From the NCBI GenBank assembly GCA_044226285.1, contig JBGAHI010000009.1:965-64964 (forward strand): a DNA stretch of 64,000 nucleotides, in the 5' to 3' direction. Shown piece after piece: positions 1 to 64,000 of this stretch (positions within the stretch are counted from its first letter, which is position 1; every line of letters begins with the position of its first letter). This DNA comes from Chitinophagales bacterium (GTDB lineage: Bacteria; Bacteroidota; Bacteroidia; Chitinophagales; LD1). Made by a program: the position numbers and the translations under genes. The notes beneath the pieces are model-generated. The model had not been told where the DNA came from. It made no database searches and worked only from the letters and a program-made list of their open reading frames with translations.

Positions 1-124
1 GGTTGTTGTTTGTACGTGCAAATATAGTAATTTGTACGTAATGTTCAGCGTTCAAGGATTAAATGCGGTTTAGCATGAGTGGCACAAGAACCCAATGCAA
101 AGAGCTTTGCTGCATTCCTTTCCC

Positions 125-148
125 GTGGTGCGTGTCGACACGCACCAC
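125..148. repeat. Perfect 24-bp palindrome (REP-like)
   Basis: GTGGTGCGTGTC|GACACGCACCAC is its own reverse complement; intergenic. Confidence 0.8.
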
Positions 149-243
149 TTATTAGATCGGTGGCGAAGATGTTTACCTTTTATCGTCACTGCGAGGTACG
201 AAGCAGTCTGTGTTTTTTCTACTACTTAACCGTAGTGCAATTT

Positions 244-267
244 TCGGTCGGCAGAGATGCCAACCGA
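244..267 (+). repeat. REP-like hairpin with GAGA tetraloop
   Basis: TCGGTCGGCA-GAGA-TGCCAACCGA, 10-bp stem with one mismatch. Confidence 0.55.
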
Positions 268-388
268 GGACAAATGGAAGTCTCTAACTAAATCTTATGG
301 AGATTTCTCCTCGAAGACTCGTTCGAAAAGACGGAAAATTTTTCTTTCGAACACTTGTGGCTCGATACGGACGAAGGCAATAGACACT

Positions 389-589
389 CTACAATATACC
401 CAAAAACATTAAAACTGAAAAAACTATAAAACTTAGTCCAGTTAATAACATTTTTACTGCTGAATTAAAACCTAGGTTAAATCCATTTTCTTTATAACCA
501 ATCCCCTTTACAAAGTAGAAACCAATAAATGTTGCAGTAATCCCAATTATTAAAAAGGCAAACTCGATGTATAATTTATTTTTTTCCAC
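389..589 (-). CDS. Small two-TM hypothetical membrane protein (66 aa)
   Basis: Track ORF 389..655, but its first codons lie in the 143-bp repeat; GTG at 589 (VEKNKLYIEF...) follows AGGAG; two hydrophobic segments; very AT-rich. Confidence 0.55.
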   Translation of the reverse strand: MEKNKLYIEFAFLIIGITATFIGFYFVKGIGYKENGFNLGFNSAVKMLLTGLSFIVFSVLMFLGIL

Positions 590-613
590 TCTATTTTTTC
601 TCCTTGAATTGTT

Positions 614-756
614 GTTCCTCCACCAACCAAAACCAAAGTAAACAATCTTCCACAAAACATCAACATCACCGCAATGCCCGTGTTCGGGATAGGAACGGAA
701 ATCCTCTGGTGCTTCCTAGCGCCAGAGATTGAAGTGGATAGCCCGTAAACGCCCAA
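614..756 (-). repeat. ~143-bp structured direct repeat, copy 1
   Basis: Near-identical to 1479-1622; contains hairpin AATCCTCTGGTGCT-TCCT-AGCGCCAGAGATT. Confidence 0.9.
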
Positions 757-886
757 GGAGGTTGAGAGTTGGGGTTGTTGGTTGAGAAAGAGAGCATTTT
801 AGTGATGTAGGATATTTCTACTCGGCATTTAGAGCGTTGCTAAAGTCCTGGCTTCAACTATTTTTTGCTTTCAAATCTCTGTTTGA

Positions 887-910
887 CGGTCAGGTGGAAA
901 CACCTGATCG
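887..910. repeat. Hairpin with GAAA loop (REP-like or terminator of 921..1442)
   Basis: CGGTCAGGTG-GAAA-CACCTGATCG, 10 nt past the stop of the minus-strand gene 921..1442. Confidence 0.55.
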
Positions 911-920
911 CACGAAAACA

Positions 921-1442
921 TCATTTAAAATAATCCAAAGCTTGTCTACTAATTACTAAGTTTTCAATTGGGTCTATATCAGCTGGAATAGAACTAATTT
1001 TACTTAATTTTTGCAGTAAAATATCTAAGATTTTATGTGCCGGATTACAAACTTCCATTAGTACTTGTTCATACTCATTAATTTTTATTTGATATAGTGG
1101 ATAATCGTTATCCAAAACACTTACATCATAAATATCGACTACTTTAAGTGTATCATTTTCTACAATAGCAATACCTTCTGATATATGTCCAACCACATAA
1201 AAGCCATCTTGGTATCTCACTTTTAAATCAAACATAATATTGTAGGTATCAAGTACAGAAAACTCATATTTTAGAAGAAAATCAACCAAAAAAGATTTTT
1301 CACATTTACCTAATGGAACATCACGTTTCCTAATCCAATACTTTAAGAAGTAATTAGATTCTTTTTCCAATTCATATTCCTTATTTCTGAATTCAAACAA
1401 AGCTTTAAATTTATTGTAATACATATGCTCTAACGATTCCAT
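921..1442 (-). CDS. Hypothetical protein, AT-rich orphan (possibly immunity-protein-like)
   Basis: 173-aa ORF, visibly more AT-rich than core genes; FYVVGHISEGIAIVENDTLKVVDIYD loosely resembles SUKH-type immunity proteins (weak). Confidence 0.6.
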   Translation of the reverse strand: MESLEHMYYNKFKALFEFRNKEYELEKESNYFLKYWIRKRDVPLGKCEKSFLVDFLLKYEFSVLDTYNIMFDLKVRYQDGFYVVGHISEGIAIVENDTLKVVDIYDVSVLDNDYPLYQIKINEYEQVLMEVCNPAHKILDILLQKLSKISSIPADIDPIENLVISRQALDYFK

Positions 1443-1478
1443 ATTTTAGCCATTTGTTTATGTCCACCATTGGTTTGA

Positions 1479-1622
1479 GTTCTTCCACCAACCAAAACTA
1501 AAGTAAACAATCTTCCACAAAAAATCAACCCCACCGCAATGCCCGCGTTCGGGATAGGAACGGAAATCCTCTGGTGCTTCCCAGCCCCAGAGATTGGAGT
1601 GGATAGCCCGGGAAACGCCCAA
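1479..1622 (-). repeat. ~144-bp structured direct repeat, copy 2
   Basis: Near-identical to 614-756; directly upstream of ORF 921..1442. Confidence 0.9.
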
Positions 1623-1631
1623 AATTAGCTA

Positions 1632-1712
1632 CTAGAAGCTAGAAACTAGAGGCTAGAGGCCTCCCCAAACATTTGTATTCGTTTGTTTTCATATTCCTTT
1701 TCTAGCCTCTAG
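1632..1712. repeat. CTAGARR heptamer tandem repeat with inverted partner
   Basis: CTAGAAG CTAGAAA CTAGAGG CTAGAGG at 1632-1659; TCTAGCCTCTAG at 1701-1712 is the reverse complement of 1646-1657. Confidence 0.6.
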
Positions 1713-1777
1713 GGGCTAATGGCTAAAAGCTATTTAAATCGGTATATATTAGCACCCTTTAAATACCAAACGGCCGA

Positions 1778-4252
1778 ATGACCAACCCGCAACTTTCTCT
1801 GGCACACGATTTTGTTCAGTTTACGGATAAGAACATTTTCCTTACCGGAAAAGCGGGAACCGGGAAAACCACGTTTTTAAAGAACTTGCGGCAAAACTGC
1901 CCGAAACGCATGGCCGTGGTGGCGCCTACTGGCGTGGCGGCTATCAATGCCGGTGGGGTGACCATTCACTCGTTTTTTCAATTGCCTTTTGGTCCGTTTA
2001 TTCCGGATCGCACCGAGCCTTCAGCATTGGGTTCGCAGAATTCGCTGAGTAGCCAAATGCGGTTTAGTCGCGAGAAAATTAAACTCATCAAAAGCCTCGA
2101 TTTATTGGTGATTGACGAGATTAGTATGGTGCGTGCCGATATGCTCGATGCCATTGATGCAGTGCTCAAGCGTTTTCGCAATCGCACCAAACCCTTTGGT
2201 GGCTTGCAGTTGCTGATGATTGGCGATTTGCATCAGTTGTCGCCCGTAATCAAAGACGAAGAATGGAACTTGCTCAAAAACTATTATCCATCGGTGTATT
2301 TCTTTAATAGCCGCGCCTTGCAGCAAACCGATCCGATTACCATTGAGTTGAAACATATCTATCGTCAGGCCGATCAATATTTTATTGATTTGTTGAATAA
2401 GGTGCGCGATAATCAACTCGATCATCATTCGCTGCAAGAGTTGAACGAGCGCTACCAACCCGATTTCGAACCGCGTGACGATGAAGGTTACATTACCCTC
2501 ACCACACACAATGCCACGGCACAGCGCACGAATCAAAACAAGTTGGAATCGCTGGTAGGGAAATCGTATTTCTTTACAGCCGAAGTGAAAAACGAATTTC
2601 CGGAATACATGTATCCCACAGAGCAAGAGCTGGAAATGAAAGTGAATGCGCAGGTGATGTTTGTGAAAAACGATATTTCAAAAGAGAAGCTGTTCTACAA
2701 CGGAAAAATCGGACAAATAACGCGCATTGCCGAAGGGGTGATTTATGTCAAATGTCCGGGCGATTATGCCGAAATCCCTGTGGGCATTGCCGAGTGGCAG
2801 AACATTCGCTACAAACTCAACGAAGAAACGAAAGAAATTACGGAGGAAGTCATTGGTTCCTTTTTGCAATATCCGTTAAAATTGGCTTGGGCCATTACCA
2901 TTCATAAAAGTCAGGGGTTGACGTTTGAGCGCGCCATTATTGATGCGGGGGCTTCGTTTGCACACGGACAAGTATACGTGGCGCTCAGCAGGTGCAAGAG
3001 TTTTGAAGGTGTGGTGTTGCGTTCGCCTATAGTTTCTAACAGTGTGAAGACCGATAGAACCATTCAGGAATACACCAAAGAAGCCAATCAAAATTCACCC
3101 GATGCAGAGCATTTGAATGCTGCAAAACGTGGGTTTCAGACGGCCTTGGTGCAAGACTTGTTTGATTTGACAGATATTGAAAGACGATTCTTTCAGTTCC
3201 GAAAAATACTGCGCGACAATAGCAATACGGTCACACACTTTGTGCTGGATGAAACGGAAAAATTGTTTAATGATTTTCTGGAACACAGTGTAAAAGTTAC
3301 TGAGCGCTTCAAACCACAATTACAGCAGTTTGTGCAACAAGGCACATTGCCCGAAATGCATGGCGAATTGCAAGATCGGATCAAACGTGCAGTGCCTTAT
3401 TTTGTGCAGAAGTTGGAGGTGGAATTGCTGCACAGTTTGTATGATTTAATTATTGAAACCGATAATAAAGAGGTGAAAAAATCGGCCACCGATGCTTTAG
3501 CGGCTTTACAGCGCGAAGTGTTTCTGAAAGTGAAAGGCTTTAAGGCGTGTACGAACGGTTTTCAAACCTTGAATCTATTGCAAGCCAACGCCAATGCAGA
3601 TGCCGATTTCCAGGCTTCGGTAAAATTGCAACCCGCCAAAGCCAAGAAAGCGGCACATACCGAAAACATGGCGCATGGCGAGTTGTACTCCGAACTCAAA
3701 GCATGGCGCGATGCCACAGCAGCCGAGAAAGATGCTTCTTCGTACATGATTTTGCCCCAAAAAGTATTGCTCGATTTATCGAATTTGTTGCCCACAACAT
3801 TAGAGGAATTGGAAGTGGTGAAAGGCTTTGGAAAGATTAAAATCAAACAATTCGGTAGCGAGGTGATAGAGATTATTGCCGATTATGTGCGCAACAACGG
3901 CATTGTAAAACCGCAGTTGGAGTTGGTGAAGAAAGAGCCGAAAGTCAAGGTAGAGAAAGTAGACACCAAAAAACTGTCGTTCGATTTATATAAAGCCGGA
4001 TGGAAAATTGAGGAGATTGCAAAGGAGCGAGCTTTATCTCCGGTAACTATTGAAGGGCACCTTGCGCATTTTGTGGGAACAGGCGATTTGGATGTATATA
4101 CCTTTGTGCCCAAAGAGAAAGTAGAAGCTATTTCAAATTACTTGAAACGCAATCCGGATCAGACATTGAACGCTATAAAAGTGAGTTTAGGTGATGCCGT
4201 TTCTTTTACGGAGATTAAATTCGTTCAAAACGTTTTGAAACTCAACATCTAG
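1778..4252 (+). CDS. Pif1/RecD-like SF1B helicase with C-terminal HRDC and HTH domains
   Basis: Walker A GKAGTGKT, APTGVAA, DEISM, GDLHQLSPV, AWAITIHKSQG, GQVYVALSR; HRDC-like ELKAWR...VKGFGKIK; RecQ-type HTH tail IAKERALSPVTIEGHLA. Confidence 0.9.
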   Translation: MTNPQLSLAHDFVQFTDKNIFLTGKAGTGKTTFLKNLRQNCPKRMAVVAPTGVAAINAGGVTIHSFFQLPFGPFIPDRTEPSALGSQNSLSSQMRFSREKIKLIKSLDLLVIDEISMVRADMLDAIDAVLKRFRNRTKPFGGLQLLMIGDLHQLSPVIKDEEWNLLKNYYPSVYFFNSRALQQTDPITIELKHIYRQADQYFIDLLNKVRDNQLDHHSLQELNERYQPDFEPRDDEGYITLTTHNATAQRTNQNKLESLVGKSYFFTAEVKNEFPEYMYPTEQELEMKVNAQVMFVKNDISKEKLFYNGKIGQITRIAEGVIYVKCPGDYAEIPVGIAEWQNIRYKLNEETKEITEEVIGSFLQYPLKLAWAITIHKSQGLTFERAIIDAGASFAHGQVYVALSRCKSFEGVVLRSPIVSNSVKTDRTIQEYTKEANQNSPDAEHLNAAKRGFQTALVQDLFDLTDIERRFFQFRKILRDNSNTVTHFVLDETEKLFNDFLEHSVKVTERFKPQLQQFVQQGTLPEMHGELQDRIKRAVPYFVQKLEVELLHSLYDLIIETDNKEVKKSATDALAALQREVFLKVKGFKACTNGFQTLNLLQANANADADFQASVKLQPAKAKKAAHTENMAHGELYSELKAWRDATAAEKDASSYMILPQKVLLDLSNLLPTTLEELEVVKGFGKIKIKQFGSEVIEIIADYVRNNGIVKPQLELVKKEPKVKVEKVDTKKLSFDLYKAGWKIEEIAKERALSPVTIEGHLAHFVGTGDLDVYTFVPKEKVEAISNYLKRNPDQTLNAIKVSLGDAVSFTEIKFVQNVLKLNI

Positions 4253-4343
4253 TCTGGTTTCCTTTTAACAGATTGCATCCTTATTCTGACAAAAATCAGT
4301 AAGAATTCGCACAAATGCGTCTTTTTTTTAATCTGTTGTACAC

Positions 4344-4351
4344 TACCTTTG
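4344..4351 (+). promoter_or_regulatory. Bacteroidetes sigma-A -7 element
   Basis: TACCTTTG matches TAnnTTTG, 23 nt before ATG 4375. Confidence 0.55.
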
Positions 4352-4374
4352 TCGTAAATTAAATTCAAAAATTT

Positions 4375-5031
4375 ATGAAAAAGACATTTGGTTCTCTCTT
4401 GTTGACTGTGATGGTAGTTATATCTGCTTCAGCACAGTTTGGTATGATGGGTGGCGCAGTGGGCACTCAGATTGTTGTTGCAAAGGTAAAATTGTTGGAA
4501 GGTGATCCATCTTCGTTGAAAGGCAAAAAAGTGAAAACGGTATTTACGTTTAATGATGCATTAGTATCGAAGTACAAAGTGGGTTTCGGAAAAAAGATTC
4601 CTGAAAGTCAGTTTATTGACGACAAAAAGGCGAAAATCAACGATAAAGAACCGGGTAAAGGCGATGCATGGGCTGCAAAATGGGAGGCAGATAAAGTGAA
4701 TTTGTATCCTAATGCTTTTCAAGTGAAGTATAACGAAATGGGTAAAGAAACCGGAAGTTCAGCCACTTCAGAGGATGCAGAAATTACACTTACCTTACAC
4801 ACTAATTATATTGAGCCCGGCTATTTTATTGGCATCGATAAAACGCCTGCCATTATCAACGTGGAATGTACTTTCACCGATAAATCGGGTGCTGTTATTG
4901 CGAAATATTTGATTTCCAATTGTCCGGGACAAGCTTTTGGTTTTGGCGATGTTGACACAGGAGCACGTATGTCGGAGGCCTATGAGAAATTAGCTAAAGA
5001 AATCTTCAAAGCTATTTCAAAAAAATGGTAA
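4375..5031 (+). CDS. Secreted hypothetical protein
   Basis: 218 aa, Sec signal peptide ending ASA-QF; core-like codon usage; own promoter and terminator. Confidence 0.8.
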   Translation: MKKTFGSLLLTVMVVISASAQFGMMGGAVGTQIVVAKVKLLEGDPSSLKGKKVKTVFTFNDALVSKYKVGFGKKIPESQFIDDKKAKINDKEPGKGDAWAAKWEADKVNLYPNAFQVKYNEMGKETGSSATSEDAEITLTLHTNYIEPGYFIGIDKTPAIINVECTFTDKSGAVIAKYLISNCPGQAFGFGDVDTGARMSEAYEKLAKEIFKAISKKW

Positions 5032-5052
5032 TAATTGACTATTGACACATTG

Positions 5053-5083
5053 AAAGCCGTATTCGAAAGGATACGGCTTTTTT
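5053..5083 (+). terminator. Rho-independent terminator
   Basis: AAAGCCGTATTC-GAAA-GGATACGGCTTT followed by a T run. Confidence 0.85.
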
Positions 5084-5145
5084 GATTTAAGTAGTTTTGT
5101 CAATAAATATTCGAATAGTAGGCGAGCTATCGTTATATTCGTTAG

Positions 5146-5538
5146 GTGAACTTAAATGGTTTAAAGACATCAGCAGTTGTTTTGCTTACCTTTTTCTACA
5201 GCTTCTGCGCTGTTGGATTAGGGGTTAATGTGCATTACTGTCATGGTAAACTAGCATCAGTAAGTATTGGATTTAGCAAAGATGATTGTTGTTGCAAAAA
5301 GGTTACTAAACGTAAATGTTGTTCCAATAAAGAGGTCGTTTTAAAAATTGAGAGTAAGCAAATTAAAACGGCTACCTACACTTGGTCTGAATATCAATGT
5401 CTGCTCCCAGTTCAGCGTAAAACCAATTGTTTTGTTTCTAAATCAACTTATAGTTTCATCAATCCTCCATTTGAAACTCATTTTGTATATCCACCTCCAT
5501 GTCCTGTTTATCTGCTGAACAGGAATGTTAGAATTTAG
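5146..5538 (+). CDS. HYC_CC_PP family protein (metal-locus associated)
   Basis: VHYCHG...DDCCCKK...KCC...PPP motif order; upstream of HMA and TonB receptor genes. Confidence 0.8.
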   Translation: MNLNGLKTSAVVLLTFFYSFCAVGLGVNVHYCHGKLASVSIGFSKDDCCCKKVTKRKCCSNKEVVLKIESKQIKTATYTWSEYQCLLPVQRKTNCFVSKSTYSFINPPFETHFVYPPPCPVYLLNRNVRI

Positions 5539-5607
5539 ATTTATTATCTATTTATGTATATTTGCCACGCAATGGCATCCTATTGTTATTCTTTAAAATC
5601 TATGGAT

Positions 5608-5943
5608 ATGAAAACTAAATTCTTTTTGTTTCTATTTACTTTTGTTACAATTTCTTGTTATGCACAAAGCACAATAAAAGTGGCATCATTTAAGGTTAAT
5701 GGTGTATGTGAAATGTGCAAGAAAACGATTGAAAACGCTTTGCACATCGAAAGTGTGAAAGCTGTAAATTGGAATCCCGATACCAAAGTGATTAAAGTAA
5801 AATTTGACGAGTCGAAAATTTCGTTGGATTCTATTCACCGAAGAATTATTGCTGTTGGTTACGATACCGATAAATACATTGCTACAGATACTTCCTATTC
5901 TTCATTACATAAATGCTGTAAGTATGAACGAAAAGCGAAGTAG
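5608..5943 (+). CDS. Periplasmic heavy-metal-associated (HMA) domain protein
   Basis: Signal peptide, GVCEMCKKTIE CxxC motif, C-terminal LHKCCKYER; start moved to MKTKFF at 5608. Confidence 0.85.
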   Translation: MKTKFFLFLFTFVTISCYAQSTIKVASFKVNGVCEMCKKTIENALHIESVKAVNWNPDTKVIKVKFDESKISLDSIHRRIIAVGYDTDKYIATDTSYSSLHKCCKYERKAK

Positions 5944-7891
5944 TGCCGTTCTTATTCTTTCATTTGGGTTGATGAATTATGCTATGACTCAACATATTGA
6001 TTCCGTGAATCAGATGAAAGAGGTGAATGTTGTGCGGAAACAAGCTACACACATGGAGATGAAAACGCAAAATGTGGAGTTGATTTCGTCTGCAGATTTG
6101 AAGAAAGATGCTTGTTGTAATTTGAGTGAAAGTTTCATGCGCACCGGTGCCGTAGATGTACAATACAGCGATGGGATTTCGGGAGCGAAGGAGATACGTA
6201 TGCTTGGACTTGCCGGTAACTATTTGCAAAGTTTATATGAAAACATGCCCGGTATCCGTGGAATAAACGCCACATTCGGCATGGAGTATATGCCCGGACC
6301 TTGGTTACAGTCGATTCAAATCAACAAGGGAACTGGGAGCGTGGTCAATGGTTATGAAGCTATAACAGGGCAAATGAATTTGGAGCTAAAAAAGCCGCAA
6401 AGTGCCGAGCGATTTTTTGCGAATGTATACATGAATCAAGATGCACGAACCGAAGTGAATTTGTATGGGGCAACAAAACTTGGCGATAAGCCATGGTATG
6501 TAATGGGGCTAGTGCATGGCTCTGTGAATTGGGTAAAGATGGACATGAATAAAGATGGGTTTATGGATAACCCGCTACATAAACGTTTCACTGCTATGAA
6601 TAGATGGTTTCATTTGAAGAAAGATGGCGGTATGTTTATGTTGGTGGGCGATGTGAATTTCGAGCAACGTCAAACAGGTCAATTAGCATATGATTTCCGA
6701 ACCGATTTTGCAAAACAACATGCATGGGGAAATCAGTTAAATACAAATCACGTGGCTTTGCTTTCAAAGACCTCTTTTAATTTTGCGCACGAGTCGAGTC
6801 TTGGGATTCAGTGGAAATACACATTTCAGGACCAACATGGATTTATTGCGGATAAGTCATTGCGTTCCAAAGAACATTTCGGTTATTTGAATCTTATCTA
6901 TCAAAACGAATTCACTGAAGGTAATACGATCAAAGTAGGCGGTTCAGTAATGGTGAATGCAGTAAGTGAATCTTTAGCAGCATATTCATCGAAACGTACA
7001 GAAATTGTGCCCGGTATTTTTTCGGAAGTTACCTTCAATCCTTTAAAGAAACTCAATATTGTTGGCGGTTTGCGGGTTGATCATCATAATTTGTATGGAA
7101 CATTTTTATCGCCACGATTGCATTTAAAATGGGAACCTTTGTATTCGCTAACTATTCGCGCAAGTGCCGGAAGGGGTTATCGAACACCCAATTTAGTTGC
7201 TGATAATTATGCTTATTTCTTTAGTAACCGAACGGTTCAAATTGGGCAACTAAAACCTGAAATTGCTTGGAACTACGGTGTTTCATTAGCGTACAAATTT
7301 AATTTAGCCTTTCGTGAGGGATGGATTCATGTAGATTTTTATCGCACCGATTTTGAGCGACAGTTAGTAGTTGATTTAGAGCAACGAGATGAACTCAATA
7401 TCTATACCGCCAATGGAAAATCGTTTTCAAATTCCTTACAAGCAGAAGTTGGCTATGAAGTAGCTGAAGGCTTTAATGTGAAATTGGCTTACAAGTGGGA
7501 TAACGTGAAAGTGAACTATAAAGCGGGTTTGGCTATACAGGCCTTGAAACCGCAACACAAAGTGTTAGTAGTTTTAGATTACAATTGGGAGAAACCTAAG
7601 TTGCTGTTTACCGCTAATTTTGTTTGGTACAGCAAGAGTAGAATCCCCGCTGTACATGCAGATGAGCACGTGCATGCCAACTATCTTTACACGTTGAATA
7701 TGCAAATCACGAAAAAGATAAAAGAGCAATGGGAGGTATATGTTGGCGCAGAAAATATGTTGAATCAAATGCAACACAATCCAATACTATCGGCTGAACA
7801 GCCTTTTAATAAGGCCTTTGATGCTACTTTAATTTGGGGGCCTATTCGTGGGGCTATGGTATATGCCGGTTTTAGGTTTGTACTAAAGTAA
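5924..7891 (+). CDS. TonB-dependent receptor (heavy-metal locus type)
   Basis: Plug motif LKKDACCNLSESF, IQINKGTGSVVNG; C-terminal YAGFRF; likely start ATG 5924 overlapping the HMA gene. Confidence 0.9.
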   Translation: MNEKRSSAVLILSFGLMNYAMTQHIDSVNQMKEVNVVRKQATHMEMKTQNVELISSADLKKDACCNLSESFMRTGAVDVQYSDGISGAKEIRMLGLAGNYLQSLYENMPGIRGINATFGMEYMPGPWLQSIQINKGTGSVVNGYEAITGQMNLELKKPQSAERFFANVYMNQDARTEVNLYGATKLGDKPWYVMGLVHGSVNWVKMDMNKDGFMDNPLHKRFTAMNRWFHLKKDGGMFMLVGDVNFEQRQTGQLAYDFRTDFAKQHAWGNQLNTNHVALLSKTSFNFAHESSLGIQWKYTFQDQHGFIADKSLRSKEHFGYLNLIYQNEFTEGNTIKVGGSVMVNAVSESLAAYSSKRTEIVPGIFSEVTFNPLKKLNIVGGLRVDHHNLYGTFLSPRLHLKWEPLYSLTIRASAGRGYRTPNLVADNYAYFFSNRTVQIGQLKPEIAWNYGVSLAYKFNLAFREGWIHVDFYRTDFERQLVVDLEQRDELNIYTANGKSFSNSLQAEVGYEVAEGFNVKLAYKWDNVKVNYKAGLAIQALKPQHKVLVVLDYNWEKPKLLFTANFVWYSKSRIPAVHADEHVHANYLYTLNMQITKKIKEQWEVYVGAENMLNQMQHNPILSAEQPFNKAFDATLIWGPIRGAMVYAGFRFVLK

Positions 7892-7986
7892 ATGGATAAG
7901 CAAAATCACCTTTTCTACTACAATGTATGAGGGATGTCATTTGATACTCAATATATGCAGTATAACTTCGCTGCAAATTAGTAGCT

Positions 7987-8919
7987 ATGAAAATCAAAAA
8001 AGGTATTTTATTGTCGATCTTACTTTCAATGAAGTTGTTTTCTTTACAGCTTTTCTCGCAGTGTACACCGGATAATACGATTAACATCGAAGGGATTTCT
8101 CCCAAGGTTTCGACTCCTGGATGTGTAAACTCTAGATATGAAAGAACTTTATTTTTTACTTACCGAAAGGATACTGTTATTTTTGGAATGACATTGGTTA
8201 TAGATTCTATTTTCATTACACGTATCGATAATTTGCGGCCAGGTTTGTCTTATGCTGTGAATATGCCAAAACAAATATATTCCCCAAGTAGTAATTATTA
8301 TCAGAATTGCATTAATGTGTTTGGAACGCCAACAAATGCACTAAAAGCATATGATACAGTTGCAGTAAATATTACGGCTTATTTCAGTGTTTTTGGAACA
8401 GTGAATCAGTTTCAAGATGTGATGTATGCAGTTTTGCCTGTGAATCCGGCACCAAATGTTGCTGTATTAAAAACAGGTAACATCCTAAATGCTGTAATGG
8501 GTGCAACATCCTACAATTGGTTGCTATGTGATTTTGGATATGCTACCATTCCTAACGAAAATGGATCTGTTTATACGCCAACTGTTTCCGGTAATTTTGC
8601 AGTGGAAGTCAATTTAAACGGGTGTATTGATACTTCTACATGTTACAATGTTAATGTAACCAATATTGCTGATGAAAAAGACCAAATGGGAGTTAACGTT
8701 TATCCAAGCTTGGTTGTGAATGATGTACAAATTCAACTTGCAGAAAACATCGATAGAATTGAAGTTTATGATCAACTTGGTCGCGAAGTTGGGCGATTGA
8801 ATATTGAAAATAAGTTGGGCATCATTACAATGCCGTTTAGTGAAAAATCGCCCGGAACGTACACTTTAAAGTTTTATTCCGGCAATCGAGTGATGGTTAG
8901 ACGTATAATGAAAGAGTAA
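7987..8919 (+). CDS. T9SS type A sorting domain-containing secreted protein
   Basis: Signal peptide; C-terminal VYPS...IEVYDQLGR...PGTYTLK...RRIMKE. Confidence 0.8.
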   Translation: MKIKKGILLSILLSMKLFSLQLFSQCTPDNTINIEGISPKVSTPGCVNSRYERTLFFTYRKDTVIFGMTLVIDSIFITRIDNLRPGLSYAVNMPKQIYSPSSNYYQNCINVFGTPTNALKAYDTVAVNITAYFSVFGTVNQFQDVMYAVLPVNPAPNVAVLKTGNILNAVMGATSYNWLLCDFGYATIPNENGSVYTPTVSGNFAVEVNLNGCIDTSTCYNVNVTNIADEKDQMGVNVYPSLVVNDVQIQLAENIDRIEVYDQLGREVGRLNIENKLGIITMPFSEKSPGTYTLKFYSGNRVMVRRIMKE

Positions 8920-8936
8920 AGCTTACAGCAATGAGA

Positions 8937-10616
8937 TTAACTCAGTCCGCTGATTTTTCCATTGTTATCGATATTCATATGTTCAGAGGCGGGAACAGCA
9001 GGTAATCCGGGCATACGCATAATTTCTCCTAGAATTGGAATAATAAAACCGGCCCCTGCCGCAAATTCAAATTCGCGAACATGGACGGTAAAGTTTTCCG
9101 GTCGACCTTTCAGTTCCATGTTGTCAGAGAGTGATTTTTCCGTCTTTGCCATACACACCGGAAGTTTGTCGTAGCCCAAGGTTTTAATGGTTTTCAGTTG
9201 TGTATGCGCTTTCGATGAAAACTCAACGGCTGTTGCACCATAAATCGAAGTTGCAATTTTGATGATTTTATCTTCAATGGAAAGCGACCAGTCGTACAAA
9301 GGTTTAAATTGATTTGCACCACTTTCTATGCTGTCGCAAACCGCTTGTGCAAGCTCAGTAGTTCCAACTCCACCCAATTCAAAACCTTTAGCTACTATAG
9401 CTTTTACACCATGTGATGAACATTGTTGTTGCACGAATTCGATTTCTTCAGCTGTATCAGATGGGAAGTGATTTATGGCTACTACAGGTGTAATTCCAAA
9501 ATGTTTACAGTTCTCAATATGTTTTTCGAGGTTCAAAAAACCTTTAGCTACATGCTCTAATGAAGGTGTGTTGTATTCTTCTTTTTTCGCACCACCATGA
9601 TGTCGGAGTGCGCGAATGGTTGCCACTAAAACAATGGCATGAGGTTGTAATTGCCCGTAACCACATTTGATGTTCATGAATTTTTCTGCCCCAAGATCCG
9701 CCCCAAATCCGGCTTCTGTTACTACATAGTCGGCTAACGATAAGCCGGTTTTGGTTGCAATGATGGTGTTTGTTCCTTGTGCAATATTGGCGAACGGTCC
9801 TCCATGCAATAATGCAGGATTGCCTTCCAATGTTTGAACTAGGTTTGGTTTGATGGCATCTTTCAACAAGAGAGCCATTGCACCTTCTGCTTTTAGATCG
9901 CGCGCATATACAGCTTTTTTGTCAAATGTGAAACCAATGAAAATATTGCCCAGTCTGGTTTTTAAGTCATCGATGCTTGTGCTCATACATAAGATAGCCA
10001 TTACTTCCGAAGCAGGTGTAATGTTGAATCCATCTTCGCGAGGGATTCCATTGGCTGTACCTCCAATGCCGATAATAATTTGACGAAGCGCTCGGTCGTT
10101 CATGTCCATCACTCTTTTCCACTTGATGGTTCTTGGATCGATGTTCAGAGAGTGTTCTTTGTTTTGAAGATTGTTATCGATGAGAGCTGCCAATAAGTTG
10201 TTCGCCTTTTCAATAGCCGAGAAATCACCCGTAAAGTGCAGATTGATATCCTCCATGGGAATCACCTGCGAATAGCCACCACCGGCTGCTCCACCTTTCA
10301 TTCCAAATACCGGACCTAGTGATGGTTCACGCAAAACAGCAATGGCTTTTTTCCCTATTTTATTTAATCCGTCTGTAAGTCCTACCGAAACAGTTGTTTT
10401 GCCTTCTCCTGCAGGAGTAGGATTAATTGCTGTAACTAAAATGAGTTTTGCTTTTTTAATTTTTTCTTCATCAATGAAATGAAGGGGAAGTTTTGCCTTG
10501 TGTTTACCATAGTATTGCAAATCGTCTTCTGCAATACCAATTTTTGCGGCAATGGTTTTAATGTGTTTGATATCAGCAGCTTGGGCGATTTCAAGATCGG
10601 TTGGGAAATTTGACAT
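8937..10616 (-). CDS. fhs: Formate--tetrahydrofolate ligase
   Basis: TAINPTPAGEGKTT, REPSLGP, KGGAAGGGYSQV, HGGPFANIAQG, TEAGFGADLGAEKF. Confidence 0.97.
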   Translation of the reverse strand: MSNFPTDLEIAQAADIKHIKTIAAKIGIAEDDLQYYGKHKAKLPLHFIDEEKIKKAKLILVTAINPTPAGEGKTTVSVGLTDGLNKIGKKAIAVLREPSLGPVFGMKGGAAGGGYSQVIPMEDINLHFTGDFSAIEKANNLLAALIDNNLQNKEHSLNIDPRTIKWKRVMDMNDRALRQIIIGIGGTANGIPREDGFNITPASEVMAILCMSTSIDDLKTRLGNIFIGFTFDKKAVYARDLKAEGAMALLLKDAIKPNLVQTLEGNPALLHGGPFANIAQGTNTIIATKTGLSLADYVVTEAGFGADLGAEKFMNIKCGYGQLQPHAIVLVATIRALRHHGGAKKEEYNTPSLEHVAKGFLNLEKHIENCKHFGITPVVAINHFPSDTAEEIEFVQQQCSSHGVKAIVAKGFELGGVGTTELAQAVCDSIESGANQFKPLYDWSLSIEDKIIKIATSIYGATAVEFSSKAHTQLKTIKTLGYDKLPVCMAKTEKSLSDNMELKGRPENFTVHVREFEFAAGAGFIIPILGEIMRMPGLPAVPASEHMNIDNNGKISGLS

Positions 10617-10692
10617 ACATTATTTTGAAACGCAAACATATTTAAAAATCAAAGTATAGCTGAATGCAACGATGTAATCTTTTGGTTAAATG

Positions 10693-11364
10693 TTAAAGCA
10701 ATTTAGCGAAAGCAATAATGTCTTTCCCCTCCAATACTTTCCGATTTTCAGCACTGTTCACACAATTGAGCATGGCTCTACCGATTTCTGAAAGCGTGCA
10801 AAACATGGCGGGGGCTAATGCTCTGCCGATTGGGAAAAGCCAGTTAATGTATTTGTAAAAAGAAAGCGTATTTTTTAAGCCTTCAGTAGGTTTGATGAAG
10901 CCGGGTCTGAAGGCAAAGACTTTACTAAATGGCAGTTTCATTAAATCGTTTTCTGTTTTCCCTTTCACTCTACTCCAATTGGAACCACCTTTTTCGCTTG
11001 AATTGGTTCCTGCACCTGAAACATAGCAGAAGCACATATCGTTATTTAATTTGCTGAGTGTAGATGCGAAATTAAGGGTAAGTGTGTAAGTCATTTTGAA
11101 GTATGTTTCTTCATCTACACCTACTGATGTTGTACCTAAACAAAAGAAGCAAGCATTGTATCCCTGCAATTGTTGTTCGATAGCACTTAAGTCAAAAAAA
11201 TCGGCATGAATAATTTCTTTCAACTTTGGATGGCTTATACCACAAGCTTTTCGGTTGATAACGAGCACCGATTCTACATTCGAATCTAAGAGTGCTTCAT
11301 GCAACACACCTTCGCCAACCATGCCGGTTGCACCTGTGATAATAGCCTTTATTTTTTTTGACAT
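10693..11364 (-). CDS. NAD(P)-binding atypical SDR / epimerase-like oxidoreductase
   Basis: Rossmann motif ITGATGMVG, CFFCLGTT, YVSGAG, RVKGKTENDL, FRPGFI. Confidence 0.85.
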   Translation of the reverse strand: MSKKIKAIITGATGMVGEGVLHEALLDSNVESVLVINRKACGISHPKLKEIIHADFFDLSAIEQQLQGYNACFFCLGTTSVGVDEETYFKMTYTLTLNFASTLSKLNNDMCFCYVSGAGTNSSEKGGSNWSRVKGKTENDLMKLPFSKVFAFRPGFIKPTEGLKNTLSFYKYINWLFPIGRALAPAMFCTLSEIGRAMLNCVNSAENRKVLEGKDIIAFAKLL

Positions 11365-11375
11365 AAGATGTATAA

Positions 11376-12008
11376 TTATTTTTTTATTTCATGTTGCTTC
11401 GACCAACGAGTAATAAGCGGAGCAATTAAAAACGTTGGTATAAGCCAAGCAATAATATTGGGTATAACAGTATTGTTTACAACTAAGAATGCAGTAGTAG
11501 AAGCAATGTAGCTTCCCATCATACGTTGAATATGGCCGGTTAACCAATAATTTTTTATATCCGATTTCCCTTTGAAATTTTCGTAATCTTTTTTGGCAAA
11601 CAGTAAACAAATAGTACCGAATACTAGTAGTACAATTCCAAAATAATCTTGCTGAACTATATGATATATCCCAAAACCAATAAAGGCAAATCCAAAAACT
11701 AAAATACTTCCTGTTAGAATCAAGTCGATGTAATTAACATCTTGTATTTTCTTTTTGCTTAAATATCTATAACCGGTTAAAAGCATATATATAGTGAAAA
11801 TGGCAACGATGAATAAAAAATAGTTTGGGTGTAAATAAGACATAGGGATGGCTACAATTGATGCTATCAGCATGGCATAAAAATAAATGTTGCCCAGCCA
11901 TTTATGTCGTTTATCTCCCTTTTTGAGGGAAAGCACAATAATGCCTAACAGTAAACTTGTAGTGCCTCCTGCGATATGGATGAGCTGTAGTGATTTGAAA
12001 AGTGTCAT
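11376..12008 (-). CDS. DUF2306-like polytopic membrane protein
   Basis: HIAGG...KKGDKRHKWLGNIY, WLTGHIQRMMGSYIA; about six TM segments; start taken as MTLFKS at 12008 because the longer ORF overlaps the cyclase. Confidence 0.75.
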   Translation of the reverse strand: MTLFKSLQLIHIAGGTTSLLLGIIVLSLKKGDKRHKWLGNIYFYAMLIASIVAIPMSYLHPNYFLFIVAIFTIYMLLTGYRYLSKKKIQDVNYIDLILTGSILVFGFAFIGFGIYHIVQQDYFGIVLLVFGTICLLFAKKDYENFKGKSDIKNYWLTGHIQRMMGSYIASTTAFLVVNNTVIPNIIAWLIPTFLIAPLITRWSKQHEIKK

Positions 12009-12099
12009 GTAAATAGTTGTGGTAATAAATGCTTTCTGTAAAATAGATAAAATGCTGTAAAAATCGATTTTATATCGATAGAAATTCCCATCTTTCGGA

Positions 12100-14256
12100 A
12101 TGAATTCTTTTTGGAAAGATTGGACACTGTTAACGCACAAAGGCCGACAGATATGGCGATTTACAAAACAGGATACGGTTACCAATGCGTATCTTCAAGA
12201 TGCAGTAAAGGCGTTTGATTTTAATAAACATATAAATCCCAATGCAGCCGATTTGGTTTATCGGAATGCAAAATTGGAAGGCCAAGATATTGGAGAACGA
12301 AATTCTGATTCCGTTGAAGATGCTTTACAACAAGCCATACATTTTTATTCGGCTATACAAACGGAAGATGGCCATTGGACAGGCGATTATGGCGGGCCAT
12401 TATTTTTGTTGCCAGGTTTAGTAGTGGCATCTGTTGTTACGAATACTTCACTACCCGCTGTTCATCAACGATTGATAGCACAGTATATTTTCAATCAGCA
12501 AAATAAAGATGGCGGTTGGGGCTTACACATCGAGGATAAATCAACTGTATTCGGAACAGTAATGAATTATGTTGCTTTGCGTTTTTTAGGTTTTGATCTT
12601 TCTGATGAGCGTATGCTATTGGCGCAAACCTGGATTCAGCAAACAGGTGGAGCTACAGGCATTCCATCGTGGGGGAAATTTTATTTGTCGTTGTTGAACG
12701 TGTATGCATGGGAAGGGAATAACACATTACTGCCTGAGTTGTGGCTACTTCCCAAGGGATTACCTATTCATCCATGGCGTTATTGGTGCCATACACGAAT
12801 GGTATATTTGCCTATGAGTTATTGCTATGCCCATCGCATTCAAATTGCCGAATCGGAATTGGTTCATGCTATTCGGAAAGAAATTTATACTACGCCATAT
12901 AATCAAATAAATTGGACAAAGGCTAAAGATGAAGTCAATGCTCTTGATGTCTATCACAAAGCATCGTCAATCCTAAATGTGTTTAATGCTTTCGCGAATT
13001 TCTATGAACGTTCTCCAATTCAACGATGGCGTAAAAAAGCGCTCGATTTTGTAAGTACATACATTGATGCAGAGGATGAGCAAACGAACTACATCAATAT
13101 TGGTCCGGTCAATCAAGTAGTTAATTCTATTGCTGTGTGGCATAAGTATGGCAAAGAGAGCGAACAATTTCAAAAACATGTTGAGCGCTGGTACGATTAT
13201 TTGTGGCTAGCTGAAGATGGCCTAAAAATGAATGGTTACAATGGATCACAGCTTTGGGATACCGCATTTGCAGTGCAAGCGTTTTGTGAATCAGATATGG
13301 CGAATTCATTTCAATCTTCAATAGAAAGGGCATATGATTTTATCGATTACTCCCAAATCAAAACTGAGGTTCGTGATTTCAATACTTACTTCCGACATGC
13401 ATCAGTAGGAGGGTGGCCATTCTCTACACGCGATCACAGTTGGCCAATCACTGATTGCACCGCAGAAGGCTTGTTGGCTTCAATGGCTGTCCACTCCACC
13501 TTCCCGGAGCTTCAACAAAAGGTGAGTTATGAACGTATGTGCCAGGCGGTTGATTTGATTCTATCTTTTCAGAATGAAGACAATGGTTGGGCTTCCTATG
13601 AATTATCACGCGGACCGAAATGGTTGGAAGTCCTTAATCCTGCAGCTGTTTTTGCTGATATAATGATTGATTATTCGTATGTGGAATGCAGTTCTTCATG
13701 TATTCAAGCCTTACATGTTTTTCATCAACACTATCCGCAATACAAAACGAACCAAGTGAAAAATGCTATTGAAACCGGATTGCGATTTTTATTATCGAAA
13801 CAGCGAGAAGACGGCTCTTGGATTGGCTCTTGGGCTGTTTGTTTCACTTACGGCACATGGTTTGCGTTGGAAAGTTTAACGAAACAGGGGTATACCTATG
13901 CTAATTCAAAATCGGTGAAAGCAGCATGCGATTTTCTTGTTGCAAAAGTAAAAGAAGATGGCGGATGGGGCGAATCCTTTGAATCTTGTGTTCGTAAAGA
14001 ATATATTCAGCATGGAACTTCACAATGTGTGAATACGGCATGGGCTCTATTATCTTTAATGGCTGCCGATTATCCGAATAAGCAACTCATCGATAAAGGA
14101 ATACAGTTGTTGATTCAACGTCAAGTTCGAAATGGAGATTGGCCACAGGAAGCTATCAGCGGTGTGTTTAATTTCAATTGCATGATTACGTATACATCAT
14201 ATAGAAATGTTTTCCCCATATGGGCTTTGGCACGTTACAAACGAAAATACAATTAG
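12100..14256 (+). CDS. osc: 2,3-oxidosqualene cyclase, cycloartenol-synthase type
   Basis: DCTAE catalytic motif (not the DDTA of SHC), GRQIW N-terminus, DYGGPLFLLPG, QW repeats (QNKDGGWG, QREDGSW, EDGGWGES), WCHTRMVYLPMSY, GYNGSQLWDTAF, GVFNFNCMITY. Confidence 0.96.
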   Translation: MNSFWKDWTLLTHKGRQIWRFTKQDTVTNAYLQDAVKAFDFNKHINPNAADLVYRNAKLEGQDIGERNSDSVEDALQQAIHFYSAIQTEDGHWTGDYGGPLFLLPGLVVASVVTNTSLPAVHQRLIAQYIFNQQNKDGGWGLHIEDKSTVFGTVMNYVALRFLGFDLSDERMLLAQTWIQQTGGATGIPSWGKFYLSLLNVYAWEGNNTLLPELWLLPKGLPIHPWRYWCHTRMVYLPMSYCYAHRIQIAESELVHAIRKEIYTTPYNQINWTKAKDEVNALDVYHKASSILNVFNAFANFYERSPIQRWRKKALDFVSTYIDAEDEQTNYINIGPVNQVVNSIAVWHKYGKESEQFQKHVERWYDYLWLAEDGLKMNGYNGSQLWDTAFAVQAFCESDMANSFQSSIERAYDFIDYSQIKTEVRDFNTYFRHASVGGWPFSTRDHSWPITDCTAEGLLASMAVHSTFPELQQKVSYERMCQAVDLILSFQNEDNGWASYELSRGPKWLEVLNPAAVFADIMIDYSYVECSSSCIQALHVFHQHYPQYKTNQVKNAIETGLRFLLSKQREDGSWIGSWAVCFTYGTWFALESLTKQGYTYANSKSVKAACDFLVAKVKEDGGWGESFESCVRKEYIQHGTSQCVNTAWALLSLMAADYPNKQLIDKGIQLLIQRQVRNGDWPQEAISGVFNFNCMITYTSYRNVFPIWALARYKRKYN

Positions 14257-15455
14257 TCTTCTTTCGTTTTGTTTTCTTTACGCCATTCGGTAGGCGTTAG
14301 TCCTGTTGCGTTTTTAAAGAACGTGTTGAAGGTTGATTTCGAGTTAAAGCCACATTCGTAAGCAATCGCAACAAGCGTTAAATGTTCGTATTGCGGATCA
14401 ATCATTCGCTTCTTTGTTTCTTCAATTCTAAATTCGTTTACGTACTCAAAAAAGTTTTTGCCTAAATGATTATTGAGTAATAATGTAATCTGATGTTTCG
14501 GAATATTTAAGTTCTGGGATAAATCCATGAGTGTCAATTCCGGATTCAGAAAGGGTTTCTGCTCGGCCATATACTGATTGATTTTCTCAATCTGTTTCTG
14601 TTTTTCAGGTGTTAAGTCGGGTTGTTTTTCTTGGTTTACTTCTGTAGGAAGATTTTGCTCAATCGGTTTTTCTGTAACAACAGCAGCGGGTTTGGTGAAT
14701 TGCTGATTTACAGTATCACTAATCATTCTGCGATAGGGTTCCTCGTCTTCATTGAATTCCGATTCGTGTTTGAACAGGTTGGGTTGCTTGATAGAAAAGT
14801 AACTCACCGAATAGGTGAGAATCATTAAACCTATGCTCGGTATCACTTCCAAATCCTTTGAATCGGATCCTGCAAAGGCTGAGTAGAAGCGCGTAATGAA
14901 ATAAATAATATAGGTTACAACATAAATTACGGATATATAATTCAACCAAAACAATCGATTTGATGTAGTGTCGTAAGAAAACATATTCATCTTAATCGAA
15001 TTCCGAAAGCTTTGCAACCAAAGGAATACAAGCACAGTGTAAATAATAGATGTAATTAAGAAAAAAGTAGAAATAGAAATGCTTAATGCAAAAGCTTGAA
15101 TGGAAAATTGATCTTTAAAAACGATAAAGTAAATCGACACTAATACTAGAAACGGTGCAAAATGTAACAACTCGTATGGCGAGAAACGTTTAGACGGGTC
15201 GCTTAAATATTTAGTATATAGGAACAAAAATGGTCCAAACGTCAAAGGAATTAAGCCAATGGAGAACTCTGCATCGAAAAATTGTCCGTGTACTTGTTCC
15301 GTTGCAATTAAGAAGAAACGTAACGCAATCGTCAACAACCACAAGATGAGAATGCGGTCGTACGTTTTCTTTTTTCCTTTAGTATAAAAAAGAAAAGCAG
15401 AGAACAGCGCTTGCGACAGTCCAATGTAGCTGAATATGGTAATGTTATTAATCAC
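14253..15455 (-). CDS. Membrane-anchored AraC-family transcriptional regulator
   Basis: About 6-7 hydrophobic N-terminal segments; C-terminal AraC HTH FLNPELTL...NFFEYVNEFRI...IAYECGFNSKSTFNTFFK. Confidence 0.92.
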   Translation of the reverse strand: MINNITIFSYIGLSQALFSAFLFYTKGKKKTYDRILILWLLTIALRFFLIATEQVHGQFFDAEFSIGLIPLTFGPFLFLYTKYLSDPSKRFSPYELLHFAPFLVLVSIYFIVFKDQFSIQAFALSISISTFFLITSIIYTVLVFLWLQSFRNSIKMNMFSYDTTSNRLFWLNYISVIYVVTYIIYFITRFYSAFAGSDSKDLEVIPSIGLMILTYSVSYFSIKQPNLFKHESEFNEDEEPYRRMISDTVNQQFTKPAAVVTEKPIEQNLPTEVNQEKQPDLTPEKQKQIEKINQYMAEQKPFLNPELTLMDLSQNLNIPKHQITLLLNNHLGKNFFEYVNEFRIEETKKRMIDPQYEHLTLVAIAYECGFNSKSTFNTFFKNATGLTPTEWRKENKTKED

Positions 15456-15884
15456 CTATTTATATCTTGTCCATTTTCGTGTTTTGCCTAAAAAGCGGAA
15501 CCACCACCAATAGCCTTTGATGTAGAGTACATCGTTTTCGATATACATTATGGCATTATAATCGCTACCTCCATCAAAATAATAGTAATTTCCATCGTTC
15601 CATGAAGTGCCGTTACGCTTACCTTTTAAGCCGGTTAATACATCTATGCCTATTATCTTTCTACTGCGTAGTTTTGGATTTTCGTTGTAGATATCTCTTC
15701 TGATTTCTCCATTTTCATCTAAAGAATCTTTCACCCAAACCAGTTTCCCAAAAATCAGATTGTTCTTCTCGTAAAATTGGATGCGCATATCTTGGGTTTC
15801 GTTTGTCCATAATCCTTCTGTAATTGACGTTTGTGCAAAACAGTCAATAGATAAGAACAATAAAACAATCCAAAAGTATTTCAT
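15456..15884 (-). CDS. DUF2147 domain secreted protein
   Basis: Signal peptide; ITEGLW...GKLVW...DIYNENPKLRSRKIIG...LYIKGY...GKTRKWTR. Confidence 0.8.
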   Translation of the reverse strand: MKYFWIVLLFLSIDCFAQTSITEGLWTNETQDMRIQFYEKNNLIFGKLVWVKDSLDENGEIRRDIYNENPKLRSRKIIGIDVLTGLKGKRNGTSWNDGNYYYFDGGSDYNAIMYIENDVLYIKGYWWWFRFLGKTRKWTRYK

Positions 15885-15894
15885 GTTTGTTAAA

Positions 15895-16860
15895 TTACTT
15901 TTCTCTATTGCGAAGCAAATGGGCTAGTTCAAACAATGGTTTTTTGTTTTCTTCCTTAGCGGTGATGGCCGTTAAATTCTTGATGGCTTTTTTATAATAG
16001 GCATCAATCAAATCTTCCGTGTATTGCTTTGCCCCAGTTTGATCCATCAATACCAACATCTCTTTTACTTTCTTACGTTTGTCTTTTTCTGTAAGCAATG
16101 CAGCAATTTTTTTGCGTTGCGTTGGATTGGCTAATTCAATGGCTTTCAACAAAAGAATGGTTTTCTTATTGAGTATAATATCACCACCTGCCCGCTTTCC
16201 CACTTTCTTTGGATCTCCATATGCATCTAAAAAGTCATCGTGAATTTGAAACGATAAGCCTAAGTTCAATCCAAATTCATAAATATTCTTTTGCGATTTC
16301 TTATCGGCATCTGCAATCCATGCTCCCATTTGCAACGCACCGGCCAATAACACAGACGTTTTGCCTTTAATCATTTCCAAGTATTCCGTTTCTGAAACAT
16401 TATCTCTGGTTTCGAATTCCATATCTTTCGATTGGCCTTCAATTACTTTCACTACCGTATCATTGAAAATTGCATACAACTCTTGAATGTTGTCTTTCTT
16501 GATTTTACCCAAATAGCCGTACGATTGAGTAAACATCATATCTCCGGTGTTGATGGCTACATTGTTACCGTAAATCTTATGCACGGTTGGATTCCCTCTT
16601 CGTGTAGTGGCCTTATCCATAATGTCGTCATGCACCAAAGTAGAATTGTGATATACTTCAACCGCCAACGCAGCCGGTAATGCAGTTTTCAAATTGCCAT
16701 TAAACAAATCGCAACCCATTAAGGTGAGTGCCGGACGAATACGCTTACTGCTCATCGCCATAATGTATTGCATGGCACGATAAACATCATAACGTTCATC
16801 AAACGATTGTTCTGCATAATATTTTTCAAACATAGCGACTAACTCGGTGTACGATTTCAT
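15895..16860 (-). CDS. Polyprenyl diphosphate synthase (FPP/GGPP synthase family)
   Basis: KRIRP, FARM HDDIMD..TRRG, GQSKD, GKTS, SARM FQIHDDFLD, GKRAGGDI. Confidence 0.93.
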   Translation of the reverse strand: MKSYTELVAMFEKYYAEQSFDERYDVYRAMQYIMAMSSKRIRPALTLMGCDLFNGNLKTALPAALAVEVYHNSTLVHDDIMDKATTRRGNPTVHKIYGNNVAINTGDMMFTQSYGYLGKIKKDNIQELYAIFNDTVVKVIEGQSKDMEFETRDNVSETEYLEMIKGKTSVLLAGALQMGAWIADADKKSQKNIYEFGLNLGLSFQIHDDFLDAYGDPKKVGKRAGGDIILNKKTILLLKAIELANPTQRKKIAALLTEKDKRKKVKEMLVLMDQTGAKQYTEDLIDAYYKKAIKNLTAITAKEENKKPLFELAHLLRNREK

Positions 16861-16944
16861 GCTTTTTTATTGAGGATGATTAATTCGCCTCAATTTTAGC
16901 AAAATATTGACTTGTATTTATGTTTCCCACGCTTTTCCTTTGCA

Positions 16945-17862
16945 TCAAAATAGTTTTGGCAAAAATCGTGGTGTCTTTTTGATATAATCTTTGTAGCCTT
17001 CATACTTCTCGCTCGAAATACTCTCACTAAAATCGGCACTGCCCTGAAAGAGCAGCATAAGCAATAACGCTCCGGTTACCGACCAATTCAAATATCTCCC
17101 CGTTGCCACAATGGTGAACAAGAAAAAGGTAACCCAAATACTCTGCTCCGAGGCGTAGTTCGGGTGACGAACGTGTTTCCACAAGCCCGAGTGCACAAAG
17201 CCTTTTCCGTAATACTCTCCCAATGGTTCACCGACATTCATTCTGCGGTGTTTCTCGTTTTGATAATTCCATTGTTGTTGATCGGCAATGGTTTCAATCG
17301 CTACGAAGCCTAGGTAAACGATAGCCAAAATATAATCACCAATCGTTAACTGCTGGCTATCGGCCTGAAATGCCATCACAGCAGGCAATGTGAACAGCCA
17401 AATTAATGTGTTTTGATAGAGCGAAATAAACCCCAGATTAAAGATGGTCCATGTAAAACGATTTTGCAGGAATGGCTTTTTGCGTAGAACATCCCAACGA
17501 TAGTCTTCATGGCCTTCCCAGAATTTTAACTTGTAAGCACCTCTTCTGCCAAAGTTATAGGTAAGTCGAACGCCCCAAATAGTGGCTAATACAGCCATCA
17601 ACACTAATCGCGGACTCCAATCACTTTCGTAAGCAAAGAGCCATGTATAGAGGATAGGCGTGATGCTCCACAATTTATCGACCTGACTGCAATTGTTCGT
17701 TAATTCGCTTACAACAAAGCATGTTAATGCAACACCTAACATTAATAACCCCGAATGTTGTAGCATTTGAATTTGTAATGCAGAAAGCGGCTGATCGAAT
17801 TGTATGGCTACAAAGGGAACTACAATAATCGTAACGATGAGAATGAAAATAGTTTTTAGCAT
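16945..17862 (-). CDS. DUF1295 steroid-reductase-like membrane protein
   Basis: SQVDKLWS, WGVRLTYNF, EDYRW, ETIADQQQW, GLWKHVRHPNY.SEQ. Confidence 0.88.
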   Translation of the reverse strand: MLKTIFILIVTIIVVPFVAIQFDQPLSALQIQMLQHSGLLMLGVALTCFVVSELTNNCSQVDKLWSITPILYTWLFAYESDWSPRLVLMAVLATIWGVRLTYNFGRRGAYKLKFWEGHEDYRWDVLRKKPFLQNRFTWTIFNLGFISLYQNTLIWLFTLPAVMAFQADSQQLTIGDYILAIVYLGFVAIETIADQQQWNYQNEKHRRMNVGEPLGEYYGKGFVHSGLWKHVRHPNYASEQSIWVTFFLFTIVATGRYLNWSVTGALLLMLLFQGSADFSESISSEKYEGYKDYIKKTPRFLPKLF

Positions 17863-17871
17863 ATCTAAATT

Positions 17872-19272
17872 TTAAAGTGCAATCTGTTTTTTTCTAAATA
17901 TTTTATTGCCCAAACGTAACCACATTTTTGTTGTGTTGTTTTGTACTTCATTGTTTAAAAGTGGATAAATAATGGCATAAGCATCGCCTACCATGTAATA
18001 CGCATCAACCATTGAAGCTATTCCTGGATTTTTATTTACTTTCTTCATTCCACCTTTCGCTGCTACAGCAAAAAAGTGTTTGGCTAAAGTGGTTTTGCTT
18101 TTATCGATTCCTGAAAGTAAGGCAATAGGCTCTTCTGCTTGCTTTCCTCCCGCTGCTAAATAATTAAAACAGGCTTCTTTCAAATCATGATTGCTCATTA
18201 CTTTGTAAAGCGCATCTGCTAAAATATTTACTGCAGTATTTTGTGTTCGCGAAGCATAGAATGCACGAATCAATTCCATTCGGTTTTCAGTAGTTTCTAT
18301 TGACATCGTTTTCAATAACTGTTGTATGCTGTTCACATCGCGAAGGGTAACCGTCATGCCTCCACCGGTGAGCGGATGACGCATATTCAGCGCATCACCA
18401 AGCACTACCACACCATCCTGCATAATCGGTTTGCCCGGCAAATAATGGTTTGGCATTACCTTGAATTTTCCTTCTAGCATGCATACATCAAAAGCTTTGT
18501 GCATACTTTCCGGAATACGACTGCGCACATGTTGGTGGAGGTATTGTACCAACTCCTCGCTTTTTCGCGGTGGTTGATGGCCCGGGAAGTCAATTAAAAA
18601 TCGGATTTCATTTTTCGTTATGGGGTAACATAAAAACGGTGAGGACTCAGTCAAAAATACATGTCCGTGTTCAGCAACTGGCAGCGGACAATCTTTCAAA
18701 ACAATACCTAAGAAGTAACCGGTAACGGTTGCTGCTACTTCAGTGGTTTGTTTTCGAAATGTAGAAAAGAAGCCATCCATTACGATGGTTAGTTTTGCAT
18801 TTATTGCGATCGATTGTCCTGCTTTATCTCTGCAATAAATACCTGCAATTCGATTTCCTTTTTCGTGGATGAACGTTTGCGCTTCCGCTTCAATTCGCTT
18901 GATGTTATTGCCTTTTGTTAATTCATCACGCATTTTCTGCACAAATTTTCCATTCGTTAATCCCAAGCCGAATTTCCCTTCCGGATAAGCAATGTGTAAT
19001 GGCGTATCGTCTTTCATAATGGTGTAGCCTGTTATGCGTTGGGCATCATACCCATCCAGCAAATGCTCTAATTGCATCGCTTTCAGTTGTTCAACGCCAT
19101 CGGGTTGCATCAGTTCGCCAACAATGCGATCTTGTTCGCGCCAGTCTTTCTCAACAATAATTACTTTTAGCTTTTGATTCGCTAAGCTACACGCCAAGGC
19201 AGCTCCTGCAACCCCGGCACCTATGATACAAATATCAGCATCATGGTGAATAAGATTTGTTTCGTTCATCAT
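17872..19272 (-). CDS. Squalene monooxygenase (epoxidase), SQLE/ERG1-like
   Basis: FAD motif IIGAGVAG, DRIVGELMQPDG, DGFFSTFRK, GDALNMRHPLTGGGMTV, NILADALY. Confidence 0.95.
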   Translation of the reverse strand: MMNETNLIHHDADICIIGAGVAGAALACSLANQKLKVIIVEKDWREQDRIVGELMQPDGVEQLKAMQLEHLLDGYDAQRITGYTIMKDDTPLHIAYPEGKFGLGLTNGKFVQKMRDELTKGNNIKRIEAEAQTFIHEKGNRIAGIYCRDKAGQSIAINAKLTIVMDGFFSTFRKQTTEVAATVTGYFLGIVLKDCPLPVAEHGHVFLTESSPFLCYPITKNEIRFLIDFPGHQPPRKSEELVQYLHQHVRSRIPESMHKAFDVCMLEGKFKVMPNHYLPGKPIMQDGVVVLGDALNMRHPLTGGGMTVTLRDVNSIQQLLKTMSIETTENRMELIRAFYASRTQNTAVNILADALYKVMSNHDLKEACFNYLAAGGKQAEEPIALLSGIDKSKTTLAKHFFAVAAKGGMKKVNKNPGIASMVDAYYMVGDAYAIIYPLLNNEVQNNTTKMWLRLGNKIFRKKQIAL

Positions 19273-20438
19273 TAAAAAATTATTGGATTCGTTAATCTTT
19301 GTCCGAGTGCCAGTTTAATTTGGCAGATGCTTCCCCACATTGTAGCCGGAGTGTTTTTACTGTCTTGCATTTTTTCTTCCAACTCTTCGATGAAGTGAAG
19401 CATCATCTGTTTTGTACTTTCGAAATCACGCGTTTCCATCATGATTTTAGCCGATAGACCTTTTCTGATTTTTACATTTTTGCGAAACACTTCCGGGTTA
19501 TCATACAATTCAACAAGTGTGGCAATGGCCATCAATTGCGGAATAGCGCAGAAACGGAAAATTTGCATGTTCTGCAATTGACTCAAATAGTTGATGCAAT
19601 CGGGTAAATGGCGAATCGCATCCTCAATCATACAGTTCAAGCCTTTTAGTGAAGTGCTGCTTTCGGGCATGGATTTGAAAAGCGACAACGCTGTATGATG
19701 TTTATCCCAAATTTCGTTGGGCCAGAAAATGCGGTTCACTTCGAAATCTTCTAAGAAATCACGTGTGATATTCGTTTTCTGCAAAAACAAACCCATAGAA
19801 TTAGCGATGGTCATTTCTGAAGCCAATCCTTCTGCTTCAAAACCTGATGCGGAAAACAATTGACTTAAACCTTGTCCCACCAAACCGGCTACATAATGAC
19901 AATAAATATCGTAGTCCTGAATGGTTGTAATTTTGTAAGAACCCGAATCGGCCATGCCATTCCCCATGCGGAAACAGATATCGGAAATCACTTCCTTATA
20001 TTCCGGTTTCAGTTGAATGAACGAGCGCGTTACTTTATCGAAATGTTGCAACAACAAACGATAATCTTCTGTGTCGCCAATGCCTGTTAATGTGAAATCA
20101 GATAAGTAGCACGATTTGTAAAAATTACGCAGTAAACGTTCTTTTTCCGTTTCATCTAGCTCCATATCGTCTTCCACCGTATCGAGTCCGCGAAGCACCA
20201 AATAGAAAATGCCTACCGCTTCCTTTAATTCTTGCGGTAATTGTTGAATCACAATGGCGAACGAACGCGATACCTTTGTGAGGGCATCAAAACAGAACGC
20301 CATATCAGATCTAGTTAGCGCAGCTTCTGCTAAATTGATTTCACCCTGTTTGGGTTTTTCGCTGATGGAAAATTTAAGTAATGCCTTCAACTCCGAAGGA
20401 TGCGAAGCCGATTTTATTAAGTTTTTTAGTGTGCTCAT
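19272..20438 (-). CDS. Squalene synthase, FDFT1/ERG9-like
   Basis: VSRSFAIVI, FYLVLRGLDTVEDDM, YCHYVAGLVG, MGLFLQKTNITRDFLED, FRFCAIPQLMAIATL, VKIRKG. Confidence 0.95.
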   Translation of the reverse strand: MSTLKNLIKSASHPSELKALLKFSISEKPKQGEINLAEAALTRSDMAFCFDALTKVSRSFAIVIQQLPQELKEAVGIFYLVLRGLDTVEDDMELDETEKERLLRNFYKSCYLSDFTLTGIGDTEDYRLLLQHFDKVTRSFIQLKPEYKEVISDICFRMGNGMADSGSYKITTIQDYDIYCHYVAGLVGQGLSQLFSASGFEAEGLASEMTIANSMGLFLQKTNITRDFLEDFEVNRIFWPNEIWDKHHTALSLFKSMPESSTSLKGLNCMIEDAIRHLPDCINYLSQLQNMQIFRFCAIPQLMAIATLVELYDNPEVFRKNVKIRKGLSAKIMMETRDFESTKQMMLHFIEELEEKMQDSKNTPATMWGSICQIKLALGQRLTNPIIF

Positions 20439-20457
20439 ACGTTGTGTTTTAGTGATG

Positions 20458-20465
20458 CAAACCTA
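20458..20465 (-). promoter_or_regulatory. -7 element of squalene synthase operon
   Basis: TAGGTTTG on the minus strand, 19 nt before the ATG at 20438; no clear TTG -33 element. Confidence 0.55.
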
Positions 20466-20792
20466 GGTTAGGGGTAGCCCTTTGGCGTATGTATCGAGCA
20501 GCAGACGTATGCTTATCCCACTTTTGTTTAAACGAACACTCAAAAAACTGAATATCAGTTTATTGTGAATTTATTTTTAGCGGTCGAATGGAGCGATTTT
20601 GCGTATTCGAACGAAATGGAACCAACAAATGAATATTTATAAAGCGTTGATAATCATTTGTGTGTAAATTTGACCAACTAAGCCTTTAACGAGGTCGTTT
20701 TGGGGCGTGTATTTGGTTTATCCGAACTTAAAACGGTTCAAAAAATCGAAACCTTAAGCTTTATGCGTAAATTCGCCTCGGAAAATAAATAC

Positions 20793-21806
20793 ATGAATTT
20801 AGACCCAACAGCCGAGCAGCGGAAAAAAGATCACATCGATTTAGCGTTTCAATCGCAGATTCAAACTAGCGAATTAGACCATCGCTTTTTCTACGAGCCG
20901 ATGTTATCTGCACATCCTTCCAATGCCCTTCCACCTTTTTCTTTTTTAGGAAAAACGATGAAGGCGCCTATTTGGATTTCGTCTATGACGGGGGGAACCG
21001 GACCGGCACGACACATTAACCAAAACCTCGGACGCGTTTGTGGTGAATTTGGTTTAGGTATGGGCTTAGGTTCAACGCGTGCATTATTGGATAGCGATCA
21101 GTTTTTTGCCGATTTCGATTTACGTCAGTTAATTGGCAACGATCATCCCTTCTTTATTAATTTAGGTATTGCACAAATCGAAAAATTATTGTCTTCCGGC
21201 ACATTTGAAAAAGCAATTGCGCTTACCGATAAGTTACAAGCCGATGGTATGTTCATTCACGTGAACCCGATGCAGGAATGGTTGCAACCTGAGGGGGATC
21301 ATATCAGTCGTCCGCCACTCGAAACCATTGCTGAAGTATTGAGTTTGTATGCTAAACCTGTGATTGTAAAAGAAGTCGGTCAGGGTTTCGGACCGGAAAG
21401 TATAAAAGCATTATTGCAAATGCCTTTGGCGGCTATCGATTTTGCTGCTGCGGGAGGAACCAATTTTGCGAAAATTGAATTGTTGCGTTCAGATATGCAG
21501 AAGCAACAGATTTTTGATGCGTTTGCGAAAGTGGGGCACTCTGCAGCAGAAATGGTGGATTTTACGAATGCCGCTATTGCTGAGTTAGGCGATAAGGTGA
21601 AAGTGAAAGAAGTAATAATTTCCGGTGGAGTGAAAAACTACCTCGATGGTTATTATCTGATAAGCAAATCGAAGCTTCCTGCTGTTTATGGTCAGGGAAG
21701 TGCGTTGTTGCAATATGCAGGAGAATCGTACGAAAGTTTAAAAGCTTACGTTGAAAGTCAAATAAAAGGATTAACTTTTGCCAATGCTTTTTTGCGAATA
21801 AAGTGA
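20793..21806 (+). CDS. fni: Type 2 isopentenyl-diphosphate delta-isomerase
   Basis: RKKDHI, ISSMTGG, HVNPMQEWLQPEGD, VKEVGQG, GGTNFAKIE; start taken at MNLDPT 20793. Confidence 0.93.
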   Translation: MNLDPTAEQRKKDHIDLAFQSQIQTSELDHRFFYEPMLSAHPSNALPPFSFLGKTMKAPIWISSMTGGTGPARHINQNLGRVCGEFGLGMGLGSTRALLDSDQFFADFDLRQLIGNDHPFFINLGIAQIEKLLSSGTFEKAIALTDKLQADGMFIHVNPMQEWLQPEGDHISRPPLETIAEVLSLYAKPVIVKEVGQGFGPESIKALLQMPLAAIDFAAAGGTNFAKIELLRSDMQKQQIFDAFAKVGHSAAEMVDFTNAAIAELGDKVKVKEVIISGGVKNYLDGYYLISKSKLPAVYGQGSALLQYAGESYESLKAYVESQIKGLTFANAFLRIK

Positions 21807-21853
21807 TCAGTTAGCTTCTAGAGGCTAGGGGCTTAATTAATTGTTTTAATTCA

Positions 21854-21861
21854 TAATTTTG
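21854..21861 (+). promoter_or_regulatory. Internal -7 element upstream of HMG-CoA reductase
   Basis: TAATTTTG matches TAnnTTTG, 31 nt before ATG 21893. Confidence 0.5.
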
Positions 21862-21892
21862 CAACAACTCGAACGAATTTAGTTTAAGGAAT

Positions 21893-23221
21893 ATGAGTAA
21901 AGAAATACAAGGTTTTTCGAAGATGTCCAAAAAGGAGAAGATCCAGTGGATGGCGAAGAATTTCCTTTATGCGAATCCAATTGATGTGATGAAAGAGTTT
22001 GCCGGTTTTTGGCACGATAACATCGAAGCACAAAAGCTTTTAGATGGATTCAGCGAAAACACATTAACGAACTTTCCGGTGCCTTTCGGTATCGCACCGA
22101 ACTTCATGATCAATGGCGAGATTTACGCTGTGCCAATGGTGATTGAAGAAAGCTCGGTAGTAGCTGCTGCTTCGAATGCCGCTAAGTTCTGGTTAAGTCG
22201 GGGTGGCTTCAAAGCGAAAGTGATTTCGTCTACAAAGGTTGGACAAGTGCATTTTCAATTTGATGGCGATAAAGAAAAATTGTTTTTCCTTTTCAATACA
22301 GAAATAAAAGCTAAGCTTCTTCAAGCGGTGAAGCCCATTACGGCTAACATGGAGAAAAGAGGAGGAGGTGTGAAAGACTTGGAATTGATTGATTTCACAT
22401 CTATAGAACCCGATTACTATCAGATTCGTTGCTATTTTGAAACAGTAGATTCTATGGGCGCGAATTTTATTAATTCATGCTTGGAGGAATTCGGAAAGTC
22501 TTTGGTAGATATTATTTCGAACGATGCACGCTTCAATTTGGAAGAGCAAAGCATAGAAGTAATTATGTGTATTCTTTCGAATTACACACCGGAATGTGTG
22601 GTGAAAGCAGAAGTAGAATGCAATGTAGATGAACTCGGTTCTTTCGATGATGGCAAGATGAAAGCCCGCGAATTTGCTGCTCGTTTTGCAAAGGCTGTTC
22701 GCATTGCACAAATCGATCCGTATCGCGCCACAACACATAATAAAGGAATTATGAATGGCATTGATGCCGTAGTGTTGGCTACAGGTAACGATTTCAGGGC
22801 GATTGAAGCTTGTGCGCATACTTATGCAGCGCGCGATGGACAGTATAGAAGTTTATCGGAATGCACCATTGAAAACAATATTTTCAATTTCAGTTTAACC
22901 ATTCCATTAGCGGTTGGAACAGTAGGTGGATTAACTTCTTTGCATCCATTGGCAAAGCGTTCATTGGAAGTATTGGGCAATCCATCTGCACATCGCTTGA
23001 TGGAAATTATTGCAACGGTTGGCTTAGCGCAAAACTTTGCTGCTGTGAAATCGTTGACTACTGTTGGTATTCAGAAAGGGCACATGAAAATGCACCTCAC
23101 CAATATTTTGGCATCGTTCCAAGCAACAGATGCAGAAATGGAAAAGGCGCGTGAATATTTTGAAGATAAAACCGTTTCCGTTTCCGGTGTTCGTGAATAC
23201 CTGTTAGACATCCGAAAATGA
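21893..23221 (+). CDS. mvaA: Class II HMG-CoA reductase
   Basis: SENTL, PMVIEESSVVAAAS, DSMGANFINS, RATTHNKGIMNG, GNDFRAIEA, GIQKGHMKMH. Confidence 0.96.
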   Translation: MSKEIQGFSKMSKKEKIQWMAKNFLYANPIDVMKEFAGFWHDNIEAQKLLDGFSENTLTNFPVPFGIAPNFMINGEIYAVPMVIEESSVVAAASNAAKFWLSRGGFKAKVISSTKVGQVHFQFDGDKEKLFFLFNTEIKAKLLQAVKPITANMEKRGGGVKDLELIDFTSIEPDYYQIRCYFETVDSMGANFINSCLEEFGKSLVDIISNDARFNLEEQSIEVIMCILSNYTPECVVKAEVECNVDELGSFDDGKMKAREFAARFAKAVRIAQIDPYRATTHNKGIMNGIDAVVLATGNDFRAIEACAHTYAARDGQYRSLSECTIENNIFNFSLTIPLAVGTVGGLTSLHPLAKRSLEVLGNPSAHRLMEIIATVGLAQNFAAVKSLTTVGIQKGHMKMHLTNILASFQATDAEMEKAREYFEDKTVSVSGVREYLLDIRK

Positions 23222-24144
23222 GTGCTGCCACTTTTTATGCCTCGGGCAAATTACTGCTCTCCTCTGAATACTTTATCTTAGATGGTGCGCAAGGACTTGC
23301 CATTCCTACTGTATACGGACAACGAATGGATGTAACGAACTTGCCTACACATACCAATACTTTGTATTGGAAAGCATTTACATCCACTCAAACACTATGG
23401 TTGGATTTGGTGTTTGATAAACAAACATTGCAAGCAACTACCGATTGCAAAGAAGCCAATATGCTCTCGTTAATGCTCCAAAAAATACGCGAACAACAAC
23501 CCGATTTCTTGCTGAGTGACAGCGATGTAGAAGTTGCTACATACCTTGAATTTCCTAATGCCTGGGGCCTAGGTTCCAGCTCTACTTTATTGGCTTGTTT
23601 AGCGCAATGGCTTAATATCGATTGGTATACATTGTTGAAAGCAACTATTGGCGGTTCAGGATATGATGTAGCTTGTGGATTAGCCAAAACACCTGTTTTG
23701 TATAGCATTGAAGCCGGTCGGCCGGTTGTGAAATCTGTTGTTTTCCAACCTAAATTTTCGGAACAACTCTATTTTGCTTATTTGGGAAAGAAGCAATTGT
23801 CGTCACAAGGCATTCAGCATTATAAAGACAAAGCACAAGATAAAGCCGCAATTGCACTTCAATTGACAGCTATCACCACAGCAATGCTCAACTGCTCTAC
23901 CTTGAATGCTTTTGAAACATTGTTAGAAGAGCACGAACTCATTATTAGCAATGCGTTGGGAATGGAACGTGTGCAGCAAAGTGTGTTCCCTGATTATTGG
24001 GGAAAAGTGAAATCGTTAGGTGCATGGGGTGGCGATTTTGTTTTATTAACGAATAACAGAACAGAAAAAGAACTACGCGATTATTTACAGCAAAAAAATA
24101 TTGATGTTGTTTTTAGCTTTAGCGAATTAATATTGAAATCATAA
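23218..24144 (+). CDS. GYDIA-family GHMP kinase, probable phosphomevalonate kinase
   Basis: GKLLLSSEY, WGLGSSS, GSGYDVAC, KSLGAWGGD; ATGA overlap with mvaA. Confidence 0.8.
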   Translation: MSAATFYASGKLLLSSEYFILDGAQGLAIPTVYGQRMDVTNLPTHTNTLYWKAFTSTQTLWLDLVFDKQTLQATTDCKEANMLSLMLQKIREQQPDFLLSDSDVEVATYLEFPNAWGLGSSSTLLACLAQWLNIDWYTLLKATIGGSGYDVACGLAKTPVLYSIEAGRPVVKSVVFQPKFSEQLYFAYLGKKQLSSQGIQHYKDKAQDKAAIALQLTAITTAMLNCSTLNAFETLLEEHELIISNALGMERVQQSVFPDYWGKVKSLGAWGGDFVLLTNNRTEKELRDYLQQKNIDVVFSFSELILKS

Positions 24145-24146
24145 GT

Positions 24147-25196
24147 ATGAATACGATAAAAAAAGTAACCTGGCAGAGTCCTTCAAACATTGCGCTCATC
24201 AAGTATTGGGGCAAGCACGGCAATCAGTTGCCGAACAACCCTTCCATTAGTTTCACATTGGAGGAGTGTTATTCTGAAACTACTTTGGCCATTGAGCCTA
24301 AGACAGGTTCAAGCAATGAAATCGAATTGCGTTTTTATTTCGATAAGAAAGAGAACCTTGCGTTTCGTTTGAAGATCTTGCAATTCTTCGAATCTATCCA
24401 CAAAGAGTTTTCGTTTTTGCGTGATTACTCGATTGTGATTCACTCGATGAATTCGTTTCCGCATTCATCAGGTATTGCATCTTCGGCATCATCCATGAGC
24501 GCTTTGGCTTTGTGTTTGTGTTCTATGGACGATATGTTGAACAAACGCAAAACGCCTAAAGACGACTTCTTCGCTCGTGCTTCTCACTTTGCACGTTTAG
24601 GTTCAGGCAGTGCTTGTCGTTCGGTATATCCGGTGATGGCCTCGTGGGGTAAGAACAAACACATTAAAAATTCATCCGATAAATTTGCTACTGATTGTAG
24701 CGATTGGATCCATCCGATTTTCAAAACATTTCAGAATTCGATTTTGATTGCTTCGGCATCCGAGAAAAAAGTATCGAGTCGCGTGGGGCATTCGTTGATG
24801 GAAACCAATCCGTTTGCTACCGCACGTTACAAGCAAGCCAACGATAATTTGAATACACTGATCAAAGCCTTAATGACAGGCGATTTGGACACCTTCGGGG
24901 AAATTGTAGAAACAGAAGCACTAACACTTCATGCTTTAATGATGTGTTCTACGCCTTCATTTACATTGATGACACCGAACACATTGGCGATGATTGAAGC
25001 CATTCGCGATTTCCGTGAAAGCTCTCAGATTCCGGTGTACTTTACTTTAGATGCCGGTCCGAATATTCACTTGTTGTATCCAAATAAATTCAAAAGCAAA
25101 GTGCACGAGTTTATTGAACTCGAATTGAAACAATTCTGCGAAAACGGTCGCGTTATTTTTGATGCCGTAGGCAAGGGTCCGAAATTGATTAAGTAA
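24147..25196 (+). CDS. mvaD: Diphosphomevalonate decarboxylase
   Basis: SPSNIALIKYWGK, NPSISFTL, GIASSASS, ARLGSGSACRS, FTLDAGPNIH. Confidence 0.95.
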   Translation: MNTIKKVTWQSPSNIALIKYWGKHGNQLPNNPSISFTLEECYSETTLAIEPKTGSSNEIELRFYFDKKENLAFRLKILQFFESIHKEFSFLRDYSIVIHSMNSFPHSSGIASSASSMSALALCLCSMDDMLNKRKTPKDDFFARASHFARLGSGSACRSVYPVMASWGKNKHIKNSSDKFATDCSDWIHPIFKTFQNSILIASASEKKVSSRVGHSLMETNPFATARYKQANDNLNTLIKALMTGDLDTFGEIVETEALTLHALMMCSTPSFTLMTPNTLAMIEAIRDFRESSQIPVYFTLDAGPNIHLLYPNKFKSKVHEFIELELKQFCENGRVIFDAVGKGPKLIK

Positions 25197-25219
25197 CAAC
25201 AACGAACAATTCAGAGTCT

Positions 25220-26137
25220 ATGCAACGTAAGGCAATAGCATTTCAAACATTTCCATCCAAAGTACTTTTGTTTGGTGAGCATATCATCAATAAAGGCGCA
25301 CAAGGCTTGGCTATTCCTTCTCGTTTGTATAGTGGAAAACTCACGTATTCGAAAAACGATTCGGAGGAAGACAAAAACTCCAATCATTCGTTAGCGCAAT
25401 TAGCCAATTACATTATTGCAAATCCTGAATTAGAAAAACATATTGCCATCAACGATTTTCTTACCGCCATTGAACGCGGTTTAGTTTTCGATTCTAATAT
25501 CCCACAAGGTTATGGCATGGGCAGTTCAGGGGCGCTGGTCGCTGCTGTGCTTTCTGCATACGGACATGCTGCAATATTGGATAGTGATATTCAATCCATT
25601 AAAAACTTTTTAGCTGCCATGGAAAGTTGCTTTCATGGACGAAGTTCAGGGCTTGATCCTATTGTAGCTTATTTACAGAAACCTTTGCTGGTGTCTATGA
25701 AGGAAACACAAGTGGCATTGTTCAAAAAAAGTCCGGCTCCGGTGTTTGATGTAAGTTTGTTTGATACCGGTGTGCCGCGTAAAACAGCCGATTGGGTACG
25801 TTTATTTATGGAGCGAACACAGCAACATGCATTTGGTGAAATCGTTGAAAAATCGATGCTTCCGGCCAATCAAATTTGTATTGATGCGATGTTGAATTTG
25901 AAATATGTTCCGTTCTGGAAATCGCTGAAATTGATTTCGCAATTGCAGTTCGATTATATGCAAGACTTTATACCAAAAGCATTTCACGGTGTATGGAAAA
26001 ACGGCTTGCTCAATAATGAATATTACCTCAAAATCTGTGGTGCCGGTGGAGGTGGCTTTATTCTATGTTTTTCAAAAGCGAATACCGACTTATCCAACTT
26101 CCGCTTTGCAGAAAGACATGAAGTGATGAAATTCTAG
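25220..26137 (+). CDS. mvk: Mevalonate kinase
   Basis: SKVLLFGEH, IPQGYGMGSSGA, FHGRSSGLDP, KICGAGGGG. Confidence 0.9.
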   Translation: MQRKAIAFQTFPSKVLLFGEHIINKGAQGLAIPSRLYSGKLTYSKNDSEEDKNSNHSLAQLANYIIANPELEKHIAINDFLTAIERGLVFDSNIPQGYGMGSSGALVAAVLSAYGHAAILDSDIQSIKNFLAAMESCFHGRSSGLDPIVAYLQKPLLVSMKETQVALFKKSPAPVFDVSLFDTGVPRKTADWVRLFMERTQQHAFGEIVEKSMLPANQICIDAMLNLKYVPFWKSLKLISQLQFDYMQDFIPKAFHGVWKNGLLNNEYYLKICGAGGGGFILCFSKANTDLSNFRFAERHEVMKF

Positions 26138-26142
26138 TACTA

Positions 26143-26721
26143 TTAACGCGCTACAACGATTTTCTTTTCGATTGTTCTTCCTTCAATGGTAAAGACTATA
26201 ACGTAAGCTCCGTTCGGCAAGCTAGATACGGGTATTGTTTGGTTGCCCAATAAATCTTTTTGGGTGAACTGCTCCCGACCCAACAAATCATACACTGCAA
26301 TATTGTATGTAGAACAAGTGTAATTGCAAACAATTTTGATTGTATCCTTTACAATCTGTGGAACGAAAATAGATGCAATGGCATTGTCTGCTCTAAATTG
26401 TATTGTTTTACTTGTATACAAACCATAAGTTATTTTGTAGTAATACAGCGTATTGTAGTTGCTTTTAGTGTCTCTAAAGGTAACTGTCCTGTTGTTACTG
26501 TCGGACAAGCTTACTTCTCCAACAAAGCCGAAAAATTTATTGTCGGTGCTCCTATAAACAAACGCACGTTCTGAAATTTCACCTACATTAAATTTTAAAT
26601 GCAAATCAATTTCATTGTTGAACTGCGAAATACAATCGAAATCAATGATGTACTGATTTTGTTTTTTACACGATGTGAATAGTAAAATCACACATGCAAC
26701 AATAAGATGGGTACTTTTCAT
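26143..26721 (-). CDS. Putative lipoprotein with T9SS type A-like C-terminal domain
   Basis: Lipobox-like LFTSC-KK; C-terminal IAVYDLLGR...LPNGAYVI...KKIVVAR; start MKSTHL at 26721. Confidence 0.7.
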   Translation of the reverse strand: MKSTHLIVACVILLFTSCKKQNQYIIDFDCISQFNNEIDLHLKFNVGEISERAFVYRSTDNKFFGFVGEVSLSDSNNRTVTFRDTKSNYNTLYYYKITYGLYTSKTIQFRADNAIASIFVPQIVKDTIKIVCNYTCSTYNIAVYDLLGREQFTQKDLLGNQTIPVSSLPNGAYVIVFTIEGRTIEKKIVVAR

Positions 26722-26753
26722 TTTGGGTTTTAAATATTGGCGAGCAAATACGA

Positions 26754-27230
26754 TTACTTCTGCAAAAAAGCAGAGTACATCCACACTAATTTTTCTTGTG
26801 CACGGATATAATCGCTCATTAAGGCATTTGTTCCTTCATCGCCTGCATCACCCGATAACGTTAGCAATTCGCGTTGCAATGCAATCACAATTTTGAAGGA
26901 ATGTAATATATCTTCCACCGCTTTCTTTCCATCGGTTACTTTACCGGCTTCAGTGATTTTGGCCACTTTCTTATAATCGGAATACTTGTGATTCGGAGAA
27001 TGCCCAAGGGTAAGAATACGCTCCGCTACTTCATCAATCTTCAACACTAAATCGTTGTAGAGCTCTTCAAATTTCAAATGCAGTTCAAAGAATTTTTCAC
27101 CTTTAATATTCCAGTGATACCCACGTGTATTCTGATAAAAAAGGGAATAGTTGGCTAACAACACATTCAATTTTTCTGCTAATTTTTTGGATTTAGCACT
27201 GTCTAATCCGATGGCGTTAAGGTTTTTCAT
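26754..27230 (-). CDS. dps: DNA starvation/stationary phase protection protein Dps
   Basis: HWNIKGEKFFELHLKFEELY, DEVAERI, EKLVWM; start MKNLNA at 27230. Confidence 0.95.
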   Translation of the reverse strand: MKNLNAIGLDSAKSKKLAEKLNVLLANYSLFYQNTRGYHWNIKGEKFFELHLKFEELYNDLVLKIDEVAERILTLGHSPNHKYSDYKKVAKITEAGKVTDGKKAVEDILHSFKIVIALQRELLTLSGDAGDEGTNALMSDYIRAQEKLVWMYSAFLQK

Positions 27231-27240
27231 ATTAATTGTT

Positions 27241-27726
27241 TTATGGAATTTTGTTGCCAATATAGGTACATGTTGTAGAACCTCCCCATTTCGTATACAT
27301 TGCAGAGTAAAGATATCGAACGACATTATTACTCGTATCAAAATCTATAGCTTTTGAGGGTGGACTTATAATATCTCCTTCTAGTCTAAAACTGTTTTTA
27401 TTTCCGCTTAATGGGTAAAATAAATAACCCTGACAATTAATTTTGTCACCAGATAAATTGTCTTTAACAAATTCAAAAGTTACTAATGGGCTATTGACAA
27501 CAGAATCCCAATAAGAGTCTTTAAAGTTTCCTGTACTATCCATCCAAACATTGTGCTTGTAGTAATGTGTGTAGCAACTATATTTTCCAACAATAGCATC
27601 TCGAAAATCGATAGTATCTTTAGGCGTATTGTTGTTTGAATTATTGTTGTTTACAATTTCCTTCTTCTTGCATGAACTTATGATCATCAACAATGCTGTC
27701 ATTAACAAAAAAATCGTTCTAATCAT
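27241..27726 (-). CDS. Hypothetical lipoprotein (paralogue of 27743..28171)
   Basis: Lipobox ISSC-KKKE, Asn-rich linker; start MIRTIF at 27726. Confidence 0.75.
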   Translation of the reverse strand: MIRTIFLLMTALLMIISSCKKKEIVNNNNSNNNTPKDTIDFRDAIVGKYSCYTHYYKHNVWMDSTGNFKDSYWDSVVNSPLVTFEFVKDNLSGDKINCQGYLFYPLSGNKNSFRLEGDIISPPSKAIDFDTSNNVVRYLYSAMYTKWGGSTTCTYIGNKIP

Positions 27727-27742
27727 TTTACTATTGTTTTCA

Positions 27743-28171
27743 TTATTGAATTTTCTCTCCAATATACGTTTTTGACTCTGAGGAGAATTTGGTAGCAGAA
27801 ATAGAATACACGTATTGAATTTTTTTGTGCGACTTATCGAAGGTGATGGATCGTACCGGTCCTCCGGGATATTCACCAACTACATAGAATTCCGTGAGTC
27901 GCGAATCGGTGGGGTAGAATTCAACATTATCTATTCTTATCCTATCACTAGCGCCTCCTTTTTCAATATGTACGGTATTGTAAACGGAATAAATAGTAGT
28001 ATCGCTGCTGCTGCTATTCCAATGCCCTGTACTATCCGGCCCGTTGAAGTTACTTGTATATCTTCTATTGCATTTATAATCGCCAATAATTTGGTTACGG
28101 GTATATTCTTTGCAGCCGGTTAAAGCATATACAATTAAAATCGTAAGGAGCAAAATGGGGGCTTTTTTCAT
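27743..28171 (-). CDS. Hypothetical lipoprotein (paralogue of 27241..27726)
   Basis: Lipobox LTGC-KE; shares IxGxYxC, DSTG, FYP, IxFD, YxYS and YIGxKI motifs with its neighbour. Confidence 0.75.
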   Translation of the reverse strand: MKKAPILLLTILIVYALTGCKEYTRNQIIGDYKCNRRYTSNFNGPDSTGHWNSSSSDTTIYSVYNTVHIEKGGASDRIRIDNVEFYPTDSRLTEFYVVGEYPGGPVRSITFDKSHKKIQYVYSISATKFSSESKTYIGEKIQ

Positions 28172-28329
28172 AATGGAGTAAGTTTCGCTACCGAAAATAC
28201 ACTAAATGCGCCTAAAATTATATGACTTTAGTCTGAATTGTCTTCTTTTCTCTCCATTGTGGATTACTATTTCTGCCAAATTCATTTTGCTAATTAATTT
28301 AGCATCGAATTTCGATAAACGAGAAAAAG

Positions 28330-30216
28330 ATGGCAAAAGAACGGGAAAAGATAGAGGTGGAATACAATGAGGACAATATACGGTCGCTCGATTGGAAAGA
28401 ACACATGCGTATTCGTCCGGGGATGTACATCGGTAAAACCGGTGATGGTTCTTCGGTAGATGATGGAATTTATATTCTCCTTAAAGAGGTAGTAGATAAT
28501 ACAATAGATGAGTATGTGATGGGCTATGGTAACAAGGTAGAAATCACCGTCACCCGCGAAAAAGTTACGGTACGCGATTATGGTCGCGGTATTCCATTAG
28601 GGAAAGTAATCGATTGTGTGTCGCAGATCAATACCGGTGGAAAATACGATTCTAAAGCCTTCAAAAAATCGGTGGGTTTGAACGGGGTGGGTACCAAAGC
28701 GGTGAATGCGCTTTCTGCCTACTTTAAAGTATATGCTGTTCGGGAGGGCGAAATGAAATGCGCTGAATTTGAACGTGGCGAATTGGTGAAGGACCATAAA
28801 GTGGTGAAAACAGACGAGAAGAATGGTACGTATGTAGAGTTCATTCCCGATACCACCATTTTCAAAAACTATCATTTCATCAATGATTATGTGGAGCAGA
28901 TGGTGATGAACTACACCTATCTGAATACGGGATTGGCCTTTCATTTCAACGGACAACGTTTCATTTCGCAAAAGGGATTACACGATTTATTGTCGCGCAA
29001 AAAAGCCGTTGAAAACTTGCGCTACCCAATTATTCACTTAGTGAGCGATGATATTGAAATTGCATTAAGTCACAGTAACCAATACGGTGAAGAGTACTAT
29101 TCGTTTGTGAACGGACAGTATACTGTGCAAGGCGGAACACACTTACAAGCATTTCGCGAAGGGATTGTGAAAGTGGTACGTGAGTTCTACAAAAAAGATT
29201 ACGACACAGTCGATATTCGAGAAGCCATTGTAGCTGCCATTTCCATTCGTATTCAAGAGCCGGTGTTTGAATCGCAAACCAAAACAAAACTCGGAACCGA
29301 GAAATTGTTGGGCGAAGAGAAAACCATGAAAGCCTTTATTTATGAGTTTTTGAAGCAGCATCTCGATAATTACTTGCACAAAAATGCGGAAACGGCTGAT
29401 GCGTTGTTGAAACGAATTTTGCAATCGGAGCGGGAACGAAAAGAGATTGCAGGGATTAAAAAGCTGGCGAATGAACGTGCGAAGAAGGCGAACATTCACA
29501 ACAAAAAATTACGCGATTGCAAACAGCATTTAGGCGATTTGAAATACGAACATCGTTTGCGTACCACCTTGTTTATCACCGAGGGAGATTCTGCAAGTGG
29601 ATCGATTACTAAGTCTAGAAACACTGACTTACAGGCCGTATTCAGTTTGCGCGGTAAGCCGTTGAACTGTCACGGACTCACGAAAAAAATTGTGTACGAA
29701 AACGAAGAGTTCAACTTGTTGCAACACGCGTTGAACATTGAAGATTCGGTAGATGAATTGCGCTACAACAATATTGTTATTGCTACCGATGCCGATGTGG
29801 ATGGTATGCACATTCGCTTATTGATTTTGACTTTCTTCATGCAGTTTTTTCCGGATGTGGTGCGTAACGGGCATGTGAAAATTTTGGAAACACCGTTGTT
29901 CCGGGTGCGAAACAAACAACGTACGGTGTATTGTTATTCGGAAACCGAAAAGCAGCAAGCCATTGCCTCATTCAATAATAAATGCGAGATCACGCGTTTC
30001 AAAGGGTTGGGAGAAATTTCACCGGAAGAGTTTGGCGGATTTATTGGGGAAGATATTCGCTTGTCGCCCGTAATTATCAATGACGACAACGATTTGAAGA
30101 GCATCCTCGATTATTATATGGGAAAAAACACGCAAGAGCGTCAAGATTTCATCATCGACAATTTACGTATCGAAAAAGACGATGCCGAGTTGGAAGTAGA
30201 AATGGAATTAGCATAA
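28330..30216 (+). CDS. parE: DNA topoisomerase IV subunit B
   Basis: [63 protein letters not shown]. Confidence 0.93.
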
Positions 30217-30237
30217 ACGAATTAGAAAATAGAGCAA

Positions 30238-32838
30238 ATGGAGAATACGAATTTACCCGAAGGCGGGGATAACGAAGCAAAGGTGATACATGTAGATGGC
30301 ATGTTCAAAAATTGGTTTTTGGACTATGCATCGTATGTTATTCTAGAGCGAGCGGTGCCGGCTATTGAAGATGGCTTGAAACCTGTGCAGCGAAGGATTT
30401 TGCATGCATTGTATCAAATGGATGATGGTCGTTTTCATAAAGTAGCGAACGTTATCGGGCAAACCATGCAGTATCACCCGCACGGGGATGCCAGTATTGG
30501 CGATGCATTGGTGAACATTGGACAGAAAGAATTGATGTTCGATACCCAAGGTAACTGGGGCGATGTACGCACAGGCGATAGCGCTGCTGCTCCGCGTTAC
30601 ATTGAGGTGCGTTTGTCGAAATTCGCTAAAGACGTGGCCTTCAACCCCGATACTACGACTTGGCAATTGAGTTATGACGGACGGAAGAAAGAACCCGTTG
30701 TGTTGCCGATGAAATTTCCGTTGTTGTTGTTTCATGGTACCGATGGTATTGCCGTAGGGCTTTCAACGAAAGTAATGCCGCATAACTTTGTGGAGATTTT
30801 GAAAGGCTCGATGGATATTCTCAAAGGCAAGAAACCTAAGCTGTATCCCGATTTCCCGACTGGTGGCTTGGTAGATGTGAGCGAATACAACAGCGGTGGA
30901 CGTGGTGGTAAAATCAAAGTAAGAGCGAAGATTGAAATCGTTGATAAAAAGAATTTATCGATTCGTGAAATTCCGTTTGGAACAACTACTTCATCGTTGA
31001 TTGATTCGATCTTGAAAGCCAATGATAAAGGCAAAATCAAGATTAAAAAAGTAACCGATAGTACGGCTAAGGATGTCGATATTCAAATCGAATTATTGCC
31101 GGGCACCGATCCGGATGTGACCATTGATGCTTTGTATGCCTTTACGGATTGTCAGTATTCCATTTCACCGAATGCCTGTGTAATTGTTGGTGATAAACCG
31201 ATATTCACAACTGTGGATGAGATGTTGCGCATTTCAACCGAGAATACAAAAGAGTTATTACGACAAGAGTTGTTGATTAAGCAGAGCGACTTAAACGAAA
31301 AATGGCATTTCTCTTCCCTCGAAAAAATATTTATTGAGAAGCGCATCTACCGCGACATTGAAGAAGCGGAAACCTGGGAGGCTGTAATCTCTAAGATTGA
31401 TAAAGGTTTGACGCCTTATAAGAAATTGTTCAAACGCGTTATCACCCAAGAAGATATTGTTCGATTAACGGAAATCAAAATCAAACGTATTTCGAAATTC
31501 GATGCCTTTAAAGCTGATGAAGAAATTAGAGGCATTGAAGAAGGCTTGAAGCAAGTGGCTTTCGATTTGGAAAACTTGGTGGAATATGCCATCAATTATT
31601 TCGAAACGTTGTTGAAGAAATACGGTAAAGGTCGCGAGCGAAGAACTGAAATTAAAGGCTTTGAAACCATTGAAGTAAAACAAGTAGTAGCCAACAACAC
31701 TAAGTTGTATGCCAATAGAGCCGAAGGTTTCATTGGAAGCGGTTTGAAAAAAGACGAGTTCATTTGCGAGTGTGCAGATATCGATGATATTATTGCCTTT
31801 ACGCGTTCCGGCAAAATGATGGTGGTGAAAGTTGGCGATAAGAAGTTTATCGGTAAAGACATCATCCACATTGCAGTTTGGAATAAGAGCGATGAGCGTA
31901 CAACCTACAACTATGTGTATTACGATGGTGCTTCGAAACGTACGTATGCTAAGCGTTTCAACGTTTCAGGAGTAACGCGCGATAAAGAATACGATTTAGC
32001 GCAAGGTACAGCAGGTTCAAAAGTGTTGTATTTTACGGCTAATCAAAATGCAGAAACGGAAATTGTGAAAGTGCAATTGCACCCGAATTCTTCTGCTCGT
32101 ATCAAAGAGTTTGAATTCGACTTTGCTGCCTTGGATATTAAAGGTCGTCAGTCTATGGGGAATATTCTCACCAAATTCCCGGTGCGCAAAATTGAATTGA
32201 AAGAGAAAGGTTCATCTTCTATTGGAGGTTTGAAATTGTGGTTCGATAAGAAATTCGGACGTTTGGCTTCCGAAGAGAAAGAATTGTATTTGGGAGAATT
32301 CAACACTGGTGATCGTATTTTAGTGGCTTACAAAGATGGTAATGTGGAGTTAACGAACTTCGAACAGACCAATAAATATGAGCCGGACGATATGTTGTAC
32401 ATCGGCAAGTTCGATCCTCAAAAGCCATATAATGCGGTATATTTTGATGGAGCTTCTAAAAACTATTACGTGAAGCGCTTTTTAGTGGAGTTGAAAACGG
32501 AGCGCAATAAAGTACCTATTGTCACTGAACACAAAGATTCAAAGTTGGCCATTTTCTCCGATGCAAAAGAGGCATTTGTGAAATTCCATTTCTTAAAGGG
32601 AAAGGAAAAAGAGAAGTTAGAAACCGAAGTGAACTTATCGGAAATGATTGATGTAAAAGGATGGAAGGCTCTAGGGAATAGACTTTCGCAACATTTGGTG
32701 ACCGGTAAGTTAGAAGAAGTGGTGAAGGTAGTTGAGCCGGAGGTTGTGGAGGAAACAAAGCCAACTACAACCATTGAGTGGGATATTCAACCGAGCGAGA
32801 TAGCCAAGAAAAAAGGTCAGCAGGGCGATTTATTTTAG
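30238..32838 (+). CDS. parC: DNA topoisomerase IV subunit A
   Basis: FLDYASYVILERAVP, DGLKPVQRRIL, YHPHGDASI, AAPRYIE. Confidence 0.93.
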   Translation: MENTNLPEGGDNEAKVIHVDGMFKNWFLDYASYVILERAVPAIEDGLKPVQRRILHALYQMDDGRFHKVANVIGQTMQYHPHGDASIGDALVNIGQKELMFDTQGNWGDVRTGDSAAAPRYIEVRLSKFAKDVAFNPDTTTWQLSYDGRKKEPVVLPMKFPLLLFHGTDGIAVGLSTKVMPHNFVEILKGSMDILKGKKPKLYPDFPTGGLVDVSEYNSGGRGGKIKVRAKIEIVDKKNLSIREIPFGTTTSSLIDSILKANDKGKIKIKKVTDSTAKDVDIQIELLPGTDPDVTIDALYAFTDCQYSISPNACVIVGDKPIFTTVDEMLRISTENTKELLRQELLIKQSDLNEKWHFSSLEKIFIEKRIYRDIEEAETWEAVISKIDKGLTPYKKLFKRVITQEDIVRLTEIKIKRISKFDAFKADEEIRGIEEGLKQVAFDLENLVEYAINYFETLLKKYGKGRERRTEIKGFETIEVKQVVANNTKLYANRAEGFIGSGLKKDEFICECADIDDIIAFTRSGKMMVVKVGDKKFIGKDIIHIAVWNKSDERTTYNYVYYDGASKRTYAKRFNVSGVTRDKEYDLAQGTAGSKVLYFTANQNAETEIVKVQLHPNSSARIKEFEFDFAALDIKGRQSMGNILTKFPVRKIELKEKGSSSIGGLKLWFDKKFGRLASEEKELYLGEFNTGDRILVAYKDGNVELTNFEQTNKYEPDDMLYIGKFDPQKPYNAVYFDGASKNYYVKRFLVELKTERNKVPIVTEHKDSKLAIFSDAKEAFVKFHFLKGKEKEKLETEVNLSEMIDVKGWKALGNRLSQHLVTGKLEEVVKVVEPEVVEETKPTTTIEWDIQPSEIAKKKGQQGDLF

Positions 32839-32898
32839 GGGGAATAGCTGTTTTGGTCAAATATTTCTATTTTGGAGTATCAAAACCAAGACCAAACC

Positions 32899-33117
32899 AT
32901 GCAATCACAAGACAAAGACATCTTCACCGAGAAGGTTGCCGCAGGAAAGCGGACGTATTTCATTGATTTGAAAGAGAAGCAGAATGGCGATCGTGTATTG
33001 AAAATTACAGAAAGCAGAAAAAATGAAGGCGAGTTCATTCGTTCGACTGTGATGATTTTTCAAGAAGATTTTGAAAAATTCTTCACTGCGCTCGATCGCG
33101 TGAAAGCCGAGATGTAA
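32899..33117 (+). CDS. PUR/DUF3276 family nucleic-acid-binding protein (minimal, 72 aa)
   Basis: GKRTYFIDLKE...LKITESRK...IFQEDFEKF. Confidence 0.85.
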   Translation: MQSQDKDIFTEKVAAGKRTYFIDLKEKQNGDRVLKITESRKNEGEFIRSTVMIFQEDFEKFFTALDRVKAEM

Positions 33118-33118
33118 G

Positions 33119-33544
33119 ATGGCAAGGATAATGGCATTTGATTATGGCAAAAAGCGTGTAGGCATTGCCGTTACCGACCCTTCACAGATTATTGCAACTG
33201 CACTCGATACTGTCGAGACTAAACTTATATTCCCTTTTATTTCGGCTTATGTAGCCAAAGAAAATGTTGAAGCCTTCGTGGTAGGTATGCCCTATAACTT
33301 TGGCCATCAAGAAAACGAGGTGATGAAGTTTGTGGTACAATTTATCAATGAATTGGGTAACAAATTCCCCAACATTCCCATTCACAAAGTAGACGAGCGT
33401 TTTACTTCCAAAATGGCTACAGCCGTTATATTACAAAGCGGAGTGAATCGTAAAGACCGACAAAATAAAGCAACAGTAGATAAAGTGAGCGCTTCGATAC
33501 TTTTGCAGTCGTATATGGAAATGCGCAGTAATAAACCTTTTTAA
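33119..33544 (+). CDS. ruvX: Pre-16S rRNA nuclease / resolvase RuvX (YqgF)
   Basis: MAFDYGKKRVGIAVTD, VVGMP, DERFTS, VDKVSASILLQSY. Confidence 0.93.
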   Translation: MARIMAFDYGKKRVGIAVTDPSQIIATALDTVETKLIFPFISAYVAKENVEAFVVGMPYNFGHQENEVMKFVVQFINELGNKFPNIPIHKVDERFTSKMATAVILQSGVNRKDRQNKATVDKVSASILLQSYMEMRSNKPF

Positions 33545-33590
33545 GCAATTCCAAATAACTATATTCGTACCCGAAAATAACGATACTGAT

Positions 33591-34148
33591 ATGATATTTC
33601 CTATAGTGGCTTATGGCGATCCTGTTTTGCGAAAGAAAGGAGAAGAGATAACGAAAGATTATCCCGAGTTAAGCAAGTTAATTGATGATATGTTTGATAC
33701 CATGCACAAATCGCGTGGTGTGGGTTTGGCGGCTCCGCAAATCGGCAAGGCTATTCGCTTGTTCATTATCGATAGTCGTAAGATGTACGATGAAGGGGAA
33801 GAAGAAAAAGGATTAGAAGAAGTATTTATCAATGCGCAAATTATTGATGAAGAAGGAGAGGAGTGGAGATTTGAAGAAGGATGTTTGAGTATTCCAACCA
33901 TTCGTGAAGATGTTAGTCGTCAGCCGAAAATTACGATTCAATATTACGATCGCAATTTCAAATTTCAAGAGCGTACTTTCGATGATTTAACAGCACGTGT
34001 TATTCAACACGAATATGATCATATAGAAGGTATCTTGTTCATTGACCATTTAAAGCCATTGAAAAAGAGTTTGCTAAAAGGTAAGCTGGAAAAGATTTCT
34101 AAAGGTATGGTAGATGTGAATTACAAGATGAAGTTTCCTAAGAAGTAA
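33591..34148 (+). CDS. def: Peptide deformylase
   Basis: GVGLAAPQIG, EGCLSIP, QHEYDH. Confidence 0.97.
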   Translation: MIFPIVAYGDPVLRKKGEEITKDYPELSKLIDDMFDTMHKSRGVGLAAPQIGKAIRLFIIDSRKMYDEGEEEKGLEEVFINAQIIDEEGEEWRFEEGCLSIPTIREDVSRQPKITIQYYDRNFKFQERTFDDLTARVIQHEYDHIEGILFIDHLKPLKKSLLKGKLEKISKGMVDVNYKMKFPKK

Positions 34149-35331
34149 GCTTGTTTTCTGCTAGGTTTGATGTAAACAAAAGCCAAGCAATCCCTACGAT
34201 GGATGAAATACAAGAACCAATTACGATATACAGTTTCGATTGCTCAATGAGCGTATTATTGGTGAAAGCCAATAAGGTTACAAAAATCGACATGGTGAAC
34301 CCTATTCCGCCCAATACGGCCATTCCTGCTATTTGATTCCATGTTACCCTTTCCGGTAGTTTGCCTAAGTTCATTTTCACACTTAGGTAGGAGAAAAGAA
34401 AAATACCAATGGTTTTACCGAGTACCAATCCTAGTATAATGCCTAAGGCTAAAGGGGAGCCAATTTCAGCAATATATTGCGGTTGAATATGAATAGCTGT
34501 GTTGCAAAAAGCAAAGAGAGGTAAAACGAAATAATTAACTGGTCGTTCCAAGAAATGTGTAAGTTGTTGGAATGATGAATGTTCATTCTCTTCATCTAAC
34601 GGAATGAAAAAAGCCAACAACACACCTGCAACTGTTGCATGCACACCGCTCATGGCTACAGTAATCCATAAAAATAGACCTGCTATTAAATACACCCAAA
34701 GTGTTTTGATATCGGCTTTATTTAAAATGAAAAGCAATAAAAGAATGCCAGCTGCTGCAATTAATGCGATGTAATTCAATTGTGCAGTATAGAAGATGGC
34801 AATCACCAACACAGCGCCTAAATCATCTACAACAGCCAGAGTAGTGAGTAAAACAATTAGGTTTTTGTTCACGCGGTGTTTAATCAATTGCAATACCGCT
34901 AACGCAAAGGCAATATCTGTTGCCATTGGAATGGCCCAACCCGAGGCTGATGCTTTTCCAATATTAAACAGCAAAAAAATGAGTGCGGGGAAAACCATGC
35001 CTCCAATCGCAGCGGCAAAGGGCACTGCAGCGGTTTTAAAATCGGAAAGTGAACCACTCAGTAATTCGCGTTTTATTTCTAAGCCAACTAATAAGAAGAA
35101 GAAACTCATCAATACATCGTTGATGAATGCTTCAGTAGTAAATTGTAGTGTGCTAATTTGAAATGAATTGTGCCAAACGGCTGCAAAAGAATCACTCCAA
35201 ATAGAATTCGCCAACAGCAAAGAAATAATAGCGCTAGTGATAACAATATTACCCGATGCGGTTAATATTTGCGCAAACGATTGGAATTGTTGCTGGGTTA
35301 GAGAAAGGATTTTTTTAGTGGTTTTTCGCAT
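34138..35331 (-). CDS. nhaA: Na+/H+ antiporter NhaA
   Basis: INDVLMSFFFLLVGLEIKRE, GWAIPMATDIAF, LAVVDDLGA, GIGFTMSIF. Confidence 0.95.
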   Translation of the reverse strand: MRKTTKKILSLTQQQFQSFAQILTASGNIVITSAIISLLLANSIWSDSFAAVWHNSFQISTLQFTTEAFINDVLMSFFFLLVGLEIKRELLSGSLSDFKTAAVPFAAAIGGMVFPALIFLLFNIGKASASGWAIPMATDIAFALAVLQLIKHRVNKNLIVLLTTLAVVDDLGAVLVIAIFYTAQLNYIALIAAAGILLLLFILNKADIKTLWVYLIAGLFLWITVAMSGVHATVAGVLLAFFIPLDEENEHSSFQQLTHFLERPVNYFVLPLFAFCNTAIHIQPQYIAEIGSPLALGIILGLVLGKTIGIFLFSYLSVKMNLGKLPERVTWNQIAGMAVLGGIGFTMSIFVTLLAFTNNTLIEQSKLYIVIGSCISSIVGIAWLLFTSNLAENKLTS

Positions 35332-35344
35332 CGCAACCTAAAGC

Positions 35345-37267
35345 TTATAATCCTGTTACAACAAACTCGGTTCTTCTGTTTTTCTGTTTGCCTTCTTCCG
35401 TTTTGTTATCGGCAATAGGTTTTGATGAACCGTACCCTTTTGCACTCATTCGGGTAGCCTCAATACCATTGGTAATCAAGTATTCCATTACAGCCTTTGC
35501 TCTATTTTCCGAAAGTATTTTATTCTCACTTTCAATGCCTGAATTATCGGTATGTCCGCTCAACTCAATTTTCATGGTCGGATTTTTTTTCATTAAATCT
35601 ACTAAGGTATTCAGTTCTGTCTTTGATACATCGCGCAATTCGTATTTATTCACTTCAAAGAAAATGTTGTTCAATACCACCGATTTTCCCACTTCAATTT
35701 TCTTTAAATAAATATCCAATTGGTAAGGTTCGTTTTTGGTGAAATTCTTCAACGAGAAGTTTGCGGAATAAAACAGATATCCTTCTTTGCTTACTTGACA
35801 AGCATAGTCGTTACCATACGGAATAGTAGCCAAGAATTCACCACTTGTATTGTCTGACGTTAACGAACCATAAAGGTTTCCTCCATTGCTAATGTCAAAC
35901 AATTGAATGTTTGTTTTGATAGGCGCTTTCGTCATTTCATCAAACACTCTTCCTTTGATGTAGGTTACGTGTTGTGGTTGAACACTTTCATCCAATTCAA
36001 ATTTATAAATGTCCATACCTCCAAATCCACCTGGGCGTTCAGAGCCAATGTAGGCTGTGTTTCCATCAGTAGTAATACATATTCCAATCTCTTCTCCGGG
36101 TGTATTAATGGGGAACCCTAAATTAACCGGTGCGCCCCAATGGCCTGCTGCATCACGTTTTGAATAAAAGAAATCGGCATGTCCGAAGCCTGGGTGTCCA
36201 TCGGAAGAGAAGTACAATGTTTTATCATCCGGGTGAATGAACGGACGTTCTTCATCTTTTTCAGTATTAATTGTTGGTCCTAAGTTTTCCGGCTTCGACC
36301 ACATAAAATCGTCTCCTAACGTTGTTTTATAAATGTCTAGCCCACCATAACCACCAATTCTGCGCGAAGCAAAATATACGGTTTTCCCATCAGCCGATAA
36401 GCAGGGTTGAATATCCCAACCCGGACAATTTACTTTGTTACCAAGGTTTTTCGGACGATCCCATCCTCCGGTAACTTTTTTGGTATAGTAAATATCGCAA
36501 TCGCCAACAGCATCGGGTCTACCACACGAGGTGAAAAATAAATATCTACCACTTGGCGAAACACACGTAGCGCCTTCAAAATATTCATCGGTTGAAATTG
36601 GTCGACCCACTAACTCGGCTTGTTGAAATGCTCCGCCTCTATTTTCACTGGAAAAAATATTTTCATCAATCACCCGTCCGATTTTTTCATCACGCGTGAA
36701 ATACACAAATCGCTCATCGGCAGTTACGGATGGCATCAATTCATCATCTGCTGTATTAACGCCTTCCCCTAAGTTAATTGGATTGAATTTTTTCGGAACC
36801 ATTGACGCTTCTGCGGCAAAATCACAACTTTTTACGCGGTTAGTAATTTCATTTTTTTCGCCTTCCGATAAGGCACCTGTTTCAACAGTGTTGAATATGG
36901 CTTTGGCTTCTTTGTATTTTCCTGCATACATATACGCATCACCACGCATCATGTCGAGATTCTTATTGTAGTTAGGTTTCAATTCTTTTACCTTATCGAA
37001 ACATATAGCAGCCGAATCATATTTTTTTAAGTTATCAAAATACACTTTACCCATTAACCACCAACCGTCAACAAATTTAGGTTGACGGTTAACGATACCT
37101 TTAAGCATGTCAATGGCTTGCACACTTTTACCTAAAGCATAAGCATTATCGGCTTGTTGGTAATCGTCTTTCAAATTCTTACTGGCATTGCTCAGTGTTA
37201 CTACTTGCGCAGTGGAACACATGCTTAAAAGCAAAATCAGTAGGCTCGAAACAAAAAATTTATTCAT
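35345..37267 (-). CDS. TPR + PD40 + OmpA-domain protein (PorE-like architecture)
   Basis: N-terminal TPRs, repeated NLGxxVNT/PD40 units, C-terminal SGHTDN...LSENRA...NRRTEF. Confidence 0.9.
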   Translation of the reverse strand: MNKFFVSSLLILLLSMCSTAQVVTLSNASKNLKDDYQQADNAYALGKSVQAIDMLKGIVNRQPKFVDGWWLMGKVYFDNLKKYDSAAICFDKVKELKPNYNKNLDMMRGDAYMYAGKYKEAKAIFNTVETGALSEGEKNEITNRVKSCDFAAEASMVPKKFNPINLGEGVNTADDELMPSVTADERFVYFTRDEKIGRVIDENIFSSENRGGAFQQAELVGRPISTDEYFEGATCVSPSGRYLFFTSCGRPDAVGDCDIYYTKKVTGGWDRPKNLGNKVNCPGWDIQPCLSADGKTVYFASRRIGGYGGLDIYKTTLGDDFMWSKPENLGPTINTEKDEERPFIHPDDKTLYFSSDGHPGFGHADFFYSKRDAAGHWGAPVNLGFPINTPGEEIGICITTDGNTAYIGSERPGGFGGMDIYKFELDESVQPQHVTYIKGRVFDEMTKAPIKTNIQLFDISNGGNLYGSLTSDNTSGEFLATIPYGNDYACQVSKEGYLFYSANFSLKNFTKNEPYQLDIYLKKIEVGKSVVLNNIFFEVNKYELRDVSKTELNTLVDLMKKNPTMKIELSGHTDNSGIESENKILSENRAKAVMEYLITNGIEATRMSAKGYGSSKPIADNKTEEGKQKNRRTEFVVTGL

Positions 37268-37286
37268 GTTTTGGATTTCAAATGCG

Positions 37287-37898
37287 TTATGGAATGTTCA
37301 TGTATTTGTGCACTTGCAACGAAATTTTCCATTGCTGATGCTCTTTAACATACTCGATGATAAGCGGCAATAACTCTTCTTCCTGTTCCCATTCGGGTTG
37401 AAGATAGCGTTTGCATTGTGGCGAAACTTGTGCTGCATATTCTTCAGCAAATCGAAAATCGTTCCTATGGTTGATAATCATCTTCAATTCATGCGCTTTT
37501 AACATGTTTTCCGATAATGGAAGTTTATAGCGTTTCGGTGAAATGGTTATCCAATCAAACTGTCCGCGCATTGGATAGCATGCGGCTGTTTCAATATTGA
37601 CCTGAATATTTTCAGCATGCAGGGCAGCTGTTAAAGGTGTTAAATCGTGCATGGAGGGCTCGCCTCCGGTAATCACTACCAGCTTGGCTTCTGCTTCCTT
37701 AACCCATCCAACAATTTCATCAACGGAGAATTTCGAATGCGCATCTACCTCCCACGATTCTTTTACATCGCACCACGGGCATTGCACATCACAACCTCCC
37801 AAGCGAACAAAATAAGCTGCATTGCCTTGATAATAGCCTTCTCCCTGGATGGTGTAGAAGTGCTCCATAACGGGCAACAAAGAAGAAGTTAGATTCAC
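37287..37898 (-). CDS. queE: 7-carboxy-7-deazaguanine synthase (radical SAM)
   Basis: FYTIQGEG, FVRLGGCDVQCPWCD, VITGGEP, LQPEW, SLQVHK. Confidence 0.93.
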   Translation of the reverse strand: MNLTSSLLPVMEHFYTIQGEGYYQGNAAYFVRLGGCDVQCPWCDVKESWEVDAHSKFSVDEIVGWVKEAEAKLVVITGGEPSMHDLTPLTAALHAENIQVNIETAACYPMRGQFDWITISPKRYKLPLSENMLKAHELKMIINHRNDFRFAEEYAAQVSPQCKRYLQPEWEQEEELLPLIIEYVKEHQQWKISLQVHKYMNIP

Positions 37899-37950
37899 AG
37901 ATAACAGTATTCAAAACTATGCTTTGCAGTATAGTTTTGCGTGCAAAGCA

Positions 37951-38868
37951 TTAATCAATTAATTTCAGCTCGAATATAGCTTTATCGTAGATGGCTTGCT
38001 CCAAATTAATCTTATCGTTATCCACAGGGAACACAATTGTGTAGGGTTCTTGTTCACCTTCTTTGTAGTAGCTTACTTGAAAGGCAAAGCCGGTAACATC
38101 TTTCGATGTGAACGATTCGTTGAGTTTCATCAAAATAATCACCTTGCCATCCGGTGCTAATTGGTTACCCGATTCACGCATCGTTAACACCTGCATTTCC
38201 GGTGTGTAAGTAGGCACTTTCACAGCTCCTTTGGCTTTAATGGCAATGCGTTGTAAAAGTTTTGATGAGCTGGCAAATTGCACCACACCATCACCCTCCA
38301 CAGCATCTTTTAACGAATTGTTTTTCGATAAATAAGTGAAAAAACGTTTCTCGCTGGTGTTCGGAATAATGGCTTTTAATTCGCCATAGGTGAAATCCAT
38401 AATCTTTTCACCGTTTTTGATGTCGAAATACGTGTAGGTGTCTTCTTGCTCACCGGTAGTAGGGTAGTGGACGTTCACCACTTTGAGTGAGTAATCTATA
38501 TCAGCGGCTTCAATGTCTTTTGTCCAATCGATTTTTGTGCCCTCTAAACTTTTGCATGAAATCTTGAATTGCTTTGCTGTATTGGCATCTTGGGATAATT
38601 GTCTGCTTTCACTTTGTTCAATACTCAATAGTACTTTAGCGCTGTCTTTACCTGCCAATTCTAAAATATCGAACTTGCTTTCGGTTTTGGAGAAGAACAG
38701 TTTTCCGTCTTTTTTCGTTACCGAAATTTTAGAAGGAATATTCTTTTCATACACTGAATCACCTCCACTCGTTGTTGTAGAAGTCTCGTTTTTACAGGCA
38801 TTTAACAGAATCCCTAATAAGATTAGGATGCCGAAAATGACATTCGTGTTCGAATATTTAAAACTCAT
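37951..38868 (-). CDS. Hypothetical lipoprotein
   Basis: Lipobox LNAC-KN; overlaps the folD stop. Confidence 0.75.
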
Positions 38869-39739
38869 GTTTATAGGCTTTAAGTGTATTTAATAAAAGA
38901 GAAACAACGGTCATTGGACCAACACCGCCCGGAACAGGGGTAATGGCCGATGCTTTAGGTGCCACCTCTGCAAACTTCACATCGCCTTTCAAACGCCAAC
39001 CGGCTTTGGCTGTAGCATCTGTAACGCGAGTTGTTCCAACGTCAATAATCACGGCTCCTTCTTTCACCATATCCCCCGTCAAAAATTCAGGCTTACCTAA
39101 TGCCGCAATAATGATATCGGCTTGTAAGCAAATTTCTTTTAGGTTTTTGGTTTTGGAATGACAAACCGTAACCGTGGCATTGCCTGTTTTTCCGGCACTC
39201 GACATTAAGATACTCATCGGTCGGCCCACAATATTGCTTCTGCCAATCACCACACAGTTTTTGCCTTCTGTGGCAATGTTGTAACGTTCTAATATTTTCG
39301 TGATGCCTAGTGGTGTTGCCGATACATATGCATCGATGCCCAATGCCACACGGCCAACATTAATGGGATGAAAACCATCCACATCTTTTTTCGGATCGAT
39401 GTGAAGGATAACATTATCGGCTGAAATGCTTTTCGGTAAAGGCAACTGAACAATGAATCCATCAATTGTATCATCGTTATTCAGTTTGGTGATTTCTGCC
39501 ATCAATTCTGCTTCAGTGATGGTATCAGGAAAACGGAGCATTGTCGATTTAAAACCTACTTGCTCACAGGCTTTTACTTTATGTCCAACATAAGTTTCAC
39601 TTCCTCCGTCATTTCCCACTAAAATAGCAGCTAAGTGTGGAGCACGTTTGCCTTTGGCAACATATGTCGCAACTTCCGCAGCAATTTCCTGTTTCAATTC
39701 ATCAGCTAATTTCTTTCCATCGAGGAGAAGTGGTTCCAT
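38858..39739 (-). CDS. folD: Methylenetetrahydrofolate dehydrogenase/cyclohydrolase
   Basis: [35 protein letters not shown]. Confidence 0.96.
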
Positions 39740-39808
39740 GGGTAATTTATTTTGATGGGTTTGTTAATCTATATAACGAAAAACAGCCGAAAATATTGAA
39801 TGCTGTTC

Positions 39809-41599
39809 TTAATCGTTCAGCTTCAATACAGAAATAAAGGCTTCTTGCGGCACTTCTACTTTACCAAACTGACGCATTCTTTTCTTTCCTTTTTTCTGTT
39901 TTTCCAAGAGCTTACGTTTACGCGAAATATCACCACCGTAACATTTTGCGGTAACGTCTTTACGCAAGGCAGAAATGGTTTCACGGGCAATTACTTTTGC
40001 TCCAATAGCAGCCTGAATTGGAATAGAGAACTGTTGAGGCGGAATTAACTCCTTTAATTTTTCGCACATTCTTCTGCCGAAATCTTCCGCTTTAGTACGG
40101 TGAATCATGGCACTAAATGCATCTACACGTTCAGCATTCAATAGAATATCTAGTTTTACTAAATCGCCTTTTCTAAAATCAATTCTGTGATAATCGAAAG
40201 AAGCGTAACCTCTCGAAATGGATTTTAGTTTATCGTAAAAGTCAAAAACAATTTCAGCCATTGGCATCTCAAACATCATCTCCACACGGTCTTCCGTCAA
40301 ATAATTCTGACTGGTTAGAATACCGCGTTTATCCATGCAAAGCGAAATAATACTTCCGAAATATTCCGGTTTCGTAATCACTTGTGCACGAATATAGGGC
40401 TCTTCCAATCTTTCAATTCGCTGAATTTCTGGCATATCGGCCGGGTTGTTAATCACCAGTTGGGTACCATCGGTAAGATATGCGTTGTATGAAACTTGAG
40501 GAACGGTGGTTATAATCGACATGTCGTATTCCCGCTCCAGACGCTCTGTAACAATTTCTAAGTGTAACAAGCCTAAGAATCCACAACGGAATCCAAATCC
40601 CAACGCAATCGATGTTTCCGGTTCAAATACCAATGATGCATCGTTCAATTGCAGCTTCTCTAAAGAATCTCTTAAATCAGCATAATCATCATTATCTAAC
40701 GGATAGATACCAGCAAATACCATTGGTTTCACATCTTCAAAACCGTGAATCGCTTCTTCACACGGGTTTGTAGCTGATGTAATGGTATCACCCACTTTAA
40801 TCTCTTTCGAATTTTTGATTCCGGTAATAATATAGCCCACATCTCCGGTTTTCACTTCCGGACGAGGTTCCATATCCATACGTAAAACGCCCACCTCATC
40901 CGCGTTGTAGACATTGGCTGTGTGGAAGAATTTCACCTGATCTCCTTTTTTAATCGAGCCATCTACTACTCGGTAGTAGGCTATAACGCCACGGAAAGAG
41001 TTGAACATAGAGTCGAATATCAAAGCACGGAATGGCGCGTCTTGTTTTCCTTTTGGGGCAGGGATACGCTCTACAATAGCGCGCAAAATTTCATCCACAC
41101 CTTGTCCGGTTCTACCACTGGCGCGAATAATTTCTTCGCGTTTACAGCCGGTAAGGTTCATCATTTGATCTTCTACCAATTCCGGATCGGCTCCCGGCAT
41201 ATCAATTTTATTGATCACAGGAATAATGGTCATGCCCAATTCAACCGCCAAATAAAGGTTTGAAATGGTTTGTGCTTGAATACCCTGTGAGGCATCCACC
41301 AACAACAATACGCCTTCGCAAGCTGCTAGTGAACGCGAAACTTCATACGAAAAATCTACGTGGCCCGGGGTATCAATCAAGTTGAAGGCATACTTTTGTC
41401 CATCTTGAAAGTAATCCATTTGGATGGCGTGACTCTTAATGGTAATCCCACGTTCGCGTTCCAAATCCATGTTATCCAAAACGGTGTCCATCATCTGGCG
41501 CTCCGAAATGGTTTTCGTAGTTTCAATTAAACGGTCGGCAAGCGTACTTTTACCGTGGTCAATGTGTGCTATAATGCAAAAATTACGGATGTTTTCCAT
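39809..41599 (-). CDS. lepA: Elongation factor 4
   Basis: [58 protein letters not shown]. Confidence 0.98.
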
Positions 41600-41684
41600 G
41601 TCGCGAAAATAATCTATAATATGGGAAAAACTAGCGCTAGGGCTAAGTTAATATCCACTAAAATTAAACAGTTACTGTCTTTGC

Positions 41685-42200
41685 TTATTGTCCTTTAGCT
41701 AAAACGTTGGCTTTGATAATGAGCACCGTTTGGTTTGGCTCAGTATTGGTTTTCACAGTAACCGTTTTTACTTGCGTGCCGAATTTATCTTTAGAATCGA
41801 ATTGCACTTTAATTTCCCCACTTTCTCCCGGTTTTATTGGTTTCTCCGGCCATTCCGGAGAAGTGCAACCGCAACTACCAATGGCATTGCTCACCAATAA
41901 ATCAGCAGTTCCGGTGTTGGTAAATTTAAATGTGGTATTACTTAATACGTTTTCTTTCACTGTGCCAAAATCAAATTCCTTTTTGTCAAAAGCTATAGTT
42001 GTAATAGGACCTCGCTGATTTTCCTTCAAATCATAATAAGGATCTTCGGGAATCTTAGTAAATGGGGAGGTCTCTTTTTCCAAATCCTTAATTTGTTGCT
42101 GTAGCGTACTTACTTGTTTGGATAACTTGAAGATATAAAACGTACTTCCGCCCAATAAGGCTAGAAGTGCTACAATAATTAGGATTGACAAGGATTTCAC
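41685..42200 (-). CDS. DUF1573 domain membrane-anchored protein
   Basis: FDFGTV...FKFTNTG...SCGCTSP...IKPGESG...KTVTVKTN; N-terminal TM. Confidence 0.85.
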   Translation of the reverse strand: MKSLSILIIVALLALLGGSTFYIFKLSKQVSTLQQQIKDLEKETSPFTKIPEDPYYDLKENQRGPITTIAFDKKEFDFGTVKENVLSNTTFKFTNTGTADLLVSNAIGSCGCTSPEWPEKPIKPGESGEIKVQFDSKDKFGTQVKTVTVKTNTEPNQTVLIIKANVLAKGQ

Positions 42201-42205
42201 GGTAG

Positions 42206-42730
42206 TTATTTTAAACCTAATTCACCCAAAATTTGCGCAATCCATTTGTCTAAACGTTCGTTGGTTAACTCGTCTTGATTGTCAACATCAATACATAACC
42301 CCACAAACATATCGCCACGAAGGGCTTTAGAATGATCGTATTCGTATCCTTTTGTAGGCCAGAAACCAACCAGTGTTCCGTTTTTCTTCTCCACAATATC
42401 GGCAAAAACACCTAATGCATCACAGAAATAAGACGCGTAGCCGTACTGATCACCTAATCCGAAGAAGGCTACTTTTTTTGTCGAGAAATCTACTTGCTCC
42501 ATTTCCGGAATAAATTCCTCCCAGTCGCCCTGTAATTCACCATCGTACCAAGTTGGCATACCCAAAATAAGAATGTCGTAGGCCTCAAAATCTTCTTTTT
42601 TCTTTTTGTAGATTTCTTTCAAATCCACCGTATCAGCGCCTAAAATAGCTTCTAATTTTTTCTTCAAATCTTTCGATACTACTTCTGTGTTCCCTGTATC
42701 TGTCCCGTAAAATAATCCTATCTTTTTCAT
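42206..42730 (-). CDS. fldA: Long-chain flavodoxin
   Basis: GLFYGTDTGNTE, GMPTWYDGELQ, FGLGDQYGY, GLCIDVDNQ. Confidence 0.93.
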   Translation of the reverse strand: MKKIGLFYGTDTGNTEVVSKDLKKKLEAILGADTVDLKEIYKKKKEDFEAYDILILGMPTWYDGELQGDWEEFIPEMEQVDFSTKKVAFFGLGDQYGYASYFCDALGVFADIVEKKNGTLVGFWPTKGYEYDHSKALRGDMFVGLCIDVDNQDELTNERLDKWIAQILGELGLK

Positions 42731-42764
42731 GTGTATGTATGGTTGTCGCTTTGTTTAGAAGCGT

Positions 42765-44432
42765 TTATTTCTTTTTCTTATTGAATACTTTCTCTTTTTC
42801 TTTCTCTTTTTGTTTGAGTTCTTTTTCTACTTTTTTCTGCTCTTTTTTTGTGGGTGTAAGTATGGCGAATTGATCGGTATTAATTAGCTCTATTGCTTTT
42901 TTGTACGATGTGTTCGATTGGTTCGCTACTTCCCAGAAGGTATTATTGTCGAATAAATTTCTCGCAATTAAACTCTTCGTTTGATTCAAGAACAAAGGCA
43001 TAGAACGTGCTATCTGAGCGCTATCGCGGGTAATCGAGTCTTTGTCGGCTTTCGCAAACAGTAAATCAATTACTTCTTTTTTTGGATCAAAGTTCATAAC
43101 AAATTGCTCTGCCGTTGGGTATTGCTCTTTAAGTTTACTTCTGTTTACATCAACATACTCCGTGCAGAAATTGTTCAATACACCCTTTCTTCTTATTTGC
43201 TGATAGTACTCCGAATTTACAGAAGTATCAATCGGAATAAACACATCCGGCACTACACCGCCACCGCCAAATACCTTGCGTTTATTTTTGGTGTAAAACA
43301 ACAACGAATCCGGGAAATGTGTAGTGTCGGCACCAAACAATTCACCGCTTTTCAAACGCTTACTGTATTCATCGTAGTAGTCTTTCTTGCCTTCGTTATA
43401 AGGACGTTGAATACATCTTCCACTTGAAGTATAATAGTGCGCAACCGTCAATCGCACCAACGAACCATCCGCAAAGCCAAACGGTTTCTGTACCAATCCT
43501 TTTCCGAATGAACGTCTGCCCACAATAATGGCTCTATCCAAATCTTGCATACAACCCGAATAAATTTCAGCCGCTGATGCTGATCCTTCATCAATCAACA
43601 CCACTAATTTTCCTTTCGGAAATGAAGCTCGTCCATCGCTGAAATACTCTTCCTTCTTAGAATGTACGCCTTCTGTATAAACAATAGGTTCCTTTTCGTT
43701 CGGGATAAATTCGTTACACAATTGAATAGCTGTAGTTAAATAGCCGCCCGAATTGCCTTCCATGTCCATAATCAAACTCTCCATGCCTTGCGCTTTCAGC
43801 TTTTCCATGGCTTGGCGGAATTCGTTCATCGTTGTAGCCGAGAAACGTACCACCTTGATATAGCCTATTCCCGGAGCAGCCATATACGATGCTTCAACGG
43901 AGTACACGGGGATTTTATCGCGGGTAATCGTGAATTCCAACAGGCATTTTGCACTTCTACGTACCACACCTACCTTTACCTGTGTGCCTTTCGGACCACG
44001 TAAACGTTTAATTACACCTTCGTTTTCGATTTTGATGTTCGCCACTACCGTATCGTTAATTTTTACAATACGATCGCCTTCCATCAAACCCACTTTCTGT
44101 GAGGGTCCACCGGAAATCACCTCATTAATCATAATGGTATCTTTCCAAATTTGGAAGGTAACGCCAATGCCATCAAAGTTGCCTACTAAAGGCTCTTCGT
44201 TGCGTTTTACATCTTTCTGCACGATATAAGTAGAGTGTGGATCGAGCTCCTCCAACATCTTCACAATAGCGGCATTGGCAATTTTTTCATTGTCAACCGT
44301 ATCGGTGTAATAGCTGTTGATGAGGCGCATCATCTCTTTCAACTTCTCGCCTTGATCTAATTTCTGCTGACCAAATGTTTGAGTAAACAGGGTGCATGCA
44401 AAAAGTAGTGCGAAATTTCTTATTAATCTCAT
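42765..44432 (-). CDS. S41 carboxyl-terminal processing protease
   Basis: LDPHS, PDZ GIGV, SASAAEI, GRRSFGKGLVQ, GGVVPD. Confidence 0.92.
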   Translation of the reverse strand: MRLIRNFALLFACTLFTQTFGQQKLDQGEKLKEMMRLINSYYTDTVDNEKIANAAIVKMLEELDPHSTYIVQKDVKRNEEPLVGNFDGIGVTFQIWKDTIMINEVISGGPSQKVGLMEGDRIVKINDTVVANIKIENEGVIKRLRGPKGTQVKVGVVRRSAKCLLEFTITRDKIPVYSVEASYMAAPGIGYIKVVRFSATTMNEFRQAMEKLKAQGMESLIMDMEGNSGGYLTTAIQLCNEFIPNEKEPIVYTEGVHSKKEEYFSDGRASFPKGKLVVLIDEGSASAAEIYSGCMQDLDRAIIVGRRSFGKGLVQKPFGFADGSLVRLTVAHYYTSSGRCIQRPYNEGKKDYYDEYSKRLKSGELFGADTTHFPDSLLFYTKNKRKVFGGGGVVPDVFIPIDTSVNSEYYQQIRRKGVLNNFCTEYVDVNRSKLKEQYPTAEQFVMNFDPKKEVIDLLFAKADKDSITRDSAQIARSMPLFLNQTKSLIARNLFDNNTFWEVANQSNTSYKKAIELINTDQFAILTPTKKEQKKVEKELKQKEKEKEKVFNKKKK

Positions 44433-44598
44433 TTGCGAGTTATATAATTGCGTTGTAAATAAACGGGTGCGAATTTAGAAAAAAATGCACCGCTACATAC
44501 AGCATTTTAATTTAATTAAACATTCTTTGGGTTTGTTTTTGTAGTTTAAGCCCGTTTGAACGCACATTTATTGACTTTTTATATAGAAATACCGCATC

Positions 44599-47382
44599 AT
44601 GGAGTTTGATTTTCGAAGAATTGAGGAGGAGTACCGTAAGTATTGGATTGAAAATGAGGTGTATACCGTAACGGAAGACAGCACTAAACCGAAGTATTAT
44701 GTGCTGGATATGTTCCCGTACCCAAGTGGAGCAGGTTTGCACGTAGGGCACCCGCTGGGCTATGTGGCTTCCGATATTTTTTCGCGCTACAAACGCATGA
44801 AAGGCTTTAATGTATTGCATCCTATGGGTTTTGATGCTTTCGGTTTGCCGGCTGAACAGTATGCGATTGAAACCGGAACACATCCGCAAGTAACCACCGA
44901 TAAAGCTATTGCTACCTACAAGGAGCAGCTAGCGAAAATTGGCTTCAGCTACGATTGGACGCGCGAGGTGAAAACCTGCGATCCCGATTATTATAAATGG
45001 ACACAGTGGATTTTCTTGCAATTGTTCGATAGTTGGTACAACAAGGAAAGCAACAAAGCCGAGAAAATCGAAACCTTATTAGCTCGTTTTGAAAAAGAGA
45101 ACAGAACTGTTGATGTTGATGGACAACCGAAACAGTGGAACTCATTAACAGAAGACGAAAAACAAATGCAATTAATGCATTACCGTTTGGCGTTTCAATC
45201 CTACACCGAAGTGAACTGGTGCGAGGCTTTGGGTTGTGTGTTGGCGAACGATGAAGTGAAAGATGGAAAAAGCGAGCGCGGTGGTTTCCCCATTGAGCGC
45301 AGAAAGATGAAGCAATGGAGTTTGCGCATCACTGCTTATGCCGATCGTTTGTTGGAAGGCCTGGAAACCTTGGAGTGGAGCGAATCCATGAAGGAAATGC
45401 AACGCAATTGGATTGGTAGGAGCGAAGGGGCGTTGATTGATTTCAAAGTGAAAGATCGTGAAGATTTTATTAAAGTGTTCACCACCCGTGCCGATACTAT
45501 TTTTGGAGCAACATTTTTAGTGCTTTCACCCGAACACGAATTAGTAGAGCAATTGGTTACTGACGAACAGAAGGCAACCATCGATGAGTATGTGGCGTAT
45601 GTGAAAAGCCGCTCGGATGTGGAACGTCAGCAAGAGAAAAAAGTGACCGGTGCATTTACCGGAGCCTATGCTTTGAATCCGTTCAACGGCACACCTATTC
45701 CGATTTACATTGCCGAATATGTGTTAGCAGGCTATGGAACCGGTGCTATTATGGCAGTGCCGGCCGATGATGAGCGCGATAAAAAGTTTGCAGAGAAGTT
45801 TGGTCTACCGGTAATTGAAGTGATCGATAAATCAATGTATCCGGGAGCTACCATTGAAGATAAGTTAGGCAAGATGATCAACTCTGAATTCTTGAATGGA
45901 ATGGAGGTGAAAGATGCTATTGCCAAAATGTTGGATGAAGTGGAAAGTCGCAATATTGGTTCGCGTAAAGTGAATTACAAATTGCGTGATGCGAGTTTCA
46001 GTCGTCAGCGTTATTGGGGTGAACCTATTCCGGTGCGTTACAAAGTGGTGGGCGAGCCCGATTCTCCGTTGAAAGGCGAAAGTGATGATATTCCTTACGC
46101 TTTATCGGCTAACGAATTGCCATTGGTATTGCCGGAAGTGGATTCCTTCAAACCGAGTGGTGACGGACGTTCGCCATTAGCCAACAATGCCGAATGGGTA
46201 GCGAAAAACTACGAAACTGATACTATGCCGGGCTATGCTGGCAGTAGTTGGTATTTCTTGCGCTACATGGATCCGAAAAACAAAGAATCTTTTGCCGCTA
46301 AAGATAAATTGGACTACTGGCAAAATGTGGATTTGTATTTAGGCGGAAATGAGCATGCTGTGGGGCATTTGTTGTATGCGCGTTTGTGGACGAAAGTGTT
46401 GTACGACCTTGGTTACGTGCCTTTCGATGAGCCGTTTAAGAAGTTGGTGAATCAGGGGATGATACAGGGTGTTTCAAACTTCTTGAGTCGTATTGAGAAT
46501 GAAAACAAATTTGTTTCATCAAGATTAGTGGATGGATATTTACATGATGGAGTTAAAGTTGATTCTGTCAGAACGAACATTGAATTTGTTGATAGTAAAG
46601 ATGAATTAGATGTAGATGCTTTCATTAAGTGGCGGCCAGAGTATAAAGATTTTGAGTTTGAGCGTACAAATGGAACATTTCATGTAATGAGTGTTGTCGA
46701 AAAAATGTCCAAGTCGAAATACAATGTTGTCAATCCTGATGATGTTATCGCAACATATGGAGCCGATTGTTTCCGTATGTTTGAAATGTTCTTAGGGCCT
46801 ATCGAGCAATCAAAACCATGGGATGATAAGGGTATCAGCGGGGTGTCGAGTTTCTTGCGTAAGTTTTGGCGCTTGTTCTACAGCGAAACCGCATGGAAAG
46901 TAACCGATGAAACGCCTACCGATAAAGAGTTGAAGGTATTGCACAAAACCATTAAGAAAATCAATGAAGATGTAGAGAAAATGTCGTTCAATACATCTGT
47001 AAGTCAGTTTATGATTGCCGTAAACGAATTGCAAGATTTGAAATGCAGTAAACGCGCTATTCTTGAGCCGTTGGTATTGTGTTTGGCTCCGTTTGCGCCT
47101 TTTATTACTGAGGAATTGTGGAAAGCATTGGGCAACAATGGTTCTGTGCATCAAGCCGCATTCCCGGCATTGGAAGAAAAATATTTGGTAGAAAGCGAAT
47201 TTGAATATCCGGTGTCTATCAACGGAAAAACACGTGCCTCTATTGCATTGCCTGCCGATATATCACAAGAAGATGCTTTGGCGAAAGTAATGGAAATTGA
47301 AATGGTGCAAAAATGGATGGAAGGTAAGCCGGTGAAGAAATTTGTGTTCGTGAAGGGCCGAATCGTAAACATTGTGGTTTAA
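44599..47382 (+). CDS. leuS: Leucine--tRNA ligase
   Basis: MFPYPSGAGLHVGH (HIGH), editing domain GTGAIMAVP, KMSKS. Confidence 0.98.
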   Translation: MEFDFRRIEEEYRKYWIENEVYTVTEDSTKPKYYVLDMFPYPSGAGLHVGHPLGYVASDIFSRYKRMKGFNVLHPMGFDAFGLPAEQYAIETGTHPQVTTDKAIATYKEQLAKIGFSYDWTREVKTCDPDYYKWTQWIFLQLFDSWYNKESNKAEKIETLLARFEKENRTVDVDGQPKQWNSLTEDEKQMQLMHYRLAFQSYTEVNWCEALGCVLANDEVKDGKSERGGFPIERRKMKQWSLRITAYADRLLEGLETLEWSESMKEMQRNWIGRSEGALIDFKVKDREDFIKVFTTRADTIFGATFLVLSPEHELVEQLVTDEQKATIDEYVAYVKSRSDVERQQEKKVTGAFTGAYALNPFNGTPIPIYIAEYVLAGYGTGAIMAVPADDERDKKFAEKFGLPVIEVIDKSMYPGATIEDKLGKMINSEFLNGMEVKDAIAKMLDEVESRNIGSRKVNYKLRDASFSRQRYWGEPIPVRYKVVGEPDSPLKGESDDIPYALSANELPLVLPEVDSFKPSGDGRSPLANNAEWVAKNYETDTMPGYAGSSWYFLRYMDPKNKESFAAKDKLDYWQNVDLYLGGNEHAVGHLLYARLWTKVLYDLGYVPFDEPFKKLVNQGMIQGVSNFLSRIENENKFVSSRLVDGYLHDGVKVDSVRTNIEFVDSKDELDVDAFIKWRPEYKDFEFERTNGTFHVMSVVEKMSKSKYNVVNPDDVIATYGADCFRMFEMFLGPIEQSKPWDDKGISGVSSFLRKFWRLFYSETAWKVTDETPTDKELKVLHKTIKKINEDVEKMSFNTSVSQFMIAVNELQDLKCSKRAILEPLVLCLAPFAPFITEELWKALGNNGSVHQAAFPALEEKYLVESEFEYPVSINGKTRASIALPADISQEDALAKVMEIEMVQKWMEGKPVKKFVFVKGRIVNIVV

Positions 47383-47390
47383 ATAAATGT

Positions 47391-48737
47391 ATGTCCATAC
47401 AAATAAGTAAATCAACAAAATGGATTGCGCTTTTTGTGCTGTTTCTTTTGTTGGTTCCTTATTTCTGGGCTTCGCTTTACGCTTTCCCTGCAGCAGATGA
47501 TTACTGCTGGTCGTGGGATGTAGTAAAACATCAATTACCCTTATATAAATTTTTGTTGTACAGTTATCGTGATGTGCACAGCCGTATGACAAGCGATGTG
47601 TTCCTCTATTTCGCACCGCTGAATGTGCATTCTTTATTGGGCTATAGGCTTGCACCCATTGTTTTAATGCTGTTGTTTTTGGGAAGTTTGTTTTTCTTTT
47701 TTCAAAAATTATTTCGATTCCAATACTTAGCAACTGCGCTTATCACCTTGCTTTTTGCTTGTGGTACGTTTGCATTATTCCCTTGTTTAGCAGAAGCCTT
47801 TTATTGGTACACCGGAGCATGGACGTACACGCTCGGCACCATTTTGTTCTTCCCGTTTTTATGGAGTTTGATGCACTTTTCAGCGAATAAAAAGCTATCT
47901 GCAGCGTTGCCAGTGATTATCGCCTTTACGCTCTGCTCTACCTGCAGCGAATTGCATTTAATGCTGTGCACCGGCACTTTGGTGCTGATTTTATTGTATC
48001 ATTTGCATGCCCAAACAGTACACCGTGATTGGTTTTTGGTTACATATATTTTGTTGGTGTTCGTATTGTTACTGGTGGTAGCACCGGGTAATTTTCACCG
48101 CAATAGCATGTTCTCACAACAACGCGATGTGTACGCTATAGTTTATCGTTCAACTGTGAATAGTATTGATTTTGCCAGAGCTTGGATGTTTAATCCCTTT
48201 GCATTGGTGATGGCTTTCGGCATTCTATTGTTTGGAGAACAATTGAAAATCAAGGTGGTTCCAATTGTGTTTACACTTTTGTTTTTGGCGATGTTATTAT
48301 TGATTTCAGTTTTCGTTCCCACCTATATTCAAGGCATTATAGGTCAATTGCGAACAGTGAATGCGGTTACTCCTATGTTCTTGTTAGGTTATTTTTATCT
48401 CTTGCTTTGTCTTAGAAAAAACTATTTACAGACCTTTGCTTTGCAGTTTCCGGCTTCTGGAGTGCTATGGTTTGTACTCGTTGTTGTGGCGATTATTTAT
48501 ACCAAAAACACAAAGGTTTTGTATGCCGAATTAGCCGATGAAACCATTGCTAACTGCTATGCAGAGCAAGTTGTTCAACAAGAAAAAATCATGCATTCTA
48601 CTGCCCCGAATTTGGATGATGTTCCAACACTCACCAAACGGAGTATTATCGTGAACTACGATATTAAACCTGGAGAAATAAACTTTGTGAATAATTGTCC
48701 GCGTATTTACCTCAGCAATATGGGCGTATTACAATAA
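47391..48737 (+). CDS. Polytopic membrane protein, DUF6056/GT-C-like
   Basis: PAADDY after the first TM, AFYWYTGA, APGNFHR; many TM segments. Confidence 0.65.
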   Translation: MSIQISKSTKWIALFVLFLLLVPYFWASLYAFPAADDYCWSWDVVKHQLPLYKFLLYSYRDVHSRMTSDVFLYFAPLNVHSLLGYRLAPIVLMLLFLGSLFFFFQKLFRFQYLATALITLLFACGTFALFPCLAEAFYWYTGAWTYTLGTILFFPFLWSLMHFSANKKLSAALPVIIAFTLCSTCSELHLMLCTGTLVLILLYHLHAQTVHRDWFLVTYILLVFVLLLVVAPGNFHRNSMFSQQRDVYAIVYRSTVNSIDFARAWMFNPFALVMAFGILLFGEQLKIKVVPIVFTLLFLAMLLLISVFVPTYIQGIIGQLRTVNAVTPMFLLGYFYLLLCLRKNYLQTFALQFPASGVLWFVLVVVAIIYTKNTKVLYAELADETIANCYAEQVVQQEKIMHSTAPNLDDVPTLTKRSIIVNYDIKPGEINFVNNCPRIYLSNMGVLQ

Positions 48738-48834
48738 AAGTGATTCTTAACTGAGAAGCAATCTGTGTTCTCTTCTTCTGAACTCTTTCCCGATTTCATT
48801 GTTTTATCGTTCAATAGTTTAATTATATTGCAAT

Positions 48835-49614
48835 ATGCTTCTAATCAACAACAAATCAGCCCGACTCTATATTTTCTTAGCTGCGTTTTTCATTGTAAAT
48901 GCAGTAGTAGCCGAATTTATGGGCGTAAAAGTGTTTTCGTTGGACGATACTTTGGGTTGGACGCCATATGTGTTCAATTTCTTCGGACAAGAAATCAAAG
49001 GCTTCAACCTTACTTGTGGCGTTATTTTGTGGCCCTTTGTGTTTGTAATGACCGACATCATTAACGAGTATTTCGGGATGAAAGGCGTTCGTTTCATTTC
49101 TTTTATTGCAGCAGGTTTAATTGCCTATGCTTATATTATGTTGACCTTGGCGATGCACAGTTCGCCTTCTTCGTGGTGGACGTATAGCAGTAACTACGGC
49201 ACGGAACTCGATTTCAACAAGGCTTATATTGCGGTATTCGGACAAGGGAACAACATCATTGTCGGTTCATTGTTGGCGTTTCTGATTGGACAGGTATTGG
49301 ATGTGTTTACCTTTCACTGGATCAAGAAGAAAACAGGGGAGAAGTGGATTTGGTTGCGGAGCACGGGCTCAACGCTTGTTTCTCAGCTCATCGACAGCTT
49401 TGTTGTGCTCTTTTATGCCTTTTACTTAGCGAAATCGGGTACCGCACAACAATGGTCTATTCAGTTAGTATTGGCGGTTTGTACGGTGAATTATATCTAC
49501 AAATTCATTATGGCACTGGCCATGACCCCTGTTATCTATGCCGTTCACGAAGCTATTGAGCGTTATTTGGGACACGATTTGGCCAAGCAATTGAAGGCGG
49601 AAGCGGCACAGTAG
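48835..49614 (+). CDS. yhhQ: Queuosine precursor transporter (VUT family)
   Basis: WPFVFVMTDIINEYFG, SLLAFLIGQVLDV, WLRSTGSTLVSQLIDS. Confidence 0.88.
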   Translation: MLLINNKSARLYIFLAAFFIVNAVVAEFMGVKVFSLDDTLGWTPYVFNFFGQEIKGFNLTCGVILWPFVFVMTDIINEYFGMKGVRFISFIAAGLIAYAYIMLTLAMHSSPSSWWTYSSNYGTELDFNKAYIAVFGQGNNIIVGSLLAFLIGQVLDVFTFHWIKKKTGEKWIWLRSTGSTLVSQLIDSFVVLFYAFYLAKSGTAQQWSIQLVLAVCTVNYIYKFIMALAMTPVIYAVHEAIERYLGHDLAKQLKAEAAQ

Positions 49615-49717
49615 AAATTCAATTTTAGCGGCATTCCCAATTTTTCTTAGTTTGTAGTAAAGGATATATAAACTGAGCAAAAATTATGTAGGTTTGACTC
49701 ACAAAAATCAAAACAAT

Positions 49718-50893
49718 ATGAACGAAGTATTTATAGTTGCCGTGGCGAGAACGCCTATTGGAAGTATGAGTGGAGTGTTATCGGGTGTAACGGCTGTGGA
49801 ATTGGGTAAACAGGCTATTCAAAAAGCCATTGAAAAAGCAGGCATTACAGGCGAAGATGTGCAAGAAGTGATCATGGGCAATGTGATTCAGGCGAACAAC
49901 GGACAAGCACCGGCTCGTCAGGCAGCTTTAGGCGCGGGCGTTACCGTGAATGCAACATGTACTACAATCAATAAAGTTTGTGCTTCAGGAATGAAAGCTG
50001 TGATTTTAGGTGCGCAATCAATTATGTTGGGCGATAAAGATATTGTTGTTGCCGGTGGAATGGAGAGTATGACCAACGCACCTTTCATGTTAGAAAATGC
50101 ACGAAACGGTTATCGTTACGGTAATGGCGGATTGATTGATTCAATTGTGAAAGATGCTTTGCAAGATCCGTACAGCAAAGAAATGATGGGTTGCAGTGGC
50201 GATCGTTGTGCTGCGAAATACAGTTTTTCGCGCGAAGATCAAGATGCATTTGCATTGGAATCGTATCGCAGAGCGGCTGAGGCACACAAAAACGGTTGGT
50301 TCAACGATGAGTTGTTCCCGGTAGAAATCAAAGGTCGTGGTGAATCTACCTTTGTAAGTGATGATGAAGAATACAAAAAGTTAAGAGCAGATAAAGTAGC
50401 TTCTTTGAAACCGGCTTTCGGGAAAGAAGGAACGGTTACTGCAGTAAACGCTTCTAAAATCAACGATGGTGCTGTTGCATTAGTGTTGATGAGCGGTGCA
50501 AAGGTGAAAGAATTAAATGCTACACCAATCGCGAAATTCATTGGTTATGCCGATGCAGAACAAACGCCTGATGAATTTACAACAGCTCCGGCTAAAGCCA
50601 TTCCTTTGGCGCTTAAAAAAGCGGGAATTGAATTGAGTCAGGTGGATTATGTTGAAATCAATGAAGCCTTCGCCAACGTAACCATGGCTAACACTAAAAT
50701 CTTAGGCTTGAACCCTGAGAAAGTAAACGCTTTTGGCGGTGCAGTAGCATTGGGTCACCCGGTAGGGATGAGCGGTGGAAGAATTATCGGTACGTTGATT
50801 TCAGTATTAAAGCACAAAGGCGGTAAATACGGTGTAGCGGCCATCTGCAATGGCGGTGGCGGAGCAAGTGCTGTGGTGATAGAAAAACTATAA
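49718..50893 (+). CDS. atoB: Acetyl-CoA C-acetyltransferase (biosynthetic thiolase)
   Basis: RTPIG, INKVCASGMK, EINEAF, GHPVGMSG, ICNGGGGA; start ATG 49718 preceded by TAGGTTTG at 49689-49696. Confidence 0.93.
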   Translation: MNEVFIVAVARTPIGSMSGVLSGVTAVELGKQAIQKAIEKAGITGEDVQEVIMGNVIQANNGQAPARQAALGAGVTVNATCTTINKVCASGMKAVILGAQSIMLGDKDIVVAGGMESMTNAPFMLENARNGYRYGNGGLIDSIVKDALQDPYSKEMMGCSGDRCAAKYSFSREDQDAFALESYRRAAEAHKNGWFNDELFPVEIKGRGESTFVSDDEEYKKLRADKVASLKPAFGKEGTVTAVNASKINDGAVALVLMSGAKVKELNATPIAKFIGYADAEQTPDEFTTAPAKAIPLALKKAGIELSQVDYVEINEAFANVTMANTKILGLNPEKVNAFGGAVALGHPVGMSGGRIIGTLISVLKHKGGKYGVAAICNGGGGASAVVIEKL

Positions 50894-50925
50894 TCGTTCG
50901 AATTCTCTTTGAATAAAACAATAAA

Positions 50926-50959
50926 GGAATGTTGGCCCATGTGCCAGCATTTCTTTTTT
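50926..50959 (+). terminator. Rho-independent terminator
   Basis: GAATGTTGGC-CCATGT-GCCAGCATTT followed by CTTTTTT. Confidence 0.6.
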
Positions 50960-50970
50960 AAATCAGAAAT

Positions 50971-51183
50971 ATGAAAAAGTTTCAATTAGGCGAAAACGAG
51001 TACATCGAGTTGAATAAACTAATGAAAGTGGTGGACGTAGTGAGTACAGGAGGCGAAGCCAATATTCGCATTATGAATGGCGAAGTGAAACTCAATGCAG
51101 CAACGGTTTCAGAGAAACGTAAGAAAATCCGTGTAGGCGATAAAATCGTTTACGGGAAGATCATTATTGTGGTGGAGAAGTAG
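50971..51183 (+). CDS. S4-domain RNA-binding protein (YbcJ/YaaA-like)
   Basis: EYIELNKLMK...TGGEA...KRKKIRVGD. Confidence 0.85.
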   Translation: MKKFQLGENEYIELNKLMKVVDVVSTGGEANIRIMNGEVKLNAATVSEKRKKIRVGDKIVYGKIIIVVEK

Positions 51184-51197
51184 CTTATACTTAAAAC

Positions 51198-51989
51198 CTA
51201 CAGCACAAAGTCTTTTTTAAGAATTCCATTCAATTTTGTGTACGGAATTAAAACAGATGACGTGCCTACTACGTGTGGTGCAATTTCATAGTCGTTGTAG
51301 AAAAATTGTATTCCATCCTTCAAAAGAATGAAATTGCGATTCAGCTTGAATTTTCCTTTATCTTTTTCGTCAAACACAAAGTATCCGGCATTTTCTAATG
51401 AAATAGAATCAGCAATTCCTTGTTCAGCGCGAAATAGCGGTTCTGCTATCGTTGTAAGTTTATCTATAGTCCCTTCCTCAATTACATCCTCTAAACGAAT
51501 GATTCGATTGCTTTTACGGTCGAAATTAGTATACCCTAAAAAGGTATTGCCATGCGCACCACCGGTAAACGAGGATCGGCTATGCGCAATACAAAAGTGG
51601 ATTGCTGTGTTGGCTAAAACACTAATATCTACATCTTCGTACCAACCAATAGTATAGTCTTTGTTCTGTGCAATAAAGTTGGCGTATTGTCCTAAAAAAC
51701 TGTCCATATATGCTTCAGGACTTATTATAATGGAATCCGACATGCTCAATTGCATGGCAACAGTATTGGTCAACAATTTCTCAAAAGGACTATTGTCTTT
51801 GAATATCGGGTAGGTCATGGAAACAGAAGCACTATCCTTAGTGTTCGAAAAGACCTTTTGCGAAGAGGTTAATGTATATGCAATTGTATCCGTAGCATTA
51901 TTTACGGTAGTTGCTTCTGTAGCGGAATGCTGATTACAGCCAGCAAGTAAAAAGAATGAAAATAAGCAAATAACAAATGGAGTGCGCAT
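51198..51989 (-). CDS. DUF4163/DUF3298 (RsiV/PdaC-like) lipoprotein
   Basis: Lipobox LAGC; FTGGAHG; FFYNDYEIAPH..G...IPY. Confidence 0.85.
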   Translation of the reverse strand: MRTPFVICLFSFFLLAGCNQHSATEATTVNNATDTIAYTLTSSQKVFSNTKDSASVSMTYPIFKDNSPFEKLLTNTVAMQLSMSDSIIISPEAYMDSFLGQYANFIAQNKDYTIGWYEDVDISVLANTAIHFCIAHSRSSFTGGAHGNTFLGYTNFDRKSNRIIRLEDVIEEGTIDKLTTIAEPLFRAEQGIADSISLENAGYFVFDEKDKGKFKLNRNFILLKDGIQFFYNDYEIAPHVVGTSSVLIPYTKLNGILKKDFVL

Positions 51990-52116
51990 ATATCGGTAAT
52001 TGTGTTCCTGTAAATGTATATGTTTTCACTATGGAAGAATACGAATCCCAATTTTATTTTTTTTAATGGGTTACCTTTTCATCATTACTGGTATTAAGTA
52101 GTAAATCACTTATACC

Positions 52117-53808
52117 ATGAAAAAAATAATCTTGCTACTGACCACGTTGCTTTTCGCTTTTTACAGCAAAGCAGCGACACAAAAAATTACTGTACTTTTT
52201 GAAAAAGACAAAAGCACTTTAACGGAAGCCTCTAAGGAGCAGTTGAATCATGTGCTTCCTGCCCAAATGTTTTATTTAATGGGCCATACCGATAATGATG
52301 GCGATGATAACTATAATCAGTCGCTGTCGAAACGCAGAGTAGACGCTGTTGCTACATATTTACGAAGTAAAAAACGCATTGATCGAACAAAATTAATCAC
52401 CAATTATTTTGGCGAACGACAGCCTGTAAATCCCAATCTTACTGAAGAGCAAAAATCACAAAACAGAAGGGTAGTGGTTTCCTATATCGCAGATCCACTT
52501 TTGGTCTATGATGTTCCTGTTCAGTTATTCACTATCAACAATTACCGCGATACAACAGTAGTTGGAGAAAACGGAACAAAATTATTTTTCCCGGCACATT
52601 GTTTTAAAGAACAAAATGTGAGCATTCAACTTCGAGAATATACCGATACGAAAAGCATTCTGAGCGCCAATTTGAGCACGCTATCGGATGGACGAATGTT
52701 GGAAACAAGCGGTATGGTCTATGTTGAGGCATATGATAACGATTACAATCGATTGGAATTGCAACAGCCAATGGACATTACCTTTAAGAACAAAGGAACA
52801 ACATACAACGATTTCAAGTATTTCAAAGGGGAATACAATCAAGACTTGAGTATGAATTGGACAACATCCGGCACAACAAAACAAAATTATGACGAAGGTT
52901 ATTTGCGACAGTTTCAAATTGATGCGAATGGCTACAATGGAACCCATTTAGTTGGTTCATTGTTGAGTAGCTTGAAGAAAATTACGGATGACAAAACGTT
53001 CATTGCATTGGCGAATGTGCCTTGTTTTCAAGATTCAAAAGTCTATTTAGATATAGATTTAGATGGTAAACTAAGACGTGTGGTAACGAATTTGAAAGAC
53101 AAAAGCTGCGAATGCGAACAACTTTTTCAATCGAAGGTGAAGCAATATTTCGATCATACCTATGCTATTCAAAAAAATGCGAGTTATAACTATGAAGACC
53201 AACCACATATTGAGTTTGGTGTTCGAAATGTGAGCACCGACAAGCGTGCAAAAGGACAATTAGAACCCTTAGCTAAAACAACAGTGCAATTTGATGATTT
53301 TGCTATGGTGATAAAAGGGAAGCAACTCGATAAGTTGGCTGCTGTAAAACGAATGGCCGATTCAATCGAATATGAAAAGCAATTAGAAGAAACGCGTGCT
53401 TATATAGCAAGGCTAAACGCTGAGCAGCGTAAAGCAATTGAAAATCAAGCCAAGGAAGCTGTTGCTTTTAAAGAAATAAAAATCGCAACTCAATCACTGC
53501 AATGGATCAATTGCGATCGATTTATGTCTGAGCCAGTATCAGTTAAACAAATTCAAACTGGTGAGGATGCGATGATTCGATTGGTGTTTACGCAGGAAAA
53601 TTCAGTTTTGGGAGGTCGATCAGAAGGGAAAAGTGTTCAATTCAGTGTGCCTGAAAATCAAGCTGTAACATTAATCGCCACCCAAATTAAAGGGGATAAA
53701 TACTATTATGATATCCAAAAAGTAAATACGAGTCAACTCAATGCAGTAAAACTAAACTATAAAGAAGTGGATCACAAAAAGCTGAGCGAAGAAGTCAGTA
53801 AAATCTAA
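52117..53808 (+). CDS. Secreted protein with N-terminal OmpA-like peptidoglycan-binding domain
   Basis: Signal peptide; GHTDNDG...NQSLSKRR...GERQP...NRRV; MLETSGM and WINCDRF motifs. Confidence 0.8.
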   Translation: MKKIILLLTTLLFAFYSKAATQKITVLFEKDKSTLTEASKEQLNHVLPAQMFYLMGHTDNDGDDNYNQSLSKRRVDAVATYLRSKKRIDRTKLITNYFGERQPVNPNLTEEQKSQNRRVVVSYIADPLLVYDVPVQLFTINNYRDTTVVGENGTKLFFPAHCFKEQNVSIQLREYTDTKSILSANLSTLSDGRMLETSGMVYVEAYDNDYNRLELQQPMDITFKNKGTTYNDFKYFKGEYNQDLSMNWTTSGTTKQNYDEGYLRQFQIDANGYNGTHLVGSLLSSLKKITDDKTFIALANVPCFQDSKVYLDIDLDGKLRRVVTNLKDKSCECEQLFQSKVKQYFDHTYAIQKNASYNYEDQPHIEFGVRNVSTDKRAKGQLEPLAKTTVQFDDFAMVIKGKQLDKLAAVKRMADSIEYEKQLEETRAYIARLNAEQRKAIENQAKEAVAFKEIKIATQSLQWINCDRFMSEPVSVKQIQTGEDAMIRLVFTQENSVLGGRSEGKSVQFSVPENQAVTLIATQIKGDKYYYDIQKVNTSQLNAVKLNYKEVDHKKLSEEVSKI

Positions 53809-53835
53809 ATGGTATTTTTTGATTTGCAATGCGGT

Positions 53836-54435
53836 TCATTTGTGAGCCGCAATTTTCATTTTATCGCGAATGGCTTGCTGAACGGTTCTTCCGTTGAGCT
53901 CGTTTTCGTATACAACAATGGTGTCCGGTGTAGCTTGCTCAGGAGCAAAACCTTTAACTGTTCCAGTAGTAACAATAGTATCTGTAACATAAACAGTATG
54001 AAAAACAGTATCTACATGCACCGATTCTCCGGTGGCTTGTTCAACAGTAATCAAAGTTTGCTTTACTTTTTCGGTGTATTTGTTTTTAACAGGGAACTTA
54101 TTTAATCCAATAAGCACAACACTTACTGCTCCTGCTACAACTCCCAATCCAATTACTGTTTTAAATAGTTTCTTAATGAACTTAAAAAAACTGTTCGATT
54201 GTGGAGGGTACTGTTGAATGTCGGCAGGAGATACTGTTCCAATGATAGCTCCAATTTCCGCTTTTACATTTTTGCGTTCGAATGATTGTATACCGGAACC
54301 TATGTAGGAATATTCTTTTACCAGTAGTTGCAGTTCCTCATCGCTTTGGAGCAATGCTTCAAAACGCAAAAATTCTTCACCTTGCAATTCACCGGCAAGG
54401 TAACGAATGACTAGTATTTCTCTTTCCTCATCCAT
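53836..54435 (-). CDS. Putative anti-sigma factor
   Basis: N-terminal IRYLAGEL..EE...FE..L, single TM; overlaps the ECF gene end. Confidence 0.65.
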   Translation of the reverse strand: MDEEREILVIRYLAGELQGEEFLRFEALLQSDEELQLLVKEYSYIGSGIQSFERKNVKAEIGAIIGTVSPADIQQYPPQSNSFFKFIKKLFKTVIGLGVVAGAVSVVLIGLNKFPVKNKYTEKVKQTLITVEQATGESVHVDTVFHTVYVTDTIVTTGTVKGFAPEQATPDTIVVYENELNGRTVQQAIRDKMKIAAHK

Positions 54436-54958
54436 TCGTCATGATTCGTTTAAGTTGCTGGATACATTTATACTTCTGGTTCTTCACCGTATCGGCATTG
54501 GCATACGACAATTCAGTGGCGATATCCTCCATTCTTTTTTTGTAATAGAAAAAGAGCGTCAATATTTGTCGACATTTATCACCCAATTGCTGTAAAGCAG
54601 CATGCACCTTTTCTTCTTGTTCTTCAGTATTGGCGGTGTTTTCTTCTTCGATGCTCACATACTCTTCCACATCAGTGAGGTGCGCAGTGGATGTAGTTCT
54701 TGATAGTTTTTTCAACCAAATATTCCTACACACAGAATAGAGAAACGTTTTCAAACTACATTGTAAACTAAAATCGCTGCGCAATGTTTTTTCATATACC
54801 ACTACTAAGGCATCTTGAAAAACATCTTTTGCATCTTCTTCATTGCCTTTATTTTTCTGCACAAAACAACTCACCATCCCGAAATACATACTGTAGATGT
54901 AACGGAATGCCTGCGGGTCTTTCACGGCAATGGAGCGGAGTAATTCGTGGTCGTTCAT
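54428..54958 (-). CDS. ECF RNA polymerase sigma factor
   Basis: DAKDVFQDA, LKTFLYSVCRNIW, LGDKCRQIL...IATELSY...TVKNQKYKC. Confidence 0.92.
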   Translation of the reverse strand: MNDHELLRSIAVKDPQAFRYIYSMYFGMVSCFVQKNKGNEEDAKDVFQDALVVVYEKTLRSDFSLQCSLKTFLYSVCRNIWLKKLSRTTSTAHLTDVEEYVSIEEENTANTEEQEEKVHAALQQLGDKCRQILTLFFYYKKRMEDIATELSYANADTVKNQKYKCIQQLKRIMTNG

Positions 54959-55140
54959 TAACTTATTAAAGATAAAGGAAAACTTCGGTTTTATAAAGTT
55001 TTTATGCGAGGAAATACAGTGTTTTTTATTTTATTCTTTGAAGGATGAATCCGTGTTTTCAAAACTTATGAACAGACTGAAACAGAGGAAATTGGATTCG
55101 GATTTTATTGTTTTCTTTGTGGCGTTGATTTTGCTGTAAC

Positions 55141-56910
55141 GTGGAATCTTTATTCACACTAAATTGTTTTTTCTTGAAGTCGCTTCGCACATTATTGCCT
55201 TATTTCTCGAACTATAAACTGAAGACCGCATTAGGTATTTTGTTTATAGTATTAGCGAATTTGTTTAAGACCTACAACCCCGTTGTTGTGCGGGATGCCA
55301 TCAACCAATTGGTAGAACAGTTAGAACAACCTACTGACGCAACTTCTGTAACGAAGATTGTTCTTTCATTTTCGTTGGTGTTTTTTGTGGTTGCTATACT
55401 GGAAGGTATTTTTACCTTCTTCATGCGACAAACAATTATCGTGGTTTCGCGCTACATCGAGAAAGACATGAAGGCAAAATTGTTCGATCATTATCAATAT
55501 CTCGATCAGGCGTTTTTTAGAAGAAACAATACCGGTGATTTGATGAACAGAGTGACCGAAGATATAGCCAGAGTGCGCATGTTTATTGGTCCATCGATTA
55601 TGTACTCACTTAACTTATTAGTGATGTTTATTTTTTGTACGGTGAACATGGTGCGTGTGAACTGGCAGTTGGCGCTATTTGTGTTGATTCCAATGCCCAT
55701 TTTATCTTATACTATTTATCGCTTGAACAGCAGCATTAACAAAACCAGTGAAGAGTTGCAAGCGAAATTGTCGGATCTTACTACGATGGCGCAAGAATCC
55801 TTTTCGGGTATACGCGTGATACAAGCATACGTGCAAGAGAAAATGATGGCTCGTTTTTTTGAAGATGCCAGTGAAGAATACAAAACAGAATCGCTGAAAC
55901 TTGCACGAATAGAAGCTTTCTACTTCCCATTAATTATGTTTTTGGTGGGCTTCTGTTTGCTGATTATTATTTTGGTGGGTGGCTATTTCAACATTAATGG
56001 AAAAATAAGCATCGGAAATATTGCAGAGTTTATGTTATACCTCAACATGCTTACGTTTCCTATGAGTGCCTTGGGTTGGGCTGTTGCTTTAACACAACAG
56101 GCAGCAGTGTCTATGCGAAGGATAAACGCCTTCATGGGTGAGCAATCTTCTGTTTTAAATCAAGATGCTCCGGCATTTACGTTGAATGGAGATATTGAAT
56201 TCCGTGATGTAACCTTTGTTTATCCCGATTCAGGCATAAAAGCCATCAGTCATTTGAATATGCATATCAAAGCCGGGCAGCGGGTAGCCATTGTTGGTAA
56301 AACCGGTTCCGGAAAATCTACCATTGCCGATTTGTGTATGCGAATGTACGATGTCACGGAGGGGCAAGTATTGATTGACGGGAAGCCCATTCAACAGGTA
56401 AATACTGCTTCGCTTCGTCAGTCGGTAGGCTATGTACCGCAAGATGTTTTTCTTTTTTCAGACACTATTTCCAGCAATCTATTGTTCGGCAATAACACCG
56501 ATAATCGGGCTCCGGTTTTAGCCAAACAAGTAGCTATTAACGAAGAGATTGAAAAATTCCCCGAGGCATATGATACAATGGTAGGGGAGCGAGGTGTGAT
56601 GCTTTCCGGTGGACAAAAACAGCGAATTTCCATTGCTCGAGCTTTATCGGGGAATCCTAAAATGTTAATTTTAGATGATTGTCTTTCGGCAGTAGATGCC
56701 CGTACAGAGAAAATTATTGAGCACAATTTGCTGGATGAAATGAAAGCCAGAACCACTATTGTTATTACACATCGTGTGTTCTCTTCTATTTCTTTCGACA
56801 ATATATTTGTGTTGGATGGAGGCGTTTTAATTGAGCAAGGAACACATGAAGAATTGATGCAACGCAATGGATTTTATTCGCATCTTTATATTCAACAAAC
56901 GGCAGAATAA
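55141..56910 (+). CDS. ABC exporter, fused permease/ATPase (MsbA/MdlA-like)
   Basis: Six-TM domain, GKTGSGKS, LSGGQKQR, LILDD; exact start uncertain. Confidence 0.92.
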   Translation: MESLFTLNCFFLKSLRTLLPYFSNYKLKTALGILFIVLANLFKTYNPVVVRDAINQLVEQLEQPTDATSVTKIVLSFSLVFFVVAILEGIFTFFMRQTIIVVSRYIEKDMKAKLFDHYQYLDQAFFRRNNTGDLMNRVTEDIARVRMFIGPSIMYSLNLLVMFIFCTVNMVRVNWQLALFVLIPMPILSYTIYRLNSSINKTSEELQAKLSDLTTMAQESFSGIRVIQAYVQEKMMARFFEDASEEYKTESLKLARIEAFYFPLIMFLVGFCLLIIILVGGYFNINGKISIGNIAEFMLYLNMLTFPMSALGWAVALTQQAAVSMRRINAFMGEQSSVLNQDAPAFTLNGDIEFRDVTFVYPDSGIKAISHLNMHIKAGQRVAIVGKTGSGKSTIADLCMRMYDVTEGQVLIDGKPIQQVNTASLRQSVGYVPQDVFLFSDTISSNLLFGNNTDNRAPVLAKQVAINEEIEKFPEAYDTMVGERGVMLSGGQKQRISIARALSGNPKMLILDDCLSAVDARTEKIIEHNLLDEMKARTTIVITHRVFSSISFDNIFVLDGGVLIEQGTHEELMQRNGFYSHLYIQQTAE

Positions 56911-57006
56911 TTCTTAAAAAGTAATATTATTTGGCATAATTGTTGGCGATTATTTATTAAAAGCTCTATTTTAGATTATTAACTATAACCAATAAAACGA
57001 AAAAAC

Positions 57007-57423
57007 GTGGAGAATCAAGGTGGAAAAAACAATGGTTTTTATAGTAGAAAGTTAAAAGCAGGTAAGCGAAGAACTTACTTTTTCGATGTTCGTGATACTA
57101 AACAAGGTGATTTCTATTTAACCATTACCGAAAGCAAGAAGAAATTTGATGGCGATGGATACGAAAGTCACAAAATTTTCCTCTACAAAGAAGATTTCAA
57201 GAAGTTTATGGAGGCATTGAACGATACGGTTAATCATGTGAAAACAGAGTTAATGCCTGATTTTGATTACGATGCAGATCGGTTTATTCCTACACAAGAA
57301 AGCAATAGTAATTATTACCAACAGTCTGAGACGAAACACACAGAAACACCACCGGCTGAAAATCCAACTTCAGATTATATTTCTACCGGAACCATCAGCG
57401 ATGATGAGGAAATTAAGTGGTAA
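57007..57423 (+). CDS. PUR/DUF3276 family protein with acidic C-terminal tail
   Basis: AGKRRTYFFDVR...YLTITESKK...KIFLYKEDF. Confidence 0.88.
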   Translation: MENQGGKNNGFYSRKLKAGKRRTYFFDVRDTKQGDFYLTITESKKKFDGDGYESHKIFLYKEDFKKFMEALNDTVNHVKTELMPDFDYDADRFIPTQESNSNYYQQSETKHTETPPAENPTSDYISTGTISDDEEIKW

Positions 57424-57519
57424 GTTCAGTATACAATTGCTTTCAAATCCTATTTTCCTTTGAGGTGAAGGCGTCTTATCTATTTTTATATCTTTAGCCT
57501 TAAATCAGCTTGTCGAATT

Positions 57520-58893
57520 ATGTTTGCTCGGACAATTGTGCTCTTTATTTTTTTTGCAGGATTTTGCCTGAATGTTATTTCTCAAACACCTGCCTCAAAA
57601 GCGGGTCCAATGAAATCGCAAAGTCTTGCCAAACCTCGAATGGCCAACGATGAAATTCGTAAGGCAACCGAAGAAATTAATAAAGAAGCTTTGTTTGCAG
57701 AGCCGCTAGATTCAGTAGTAACTTCACAAAATACACCTGCCGAAACCAGTTCAATCTCCCAAACAACGATTACTCTATTACTTTCTTTTGATGCTCCACA
57801 TGCAGCATGGAAAATGTCATCTTACATGAAAGCAGAAGACCCCATTGAAGCAAGAGGCATAAAAATGAAGGAATCTTCACAACAGGCGATGGATTTCTAC
57901 GAGGGATTCCTTTCGGCTATAAATGAAGGCGCACCGTTCTTTAACATTCGTCTTCAAGTTTTTGATGCCACTAAAAGCGATTCGTTGTTGCGAGAAGTAT
58001 TGAAAAACGATTCCATAAAACATAGCGACATTATCATTGGTCCAGGTTCTATATCGGGTGCACGCATTGTTTCGGAGTACTGCAAAAAGAATAAGATTAT
58101 TAATATTCAACCTTTTATTGCTGCTCGAAATATTGCTTCACAAAACCCGTATTTGGTTAAACTTGCCCCTTCTATTGATGCGCACATGGCTCGAATTTTC
58201 AAAACCATTGTGGACTCTTTTCCGACATACAAAACAGTGATTTATTGTTCGAAGCGTGAACGTGATTTTGTTGCTGCCTCGGCTATAGATACTTTGTTTA
58301 AGCAATATAATTTGACAGCTAAACGGAAGTTGAATTACGTTTTTGTGAATAACGGAGATACTACCAAATCATCCGCAGCTCGAAGTCTTGGTGCAAATGT
58401 TACAGCCGGGAAAACTGTAATTGTATACTGTAGTTATGATCCAAGCACAGTAGAGCAAACACTCAAAAGCTTCCAACGTGGCAGTGCCGTTATTTTTGGA
58501 ATGCCGACTTGGTTGAACGAGGAACTGATTCGAGTAGATTATATGAATAATGCTGATTTGCATTTTACCGATGAGTTTTTTGCCGATACTTCCGATAATC
58601 AAGTGAAAGACTTTGGAAGACGTTATATGGCAAACTACGAACATAATCCTTCACAAACATCCTATCTAGGTTATGATGTTGCGCAGTATCTTCTATTCTC
58701 AATGAAACTTAACGGTTATGCATTTCCTGAAAAGGGAATAACTGCTCCATACACAGGCTTAGGGCATAACTTTTCAATCAGGAAATACTATGCTAAAAGC
58801 AAAACAGATACAGTACCTGTGTTTCAGTACTACACCAACGAATCGGTTCATCAGTTCCGATTGCAGGATTATAAGATTTTACTTTCTGAGTAA
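57520..58893 (+). CDS. Periplasmic-binding-protein type 1 fold protein (LppC-like)
   Basis: Signal peptide; AMDFYEG, LQVFD, DIIIGP, SYLGYDVA. Confidence 0.7.
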   Translation: MFARTIVLFIFFAGFCLNVISQTPASKAGPMKSQSLAKPRMANDEIRKATEEINKEALFAEPLDSVVTSQNTPAETSSISQTTITLLLSFDAPHAAWKMSSYMKAEDPIEARGIKMKESSQQAMDFYEGFLSAINEGAPFFNIRLQVFDATKSDSLLREVLKNDSIKHSDIIIGPGSISGARIVSEYCKKNKIINIQPFIAARNIASQNPYLVKLAPSIDAHMARIFKTIVDSFPTYKTVIYCSKRERDFVAASAIDTLFKQYNLTAKRKLNYVFVNNGDTTKSSAARSLGANVTAGKTVIVYCSYDPSTVEQTLKSFQRGSAVIFGMPTWLNEELIRVDYMNNADLHFTDEFFADTSDNQVKDFGRRYMANYEHNPSQTSYLGYDVAQYLLFSMKLNGYAFPEKGITAPYTGLGHNFSIRKYYAKSKTDTVPVFQYYTNESVHQFRLQDYKILLSE

Positions 58894-59057
58894 TTTGATT
58901 TAGTTTTTTAGCAGTTGAAAAATGTAACTGTTTGAACAGCAACTACTTTTTTTTCTGTTCGTTGAAAACTAGTGTGTTTAATTTGGTGCGGGAGGATGAA
59001 TATGTTAAATTCATCGAGTATACAGTTGCTTTATTTCTTCACCAAAACCAAACCAAG

Positions 59058-59396
59058 ATGAATACTGCTACTACAGAAATAGGCTTAACCTCTGCACAAA
59101 GCTGGTTAGCAGAAGGGAAATCGTTTGATGAAATTCAGGCGTTGTTAAATGATACCGGATTATCGGCTGAAGATGTTGATTCGGTCATGAAGCAGGTAAA
59201 AGATCAACGTTATGAATCGCAACGCAGAAAAGGCCTTCCTTTAATTGGAATTGGAGCTATGCTTTGTGTATTGGGCTGTGTTGTTACTATCTTAACAACT
59301 GATGCAGGAGGCGCAGGTTTTCACTTCGCATTATATGGGATGACGGGTATTGGAGCTACCACCATTATGGGCGGTTTGGCGATTGTACTGGGTTAA
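59058..59396 (+). CDS. Small two-TM hypothetical protein
   Basis: Start MNTATT at 59058; two C-terminal hydrophobic helices. Confidence 0.65.
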   Translation: MNTATTEIGLTSAQSWLAEGKSFDEIQALLNDTGLSAEDVDSVMKQVKDQRYESQRRKGLPLIGIGAMLCVLGCVVTILTTDAGGAGFHFALYGMTGIGATTIMGGLAIVLG

Positions 59397-59413
59397 TACA
59401 ACAGCATTTAAAT

Positions 59414-59450
59414 AAAAACAGCCGATAGATTTACCCTATCGGCTGTTTTT
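59414..59450. terminator. Bidirectional Rho-independent terminator
   Basis: AAAAACAGCCGATAG-loop-CTATCGGCTGTTTTT between convergent genes. Confidence 0.88.
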
Positions 59451-59465
59451 ATTTGCAATAGTTAC

Positions 59466-60962
59466 TTATCGGATAATTGATAAGTGTTGCATTTGCGATG
59501 TTCCATTGGCTAAAGTAATGCGAACGCAATAGTTACCGTTAGTTAAATCGGAAGTTTCTATACGAATTTTATCCCCTTGCAGAGGGGTAATTGATGCGTA
59601 TATTTCTTTCCCTAACATATCCAATAGTTGAACTTTTACATCCTTACTGTTAGTTGATTGTGCGAATACAATAAACACCTCATTCAATGCAGGATTGGGA
59701 TATAGCTGGAAAGGCGAAGTTGAAGCTTGCGACTCGATCGCATTTGTAAGACTTTCTTCAATACAAATATCATCTAATAAAAGATAAGGAGATGCCACAG
59801 TATTCCCTTTGATTTTTACACGCCACCATATTTGACCGAAATCTTTGCTTAACCCTGAAGCAAATACTGTTGCTGTTTGCCAGGTAGTATTGCTGAAATT
59901 TGGTTTACTGAAAATGTTTTTGGCCCCAGCGGGAATATTCACCACATTGATACTTCCGCACCCCCCTTGGTTGTTGTGTGTTAATCCATCTGTTAAAACA
60001 ACATCAAAAGAATCGAGAGGAACATTAGTAGCCAGAGACGTATAGTAGCGGTACTTAAATGTGATTTTATAGTTTTTTCCCGAAAGGAAATTGTAATCAT
60101 ACGCTGCTCCTTCCGCTCTATTATTTCCACAAGCGCCAAGTAAAAGACATTGGGTTCCGGAAGGGTAATTAATTCCCGCAACATCCGGTAAAATGCTTGG
60201 GCTCCCATTCACAGAAGACCATCCTTCAAGCGGCTGACCGATTCCTCTGAACAGATCAACAGCGTTTTCTTTGTTTTGAATGATGCCTACAATTGAATCG
60301 TCAAAATTAATGCAGATGGTACTTGTAAGCTCTTCAACACACACATCATCCATAAGAAGATACGGTGAATTAGCAACAGGCGATGAAATATTTACTCTAA
60401 ACCAAAGTTGCGTATGCGATTGTGAAAGACCTGAAACCGTTAAAGAAGCTGTTTGCCAAGTTGTATCATTAAAATTAGTTACCGATAAAATGTTTGTGGC
60501 TCCTGAAGGAATAGCGGGTACTGAAATTGTACCACATCCTCCTTGATTGATATGCCCCAATCCATCCGTAAGCACCACATCAAAAGTTTGAATAGGTGAA
60601 TTCGTTGATTGTAAACTGAAGTATCTGTACTTAAATGAAACTTTATACTGTTTTCCGGTTTGGAAAGCATAACTGTAAGCTGCTCCTTCAGCCCTGTTAT
60701 TCCCACAAGCGCCCATCAACAAACATTGTTTTCCCGAAGGATAATTAACGCTCGCATTATTAGGGAAAATACTAGGACTACCACTAACAGAAACCCAGCC
60801 TTCGAAAGGTTGTCCAACTCCTCTAAAAAGGTCGATGGCGTTTTCTTTATTGGCTGTTATTCCAATTATCGAATCATCAAAGTTAAAGCATTTGGGTTGC
60901 GCCACTATTAAACCTGAAATGAATAAGAGCGCGAATGATAAGTGTAAGTTTAGTTTCCTCAT
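59466..60962 (-). CDS. T9SS type A cargo protein with two tandem ~190-aa repeats
   Basis: CFNFDDSIIGI.../CINFDDSIVGI... duplicated domain; CTD LYPNPA...LLDMLGK...GNYCVRI. Confidence 0.85.
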   Translation of the reverse strand: MRKLNLHLSFALLFISGLIVAQPKCFNFDDSIIGITANKENAIDLFRGVGQPFEGWVSVSGSPSIFPNNASVNYPSGKQCLLMGACGNNRAEGAAYSYAFQTGKQYKVSFKYRYFSLQSTNSPIQTFDVVLTDGLGHINQGGCGTISVPAIPSGATNILSVTNFNDTTWQTASLTVSGLSQSHTQLWFRVNISSPVANSPYLLMDDVCVEELTSTICINFDDSIVGIIQNKENAVDLFRGIGQPLEGWSSVNGSPSILPDVAGINYPSGTQCLLLGACGNNRAEGAAYDYNFLSGKNYKITFKYRYYTSLATNVPLDSFDVVLTDGLTHNNQGGCGSINVVNIPAGAKNIFSKPNFSNTTWQTATVFASGLSKDFGQIWWRVKIKGNTVASPYLLLDDICIEESLTNAIESQASTSPFQLYPNPALNEVFIVFAQSTNSKDVKVQLLDMLGKEIYASITPLQGDKIRIETSDLTNGNYCVRITLANGTSQMQHLSIIR

Positions 60963-61193
60963 GTTCAACATTTTTGCGAAATATAATGAAATGTTGTTTT
61001 TAGCTACCTTTATTGTAAACCTTTAGAATAGCTATAACAGATATAAAGTAAAATCAACTACCTTGTTTTTTTCAAGAAAAGTCATATTGATTGTTGTTTG
61101 TCCACAAGTTATTCCACAGGTTTAATGCACGTTGTGTTTTATCCTTTTCTTTCATAAATTTATCGGTACAGATATATTCAATAAAATTCACTC

Positions 61194-64000
61194 ATGAAAA
61201 ATTTTCACCTATTTCTAATCACCGTTTTTTTTCTCTTCGGGAATAAGCAATTAACGGCACAACAGTGTGATGTTATCTATGTAACCCCTAGCGGTGCATC
61301 TTCAGGTGCAGCCGGCACCAAAGCCAATCCTGCAAGTTTAACCTATGCATTAACATTGGTAACTGCGACCTCCAATAAAATTTGGATGGCTCAAGGTAAT
61401 TATGCTTTAGCACAACCTATTCAACTGATTAGCAATGTAACCATAGAAGGTGGTTTTGATGCAACAACTTGGATTAAGAGCAATGCAACACCAACTGTTA
61501 TTGCGAAGGATAACAGCAATGTAATTGTTGCAGCAAATGCATTAGTGGCTTTTGCTGGGAATGCAGTAAGTAATTTTCGATTACAAGATTTAACCATAAC
61601 AGTAGCGAATGCAGTAGGTGCGCAAACTTCGGTGTACGGAATTTATTTGAATGGATGCAGTAACTACAATATAGTGCGTTGTAATGTTACAACAGGAAAT
61701 GCCGGTGCAGGTGTGCCCGGTAATGGAGGAACTGCGGGTGCAGCAGGTGGAGCAGGAGGTGCTGGTCCGGCTGCAAATGGGAATGAACAATATTTTCCCG
61801 GAGGAACCGGAGGTGTTGGAGGCAATAATGGCGGAACAGGTTCTACCAATGGCCGACATAGCGGTGGAACCGGACCCGGAAGTCCAGGTGCAGGAGCATG
61901 TGGGGGTGCCGGAGGAGCAAGCGGAACAGGCCCATCTTGTACTGCGGGTTGTGCTTTTGGAAGTCCTAATTGCGGGAGTGCAACAGCCGGTCAACCCGGT
62001 GTAGCTGGAGGCCCCGGCACAGCTGGAAATGCTGGAGCACCAGGTCCGGCAGGAACGGTTGCTATTCCCGGTTTTTTTGTGCCGGGTGGGGCAGGAGGAA
62101 CAGGTACTACAGGCACTCCTGGTTGCGGAGGCGGTGGTGGTGGCGGTGGCGGTGGCCGACAAAACAGTGGCCCCGATGATGTTGGCGGAGGCGGTGGAGG
62201 CGGAGGCGGAGGCGGCTTCGGAGGTACAGGAGGTACGGGTGGCACAGGCGGTGGAGGATCTTTTGCAGTTTTTTTATATAACAATGGAGCAGGTGGCAGT
62301 ATTGCCGATTGTGCGCTTAATCCAGGTTTAGGAGGTATTGGTGGCGCTGGAGGAAATGGTGGATCAGGCGGATCAGGCGGATCAGGTGGCCCGGGAGGTG
62401 CTGCCGGTTGCGGACCAAACCCAGGAGGCGCAGGTGGTGCAGGAGGAACAGGCGGAGCGGGCGGAGCAGGTGGTGCCGGAGCAAACGGACCAAGCACAGC
62501 CCTTTCTGAAAATGGAGGAACACCTGTAACACAAAGTAATATTACATCTGTGCCCGGAAATCCACCGGTAATAGCAGTCGATAATCATGGATGTACCAAT
62601 GCGCAAGTAATTTTTACATCACCAACATCCGGAGCTTGGAATTTCGGAATTGGCGCAACACCTACAACAGGAAGCGGATCAGGGCCAATTGCTGTAACGT
62701 ACAGTAATACCGGACGAAAAACAATTTCTTTTTCAGGAACTTCATTTACCGATTTCGTGGATATTTATACTTCACAATCTGTATCAGGAACAATCACAGG
62801 GAAAAATGCACCGGCCATCAATGGTTGCCCTGATACATTTACTACAACAATTTCCGGTTCATTATATCAATGGACCTTTGGTGCAAATGCACAACCACCG
62901 GTTATTTCGGGAGCAAGTTATCAATCGGCTCCGGTTGTTTTTCTTCAACCCGGTCCGCAATGGGTAGCCGTTTATGTTACAACTCCTTGTTGTGGTATTG
63001 TAAAAGATTCTGTGTTGGTGAATGTACAACCGAATTCGATAAATGTGTCGCTAGCTGCTACAAAAGATACCATCTGTGCCGGTGATCCAATCACCTACAC
63101 TGCTTCACCAACAGGTTATTTAGGCTATACCTTTATTGTGAATAATGTTCCGGTGCAAAACGGACTATCCAATACATTTACTACATCTACATTAAATGCA
63201 GGTGATAGTGTTATTGTTGCTGCATTTGATGGTGTTTGTTTCTCTAATCCAAGTGCTGTAAAACATCCTGTGGTGAATCCAATTCCTACAGTAAGTTTGG
63301 CGAGTTCCGATGCCGATAACTCCATTTGCAGTGGCGATAATGTTACGTTTACAGCAACGCCTAACGGCTACGATACTTATACGTTCTATGACGGAGCAAC
63401 TGTGTTACAAGCCAATGCGGCCAATACCTATTCAACAACTACATTAGCAGCCGGAAATTCTATTACTGTTGTGGCAACTAATAAGGGTTGTAACAGTCCG
63501 CAAAGTACTGCAATTGTAACAACAGTAAATCCTATTCCTGTAATTACCATAAGCTCGCCTTCTCCAAGCTATTGTGTTGGCGATAATATAACCATAACCG
63601 CTAATCCAAACACATACACGAACTACGATTTTAGTTTGAATGGTTCGTCCGTTCAAAGTTCAGCGGCTAATACCTACAGTTCAACAACGTTTGTTACTGG
63701 TGATGTGGTTGCTGTTGTTGCTTCTGCAAATGGTTGTACCAGCAGCGTTCAAACATTACCTGCGTTAACCGTAAATCCTATTCCTTCGGTAACATTAACG
63801 AGCTCTGATGCAGATAACTCGATTTGTCAGAACGAGCAAATAACATTTACAGCAAGCCCGGCAGGTTATGCCCTTTATGAGTTTTATAATGGTGCTACCT
63901 TATTACAATCAGGATCTTCTGAAACATATGCTACCACTACACTTCCGGCCGGAAACAATGTAACGGTTTATGCCACTAACTTGAATTGTAAAAGTCCGGT
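61194..64000 (+). CDS. Large secreted surface protein (beta-helix-like N-terminus, Gly-rich region, Ig/PKD-like repeats); 3' end outside window
   Basis: Own translation from ATG 61194: MKNFHLFLITVFFLFGNKQLTAQQCDVIYVTPSG...; the same frame was confirmed at 62520 and 63960 (spot checks); repeats of ICxGxxxTxTAxP; missing from the ORF track because there is no stop in the window. Confidence 0.88.
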   Translation, partial: MKNFHLFLITVFFLFGNKQLTAQQCDVIYVTPSGASSGAAGTKANPASLTYALTLVTATSNKIWMAQGNYALAQPIQLISNVTIEGGFDATTWIKSNATPTVIAKDNSNVIVAANALVAFAGNAVSNFRLQDLTITVANAVGAQTSVYGIYLNGCSNYNIVRCNVTTGNAGAGVPGNGGTAGAAGGAGGAGPAANGNEQYFPGGTGGVGGNNGGTGSTNGRHSGGTGPGSPGAGACGGAGGASGTGPSCTAGCAFGSPNCGSATAGQPGVAGGPGTAGNAGAPGPAGTVAIPGFFVPGGAGGTGTTGTPGCGGGGGGGGGGRQNSGPDDVGGGGGGGGGGGFGGTGGTGGTGGGGSFAVFLYNNGAGGSIADCALNPGLGGIGGAGGNGGSGGSGGSGGPGGAAGCGPNPGGAGGAGGTGGAGGAGGAGANGPSTALSENGGTPVTQSNITSVPGNPPVIAVDNHGCTNAQVIFTSPTSGAWNFGIGATPTTGSGSGPIAVTYSNTGRKTISFSGTSFTDFVDIYTSQSVSGTITGKNAPAINGCPDTFTTTISGSLYQWTFGANAQPPVISGASYQSAPVVFLQPGPQWVAVYVTTPCCGIVKDSVLVNVQPNSINVSLAATKDTICAGDPITYTASPTGYLGYTFIVNNVPVQNGLSNTFTTSTLNAGDSVIVAAFDGVCFSNPSAVKHPVVNPIPTVSLASSDADNSICSGDNVTFTATPNGYDTYTFYDGATVLQANAANTYSTTTLAAGNSITVVATNKGCNSPQSTAIVTTVNPIPVITISSPSPSYCVGDNITITANPNTYTNYDFSLNGSSVQSSAANTYSSTTFVTGDVVAVVASANGCTSSVQTLPALTVNPIPSVTLTSSDADNSICQNEQITFTASPAGYALYEFYNGATLLQSGSSETYATTTLPAGNNVTVYATNLNCKSP

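What the first reader, a model, noticed from the sequence alone, without database searches (positions are those of the whole stretch)
12100..26137. Contiguous mevalonate-to-sterol supercluster in a Bacteroidota genome, with three unexplained embedded genes
Seen: 12 adjacent genes cover HMG-CoA -> mevalonate -> IPP/DMAPP (mvaA, mvk, GYDIA kinase, mvaD, fni) -> prenyl-PP -> squalene (SQS) -> 2,3-oxidosqualene (SQLE) -> cyclised sterol (OSC). The MVA arm and the squalene arm diverge from one intergenic region. Established: sterol synthesis is rare in bacteria; Bacteroidetes examples such as Fluviicola taffensis and Eudoraea adriatica exist; many bacteria make squalene with HpnCDE and cyclise it with SHC. 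Inference: this is a co-regulated sterol production unit, and DUF1295, DUF2147 and the membrane AraC are dedicated accessory parts. No CYP51, cyclopropyl isomerase, sterol methyltransferase, SdmAB or BstABC homologue is visible in the window.
Basis: partly seen in the sequence, partly recalled or inferred. Interest (0 to 1): 0.9.

Follow-up and report, generated by a model that had tools for sequence, protein, structure and literature searches.

The report
Bacterial sterol operon with conserved regulator pair
An uncultured wastewater bacterium carries a real gene set for making a plant-type sterol next to its ordinary isoprenoid genes, and two of the three mystery genes (a membrane-bound switch protein and a small secreted lipid-binding protein) travel with sterol genes across related bacteria, which makes them the first testable candidates for sterol control or transport in this group.

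Summary
All 12 genes lie at the stated coordinates.

- **MVA arm.** It is the organism's only IPP route: IspH was not found in a 100% complete genome. It is also housekeeping: HMGR occurs in 30 of 41 relatives, including 9 without OSC.
- **Full 12-gene arrangement.** It is seen only in G000, G003 and G005, of 22 OSC-positive genomes.
- **OSC.** It carries the Y381/H449/I453 cycloartenol-synthase triad and none of the arborinol substitutions.
- **DUF1295.** It is not co-conserved with OSC.
- **DUF2147 and the membrane AraC.** They form a fixed two-gene module. AraC has 7 predicted TM helices plus an HTH.
  - Full-length AraC orthologues occur in 12 of 22 OSC-positive relatives and 0 of 19 OSC-negative relatives.
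  - A species-wide scan found 25 loci. DUF2147 is directly upstream in 22, sterol genes lie within 10 kb in 12, and OSC is in the genome in 20.
  - The module sits in four different linked architectures.
- **DUF2147 family.** It is related to the lipocalin HP1028. A preprint proposes DUF2147 ("HpnT") as a hopanoid carrier.

Best reading: a cycloartenol operon with a dedicated membrane regulator and a periplasmic sterol-binding protein.

The parts
12100..14256 (+). Oxidosqualene cyclase, predicted cycloartenol synthase
   Evidence: Pfam SQHop_cyclase_N and _C; TIGR01787 over its cut-off. Best PDB match is human lanosterol synthase, E 8.9e-217, against SHC at 1.6e-41. Residues in human numbering: W230, H232, Y381, H449, I453, D455, Y503, F521, N697. 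It is the only cyclase in the genome.
14253..15455 (-). 7-TM membrane-anchored AraC-family regulator; last gene of the SQS operon, convergent with OSC
   Evidence: HTH_18/HTH_AraC at residues 313-393 only. Seven hydrophobic segments fall in residues 1-225, with a KGKKK loop after TM1. No Pfam family covers the N-terminal domain. Orthologues are found only in OSC-positive relatives.
15456..15884 (-). DUF2147 secreted lipocalin-like protein, directly upstream of AraC with no gap
   Evidence: PF09917, 76 bits. PDB 4inn HP1028, E 6e-5. An N-terminal signal-peptide-like segment is visible in the sequence. It lies directly upstream of the AraC orthologue in 22 of 25 loci.
15895..16860 (-). trans-polyprenyl diphosphate synthase; likely the FPP supplier, chain length not established
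   Evidence: PF00348, 250 bits. All NCBIfam equivalogs score under their cut-offs. It is one of two such genes in the genome. It lies next to OSC or SQS in 7 of 21 OSC regions.
16945..17862 (-). DUF1295 membrane protein (steroid-reductase/ICMT superfamily); a lineage-specific insertion
   Evidence: PF06966, 140.7 bits. It lies in the cluster only in G000, G003 and G005. Its C-terminal motif aligns weakly with the genome's ERG4/ERG24 homologue, E 0.096.
17872..19272 (-). Squalene epoxidase (SQLE)
   Evidence: PF08491, 259 bits, plus an FAD-binding N-terminus. Its distribution across relatives is identical to that of OSC: the same 22 of 41 genomes.
19272..20438 (-). Eukaryote-type squalene synthase, first gene of the operon
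   Evidence: TIGR01559, 414 bits against a 286.75 cut-off. A conserved TAnnTTTG-like element sits about 20-27 nt before the start in four diverged lineages.
20439..20699 (.). Divergent intergenic region between SQS and fni
   Evidence: Sequence printed. It holds the TAGGTTTG element at about 20458-20465 (- strand) and a GTTCGAAT / ATTCGAC pair further upstream. These are weak motif leads.
20700..21806 (+). Probable type 2 IPP isomerase (divergent)
   Evidence: TIGR02151, 193.7 bits, under the 281.3 cut-off; no Pfam hit.
21893..23221 (+). Class II HMG-CoA reductase
   Evidence: PF00368, 303 bits; TIGR00532, 273 bits against a 259.95 cut-off. Present in 30 of 41 relatives.
23218..24144 (+). GYDIA-family GHMP kinase (presumed phosphomevalonate kinase)
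   Evidence: NF040656, 342 bits against a 225 cut-off.
24147..25196 (+). Diphosphomevalonate decarboxylase
   Evidence: TIGR01240, 179 bits against a 171 cut-off; MVD-like_N and MDD_C domains.
25220..26137 (+). Divergent mevalonate kinase-like GHMP kinase
   Evidence: GHMP_kinases_N; TIGR00549, 85 bits, under the 163 cut-off.

Best explanation
The region holds two units that lie back to back.

**Unit 1: the sterol operon.** The order is SQS-SQLE-DUF1295-polyprenyl synthase-DUF2147-AraC. Gaps are 0-10 nt apart from one of 84 nt. A convergent OSC completes the unit.
- Inferred chemistry: FPP to squalene to 2,3-oxidosqualene to cycloartenol.

**Unit 2: the housekeeping mevalonate operon.** The order is fni-HMGR-GYDIA kinase-MVD-MVK. 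It is the cell's only source of IPP.
- Its adjacency to unit 1 is a recent arrangement of one species group. It is not a conserved 'supercluster'.

**The three embedded genes.**
- DUF2147 and the AraC form a conserved module tied to sterol genes across Chitinophagales-type lineages.
- Proposed mechanism for AraC (inferred, not shown): it senses sterol, a sterol precursor or the membrane state through its seven-helix membrane domain, and it sets transcription of the SQS operon and of itself.
- Proposed mechanism for DUF2147 (inferred, not shown): the secreted lipocalin-like protein binds the sterol in the periplasm. It acts either as a carrier towards the outer membrane or as the ligand-presenting partner of the sensor.
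- DUF1295 is a superfamily relative of sterol reductases that was inserted into the operon only in this species group. It may act on the product, for example as an ene-reductase, but it is not a conserved part.
For: **Gene identities and the sterol product**
- Gene identities.
- OSC carries the CAS triad Y381/H449/I453. W230, H232, F521 and N697 are retained (alignment). The same triad occurs in 20 of 20 orthologues examined.
- The triad rule and the I453-cycloartenol correlation come from PMC4919349, section 14. The arborinol substitutions come from PMC12324236.
- SQLE is present in the same 22 of 41 genomes as OSC.

**MVA is housekeeping**
- IspH was not found in the 100% complete genome; the control rang in 9 of 14 genomes.
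- HMGR is in 30 of 41 relatives, including OSC-negative G002, G010, G011, G012, G027, G030, G034, G036 and G039.
- The MVA genes are adjacent to sterol genes only in G000, G003 and G005, and partly in G017 and G023.

**The DUF2147-AraC module**
- Full-length AraC orthologues occur in 12 genomes, all OSC-positive: 12 of 22 against 0 of 19.
- The best DUF2147 hits (40% identity or more) always abut that AraC.
- The pair lies next to SQS/SQLE in 11 of those 12 genomes.
- The genome-contig scan used the membrane domain alone and returned 25 loci. Nine of them are genomes already in the relatives set.
  - DUF2147 is directly upstream in 22 of 25.
  - SQS, SQLE or OSC lies within 10 kb in 12 of 25.
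  - OSC is in the genome in 20 of 25.
- Four different linked gene orders exist. Linkage has therefore survived rearrangement.

**Family context**
- DUF2147 matches the lipocalin HP1028, PDB 4inn, E 6e-5.
- A preprint independently finds DUF2147 genes near shc/hpnN and proposes a periplasmic hopanoid carrier (passages read).
- AraC has seven predicted TM segments with the HTH on the cytoplasmic side.

**Possible expression**
- Contigs from 4 RNA libraries of 4 studies cover OSC, AraC, DUF2147, PPS, DUF1295, SQLE, SQS, HMGR and MVD.
- They bridge the junctions AraC|DUF2147, DUF2147|PPS, PPS|DUF1295, DUF1295|SQLE and SQLE|SQS.
Against: **No direct test**
- No lipid, binding or regulatory data exist. 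The product call rests on three residues.
The lipocalin fold and any DUF2147-AraC contact are therefore untested here.

**Gaps in the association**
- Ten OSC-positive relatives (genera g3 and g4) have no AraC orthologue. The module is not required for sterol synthesis.
- Five of 25 module-bearing genomes showed no OSC (L075, L078, L080, L084, L085). Their completeness is unknown. Their sizes are 2.1, 3.7, 1.7, 2.1 and 4.4 Mb.
- In 13 of 25 loci the neighbours are unrelated housekeeping genes.
- Relatives are not independent, so the counts overstate the number of events.

**Weak or qualified evidence**
- The membrane domain belongs to a large family: 2071 representatives at E<=1e-3, mostly of the same 360-400 aa build. 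The architecture is generic and only a subfamily is sterol-linked.
- The candidate operator motif is weak and inconsistent.
- RNA-library contigs can stem from DNA and do not show a single transcript.
- HMG-CoA synthase was not found with PF08540.
Confidence: 0.68

Rival explanations
1. All 12 genes form one co-regulated sterol production unit, and DUF1295, DUF2147 and AraC are all dedicated accessory parts.
For: - The 12 genes are contiguous and share one divergent intergenic region.
- The same order occurs in G003 and G005.
- HMGR-GYDIA also abuts SQLE-SQS in G017 and G023, so MVA-sterol proximity arose at least twice.
- DUF1295 is bridged to both neighbours by near-identical RNA-library contigs.
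Against: - MVA is the sole IPP route. It is present in 9 OSC-negative relatives.
- The MVA operon lies on another contig in G006, of the same genus.
- DUF1295 is in the cluster in only 3 of 22 OSC-positive genomes. Its orthologues occur in OSC-negative G010 and G027 and have no conserved neighbours.
Confidence: 0.1
2. The DUF2147-AraC pair is a general envelope or lipid-stress module with no specific link to sterols. Its position near sterol genes reflects shared ancestry within a few Chitinophagales lineages.
For: - 13 of 25 loci have no sterol gene within 10 kb, and their neighbours are unrelated.
- No OSC was found in 5 of 25 genomes.
- 10 OSC-positive relatives lack the module.
- The 7TM-AraC build is common: 518 representatives at E<=1e-10.
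- DUF2147 paralogues occur widely, including two more in G000.
Against: - 0 of 19 OSC-negative relatives have the orthologue.
- 20 of 25 module genomes have OSC, a rare gene in bacteria.
- Four different linked architectures exist. In one of them AraC is the first gene before SQS-SQLE without DUF2147 (L082, L083).
- L075 and L084 share synteny with L079, whose genome does have OSC. Some of the 'negatives' may therefore be incomplete bins.
Confidence: 0.2
3. The cyclase makes a non-sterol triterpenoid, for example an arborane or parkeol-type product, or the pathway is silent.
For: - OSC scores below the TIGR03463 cut-off.
- Bacteroidetes OSCs of Eudoraea make arboranes.
- No CYP51-like P450 or SMT was found.
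Against: - None of the four arborinol substitutions is present, and the CAS triad is complete.
- The catalytic D455 and Y503 are present.
- RNA-library contigs cover OSC, SQLE and SQS.
- The CAS-type OSC of Fluviicola taffensis goes with cycloartenol (PMC4919349).
Confidence: 0.1

Closest known systems
Fluviicola taffensis OSC/SQMO (Bacteroidetes cycloartenol producer; Wei et al. 2016, PMC4919349; passages read)
   Same: It is a CAS-type OSC (I453) together with squalene monooxygenase in a Bacteroidota genome. The paper's table lists no downstream sterol-modifying homologues. The expected product, cycloartenol, is the same.
   Different: This lineage's relatives are labelled Chitinophagales, not Flavobacteriales. 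Here SQS, SQLE, PPS and OSC are clustered with a regulator-lipocalin pair. The paper's text has no occurrence of 'gene cluster' or 'adjacent'. I did not measure identity to the Fluviicola protein.
Eudoraea adriatica eudoraenol (arborane) synthase (Banta 2017, as summarised in PMC12324236; passages read)
   Same: It is a Bacteroidetes OSC acting on oxidosqualene.
   Different: The arborinol determinants W230S, H232Y, Y521V and N697Y are all absent here. This protein has W, H, F and N at those positions.
HpnT: DUF2147 proteins near shc/hpnN in Hyphomicrobiales/Rhizobiales (bioRxiv 10.1101/2025.07.29.667474; passages read)
   Same: It is a DUF2147 domain protein with a signal peptide that sits next to polycyclic-triterpenoid biosynthesis genes. 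It is proposed to be a periplasmic lipid carrier of lipocalin type.
   Different: - The lipid there is a hopanoid and the host an alphaproteobacterium; the partner is the RND pump HpnN.
- Here the lipid would be a sterol and the host a Bacteroidota member; the fixed partner is a 7TM-AraC regulator.
- Only weak, sub-cut-off HpnN-like hits exist in the genome.
- That paper's function is itself only a hypothesis.
BstABC sterol transport proteins of Methylococcus (eLife 2024, PMC10942540; search listing and abstract only)
   Same: They are a bacterial system that handles endogenous sterols in the envelope. This is the role I propose for DUF2147.
   Different: The protein families are different. 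No homology was tested here because no model or sequence was at hand.
Eukaryotic SREBP-SCAP/Insig sterol feedback (recalled; no call)
   Same: It works alike in concept only: a polytopic membrane domain senses sterol and controls transcription of sterol-synthesis genes.
   Different: There is no homology. Here a single polypeptide would carry both the sensor and the DNA-binding domain, and no proteolytic release is implied.
Bacteroidetes mevalonate gene cluster with divergent MVK/PMVK (Hayakawa 2017, as cited in PMC6107057; passages read)
   Same: It has class II HMGR, MVD and two highly divergent GHMP kinases in one cluster. This explains the sub-cut-off MVK score.
   Different: Nothing material; this arm is ordinary. 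HMG-CoA synthase was not found with PF08540.

Membership tests
Oxidosqualene cyclase, cycloartenol-synthase type | Two cyclase domains and the catalytic Asp of the xxDCTAE motif (human D455) | tested here: met
   PF13249 and PF13243. 'ITDCTAEG' aligns to human 'VSDCTAEA'. D is present in 20 of 20 orthologues.
Oxidosqualene cyclase, cycloartenol-synthase type | Y381/H449/I453 triad (LAS has T381, C or Q449, V453) | tested here: met
   Y, H and I in the window protein and in all 19 relatives aligned. The rule is from PMC4919349.
Oxidosqualene cyclase, cycloartenol-synthase type | NCBIfam TIGR03463 (2,3-oxidosqualene cyclase subfamily) curated cut-off | tested here: not met
   689.6 bits against an 851 cut-off. 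The general model TIGR01787 is passed: 679.6 against 322.7.
Oxidosqualene cyclase, cycloartenol-synthase type | Cycloartenol as the product | not testable with these tools
   Needs expression and GC-MS.
Bacterial arborinol/eudoraenol synthase | W230S, H232Y, Y521V, N697Y | tested here: not met
   W, H, F and N at these positions.
Squalene synthase (eukaryote type) | TIGR01559 over its cut-off | tested here: met
   414 bits against 286.75. HpnC and HpnD models score far below their cut-offs.
Squalene epoxidase | SE domain plus an FAD-binding fold | tested here: met
   PF08491, 259 bits; FAD_binding_3; a GAGVAG motif is visible at residues 18-23.
AraC/XylS transcription factors | C-terminal double HTH | tested here: met
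   HTH_18, 62 bits, at residues 313-393.
AraC/XylS transcription factors | Known ligand-binding or dimerisation N-domain (cupin or similar) | tested here: not met
   No Pfam or NCBIfam family covers residues 1-270. Seven hydrophobic segments lie there instead. The ESM Atlas neighbours are unnamed.
DUF2147 / HP1028-like lipocalins | PF09917 domain and homology to the solved lipocalin HP1028 | tested here: met
   76.1 bits against a cut-off of 27. PDB 4inn, E 6e-5, over residues 34-140.
DUF2147 / HP1028-like lipocalins | Eight-stranded lipocalin barrel with a hydrophobic cavity; sterol binding | not testable with these tools
HpnT (hopanoid-associated DUF2147) | Neighbourhood of shc/hpnN | tested here: not met
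   The genome has no SHC; its single cyclase is the OSC. Only weak RND hits under the HpnN cut-off were found.
Sterol reductases (ERG4/ERG24, 5-alpha-reductase superfamily), as a home for DUF1295 | Match to PF01222 or PF02544 | tested here: not met
   Only PF06966, plus a faint ICMT hit at E 0.03. The C-terminal motif aligns to the genome's ERG24 homologue at E 0.096.
Classical mevalonate pathway operon | HMGR, MVK, PMK, MVD and IDI all present | tested here: inconclusive
   HMGR, MVD and the GYDIA kinase score over their cut-offs. MVK and fni score under theirs. HMGS was not found with PF08540.

The most novel reading that the evidence does not exclude
The 7TM-AraC is a bacterial membrane-embedded sterol sensor that feedback-controls the sterol operon. 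It would be a one-polypeptide functional analogue of eukaryotic SREBP/SCAP. Its invariable partner DUF2147 is a periplasmic sterol-binding lipocalin that either feeds the sensor or ferries sterol to the outer membrane. Together with the proposed HpnT this would make DUF2147 a general carrier family for polycyclic triterpenoids.
Probability: 0.3. Interest if true: 0.85.

Novelty: new variant of a known kind. Interest (0 to 1): 0.6.

Why it matters
Bacterial sterol synthesis is known from few lineages. I know of no described regulator for it. That statement is recalled, and it fits two results:
- The search for 'sterol', 'Chitinophagales' and 'oxidosqualene' returned no paper.
- The search for 'AraC', 'oxidosqualene cyclase' and 'bacteria' listed 15 of 50 papers. 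None of those titles deals with a bacterial regulator, and 35 were not seen.

This locus adds two things:
- **A new group of likely producers.** A family of uncultured, Chitinophagales-labelled bacteria carries CAS-type OSC in 19 of 24 sampled genomes. These bacteria are common in activated-sludge, wastewater and bioreactor metagenomes. That matters for reading cycloartenol-derived steranes and for sterol budgets in engineered ecosystems.
- **Two concrete, cheap-to-test candidate genes.** One would show how a bacterium senses or regulates its sterol, and the other how it moves it. The parallel with the independently proposed hopanoid-linked DUF2147 (HpnT) hints at a shared solution for all polycyclic triterpenoids.

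Tried and rejected
- Structure prediction of the AraC (alignment A1) and DUF2147 (A2): the tool was not accepting jobs and was later switched off. No fold search was therefore possible.

**Searches that gave nothing usable**
- ESM Atlas search of AraC residues 1-240 returned only unnamed membrane-protein clusters.
- The sigma-70 promoter and terminator scan of 11000-27000 found fewer promoter-like sites than shuffles (25 against 46.9) and an average number of terminators. It is uninformative, and Bacteroidota promoters differ from the consensus used.
- Operator search. The 7-mer GTCCGAA/TTCGGAC is enriched upstream of module or SQS genes: 8 of 25 regions against 0.34 expected from mononucleotide shuffles. 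Its positions, orientation and copy number are inconsistent, and 11 of 25 regions have no copy even with one mismatch. I keep it only as a lead.

**Downstream sterol genes considered and rejected as parts of the unit**
- The ERG4/ERG24 homologue on C5. Orthologues of 70% identity or more occur in OSC-negative G011 (100% complete) and G010. They were not found in OSC-positive G005, G006, G007, G015, G021 and G022.
- The single P450. Its best PDB matches are 7wzl and BM3-type enzymes, with no CYP51 among the 60 listed.
- Sterol_MT_C: no hit, but the control rang nowhere, so this says little.
- The count of FA_hydroxylase paralogues is higher in OSC-positive relatives but is confounded by family.

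**Neighbourhood checks**
- DUF1295 orthologues in 10 other genomes have no conserved partner.
- The neighbours of unlinked module loci are unrelated housekeeping genes.

**Coverage gaps in what I saw**
- Parts of the stretch without RNA-contig cover (for example 21146-21679, 23282-23815 and 25418-25951) are no evidence of silence.
- Supplementary files of papers were closed. Santana-Molina 2020 (Fig. 5 and supplements) and the hopanoid preprint (Tables S3, S8) may show gene neighbourhoods that bear on novelty, and I could not see them.
- The metagenome-contig scan and the search for homologous proteins were not used.

Full report
**1. Observation**

ORF listing and Pfam/NCBIfam scans confirm twelve contiguous genes between 12100 and 26137.
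- On the minus strand lies a tightly packed row: SQS (20438-19272), SQLE (19272-17872), DUF1295 (17862-16945), polyprenyl synthase (16860-15895), DUF2147 (15884-15456) and an AraC-family protein (15455-14253).
- The AraC gene's end overlaps by 4 nt the end of the plus-strand OSC (12100-14256).
- Diverging from SQS across 20439-20699 lies fni-HMGR-GYDIA kinase-MVD-MVK.
- SQS, HMGR, MVD and the GYDIA kinase pass curated cut-offs. OSC passes the general cyclase model but not TIGR03463. fni and MVK score under their cut-offs. Divergent MVK and PMVK in Bacteroidetes are reported in PMC6107057.
- The window is G000:C10 of a 3.62-Mb genome in 12 contigs, 100% complete, with a single triterpene cyclase.
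- G003 and G005, independent assemblies with 94-100% protein identity, show the same genes and flanks. The arrangement is not an assembly chimera.

**2. What the cyclase makes**

The best solved relative is human lanosterol synthase (E 8.9e-217), far above SHC.
- In that alignment the window protein has Y, H and I at human positions 381, 449 and 453. Wei et al. list this triad as the cycloartenol-synthase signature. They found I453 to correlate fully with cycloartenol in the bacteria they tested (PMC4919349, section 14).
- The four substitutions that give arborane products (230S, 232Y, 521V, 697Y; PMC12324236) are absent.
- All 20 OSC sequences I aligned from this group share the triad and the catalytic Asp. 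In 11 of them position 697 lay beyond the fetched stretch.
- Inference: the product is cycloartenol, as in Fluviicola taffensis.

**3. Distribution**

OSC and SQLE occur in the same 22 of 41 genomes sampled around G000: 19 of 24 in the same family, without G000.
- Record titles of related loci carry Chitinophagales, Chitinophagaceae or Saprospiraceae MAG labels. This is not the Flavobacteriales lineage of the two known Bacteroidetes examples.
- No paper in the library holds 'sterol', 'Chitinophagales' and 'oxidosqualene' together.

**4. The mevalonate arm is housekeeping**

- IspH was not found in the complete genome, while the control rang in 9 of 14 reference genomes. MVA is therefore the only IPP route.
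- HMGR is present in 30 of 41 relatives, among them nine without OSC.
- MVA genes touch sterol genes only in G000, G003 and G005. HMGR-GYDIA alone does so in G017 and G023.
- In G006, of the same genus, HMGR is on another contig than the sterol cluster.
- The 'supercluster' is therefore a local juxtaposition. Proximity arose at least twice, which may reflect mild selection.

**5. DUF1295**

A search of the 41 genomes shows the following.
- The gene lies beside SQLE only in G000, G003 and G005.
- Orthologues of 54-80% identity lie elsewhere in nine other OSC-positive genomes (G008, G009, G013, G014, G016, G017, G020, G023, G025).
- They also occur in OSC-negative G010 (88% complete) and G027 (100% complete).
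- In eight OSC-positive genomes (G006, G007, G015, G019, G021, G022, G024, G032) only paralogues of 36% identity or less, or nothing, were found.
- Ten orthologue neighbourhoods share no partner gene.
- The protein belongs to the reductase/ICMT superfamily. Its C-terminal motif aligns weakly with the genome's ERG4/ERG24 homologue (E 0.096). A fungal DUF1295-like enzyme is an ene-reductase (PMC8597850).
- It may have been recruited in this species group, but it is not a conserved accessory part.

**6. DUF2147 and AraC are a module tied to sterol genes**

*AraC orthologues*
- Full-length AraC orthologues, with the membrane domain included, were found in 12 genomes, all OSC-positive: G000, G001, G003, G005, G006, G007, G015, G018, G021, G024, G025 and G032.
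- That is 12 of 22 OSC-positive against 0 of 19 OSC-negative genomes. The five genomes each of genera g3 and g4 lack it.

*DUF2147 and position*
- The best DUF2147 hits (40-97% identity) always lie directly upstream of that AraC. In G025 a second hit at another place scores slightly higher. Weaker paralogues lie elsewhere.
- The pair abuts SQS/SQLE in 11 of the 12 genomes. In G025 it is 217 kb from SQLE.

*Species-wide scan*
- I scanned one genome per species (185,579 species) with the membrane domain alone (alignment A3). It returned 25 loci, nine of which belong to genomes already counted.
- DUF2147 is directly upstream in 22 of 25. SQS, SQLE or OSC lies within the 10-kb flanks in 12 of 25.
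- OSC is in the genome in 20 of 25.
- The five without OSC are bins of 1.7-4.4 Mb and unknown completeness. Two of them (L075, L084) share local synteny with L079, whose genome has OSC.

*Four linked gene orders*
- SQS-SQLE-(PPS)-DUF2147-AraC.
- SQLE-SQS diverging from DUF2147-AraC.
- OSC diverging from SQLE-DUF2147-AraC-SQS.
- OSC diverging from AraC-SQS-SQLE, without DUF2147.

Linkage kept through rearrangement argues for function. Relatedness of the genomes means the raw counts overstate the number of independent events.

**7. What the two proteins look like**

*AraC*
- It has an AraC HTH at residues 313-393 and no known family before it.
- Hydropathy gives seven membrane segments in residues 5-222, counting the moderately hydrophobic, invariant GLIPxTFGPF segment.
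- A lysine-rich first loop places the N-terminus outside and the HTH in the cytoplasm.
- Periplasmic loops are short, so sensing within the bilayer is the more natural reading.
- A profile of the domain finds 2071 cluster representatives at E<=1e-3 and 37 at E<=1e-30 among 1.84 billion. Most are 360-400 aa. The build is a wide family of which the sterol-linked proteins are one branch.

*DUF2147*
- It has a signal-peptide-like N-terminus.
- It matches the H. pylori lipocalin HP1028 (4inn, E 6e-5).
- A 2025-26 preprint found DUF2147 genes enriched near shc/hpnN in Hyphomicrobiales. It named them hpnT and proposed a periplasmic hopanoid carrier. This is an independent precedent for a DUF2147-triterpenoid link.

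**8. Mechanism proposed**

*Shown*
- Gene order, family membership and co-occurrence.

*Inferred*
- The SQS promoter lies in 20439-20699. A TAnnTTTG-like element is conserved about 20-27 nt before the start in four diverged lineages. That this is the Bacteroidetes -7 consensus is recalled.
- The operon runs through to AraC, so the regulator would be autoregulated.
- The 7TM domain reads sterol, a precursor or bilayer state and tunes the operon.
- DUF2147 binds the sterol in the periplasm.

*My odds*
- The module is functionally tied to sterol: about 0.65-0.7.
- AraC regulates the operon: about 0.45.
- DUF2147 binds sterol: about 0.4.

**9. Expression hint**

- Contigs from four metatranscriptome libraries of four studies (bioreactor, activated-sludge and wastewater labels) lie on OSC, AraC, DUF2147, PPS, DUF1295, SQLE, SQS, HMGR and MVD. 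They bridge five gene junctions of the minus-strand row.
- Two near-identical contigs of X16 bridge both sides of DUF1295.
- Such contigs can come from contaminating DNA and do not prove a single transcript.

**10. Downstream chemistry**

- In the window there is none.
- Elsewhere the genome has an ERG4/ERG24 homologue (4quv, E 8e-54) whose distribution does not follow OSC.
- It also has one P450 that is not CYP51-like.
- It has no Sterol_MT_C hit, though that control was uninformative.
- It has twelve FA_hydroxylase-family genes.
- The simplest expectation is unmodified or lightly modified cycloartenol.

**11. Verdict**

- The sterol cluster is a new member of a known kind.
- The 'supercluster' and the DUF1295 claims are not supported.
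- The DUF2147 plus 7TM-AraC module is a new, well-supported association with a testable mechanism.
- Interest 0.6.
- Three tools that would have helped were closed: structure prediction, complex prediction and earlier findings.

Noticed in passing
G000:C5:358895-360211 (L086:6892-8211, - strand): An ERG4/ERG24-family sterol-reductase homologue. Its best PDB match is the Delta14-sterol reductase 4quv, E 8e-54. It lies beside an NAD-epimerase-like gene and a PadR regulator. It is 70-97% conserved in the family, but it is present in OSC-negative G011 and G010 and was not found in OSC-positive G005, G006, G007, G015, G021 and G022. Its substrate is unclear.
   Followed up: partly
G000, 12 places (five on C7:164140-293138): Twelve FA_hydroxylase (PF04116, ERG3/ERG25-type) paralogues in a 3.6-Mb genome. 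OSC-positive relatives tend to have more (2-12) than OSC-negative ones (0-6), but this is confounded by family.
   Followed up: partly
Upstream of SQS in L016, L020, L041, L058, L060 (genus g3, no AraC orthologue): Three to four copies of a palindrome-like repeat (GCGAAAWWTTCGC type) lie within about 120 nt before SQS. It is a candidate operator for a different regulator in the lineages that lack the AraC module.
   Followed up: no
G017:C33 and G023:C13 (L030, L026): SQS-SQLE-HMGR-GYDIA kinase lie co-directionally, with OSC diverging. This is a second, independent juxtaposition of MVA and sterol genes.
   Followed up: no
whole genome G000: HMG-CoA synthase was not found with PF08540, although the genome is 100% complete and relies on MVA. 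The source of HMG-CoA is open. Only one family model was tried.
   Followed up: partly
window 678-752 and 1543-1617 (+): Two Flavo-1 RNA motifs over the gathering score, 59.1 and 49.4 bits.
   Followed up: no
window 20439-20699; L070 upstream of SQS: ATTCGGAC-like words are enriched upstream of module or SQS genes (8 of 25 regions). In L070 two copies lie 21 nt apart as a direct repeat. This is a weak candidate AraC site.
   Followed up: partly
window 11376-12185 (-) and 10693-11364 (-): A DUF2306 membrane protein has its longest ORF overlapping the OSC start by 86 nt; the true start is probably later. A short NAD(P)-binding protein lies upstream of OSC. Both are conserved only in G003 and G005, with a 46% DUF2306 homologue about 4 kb from OSC in G024.
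   Followed up: no
G000:C5:378304-379527 (L087:6238-7578, - strand): The only P450 of the genome. It is nearest to 7wzl and BM3-type enzymes, not to CYP51.
   Followed up: partly

Follow-up and report, generated by a model that had tools for sequence, protein, structure and literature searches.

The gene of a DUF1295-family membrane protein that directly follows squalene epoxidase (SQLE) in the window (the whole 64,000-nt stretch of DNA analyzed here) holds this position through a lineage-specific linkage, which does not define the function of the family. We consider it probable that the gene encodes a Bacteroidota membrane reductase, conserved and in most genomes standing alone, whose lipid substrate is not peculiar to sterol producers, and that the gene moved into the sterol operon in one lineage. 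The initial annotation had taken the gene for the only plausible tailoring enzyme of the operon, possibly acting on its sterol product, and had expected this context to assign a function to DUF1295.

The operon has the gene order SQS-SQLE-DUF1295-polyprenyl synthase, where SQS stands for squalene synthase; its members and neighbors are listed in Table 1. The DUF1295 gene indeed lies on the same strand as SQLE and immediately past its stop, as described earlier. Every NCBIfam match of the polyprenyl synthase (PPS) scores under its cut-off, and the oxidosqualene cyclase (OSC) scores 689.6 bits against TIGR03463, under the cut-off of 851. The DUF2147 and AraC-type genes adjoin sterol genes in two further genomes, G078 and G015. 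In the divergent mevalonate-pathway group, the HMG-CoA reductase (PF00368, 3.7e-90), the GYDIA GHMP kinase (NF040656, 342 bits) and the diphosphomevalonate decarboxylase (PF22700/PF18376) were identified by their domains, while the type-2 IPP isomerase-like gene (TIGR02151, 193.7 bits, cut-off 281.3) and the mevalonate kinase-like gene (TIGR00549, 85.3 bits) stay under the cut-offs of their families.

Table 1. The DUF1295 gene and the features around it in the window (position 1 is the first letter of the window)
Feature	Length	Position	Strand	Evidence or content
Oxidosqualene cyclase (OSC), convergent on the operon	718 aa	12100..14256	+	TIGR01787 679.6 bits (cut-off 322.7)
Membrane-anchored AraC-type regulator	400 aa	14253..15455	-	HTH_18 6.6e-17, residues 313-393
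DUF2147 protein	142 aa	15456..15884	-	PF09917 4.2e-21
Short-chain polyprenyl diphosphate synthase (FPP/GGPP-synthase type)	321 aa	15895..16860	-	PF00348 3.1e-74
Spacer between DUF1295 and polyprenyl synthase	84 nt	16861..16944	-	
DUF1295-family polytopic membrane protein	305 aa	16945..17862	-	ATG-started ORF, PF06966 match
Spacer between SQLE stop and DUF1295 start	9 nt	17863..17871	-	
Squalene epoxidase (SQLE)	466 aa	17872..19272, stop included	-	PF08491 4.9e-77
Squalene synthase, first gene of the unit	388 aa	19272..20438	-	TIGR01559 414 bits (cut-off 286.75), PF00494 8.1e-43
Divergent mevalonate-pathway genes		20700..26137	+	type-2 IPP isomerase-like, HMG-CoA reductase, GYDIA GHMP kinase, diphosphomevalonate decarboxylase, mevalonate kinase-like

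Both junctions of the DUF1295 gene are spanned by contigs from RNA libraries. The junction with SQLE is covered in one study, by X15 record 3 (17603-18138) and X19 record 21 (17790-17941), and the junction with the polyprenyl synthase gene in two studies, by X15 record 1 (16793-17049) and X16 record 9 (16793-16995); such libraries can contain DNA, and these contigs, which leave parts of the operon uncovered, are no proof of a single transcript. A terminator scan found no terminator-like site on the minus strand in either of the spacers flanking the gene. A sigma-70 promoter scan, whose model does not cover Bacteroidota promoters, returned 12 promoter-like sites where 20.1 were expected. The DUF1295 gene is very probably co-transcribed with the genes of squalene and oxidosqualene synthesis in the lineage of the window. 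A spacing of 9 nt within a biosynthetic operon is usually functional.

The protein matches the Pfam profile PF06966 (DUF1295) with an E-value of 6.7e-41 (140.7 bits versus a cut-off of 20.4), residues 49-297 covering positions 2-235 of the 235 in the profile. The ATG start of the ORF is supported by the N-terminus, which aligns from residue 1 in 26 orthologs. With more than 3,000 homologs, and with 77 of the 305 columns conserved at a level of at least 97% in an alignment of 81 orthologs, the gene is not a chance reading frame. This alignment combines 15 rows from SQLE-positive and 66 from SQLE-negative genomes, three of its sequences (L070, L083 and L054) having been re-extracted; identity of the orthologs to the window protein runs from 52 to 94% in 80 genomes. 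Close relatives carry the DUF1295 name in source annotations, some JGI annotations label DUF1295 as ‘steroid 5-alpha reductase family enzyme’, and a search of the ESM Atlas returned DUF1295 clusters only. The protein has the positions typical of the family (Asp/Trp, Glu-Asp-x-Arg, Asp-x-Gln and RHPNY..E) as well as its polytopic helical build of ∼250–310 aa, and the C-terminal motif quoted in the initial annotation is found at residues 226-240. The literature search yielded no paper that assigns a substrate to DUF1295, in agreement with what had been stated earlier.

The same genome encodes a canonical DUF1295 paralog of 259 aa, from which the clade of the window protein is distinct in its length (∼305 aa) and its extra N-terminal helix. 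Identity between the two proteins is only ∼20%, and the paralog scores higher against the Pfam DUF1295 profile (218 bits versus 141 bits). The gene of the paralog overlaps a DUF2177 gene, while the window gene has no DUF2177 partner. Still, residues D62, W65, D120, R122, D194, E239 and E280 are invariant in an alignment of 68 sequences that includes the paralog.

Linkage to sterol genes was assessed in three sets of genomes: a sample of the order (201 genomes), a phylum-wide sample (401 genomes) and the set of closest orthologs (80 genomes). In the order sample the ortholog adjoins SQLE in three of the 20 genomes where the two co-occur (G000, G102 and G124) and lies on a different contig in the other 17. 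The three are species-level genomes of one genus, and their linkage thus counts as one event. Only one of the 80 ortholog loci, 71 of which have at least 1.5 kb of upstream sequence, contains SQS, SQLE or OSC. A congener whose genome is 100% complete, G078, has the arrangement SQS-SQLE-PPS-DUF2147-AraC-OSC, with PPS directly after SQLE at a distance of ∼115 nt; no full-length DUF1295 gene was found anywhere in this genome, the best match reaching 41 bits over part of the profile. At six other SQS-SQLE loci the flanking genes are unrelated. Elsewhere, the neighbors of the ortholog are unrelated housekeeping genes; nearly every genome has it as a solitary gene, without a conserved functional neighborhood (the commonest neighbor family occurs at 19 of 79 loci, all of one clade). 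The expectation that the context could assign a function to DUF1295 fails on the restriction of the linkage to one genus, and is weakened further by the congener that has the same operon without the gene; since the linkage is a single-lineage event, the family cannot be annotated from the operon.

In the order sample the control pair, OSC and SQLE, was present in the identical 33 of 201 genomes. The ortholog occurs in 31 genomes, 20 with sterol genes and 11 without them (three of these 11 being 100% complete); 13 genomes have sterol genes only and 157 have neither. The ortholog is thus enriched in sterol-positive genomes of the order (20/33 versus 11/168), an enrichment carried by three families. 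ERG4/ERG24 homologs are distributed alike (21 of 33 sterol-positive and 11 of 168 sterol-negative genomes) and accompany the ortholog in 20 of its 31 genomes. In view of this co-occurrence and of the enrichment within the order, the protein may have some sterol-related role. On the other hand, 66 of the 80 closest-ortholog genomes lack SQLE, which is present in 14. In the phylum sample nine genomes have the ortholog, and one of them (G000) has SQLE; all eight other carriers, from seven families and all listed as 100% complete, are without it. The initial annotation had asked whether the clade is equally common in sterol-negative relatives: it is not within the order, and yet most carriers have no SQLE or OSC.

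Closer relatives and the sequences themselves were compared as well. In four genera (g1, g4, g8 and g45) the ortholog and the sterol genes do not follow each other from genome to genome. No column of the alignment tells SQLE-positive rows (15) and SQLE-negative rows (66) apart, and identity to the window protein is 54–62% in SQLE-positive rows, close kin aside, and 51–63% in SQLE-negative ones. In the ortholog tree (built without L054, and with long branches for L070 and L083, whose rows are mis-called ORFs) the window protein falls into a group of 10 rows, eight of them SQLE-positive, with 84% support. The initial annotation had suggested a phylogeny to test for an OSC-linked clade; the group with 84% support is essentially the window's own family. 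The habitat of the organism is activated sludge, and in carriers missing OSC and SQLE the protein may still act on sterols imported from the surroundings.

Other candidates for sterol tailoring are encoded in the genome. A true ERG4/ERG24 sterol reductase lies outside the operon (E-value 8e-54 to the delta14-sterol reductase MaSR1; PF01222, 227 bits) and a separate true SRD5A-like gene is found on contig 6 (163 bits). Hence, the statement that no other plausible tailoring enzyme exists is valid for the operon and not for the genome as a whole. The genome has a single P450, for which a CYP51 identity was considered and discarded: the solved structures closest to it are 7wzl and P450 BM3, and the 60 listed include no CYP51.

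The AlphaFold model of the protein (pLDDT 85.3, pTM 0.86) is an all-helical bundle of seven to eight long helices, in accord with the polytopic topology proposed earlier. The structural comparison with SRD5A2 and MaSR1 that the initial annotation had suggested was run with VIA-align. The best match was MaSR1 (4quv_B, Z 13.4, rmsd 5.3 over 252 residues, 17% identity), followed by PbSRD5A (7c83, Z 11.8), human SRD5A2 (7bw1, Z 10.6), Ma-ICMT (4a2n, Z 10.3) and ICMT (5v7p, Z 9.8). In total seven chains of the superfamily score from 9.5 to 13.4, while the next chain, an unrelated one, scores 4.9; membership in the ICMT / ERG4-ERG24 / steroid-reductase superfamily is thus borne out. Foldseek gave no match at E ≤0.001, its best hit being again 4quv_B (1.6e-2, probability 1.00).

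The sequence profile A1 found nothing relevant among PDB sequences (best 2p11_A, E 0.38), and the broad family profile matched MaSR1 (4quv_A, E 0.0069, over the C-terminal half) and Ma-ICMT (4a2n, E 0.018) about equally. Neither PF01222 (ERG4/ERG24) nor PF02544 (Steroid_dh) matches the protein in Pfam at E ≤10. The canonical paralog passes the Steroid_dh cut-off (35.7 versus 22.6 bits); of the solved structures, human SRD5A2 is closest to it in sequence (E 0.015). With MaSR1 and the ERG4/ERG24 family the protein has in common the RH.NY motif and the C-terminal tail; it is ∼130 residues shorter than MaSR1 and, unlike that family, is not confined to genomes with sterol synthesis. It differs from PbSRD5A and SRD5A2 by the extra N-terminal helix. 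With Ma-ICMT and ICMT it has in common the C-terminal core, the RHP.Y motif and the C-terminal tail, in an alignment covering the last ∼174–210 residues only. A further member of the superfamily is the fungal membrane protein UsgR of ustilaginoidin biosynthesis, DUF1295-like by the description of its authors, which according to PMC8597850 reduces an activated C=C bond (an enone) in vivo, in vitro activity and cofactor not having been obtained in the work described there. The gene of UsgR belongs to a polyketide cluster, and the substrate of the enzyme is a naphtho-gamma-pyrone.

Residues of the putative cofactor site argue for a reductase. PMC7815742 describes hydrogen bonds from D163, N192, Y193 and E196 of PbSRD5A to NADPH; in sequence alignments these residues correspond to D194, N235, Y236 and E239, which are invariant in the DUF1295 orthologs. 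They make four of the 10 NADPH contacts given in that source for helices 5-7 (N159, D163, R170, N192, Y193, E196, T219, N222, R226 and H230). R170 is replaced by Q201 and N159 by E190 or T191, and for the four residues on helix 7 the sequence alignments give no assignment. The alignments do not extend into the N-terminal half, and the Q-E-Y catalytic motif on helices 2-3 of steroid 5-alpha-reductases has no mapped counterpart. The alignment of profile A1 with single paralogs of the same genome by hhalign, where probabilities were low (SRD5A-like 10%, ERG4/24 26%, ICMT-like 37%), was used only for local residue correspondences. The Arg-x-x-Arg-Asp-Asp of helix 7 in MaSR1 is aligned with Ser and Glu in the window protein; the helix-7 Arg residues of MaSR1 and SRD5A have no counterpart in it, S275 standing opposite an Arg in both MaSR1 and Ma-ICMT. 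Taken with the evidence from the paralog and from UsgR, the matched residues make reduction of a C=C bond with NAD(P)H the more probable chemistry.

The alternative chemistry, that of an SAM-dependent methyltransferase of ICMT/PEMT type acting on a lipid or on an isoprenoid carboxylate or head group, appears quite unlikely to us. It draws on the only NCBIfam match of the protein, to isoprenylcysteine O-methyltransferase (NF040696, residues 221-304, E 5.7e-06), on the ICMT family PF04140 as the only second Pfam family at E ≤10, on the fold and broad-profile matches to ICMT structures given above, and on an acidic run behind the motif of Ma-ICMT, with which the invariant E280 aligns. The two domain matches are far under their cut-offs, however (26.3 versus 160 bits for NF040696; 15.2 versus 24 bits for PF04140, over 17 residues only). 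The reductases align over a longer stretch (252 and 211 residues versus 174 for Ma-ICMT) and with higher Z. In the printed alignments, neither Ma-ICMT nor the ICMT-like protein of the same genome has the Asn and the Glu of PNY..E, two residues that contact NADPH in PbSRD5A and are invariant in the DUF1295 clade, and the passing of the Steroid_dh cut-off by the canonical paralog also speaks for reduction.

As to the substrate, a gene recruited to the operon for tailoring would reduce a C=C bond of the OSC product (e.g. C24=C25), of squalene or of oxidosqualene in this organism. Its position 9 nt after SQLE on the same strand, the RNA-library contigs bridging both junctions, the arrangement kept in G000, G102 and G124, a delta14-sterol reductase as the nearest solved fold, the enrichment within the order and the eight SQLE-positive rows of the 10 in its tree group are all consistent with such a role. 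We nevertheless regard it as unlikely: the three linked genomes represent one genus and one event, the congener G078 keeps the operon without the gene, 13 of the 33 sterol-positive genomes have no ortholog, carriers without SQLE are frequent at every level (66/80, 8/8 in the phylum sample and 11/31 in the order), no residue column is specific to sterol producers, the four genera show no tracking of sterol genes, the tree group is little else than the window's own family, and a better candidate for a sterol reductase is encoded elsewhere in the genome. The tailoring role proposed initially keeps the tight operon placement, the bridging RNA-library contigs and the enrichment in the order in its favor, and the remaining evidence goes mostly against it. 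A wider version, also improbable in our opinion, is that the entire DUF1295 clade is an unrecognized bacterial sterol/triterpenoid C=C reductase that acts both on the cell's own sterols and on sterols scavenged from eukaryotes. Action on scavenged sterols would explain why genomes that lack OSC or SQLE have members of the clade and ERG4/ERG24 homologs.

A special case of the explanation that we prefer is a stress lipid-repair reductase for enones formed in membrane lipids by oxidative or photo-oxidative stress. According to PMC4067076, DUF1295 is among the Chlamydomonas genes induced by singlet oxygen, together with DUF2177, DUF1365 and methionine sulfoxide reductase, and the canonical DUF1295 gene of the present genome overlaps a DUF2177 gene; reduction of enones is described for SRD5A enzymes (PMC7815742) as for UsgR; and a MerR regulator is found at 16 of 79 ortholog loci and MsrA/MsrB at seven of 79, in one clade. 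These neighbors come from a single group of related loci and represent one event, the hints in the literature concern the canonical type of DUF1295 rather than the clade of the window, and nothing in the window's own context is stress-related, which makes this special case highly unlikely.

The preferred explanation, a stand-alone lipid reductase captured by a sterol operon, would work as follows. The tightly conserved Bacteroidota clade would consist of polytopic enzymes that reside in the inner membrane and have the fold of the steroid-reductase / ERG4-ERG24 / ICMT superfamily. The C-terminal helices would bind a nucleotide, probably NAD(P)H, on their cytoplasmic side, and a hydride would be passed on to a C=C bond in a hydrophobic compound. 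This compound would reach the enzyme from within the bilayer, by the route described for steroid 5-alpha-reductases in PMC7591894. It may be a membrane lipid or an isoprenoid common to sterol producers and non-producers, and would not be the dedicated product of the neighboring SQS-SQLE-OSC genes. One lineage would have moved the gene to its present place, behind SQLE and ahead of the polyprenyl synthase gene.

The DUF1295 family is large, occurs in bacteria and eukaryotes and has a reductase/methyltransferase fold; had its linkage to sterol genes been conserved, it would have gained a substrate. Since the close relatives of the window gene live mostly in bacteria that make no sterols, its operon position is a weak clue to function. 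In the order, ERG4/ERG24-type sterol reductases occur in genomes that encode de novo sterol synthesis as well as in genomes that do not, a point of relevance where sterol-modifying genes serve as biomarkers. For the operon, the congener G078, with the same genes except for DUF1295, is a natural control. If the protein does prove to be a sterol C=C reductase, its capture into the SQS-SQLE operon would be a clue to the first substrate of the family.

The DUF1295 gene is real and expressed, and its product genuinely belongs to a known family whose function is unknown. The initial annotation had its position, spacing and strand right: the ORF lies on the minus strand, 9 nt after that of squalene epoxidase, and the C-terminal motif quoted there is present at residues 226-240. 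Since the alignment with 25 orthologs (members of the protein's own DUF1295 clade) begins at residue 1, the start codon is confirmed.

Genes of the sterol locus and related enzymes encoded elsewhere in the genome
Feature	Location	Strand	Evidence and setting
DUF1295 protein	16945..17862	-	ATG start, 305 aa; PF06966 E 6.7e-41, 140.7 bits, whole profile
Squalene epoxidase (SQLE)	17872..19272	-	PF08491 4.9e-77; upstream of DUF1295 gene
Squalene synthase (SQS)			TIGR01559 414 bits; neighbour of SQLE/DUF1295
Polyprenyl diphosphate synthase (PPS)			84 nt downstream of DUF1295 gene
DUF2147 protein and membrane-anchored AraC regulator	14253-15884	-	neighbours in sterol locus
Oxidosqualene cyclase (OSC)			convergent on the DUF1295/SQLE unit
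Mevalonate-pathway genes			divergent from the DUF1295/SQLE unit; with OSC, rest of locus
Canonical DUF1295 (separate paralog)	contig 7		218 bits; overlaps DUF2177 gene
SRD5A-like protein	contig 6		true PF02544 member, 163 bits
ICMT/PEMT-like protein	contig 3
ERG4/ERG24 sterol reductase	contig 5, 358895-360046 (L092:8893-10212)	-	true PF01222 member, 439 aa, 227 bits; E 8e-54 to MaSR1 4quv

The SQLE/DUF1295 junction is crossed by RNA-library contigs of one study (X15 17603-18138 and X19 17790-17941) and the DUF1295/PPS spacer by contigs of two studies (X15 16793-17049 and X16 16793-16995), and a scan for terminator-like sites found none in either spacer; these observations are compatible with co-transcription of SQLE, DUF1295 and PPS, not proof of it. 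The region 15800-20500 is present in part in six RNA libraries, and 14 runs from activated sludge, bioreactors or wastewater contain 65-100% of its sampled words; the source organism recurs in the communities of wastewater treatment. At the head of the mevalonate cluster, the gene 20700-21806(+) scores 193.7 bits against TIGR02151 (type-2 IPP isomerase), below the cut-off of 281.3, and had zero matches in a Pfam search at E up to 0.001; it encodes either a diverged form of that isomerase or an FMN enzyme related to it.

Assignment to the ICMT/ERG4-ERG24/SRD5A superfamily of membrane enzymes, made earlier from the motif, is borne out by structure. The AlphaFold model, built from the ortholog alignment, is a polytopic helical bundle (pLDDT 85.3, pTM 0.86), for which Foldseek gave no match at E up to 0.001, the best being the delta14-sterol reductase 4quv_B (1.6e-2, probability 1.00). 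VIA-align, run on Foldseek's candidate chains, placed 4quv_B (MaSR1) at the top (Z 13.4, 252 residues aligned), followed by PbSRD5A 7c83 (11.8), 8xku_G (11.2), SRD5A2 7bw1 (10.6), Ma-ICMT 4a2n (10.3) and ICMT 5v7p (9.8) and 5vg9 (9.5). The following chain drops to 4.9, and with seven scores so well above it superfamily membership is sound. On sequence grounds it belongs to none of PF01222, PF02544 and PF04140. The third-best fold match, PDB 8xku chain G (198 residues aligned), comes from the Arabidopsis Ycf2-FtsHi motor complex, of which it is one subunit.

The window's own genome, G000 (3.6 Mb, 100% complete), encodes relatives on other contigs, so that the protein is the sole tailoring candidate of the operon, as claimed, yet not of the genome, where the ERG4/ERG24 and SRD5A-like proteins are also encoded. 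The ERG4/ERG24 gene, far from the sterol operon, has as neighbours a PadR regulator and a gene of the NAD-dependent epimerase/dehydratase type; compared with the DUF1295 protein, its product is the better candidate for sterol reduction. Of the order's 201 genomes, 32 have homologs of it, 11 of these lacking both OSC and SQLE, and by length the homologs form two groups, one of about 440 aa and one of about 365-390 aa; in non-sterol-making bacteria they suggest external sterols as substrate, or non-sterol substrates. The single P450 of G000, considered as CYP51, was rejected as not CYP51-like, CYP51 being absent from the 60 solved relatives listed for it, and no CYP51-like P450 is present in that genome. 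The canonical DUF1295 gene (259 aa) overlaps the DUF2177 gene by 13 nt (118772-122452, locus L001); the genes bordering the pair encode an acyltransferase fused to a methyltransferase and an alpha/beta hydrolase. Two papers mention both domains, one near heliorhodopsin genes (bioRxiv 2021.02.16.431466) and one among the genes listed for a singlet-oxygen response of Chlamydomonas (PMC4067076).

That DUF1295 has no firmly assigned substrate agrees with the literature: a search of main texts found no function assignment in the portions seen, and COG3752, PF06966 and IPR010721 yielded nothing relevant (one unrelated paper). An Arabidopsis member is termed uncharacterized in an excerpt of PMC11301207, and none of the bacterial sterol papers listed was among the DUF1295 matches.

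Linkage of the ortholog to sterol genes is not conserved. Among the 201 genomes of the order, where orthologs score at least 420 bits on the clade profile and the next intact match at most 112 bits, a sharp boundary to the clade, the ortholog adjoins SQLE solely in G000, G102 and G124, all of one genus; in the remaining 17 genomes with both genes the two lie on separate contigs. G078, a 100% complete genome of the same genus, has the order SQS-SQLE-PPS-DUF2147-AraC-OSC with about 115 nt from SQLE to PPS, and its best match to DUF1295 reaches 41 bits with partial profile coverage. At six more SQS-SQLE loci in the order, the flanking genes are of the housekeeping kind and unrelated. In a one-genome-per-species scan, of which the best 80 of 575 relatives were kept (52-94% identity; 71 loci with at least 1.5 kb upstream, 35 holding at least 20 kb), SQS, SQLE or OSC lay near the ortholog once, in a near-identical genome, and the ortholog with 79% identity, which belongs to the same taxonomic family, is surrounded by unrelated genes. 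Elsewhere, too, the neighbours are unrelated and the gene usually stands alone. They include, in one Crocinitomicaceae-type clade, NlpC/P60, MerR, Vut_1, dehydroquinate synthase, MFS transporters, thioesterase, MscS and MsrAB, and, in eight further carriers, gyrB, SDR, rhamnosidase, PrsW, a RES-Xre pair, sulfotransferase, 3-hydroxyacyl-CoA dehydrogenase, TauD, diacylglycerol kinase and an NmrA-like protein. The DUF1295 gene came to lie in the sterol operon recently and in a single lineage.

The DUF2147 and membrane-anchored AraC-type regulator genes adjoin sterol genes in G000, G078 and G015 (two genera; 10566-12182 in locus L085 and 5663-7397 in locus L090, besides the window). This linkage is at least as wide as that of DUF1295, and the pair may encode a sterol-related binding protein together with its regulator.

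The ortholog and the sterol genes co-occur in part. OSC and SQLE, taken as a control, occur in the identical 33 of 201 order genomes, with no further match to triterpenoid cyclases at E up to 1e-30 in the other 168; in the window's family sterol genes are common (15/17 genomes). The ortholog is found in 31 genomes, 20 with sterol genes and 11 without (completeness 88-100%; G003, G081 and G179 at 100%), while 13 have sterol genes only and 157 neither. The resulting enrichment in sterol-positive genomes (61% vs 6.5%) is carried by families f1, f2 and f13. In families f21, f24 (one genus) and f4 the ortholog occurs where sterol genes are missing, in f26 and f9 the converse is seen, and in genera g1, g4, g8 and g45 its presence does not track them. 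Of the 80 genomes whose orthologs rank closest (best 80 of 575, completeness not given), 14 have SQLE (11/40 + 3/40). A phylum-wide sample (n=401) has the ortholog in nine genomes and SQLE in G000 alone, the other eight carriers belonging to seven families and all listed as 100% complete. In G154 (85% complete, 4% contamination) the DUF1295 ortholog has six in-frame stops (C14:55974-56879) and the ERG4/ERG24 homolog four (C12:13422-14612); they may have decayed together.

A tree of the orthologs, phylogeny being the check proposed for an OSC-linked DUF1295 clade, and their alignment agree with this picture. The SQLE label requires 9 changes on the ortholog tree vs a shuffle average of 14 (0/500 that low), and is thus clustered, as kinship predicts, yet does not come near a single origin. 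In the group to which the window protein belongs (84% support), 8 of 10 rows are SQLE-positive. The 81-ortholog alignment has 77 of 305 columns at least 97% conserved and no column dividing the 15 SQLE-positive from the 66 SQLE-negative rows, which are equally identical to the window protein. Bacteria unable to make sterols keep this very protein, and it is under equal constraint in them.

As to chemistry, D194, N235, Y236 and E239 occupy the places of PbSRD5A D163, N192, Y193 and E196 when the protein is aligned locally to the SRD5A-like protein of its genome and to human SRD5A2, PbSRD5A's NADPH hydrogen-bonding residues being listed in part of PMC7815742. All four are invariant in the clade, D194 and E239 also across a broad 68-sequence alignment. 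The canonical paralog lies above the Pfam Steroid_dh cut-off, with SRD5A2 its best solved relative by sequence (E 0.015), and the fungal UsgR, described as DUF1295-like in an excerpt of PMC8597850, reduces an enone in vivo. The ICMT-type sequences seen, Ma-ICMT and the contig-3 protein, are without the Asn and Glu. Against a reductase stand the replacement of PbSRD5A R170 by Q201, the lack of counterparts to the MaSR1/SRD5A helix-7 arginines (S275 stands opposite Arg in MaSR1 and Ma-ICMT) and a broad family profile that matches MaSR1 and Ma-ICMT with similar strength (E 0.0069 and E 0.018). Weighing these points, we consider reduction of a C=C bond with NAD(P)H the likeliest chemistry, at roughly even chances, and a methyltransferase unlikely.

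Whether such a reductase or not, the protein has a low probability of being a sterol-tailoring enzyme, the function that gene context had seemed to offer for it and its family. The order-level enrichment speaks for that role; against it stand linkage in one genus, the G078 operon without an ortholog, and a clade mostly found in sterol-negative relatives (66/80 and 8/8 carriers SQLE-negative). Most of what the initial annotation named as refuting this role is borne out by the comparative evidence. The sterol-tailoring hypothesis is cheap to test.
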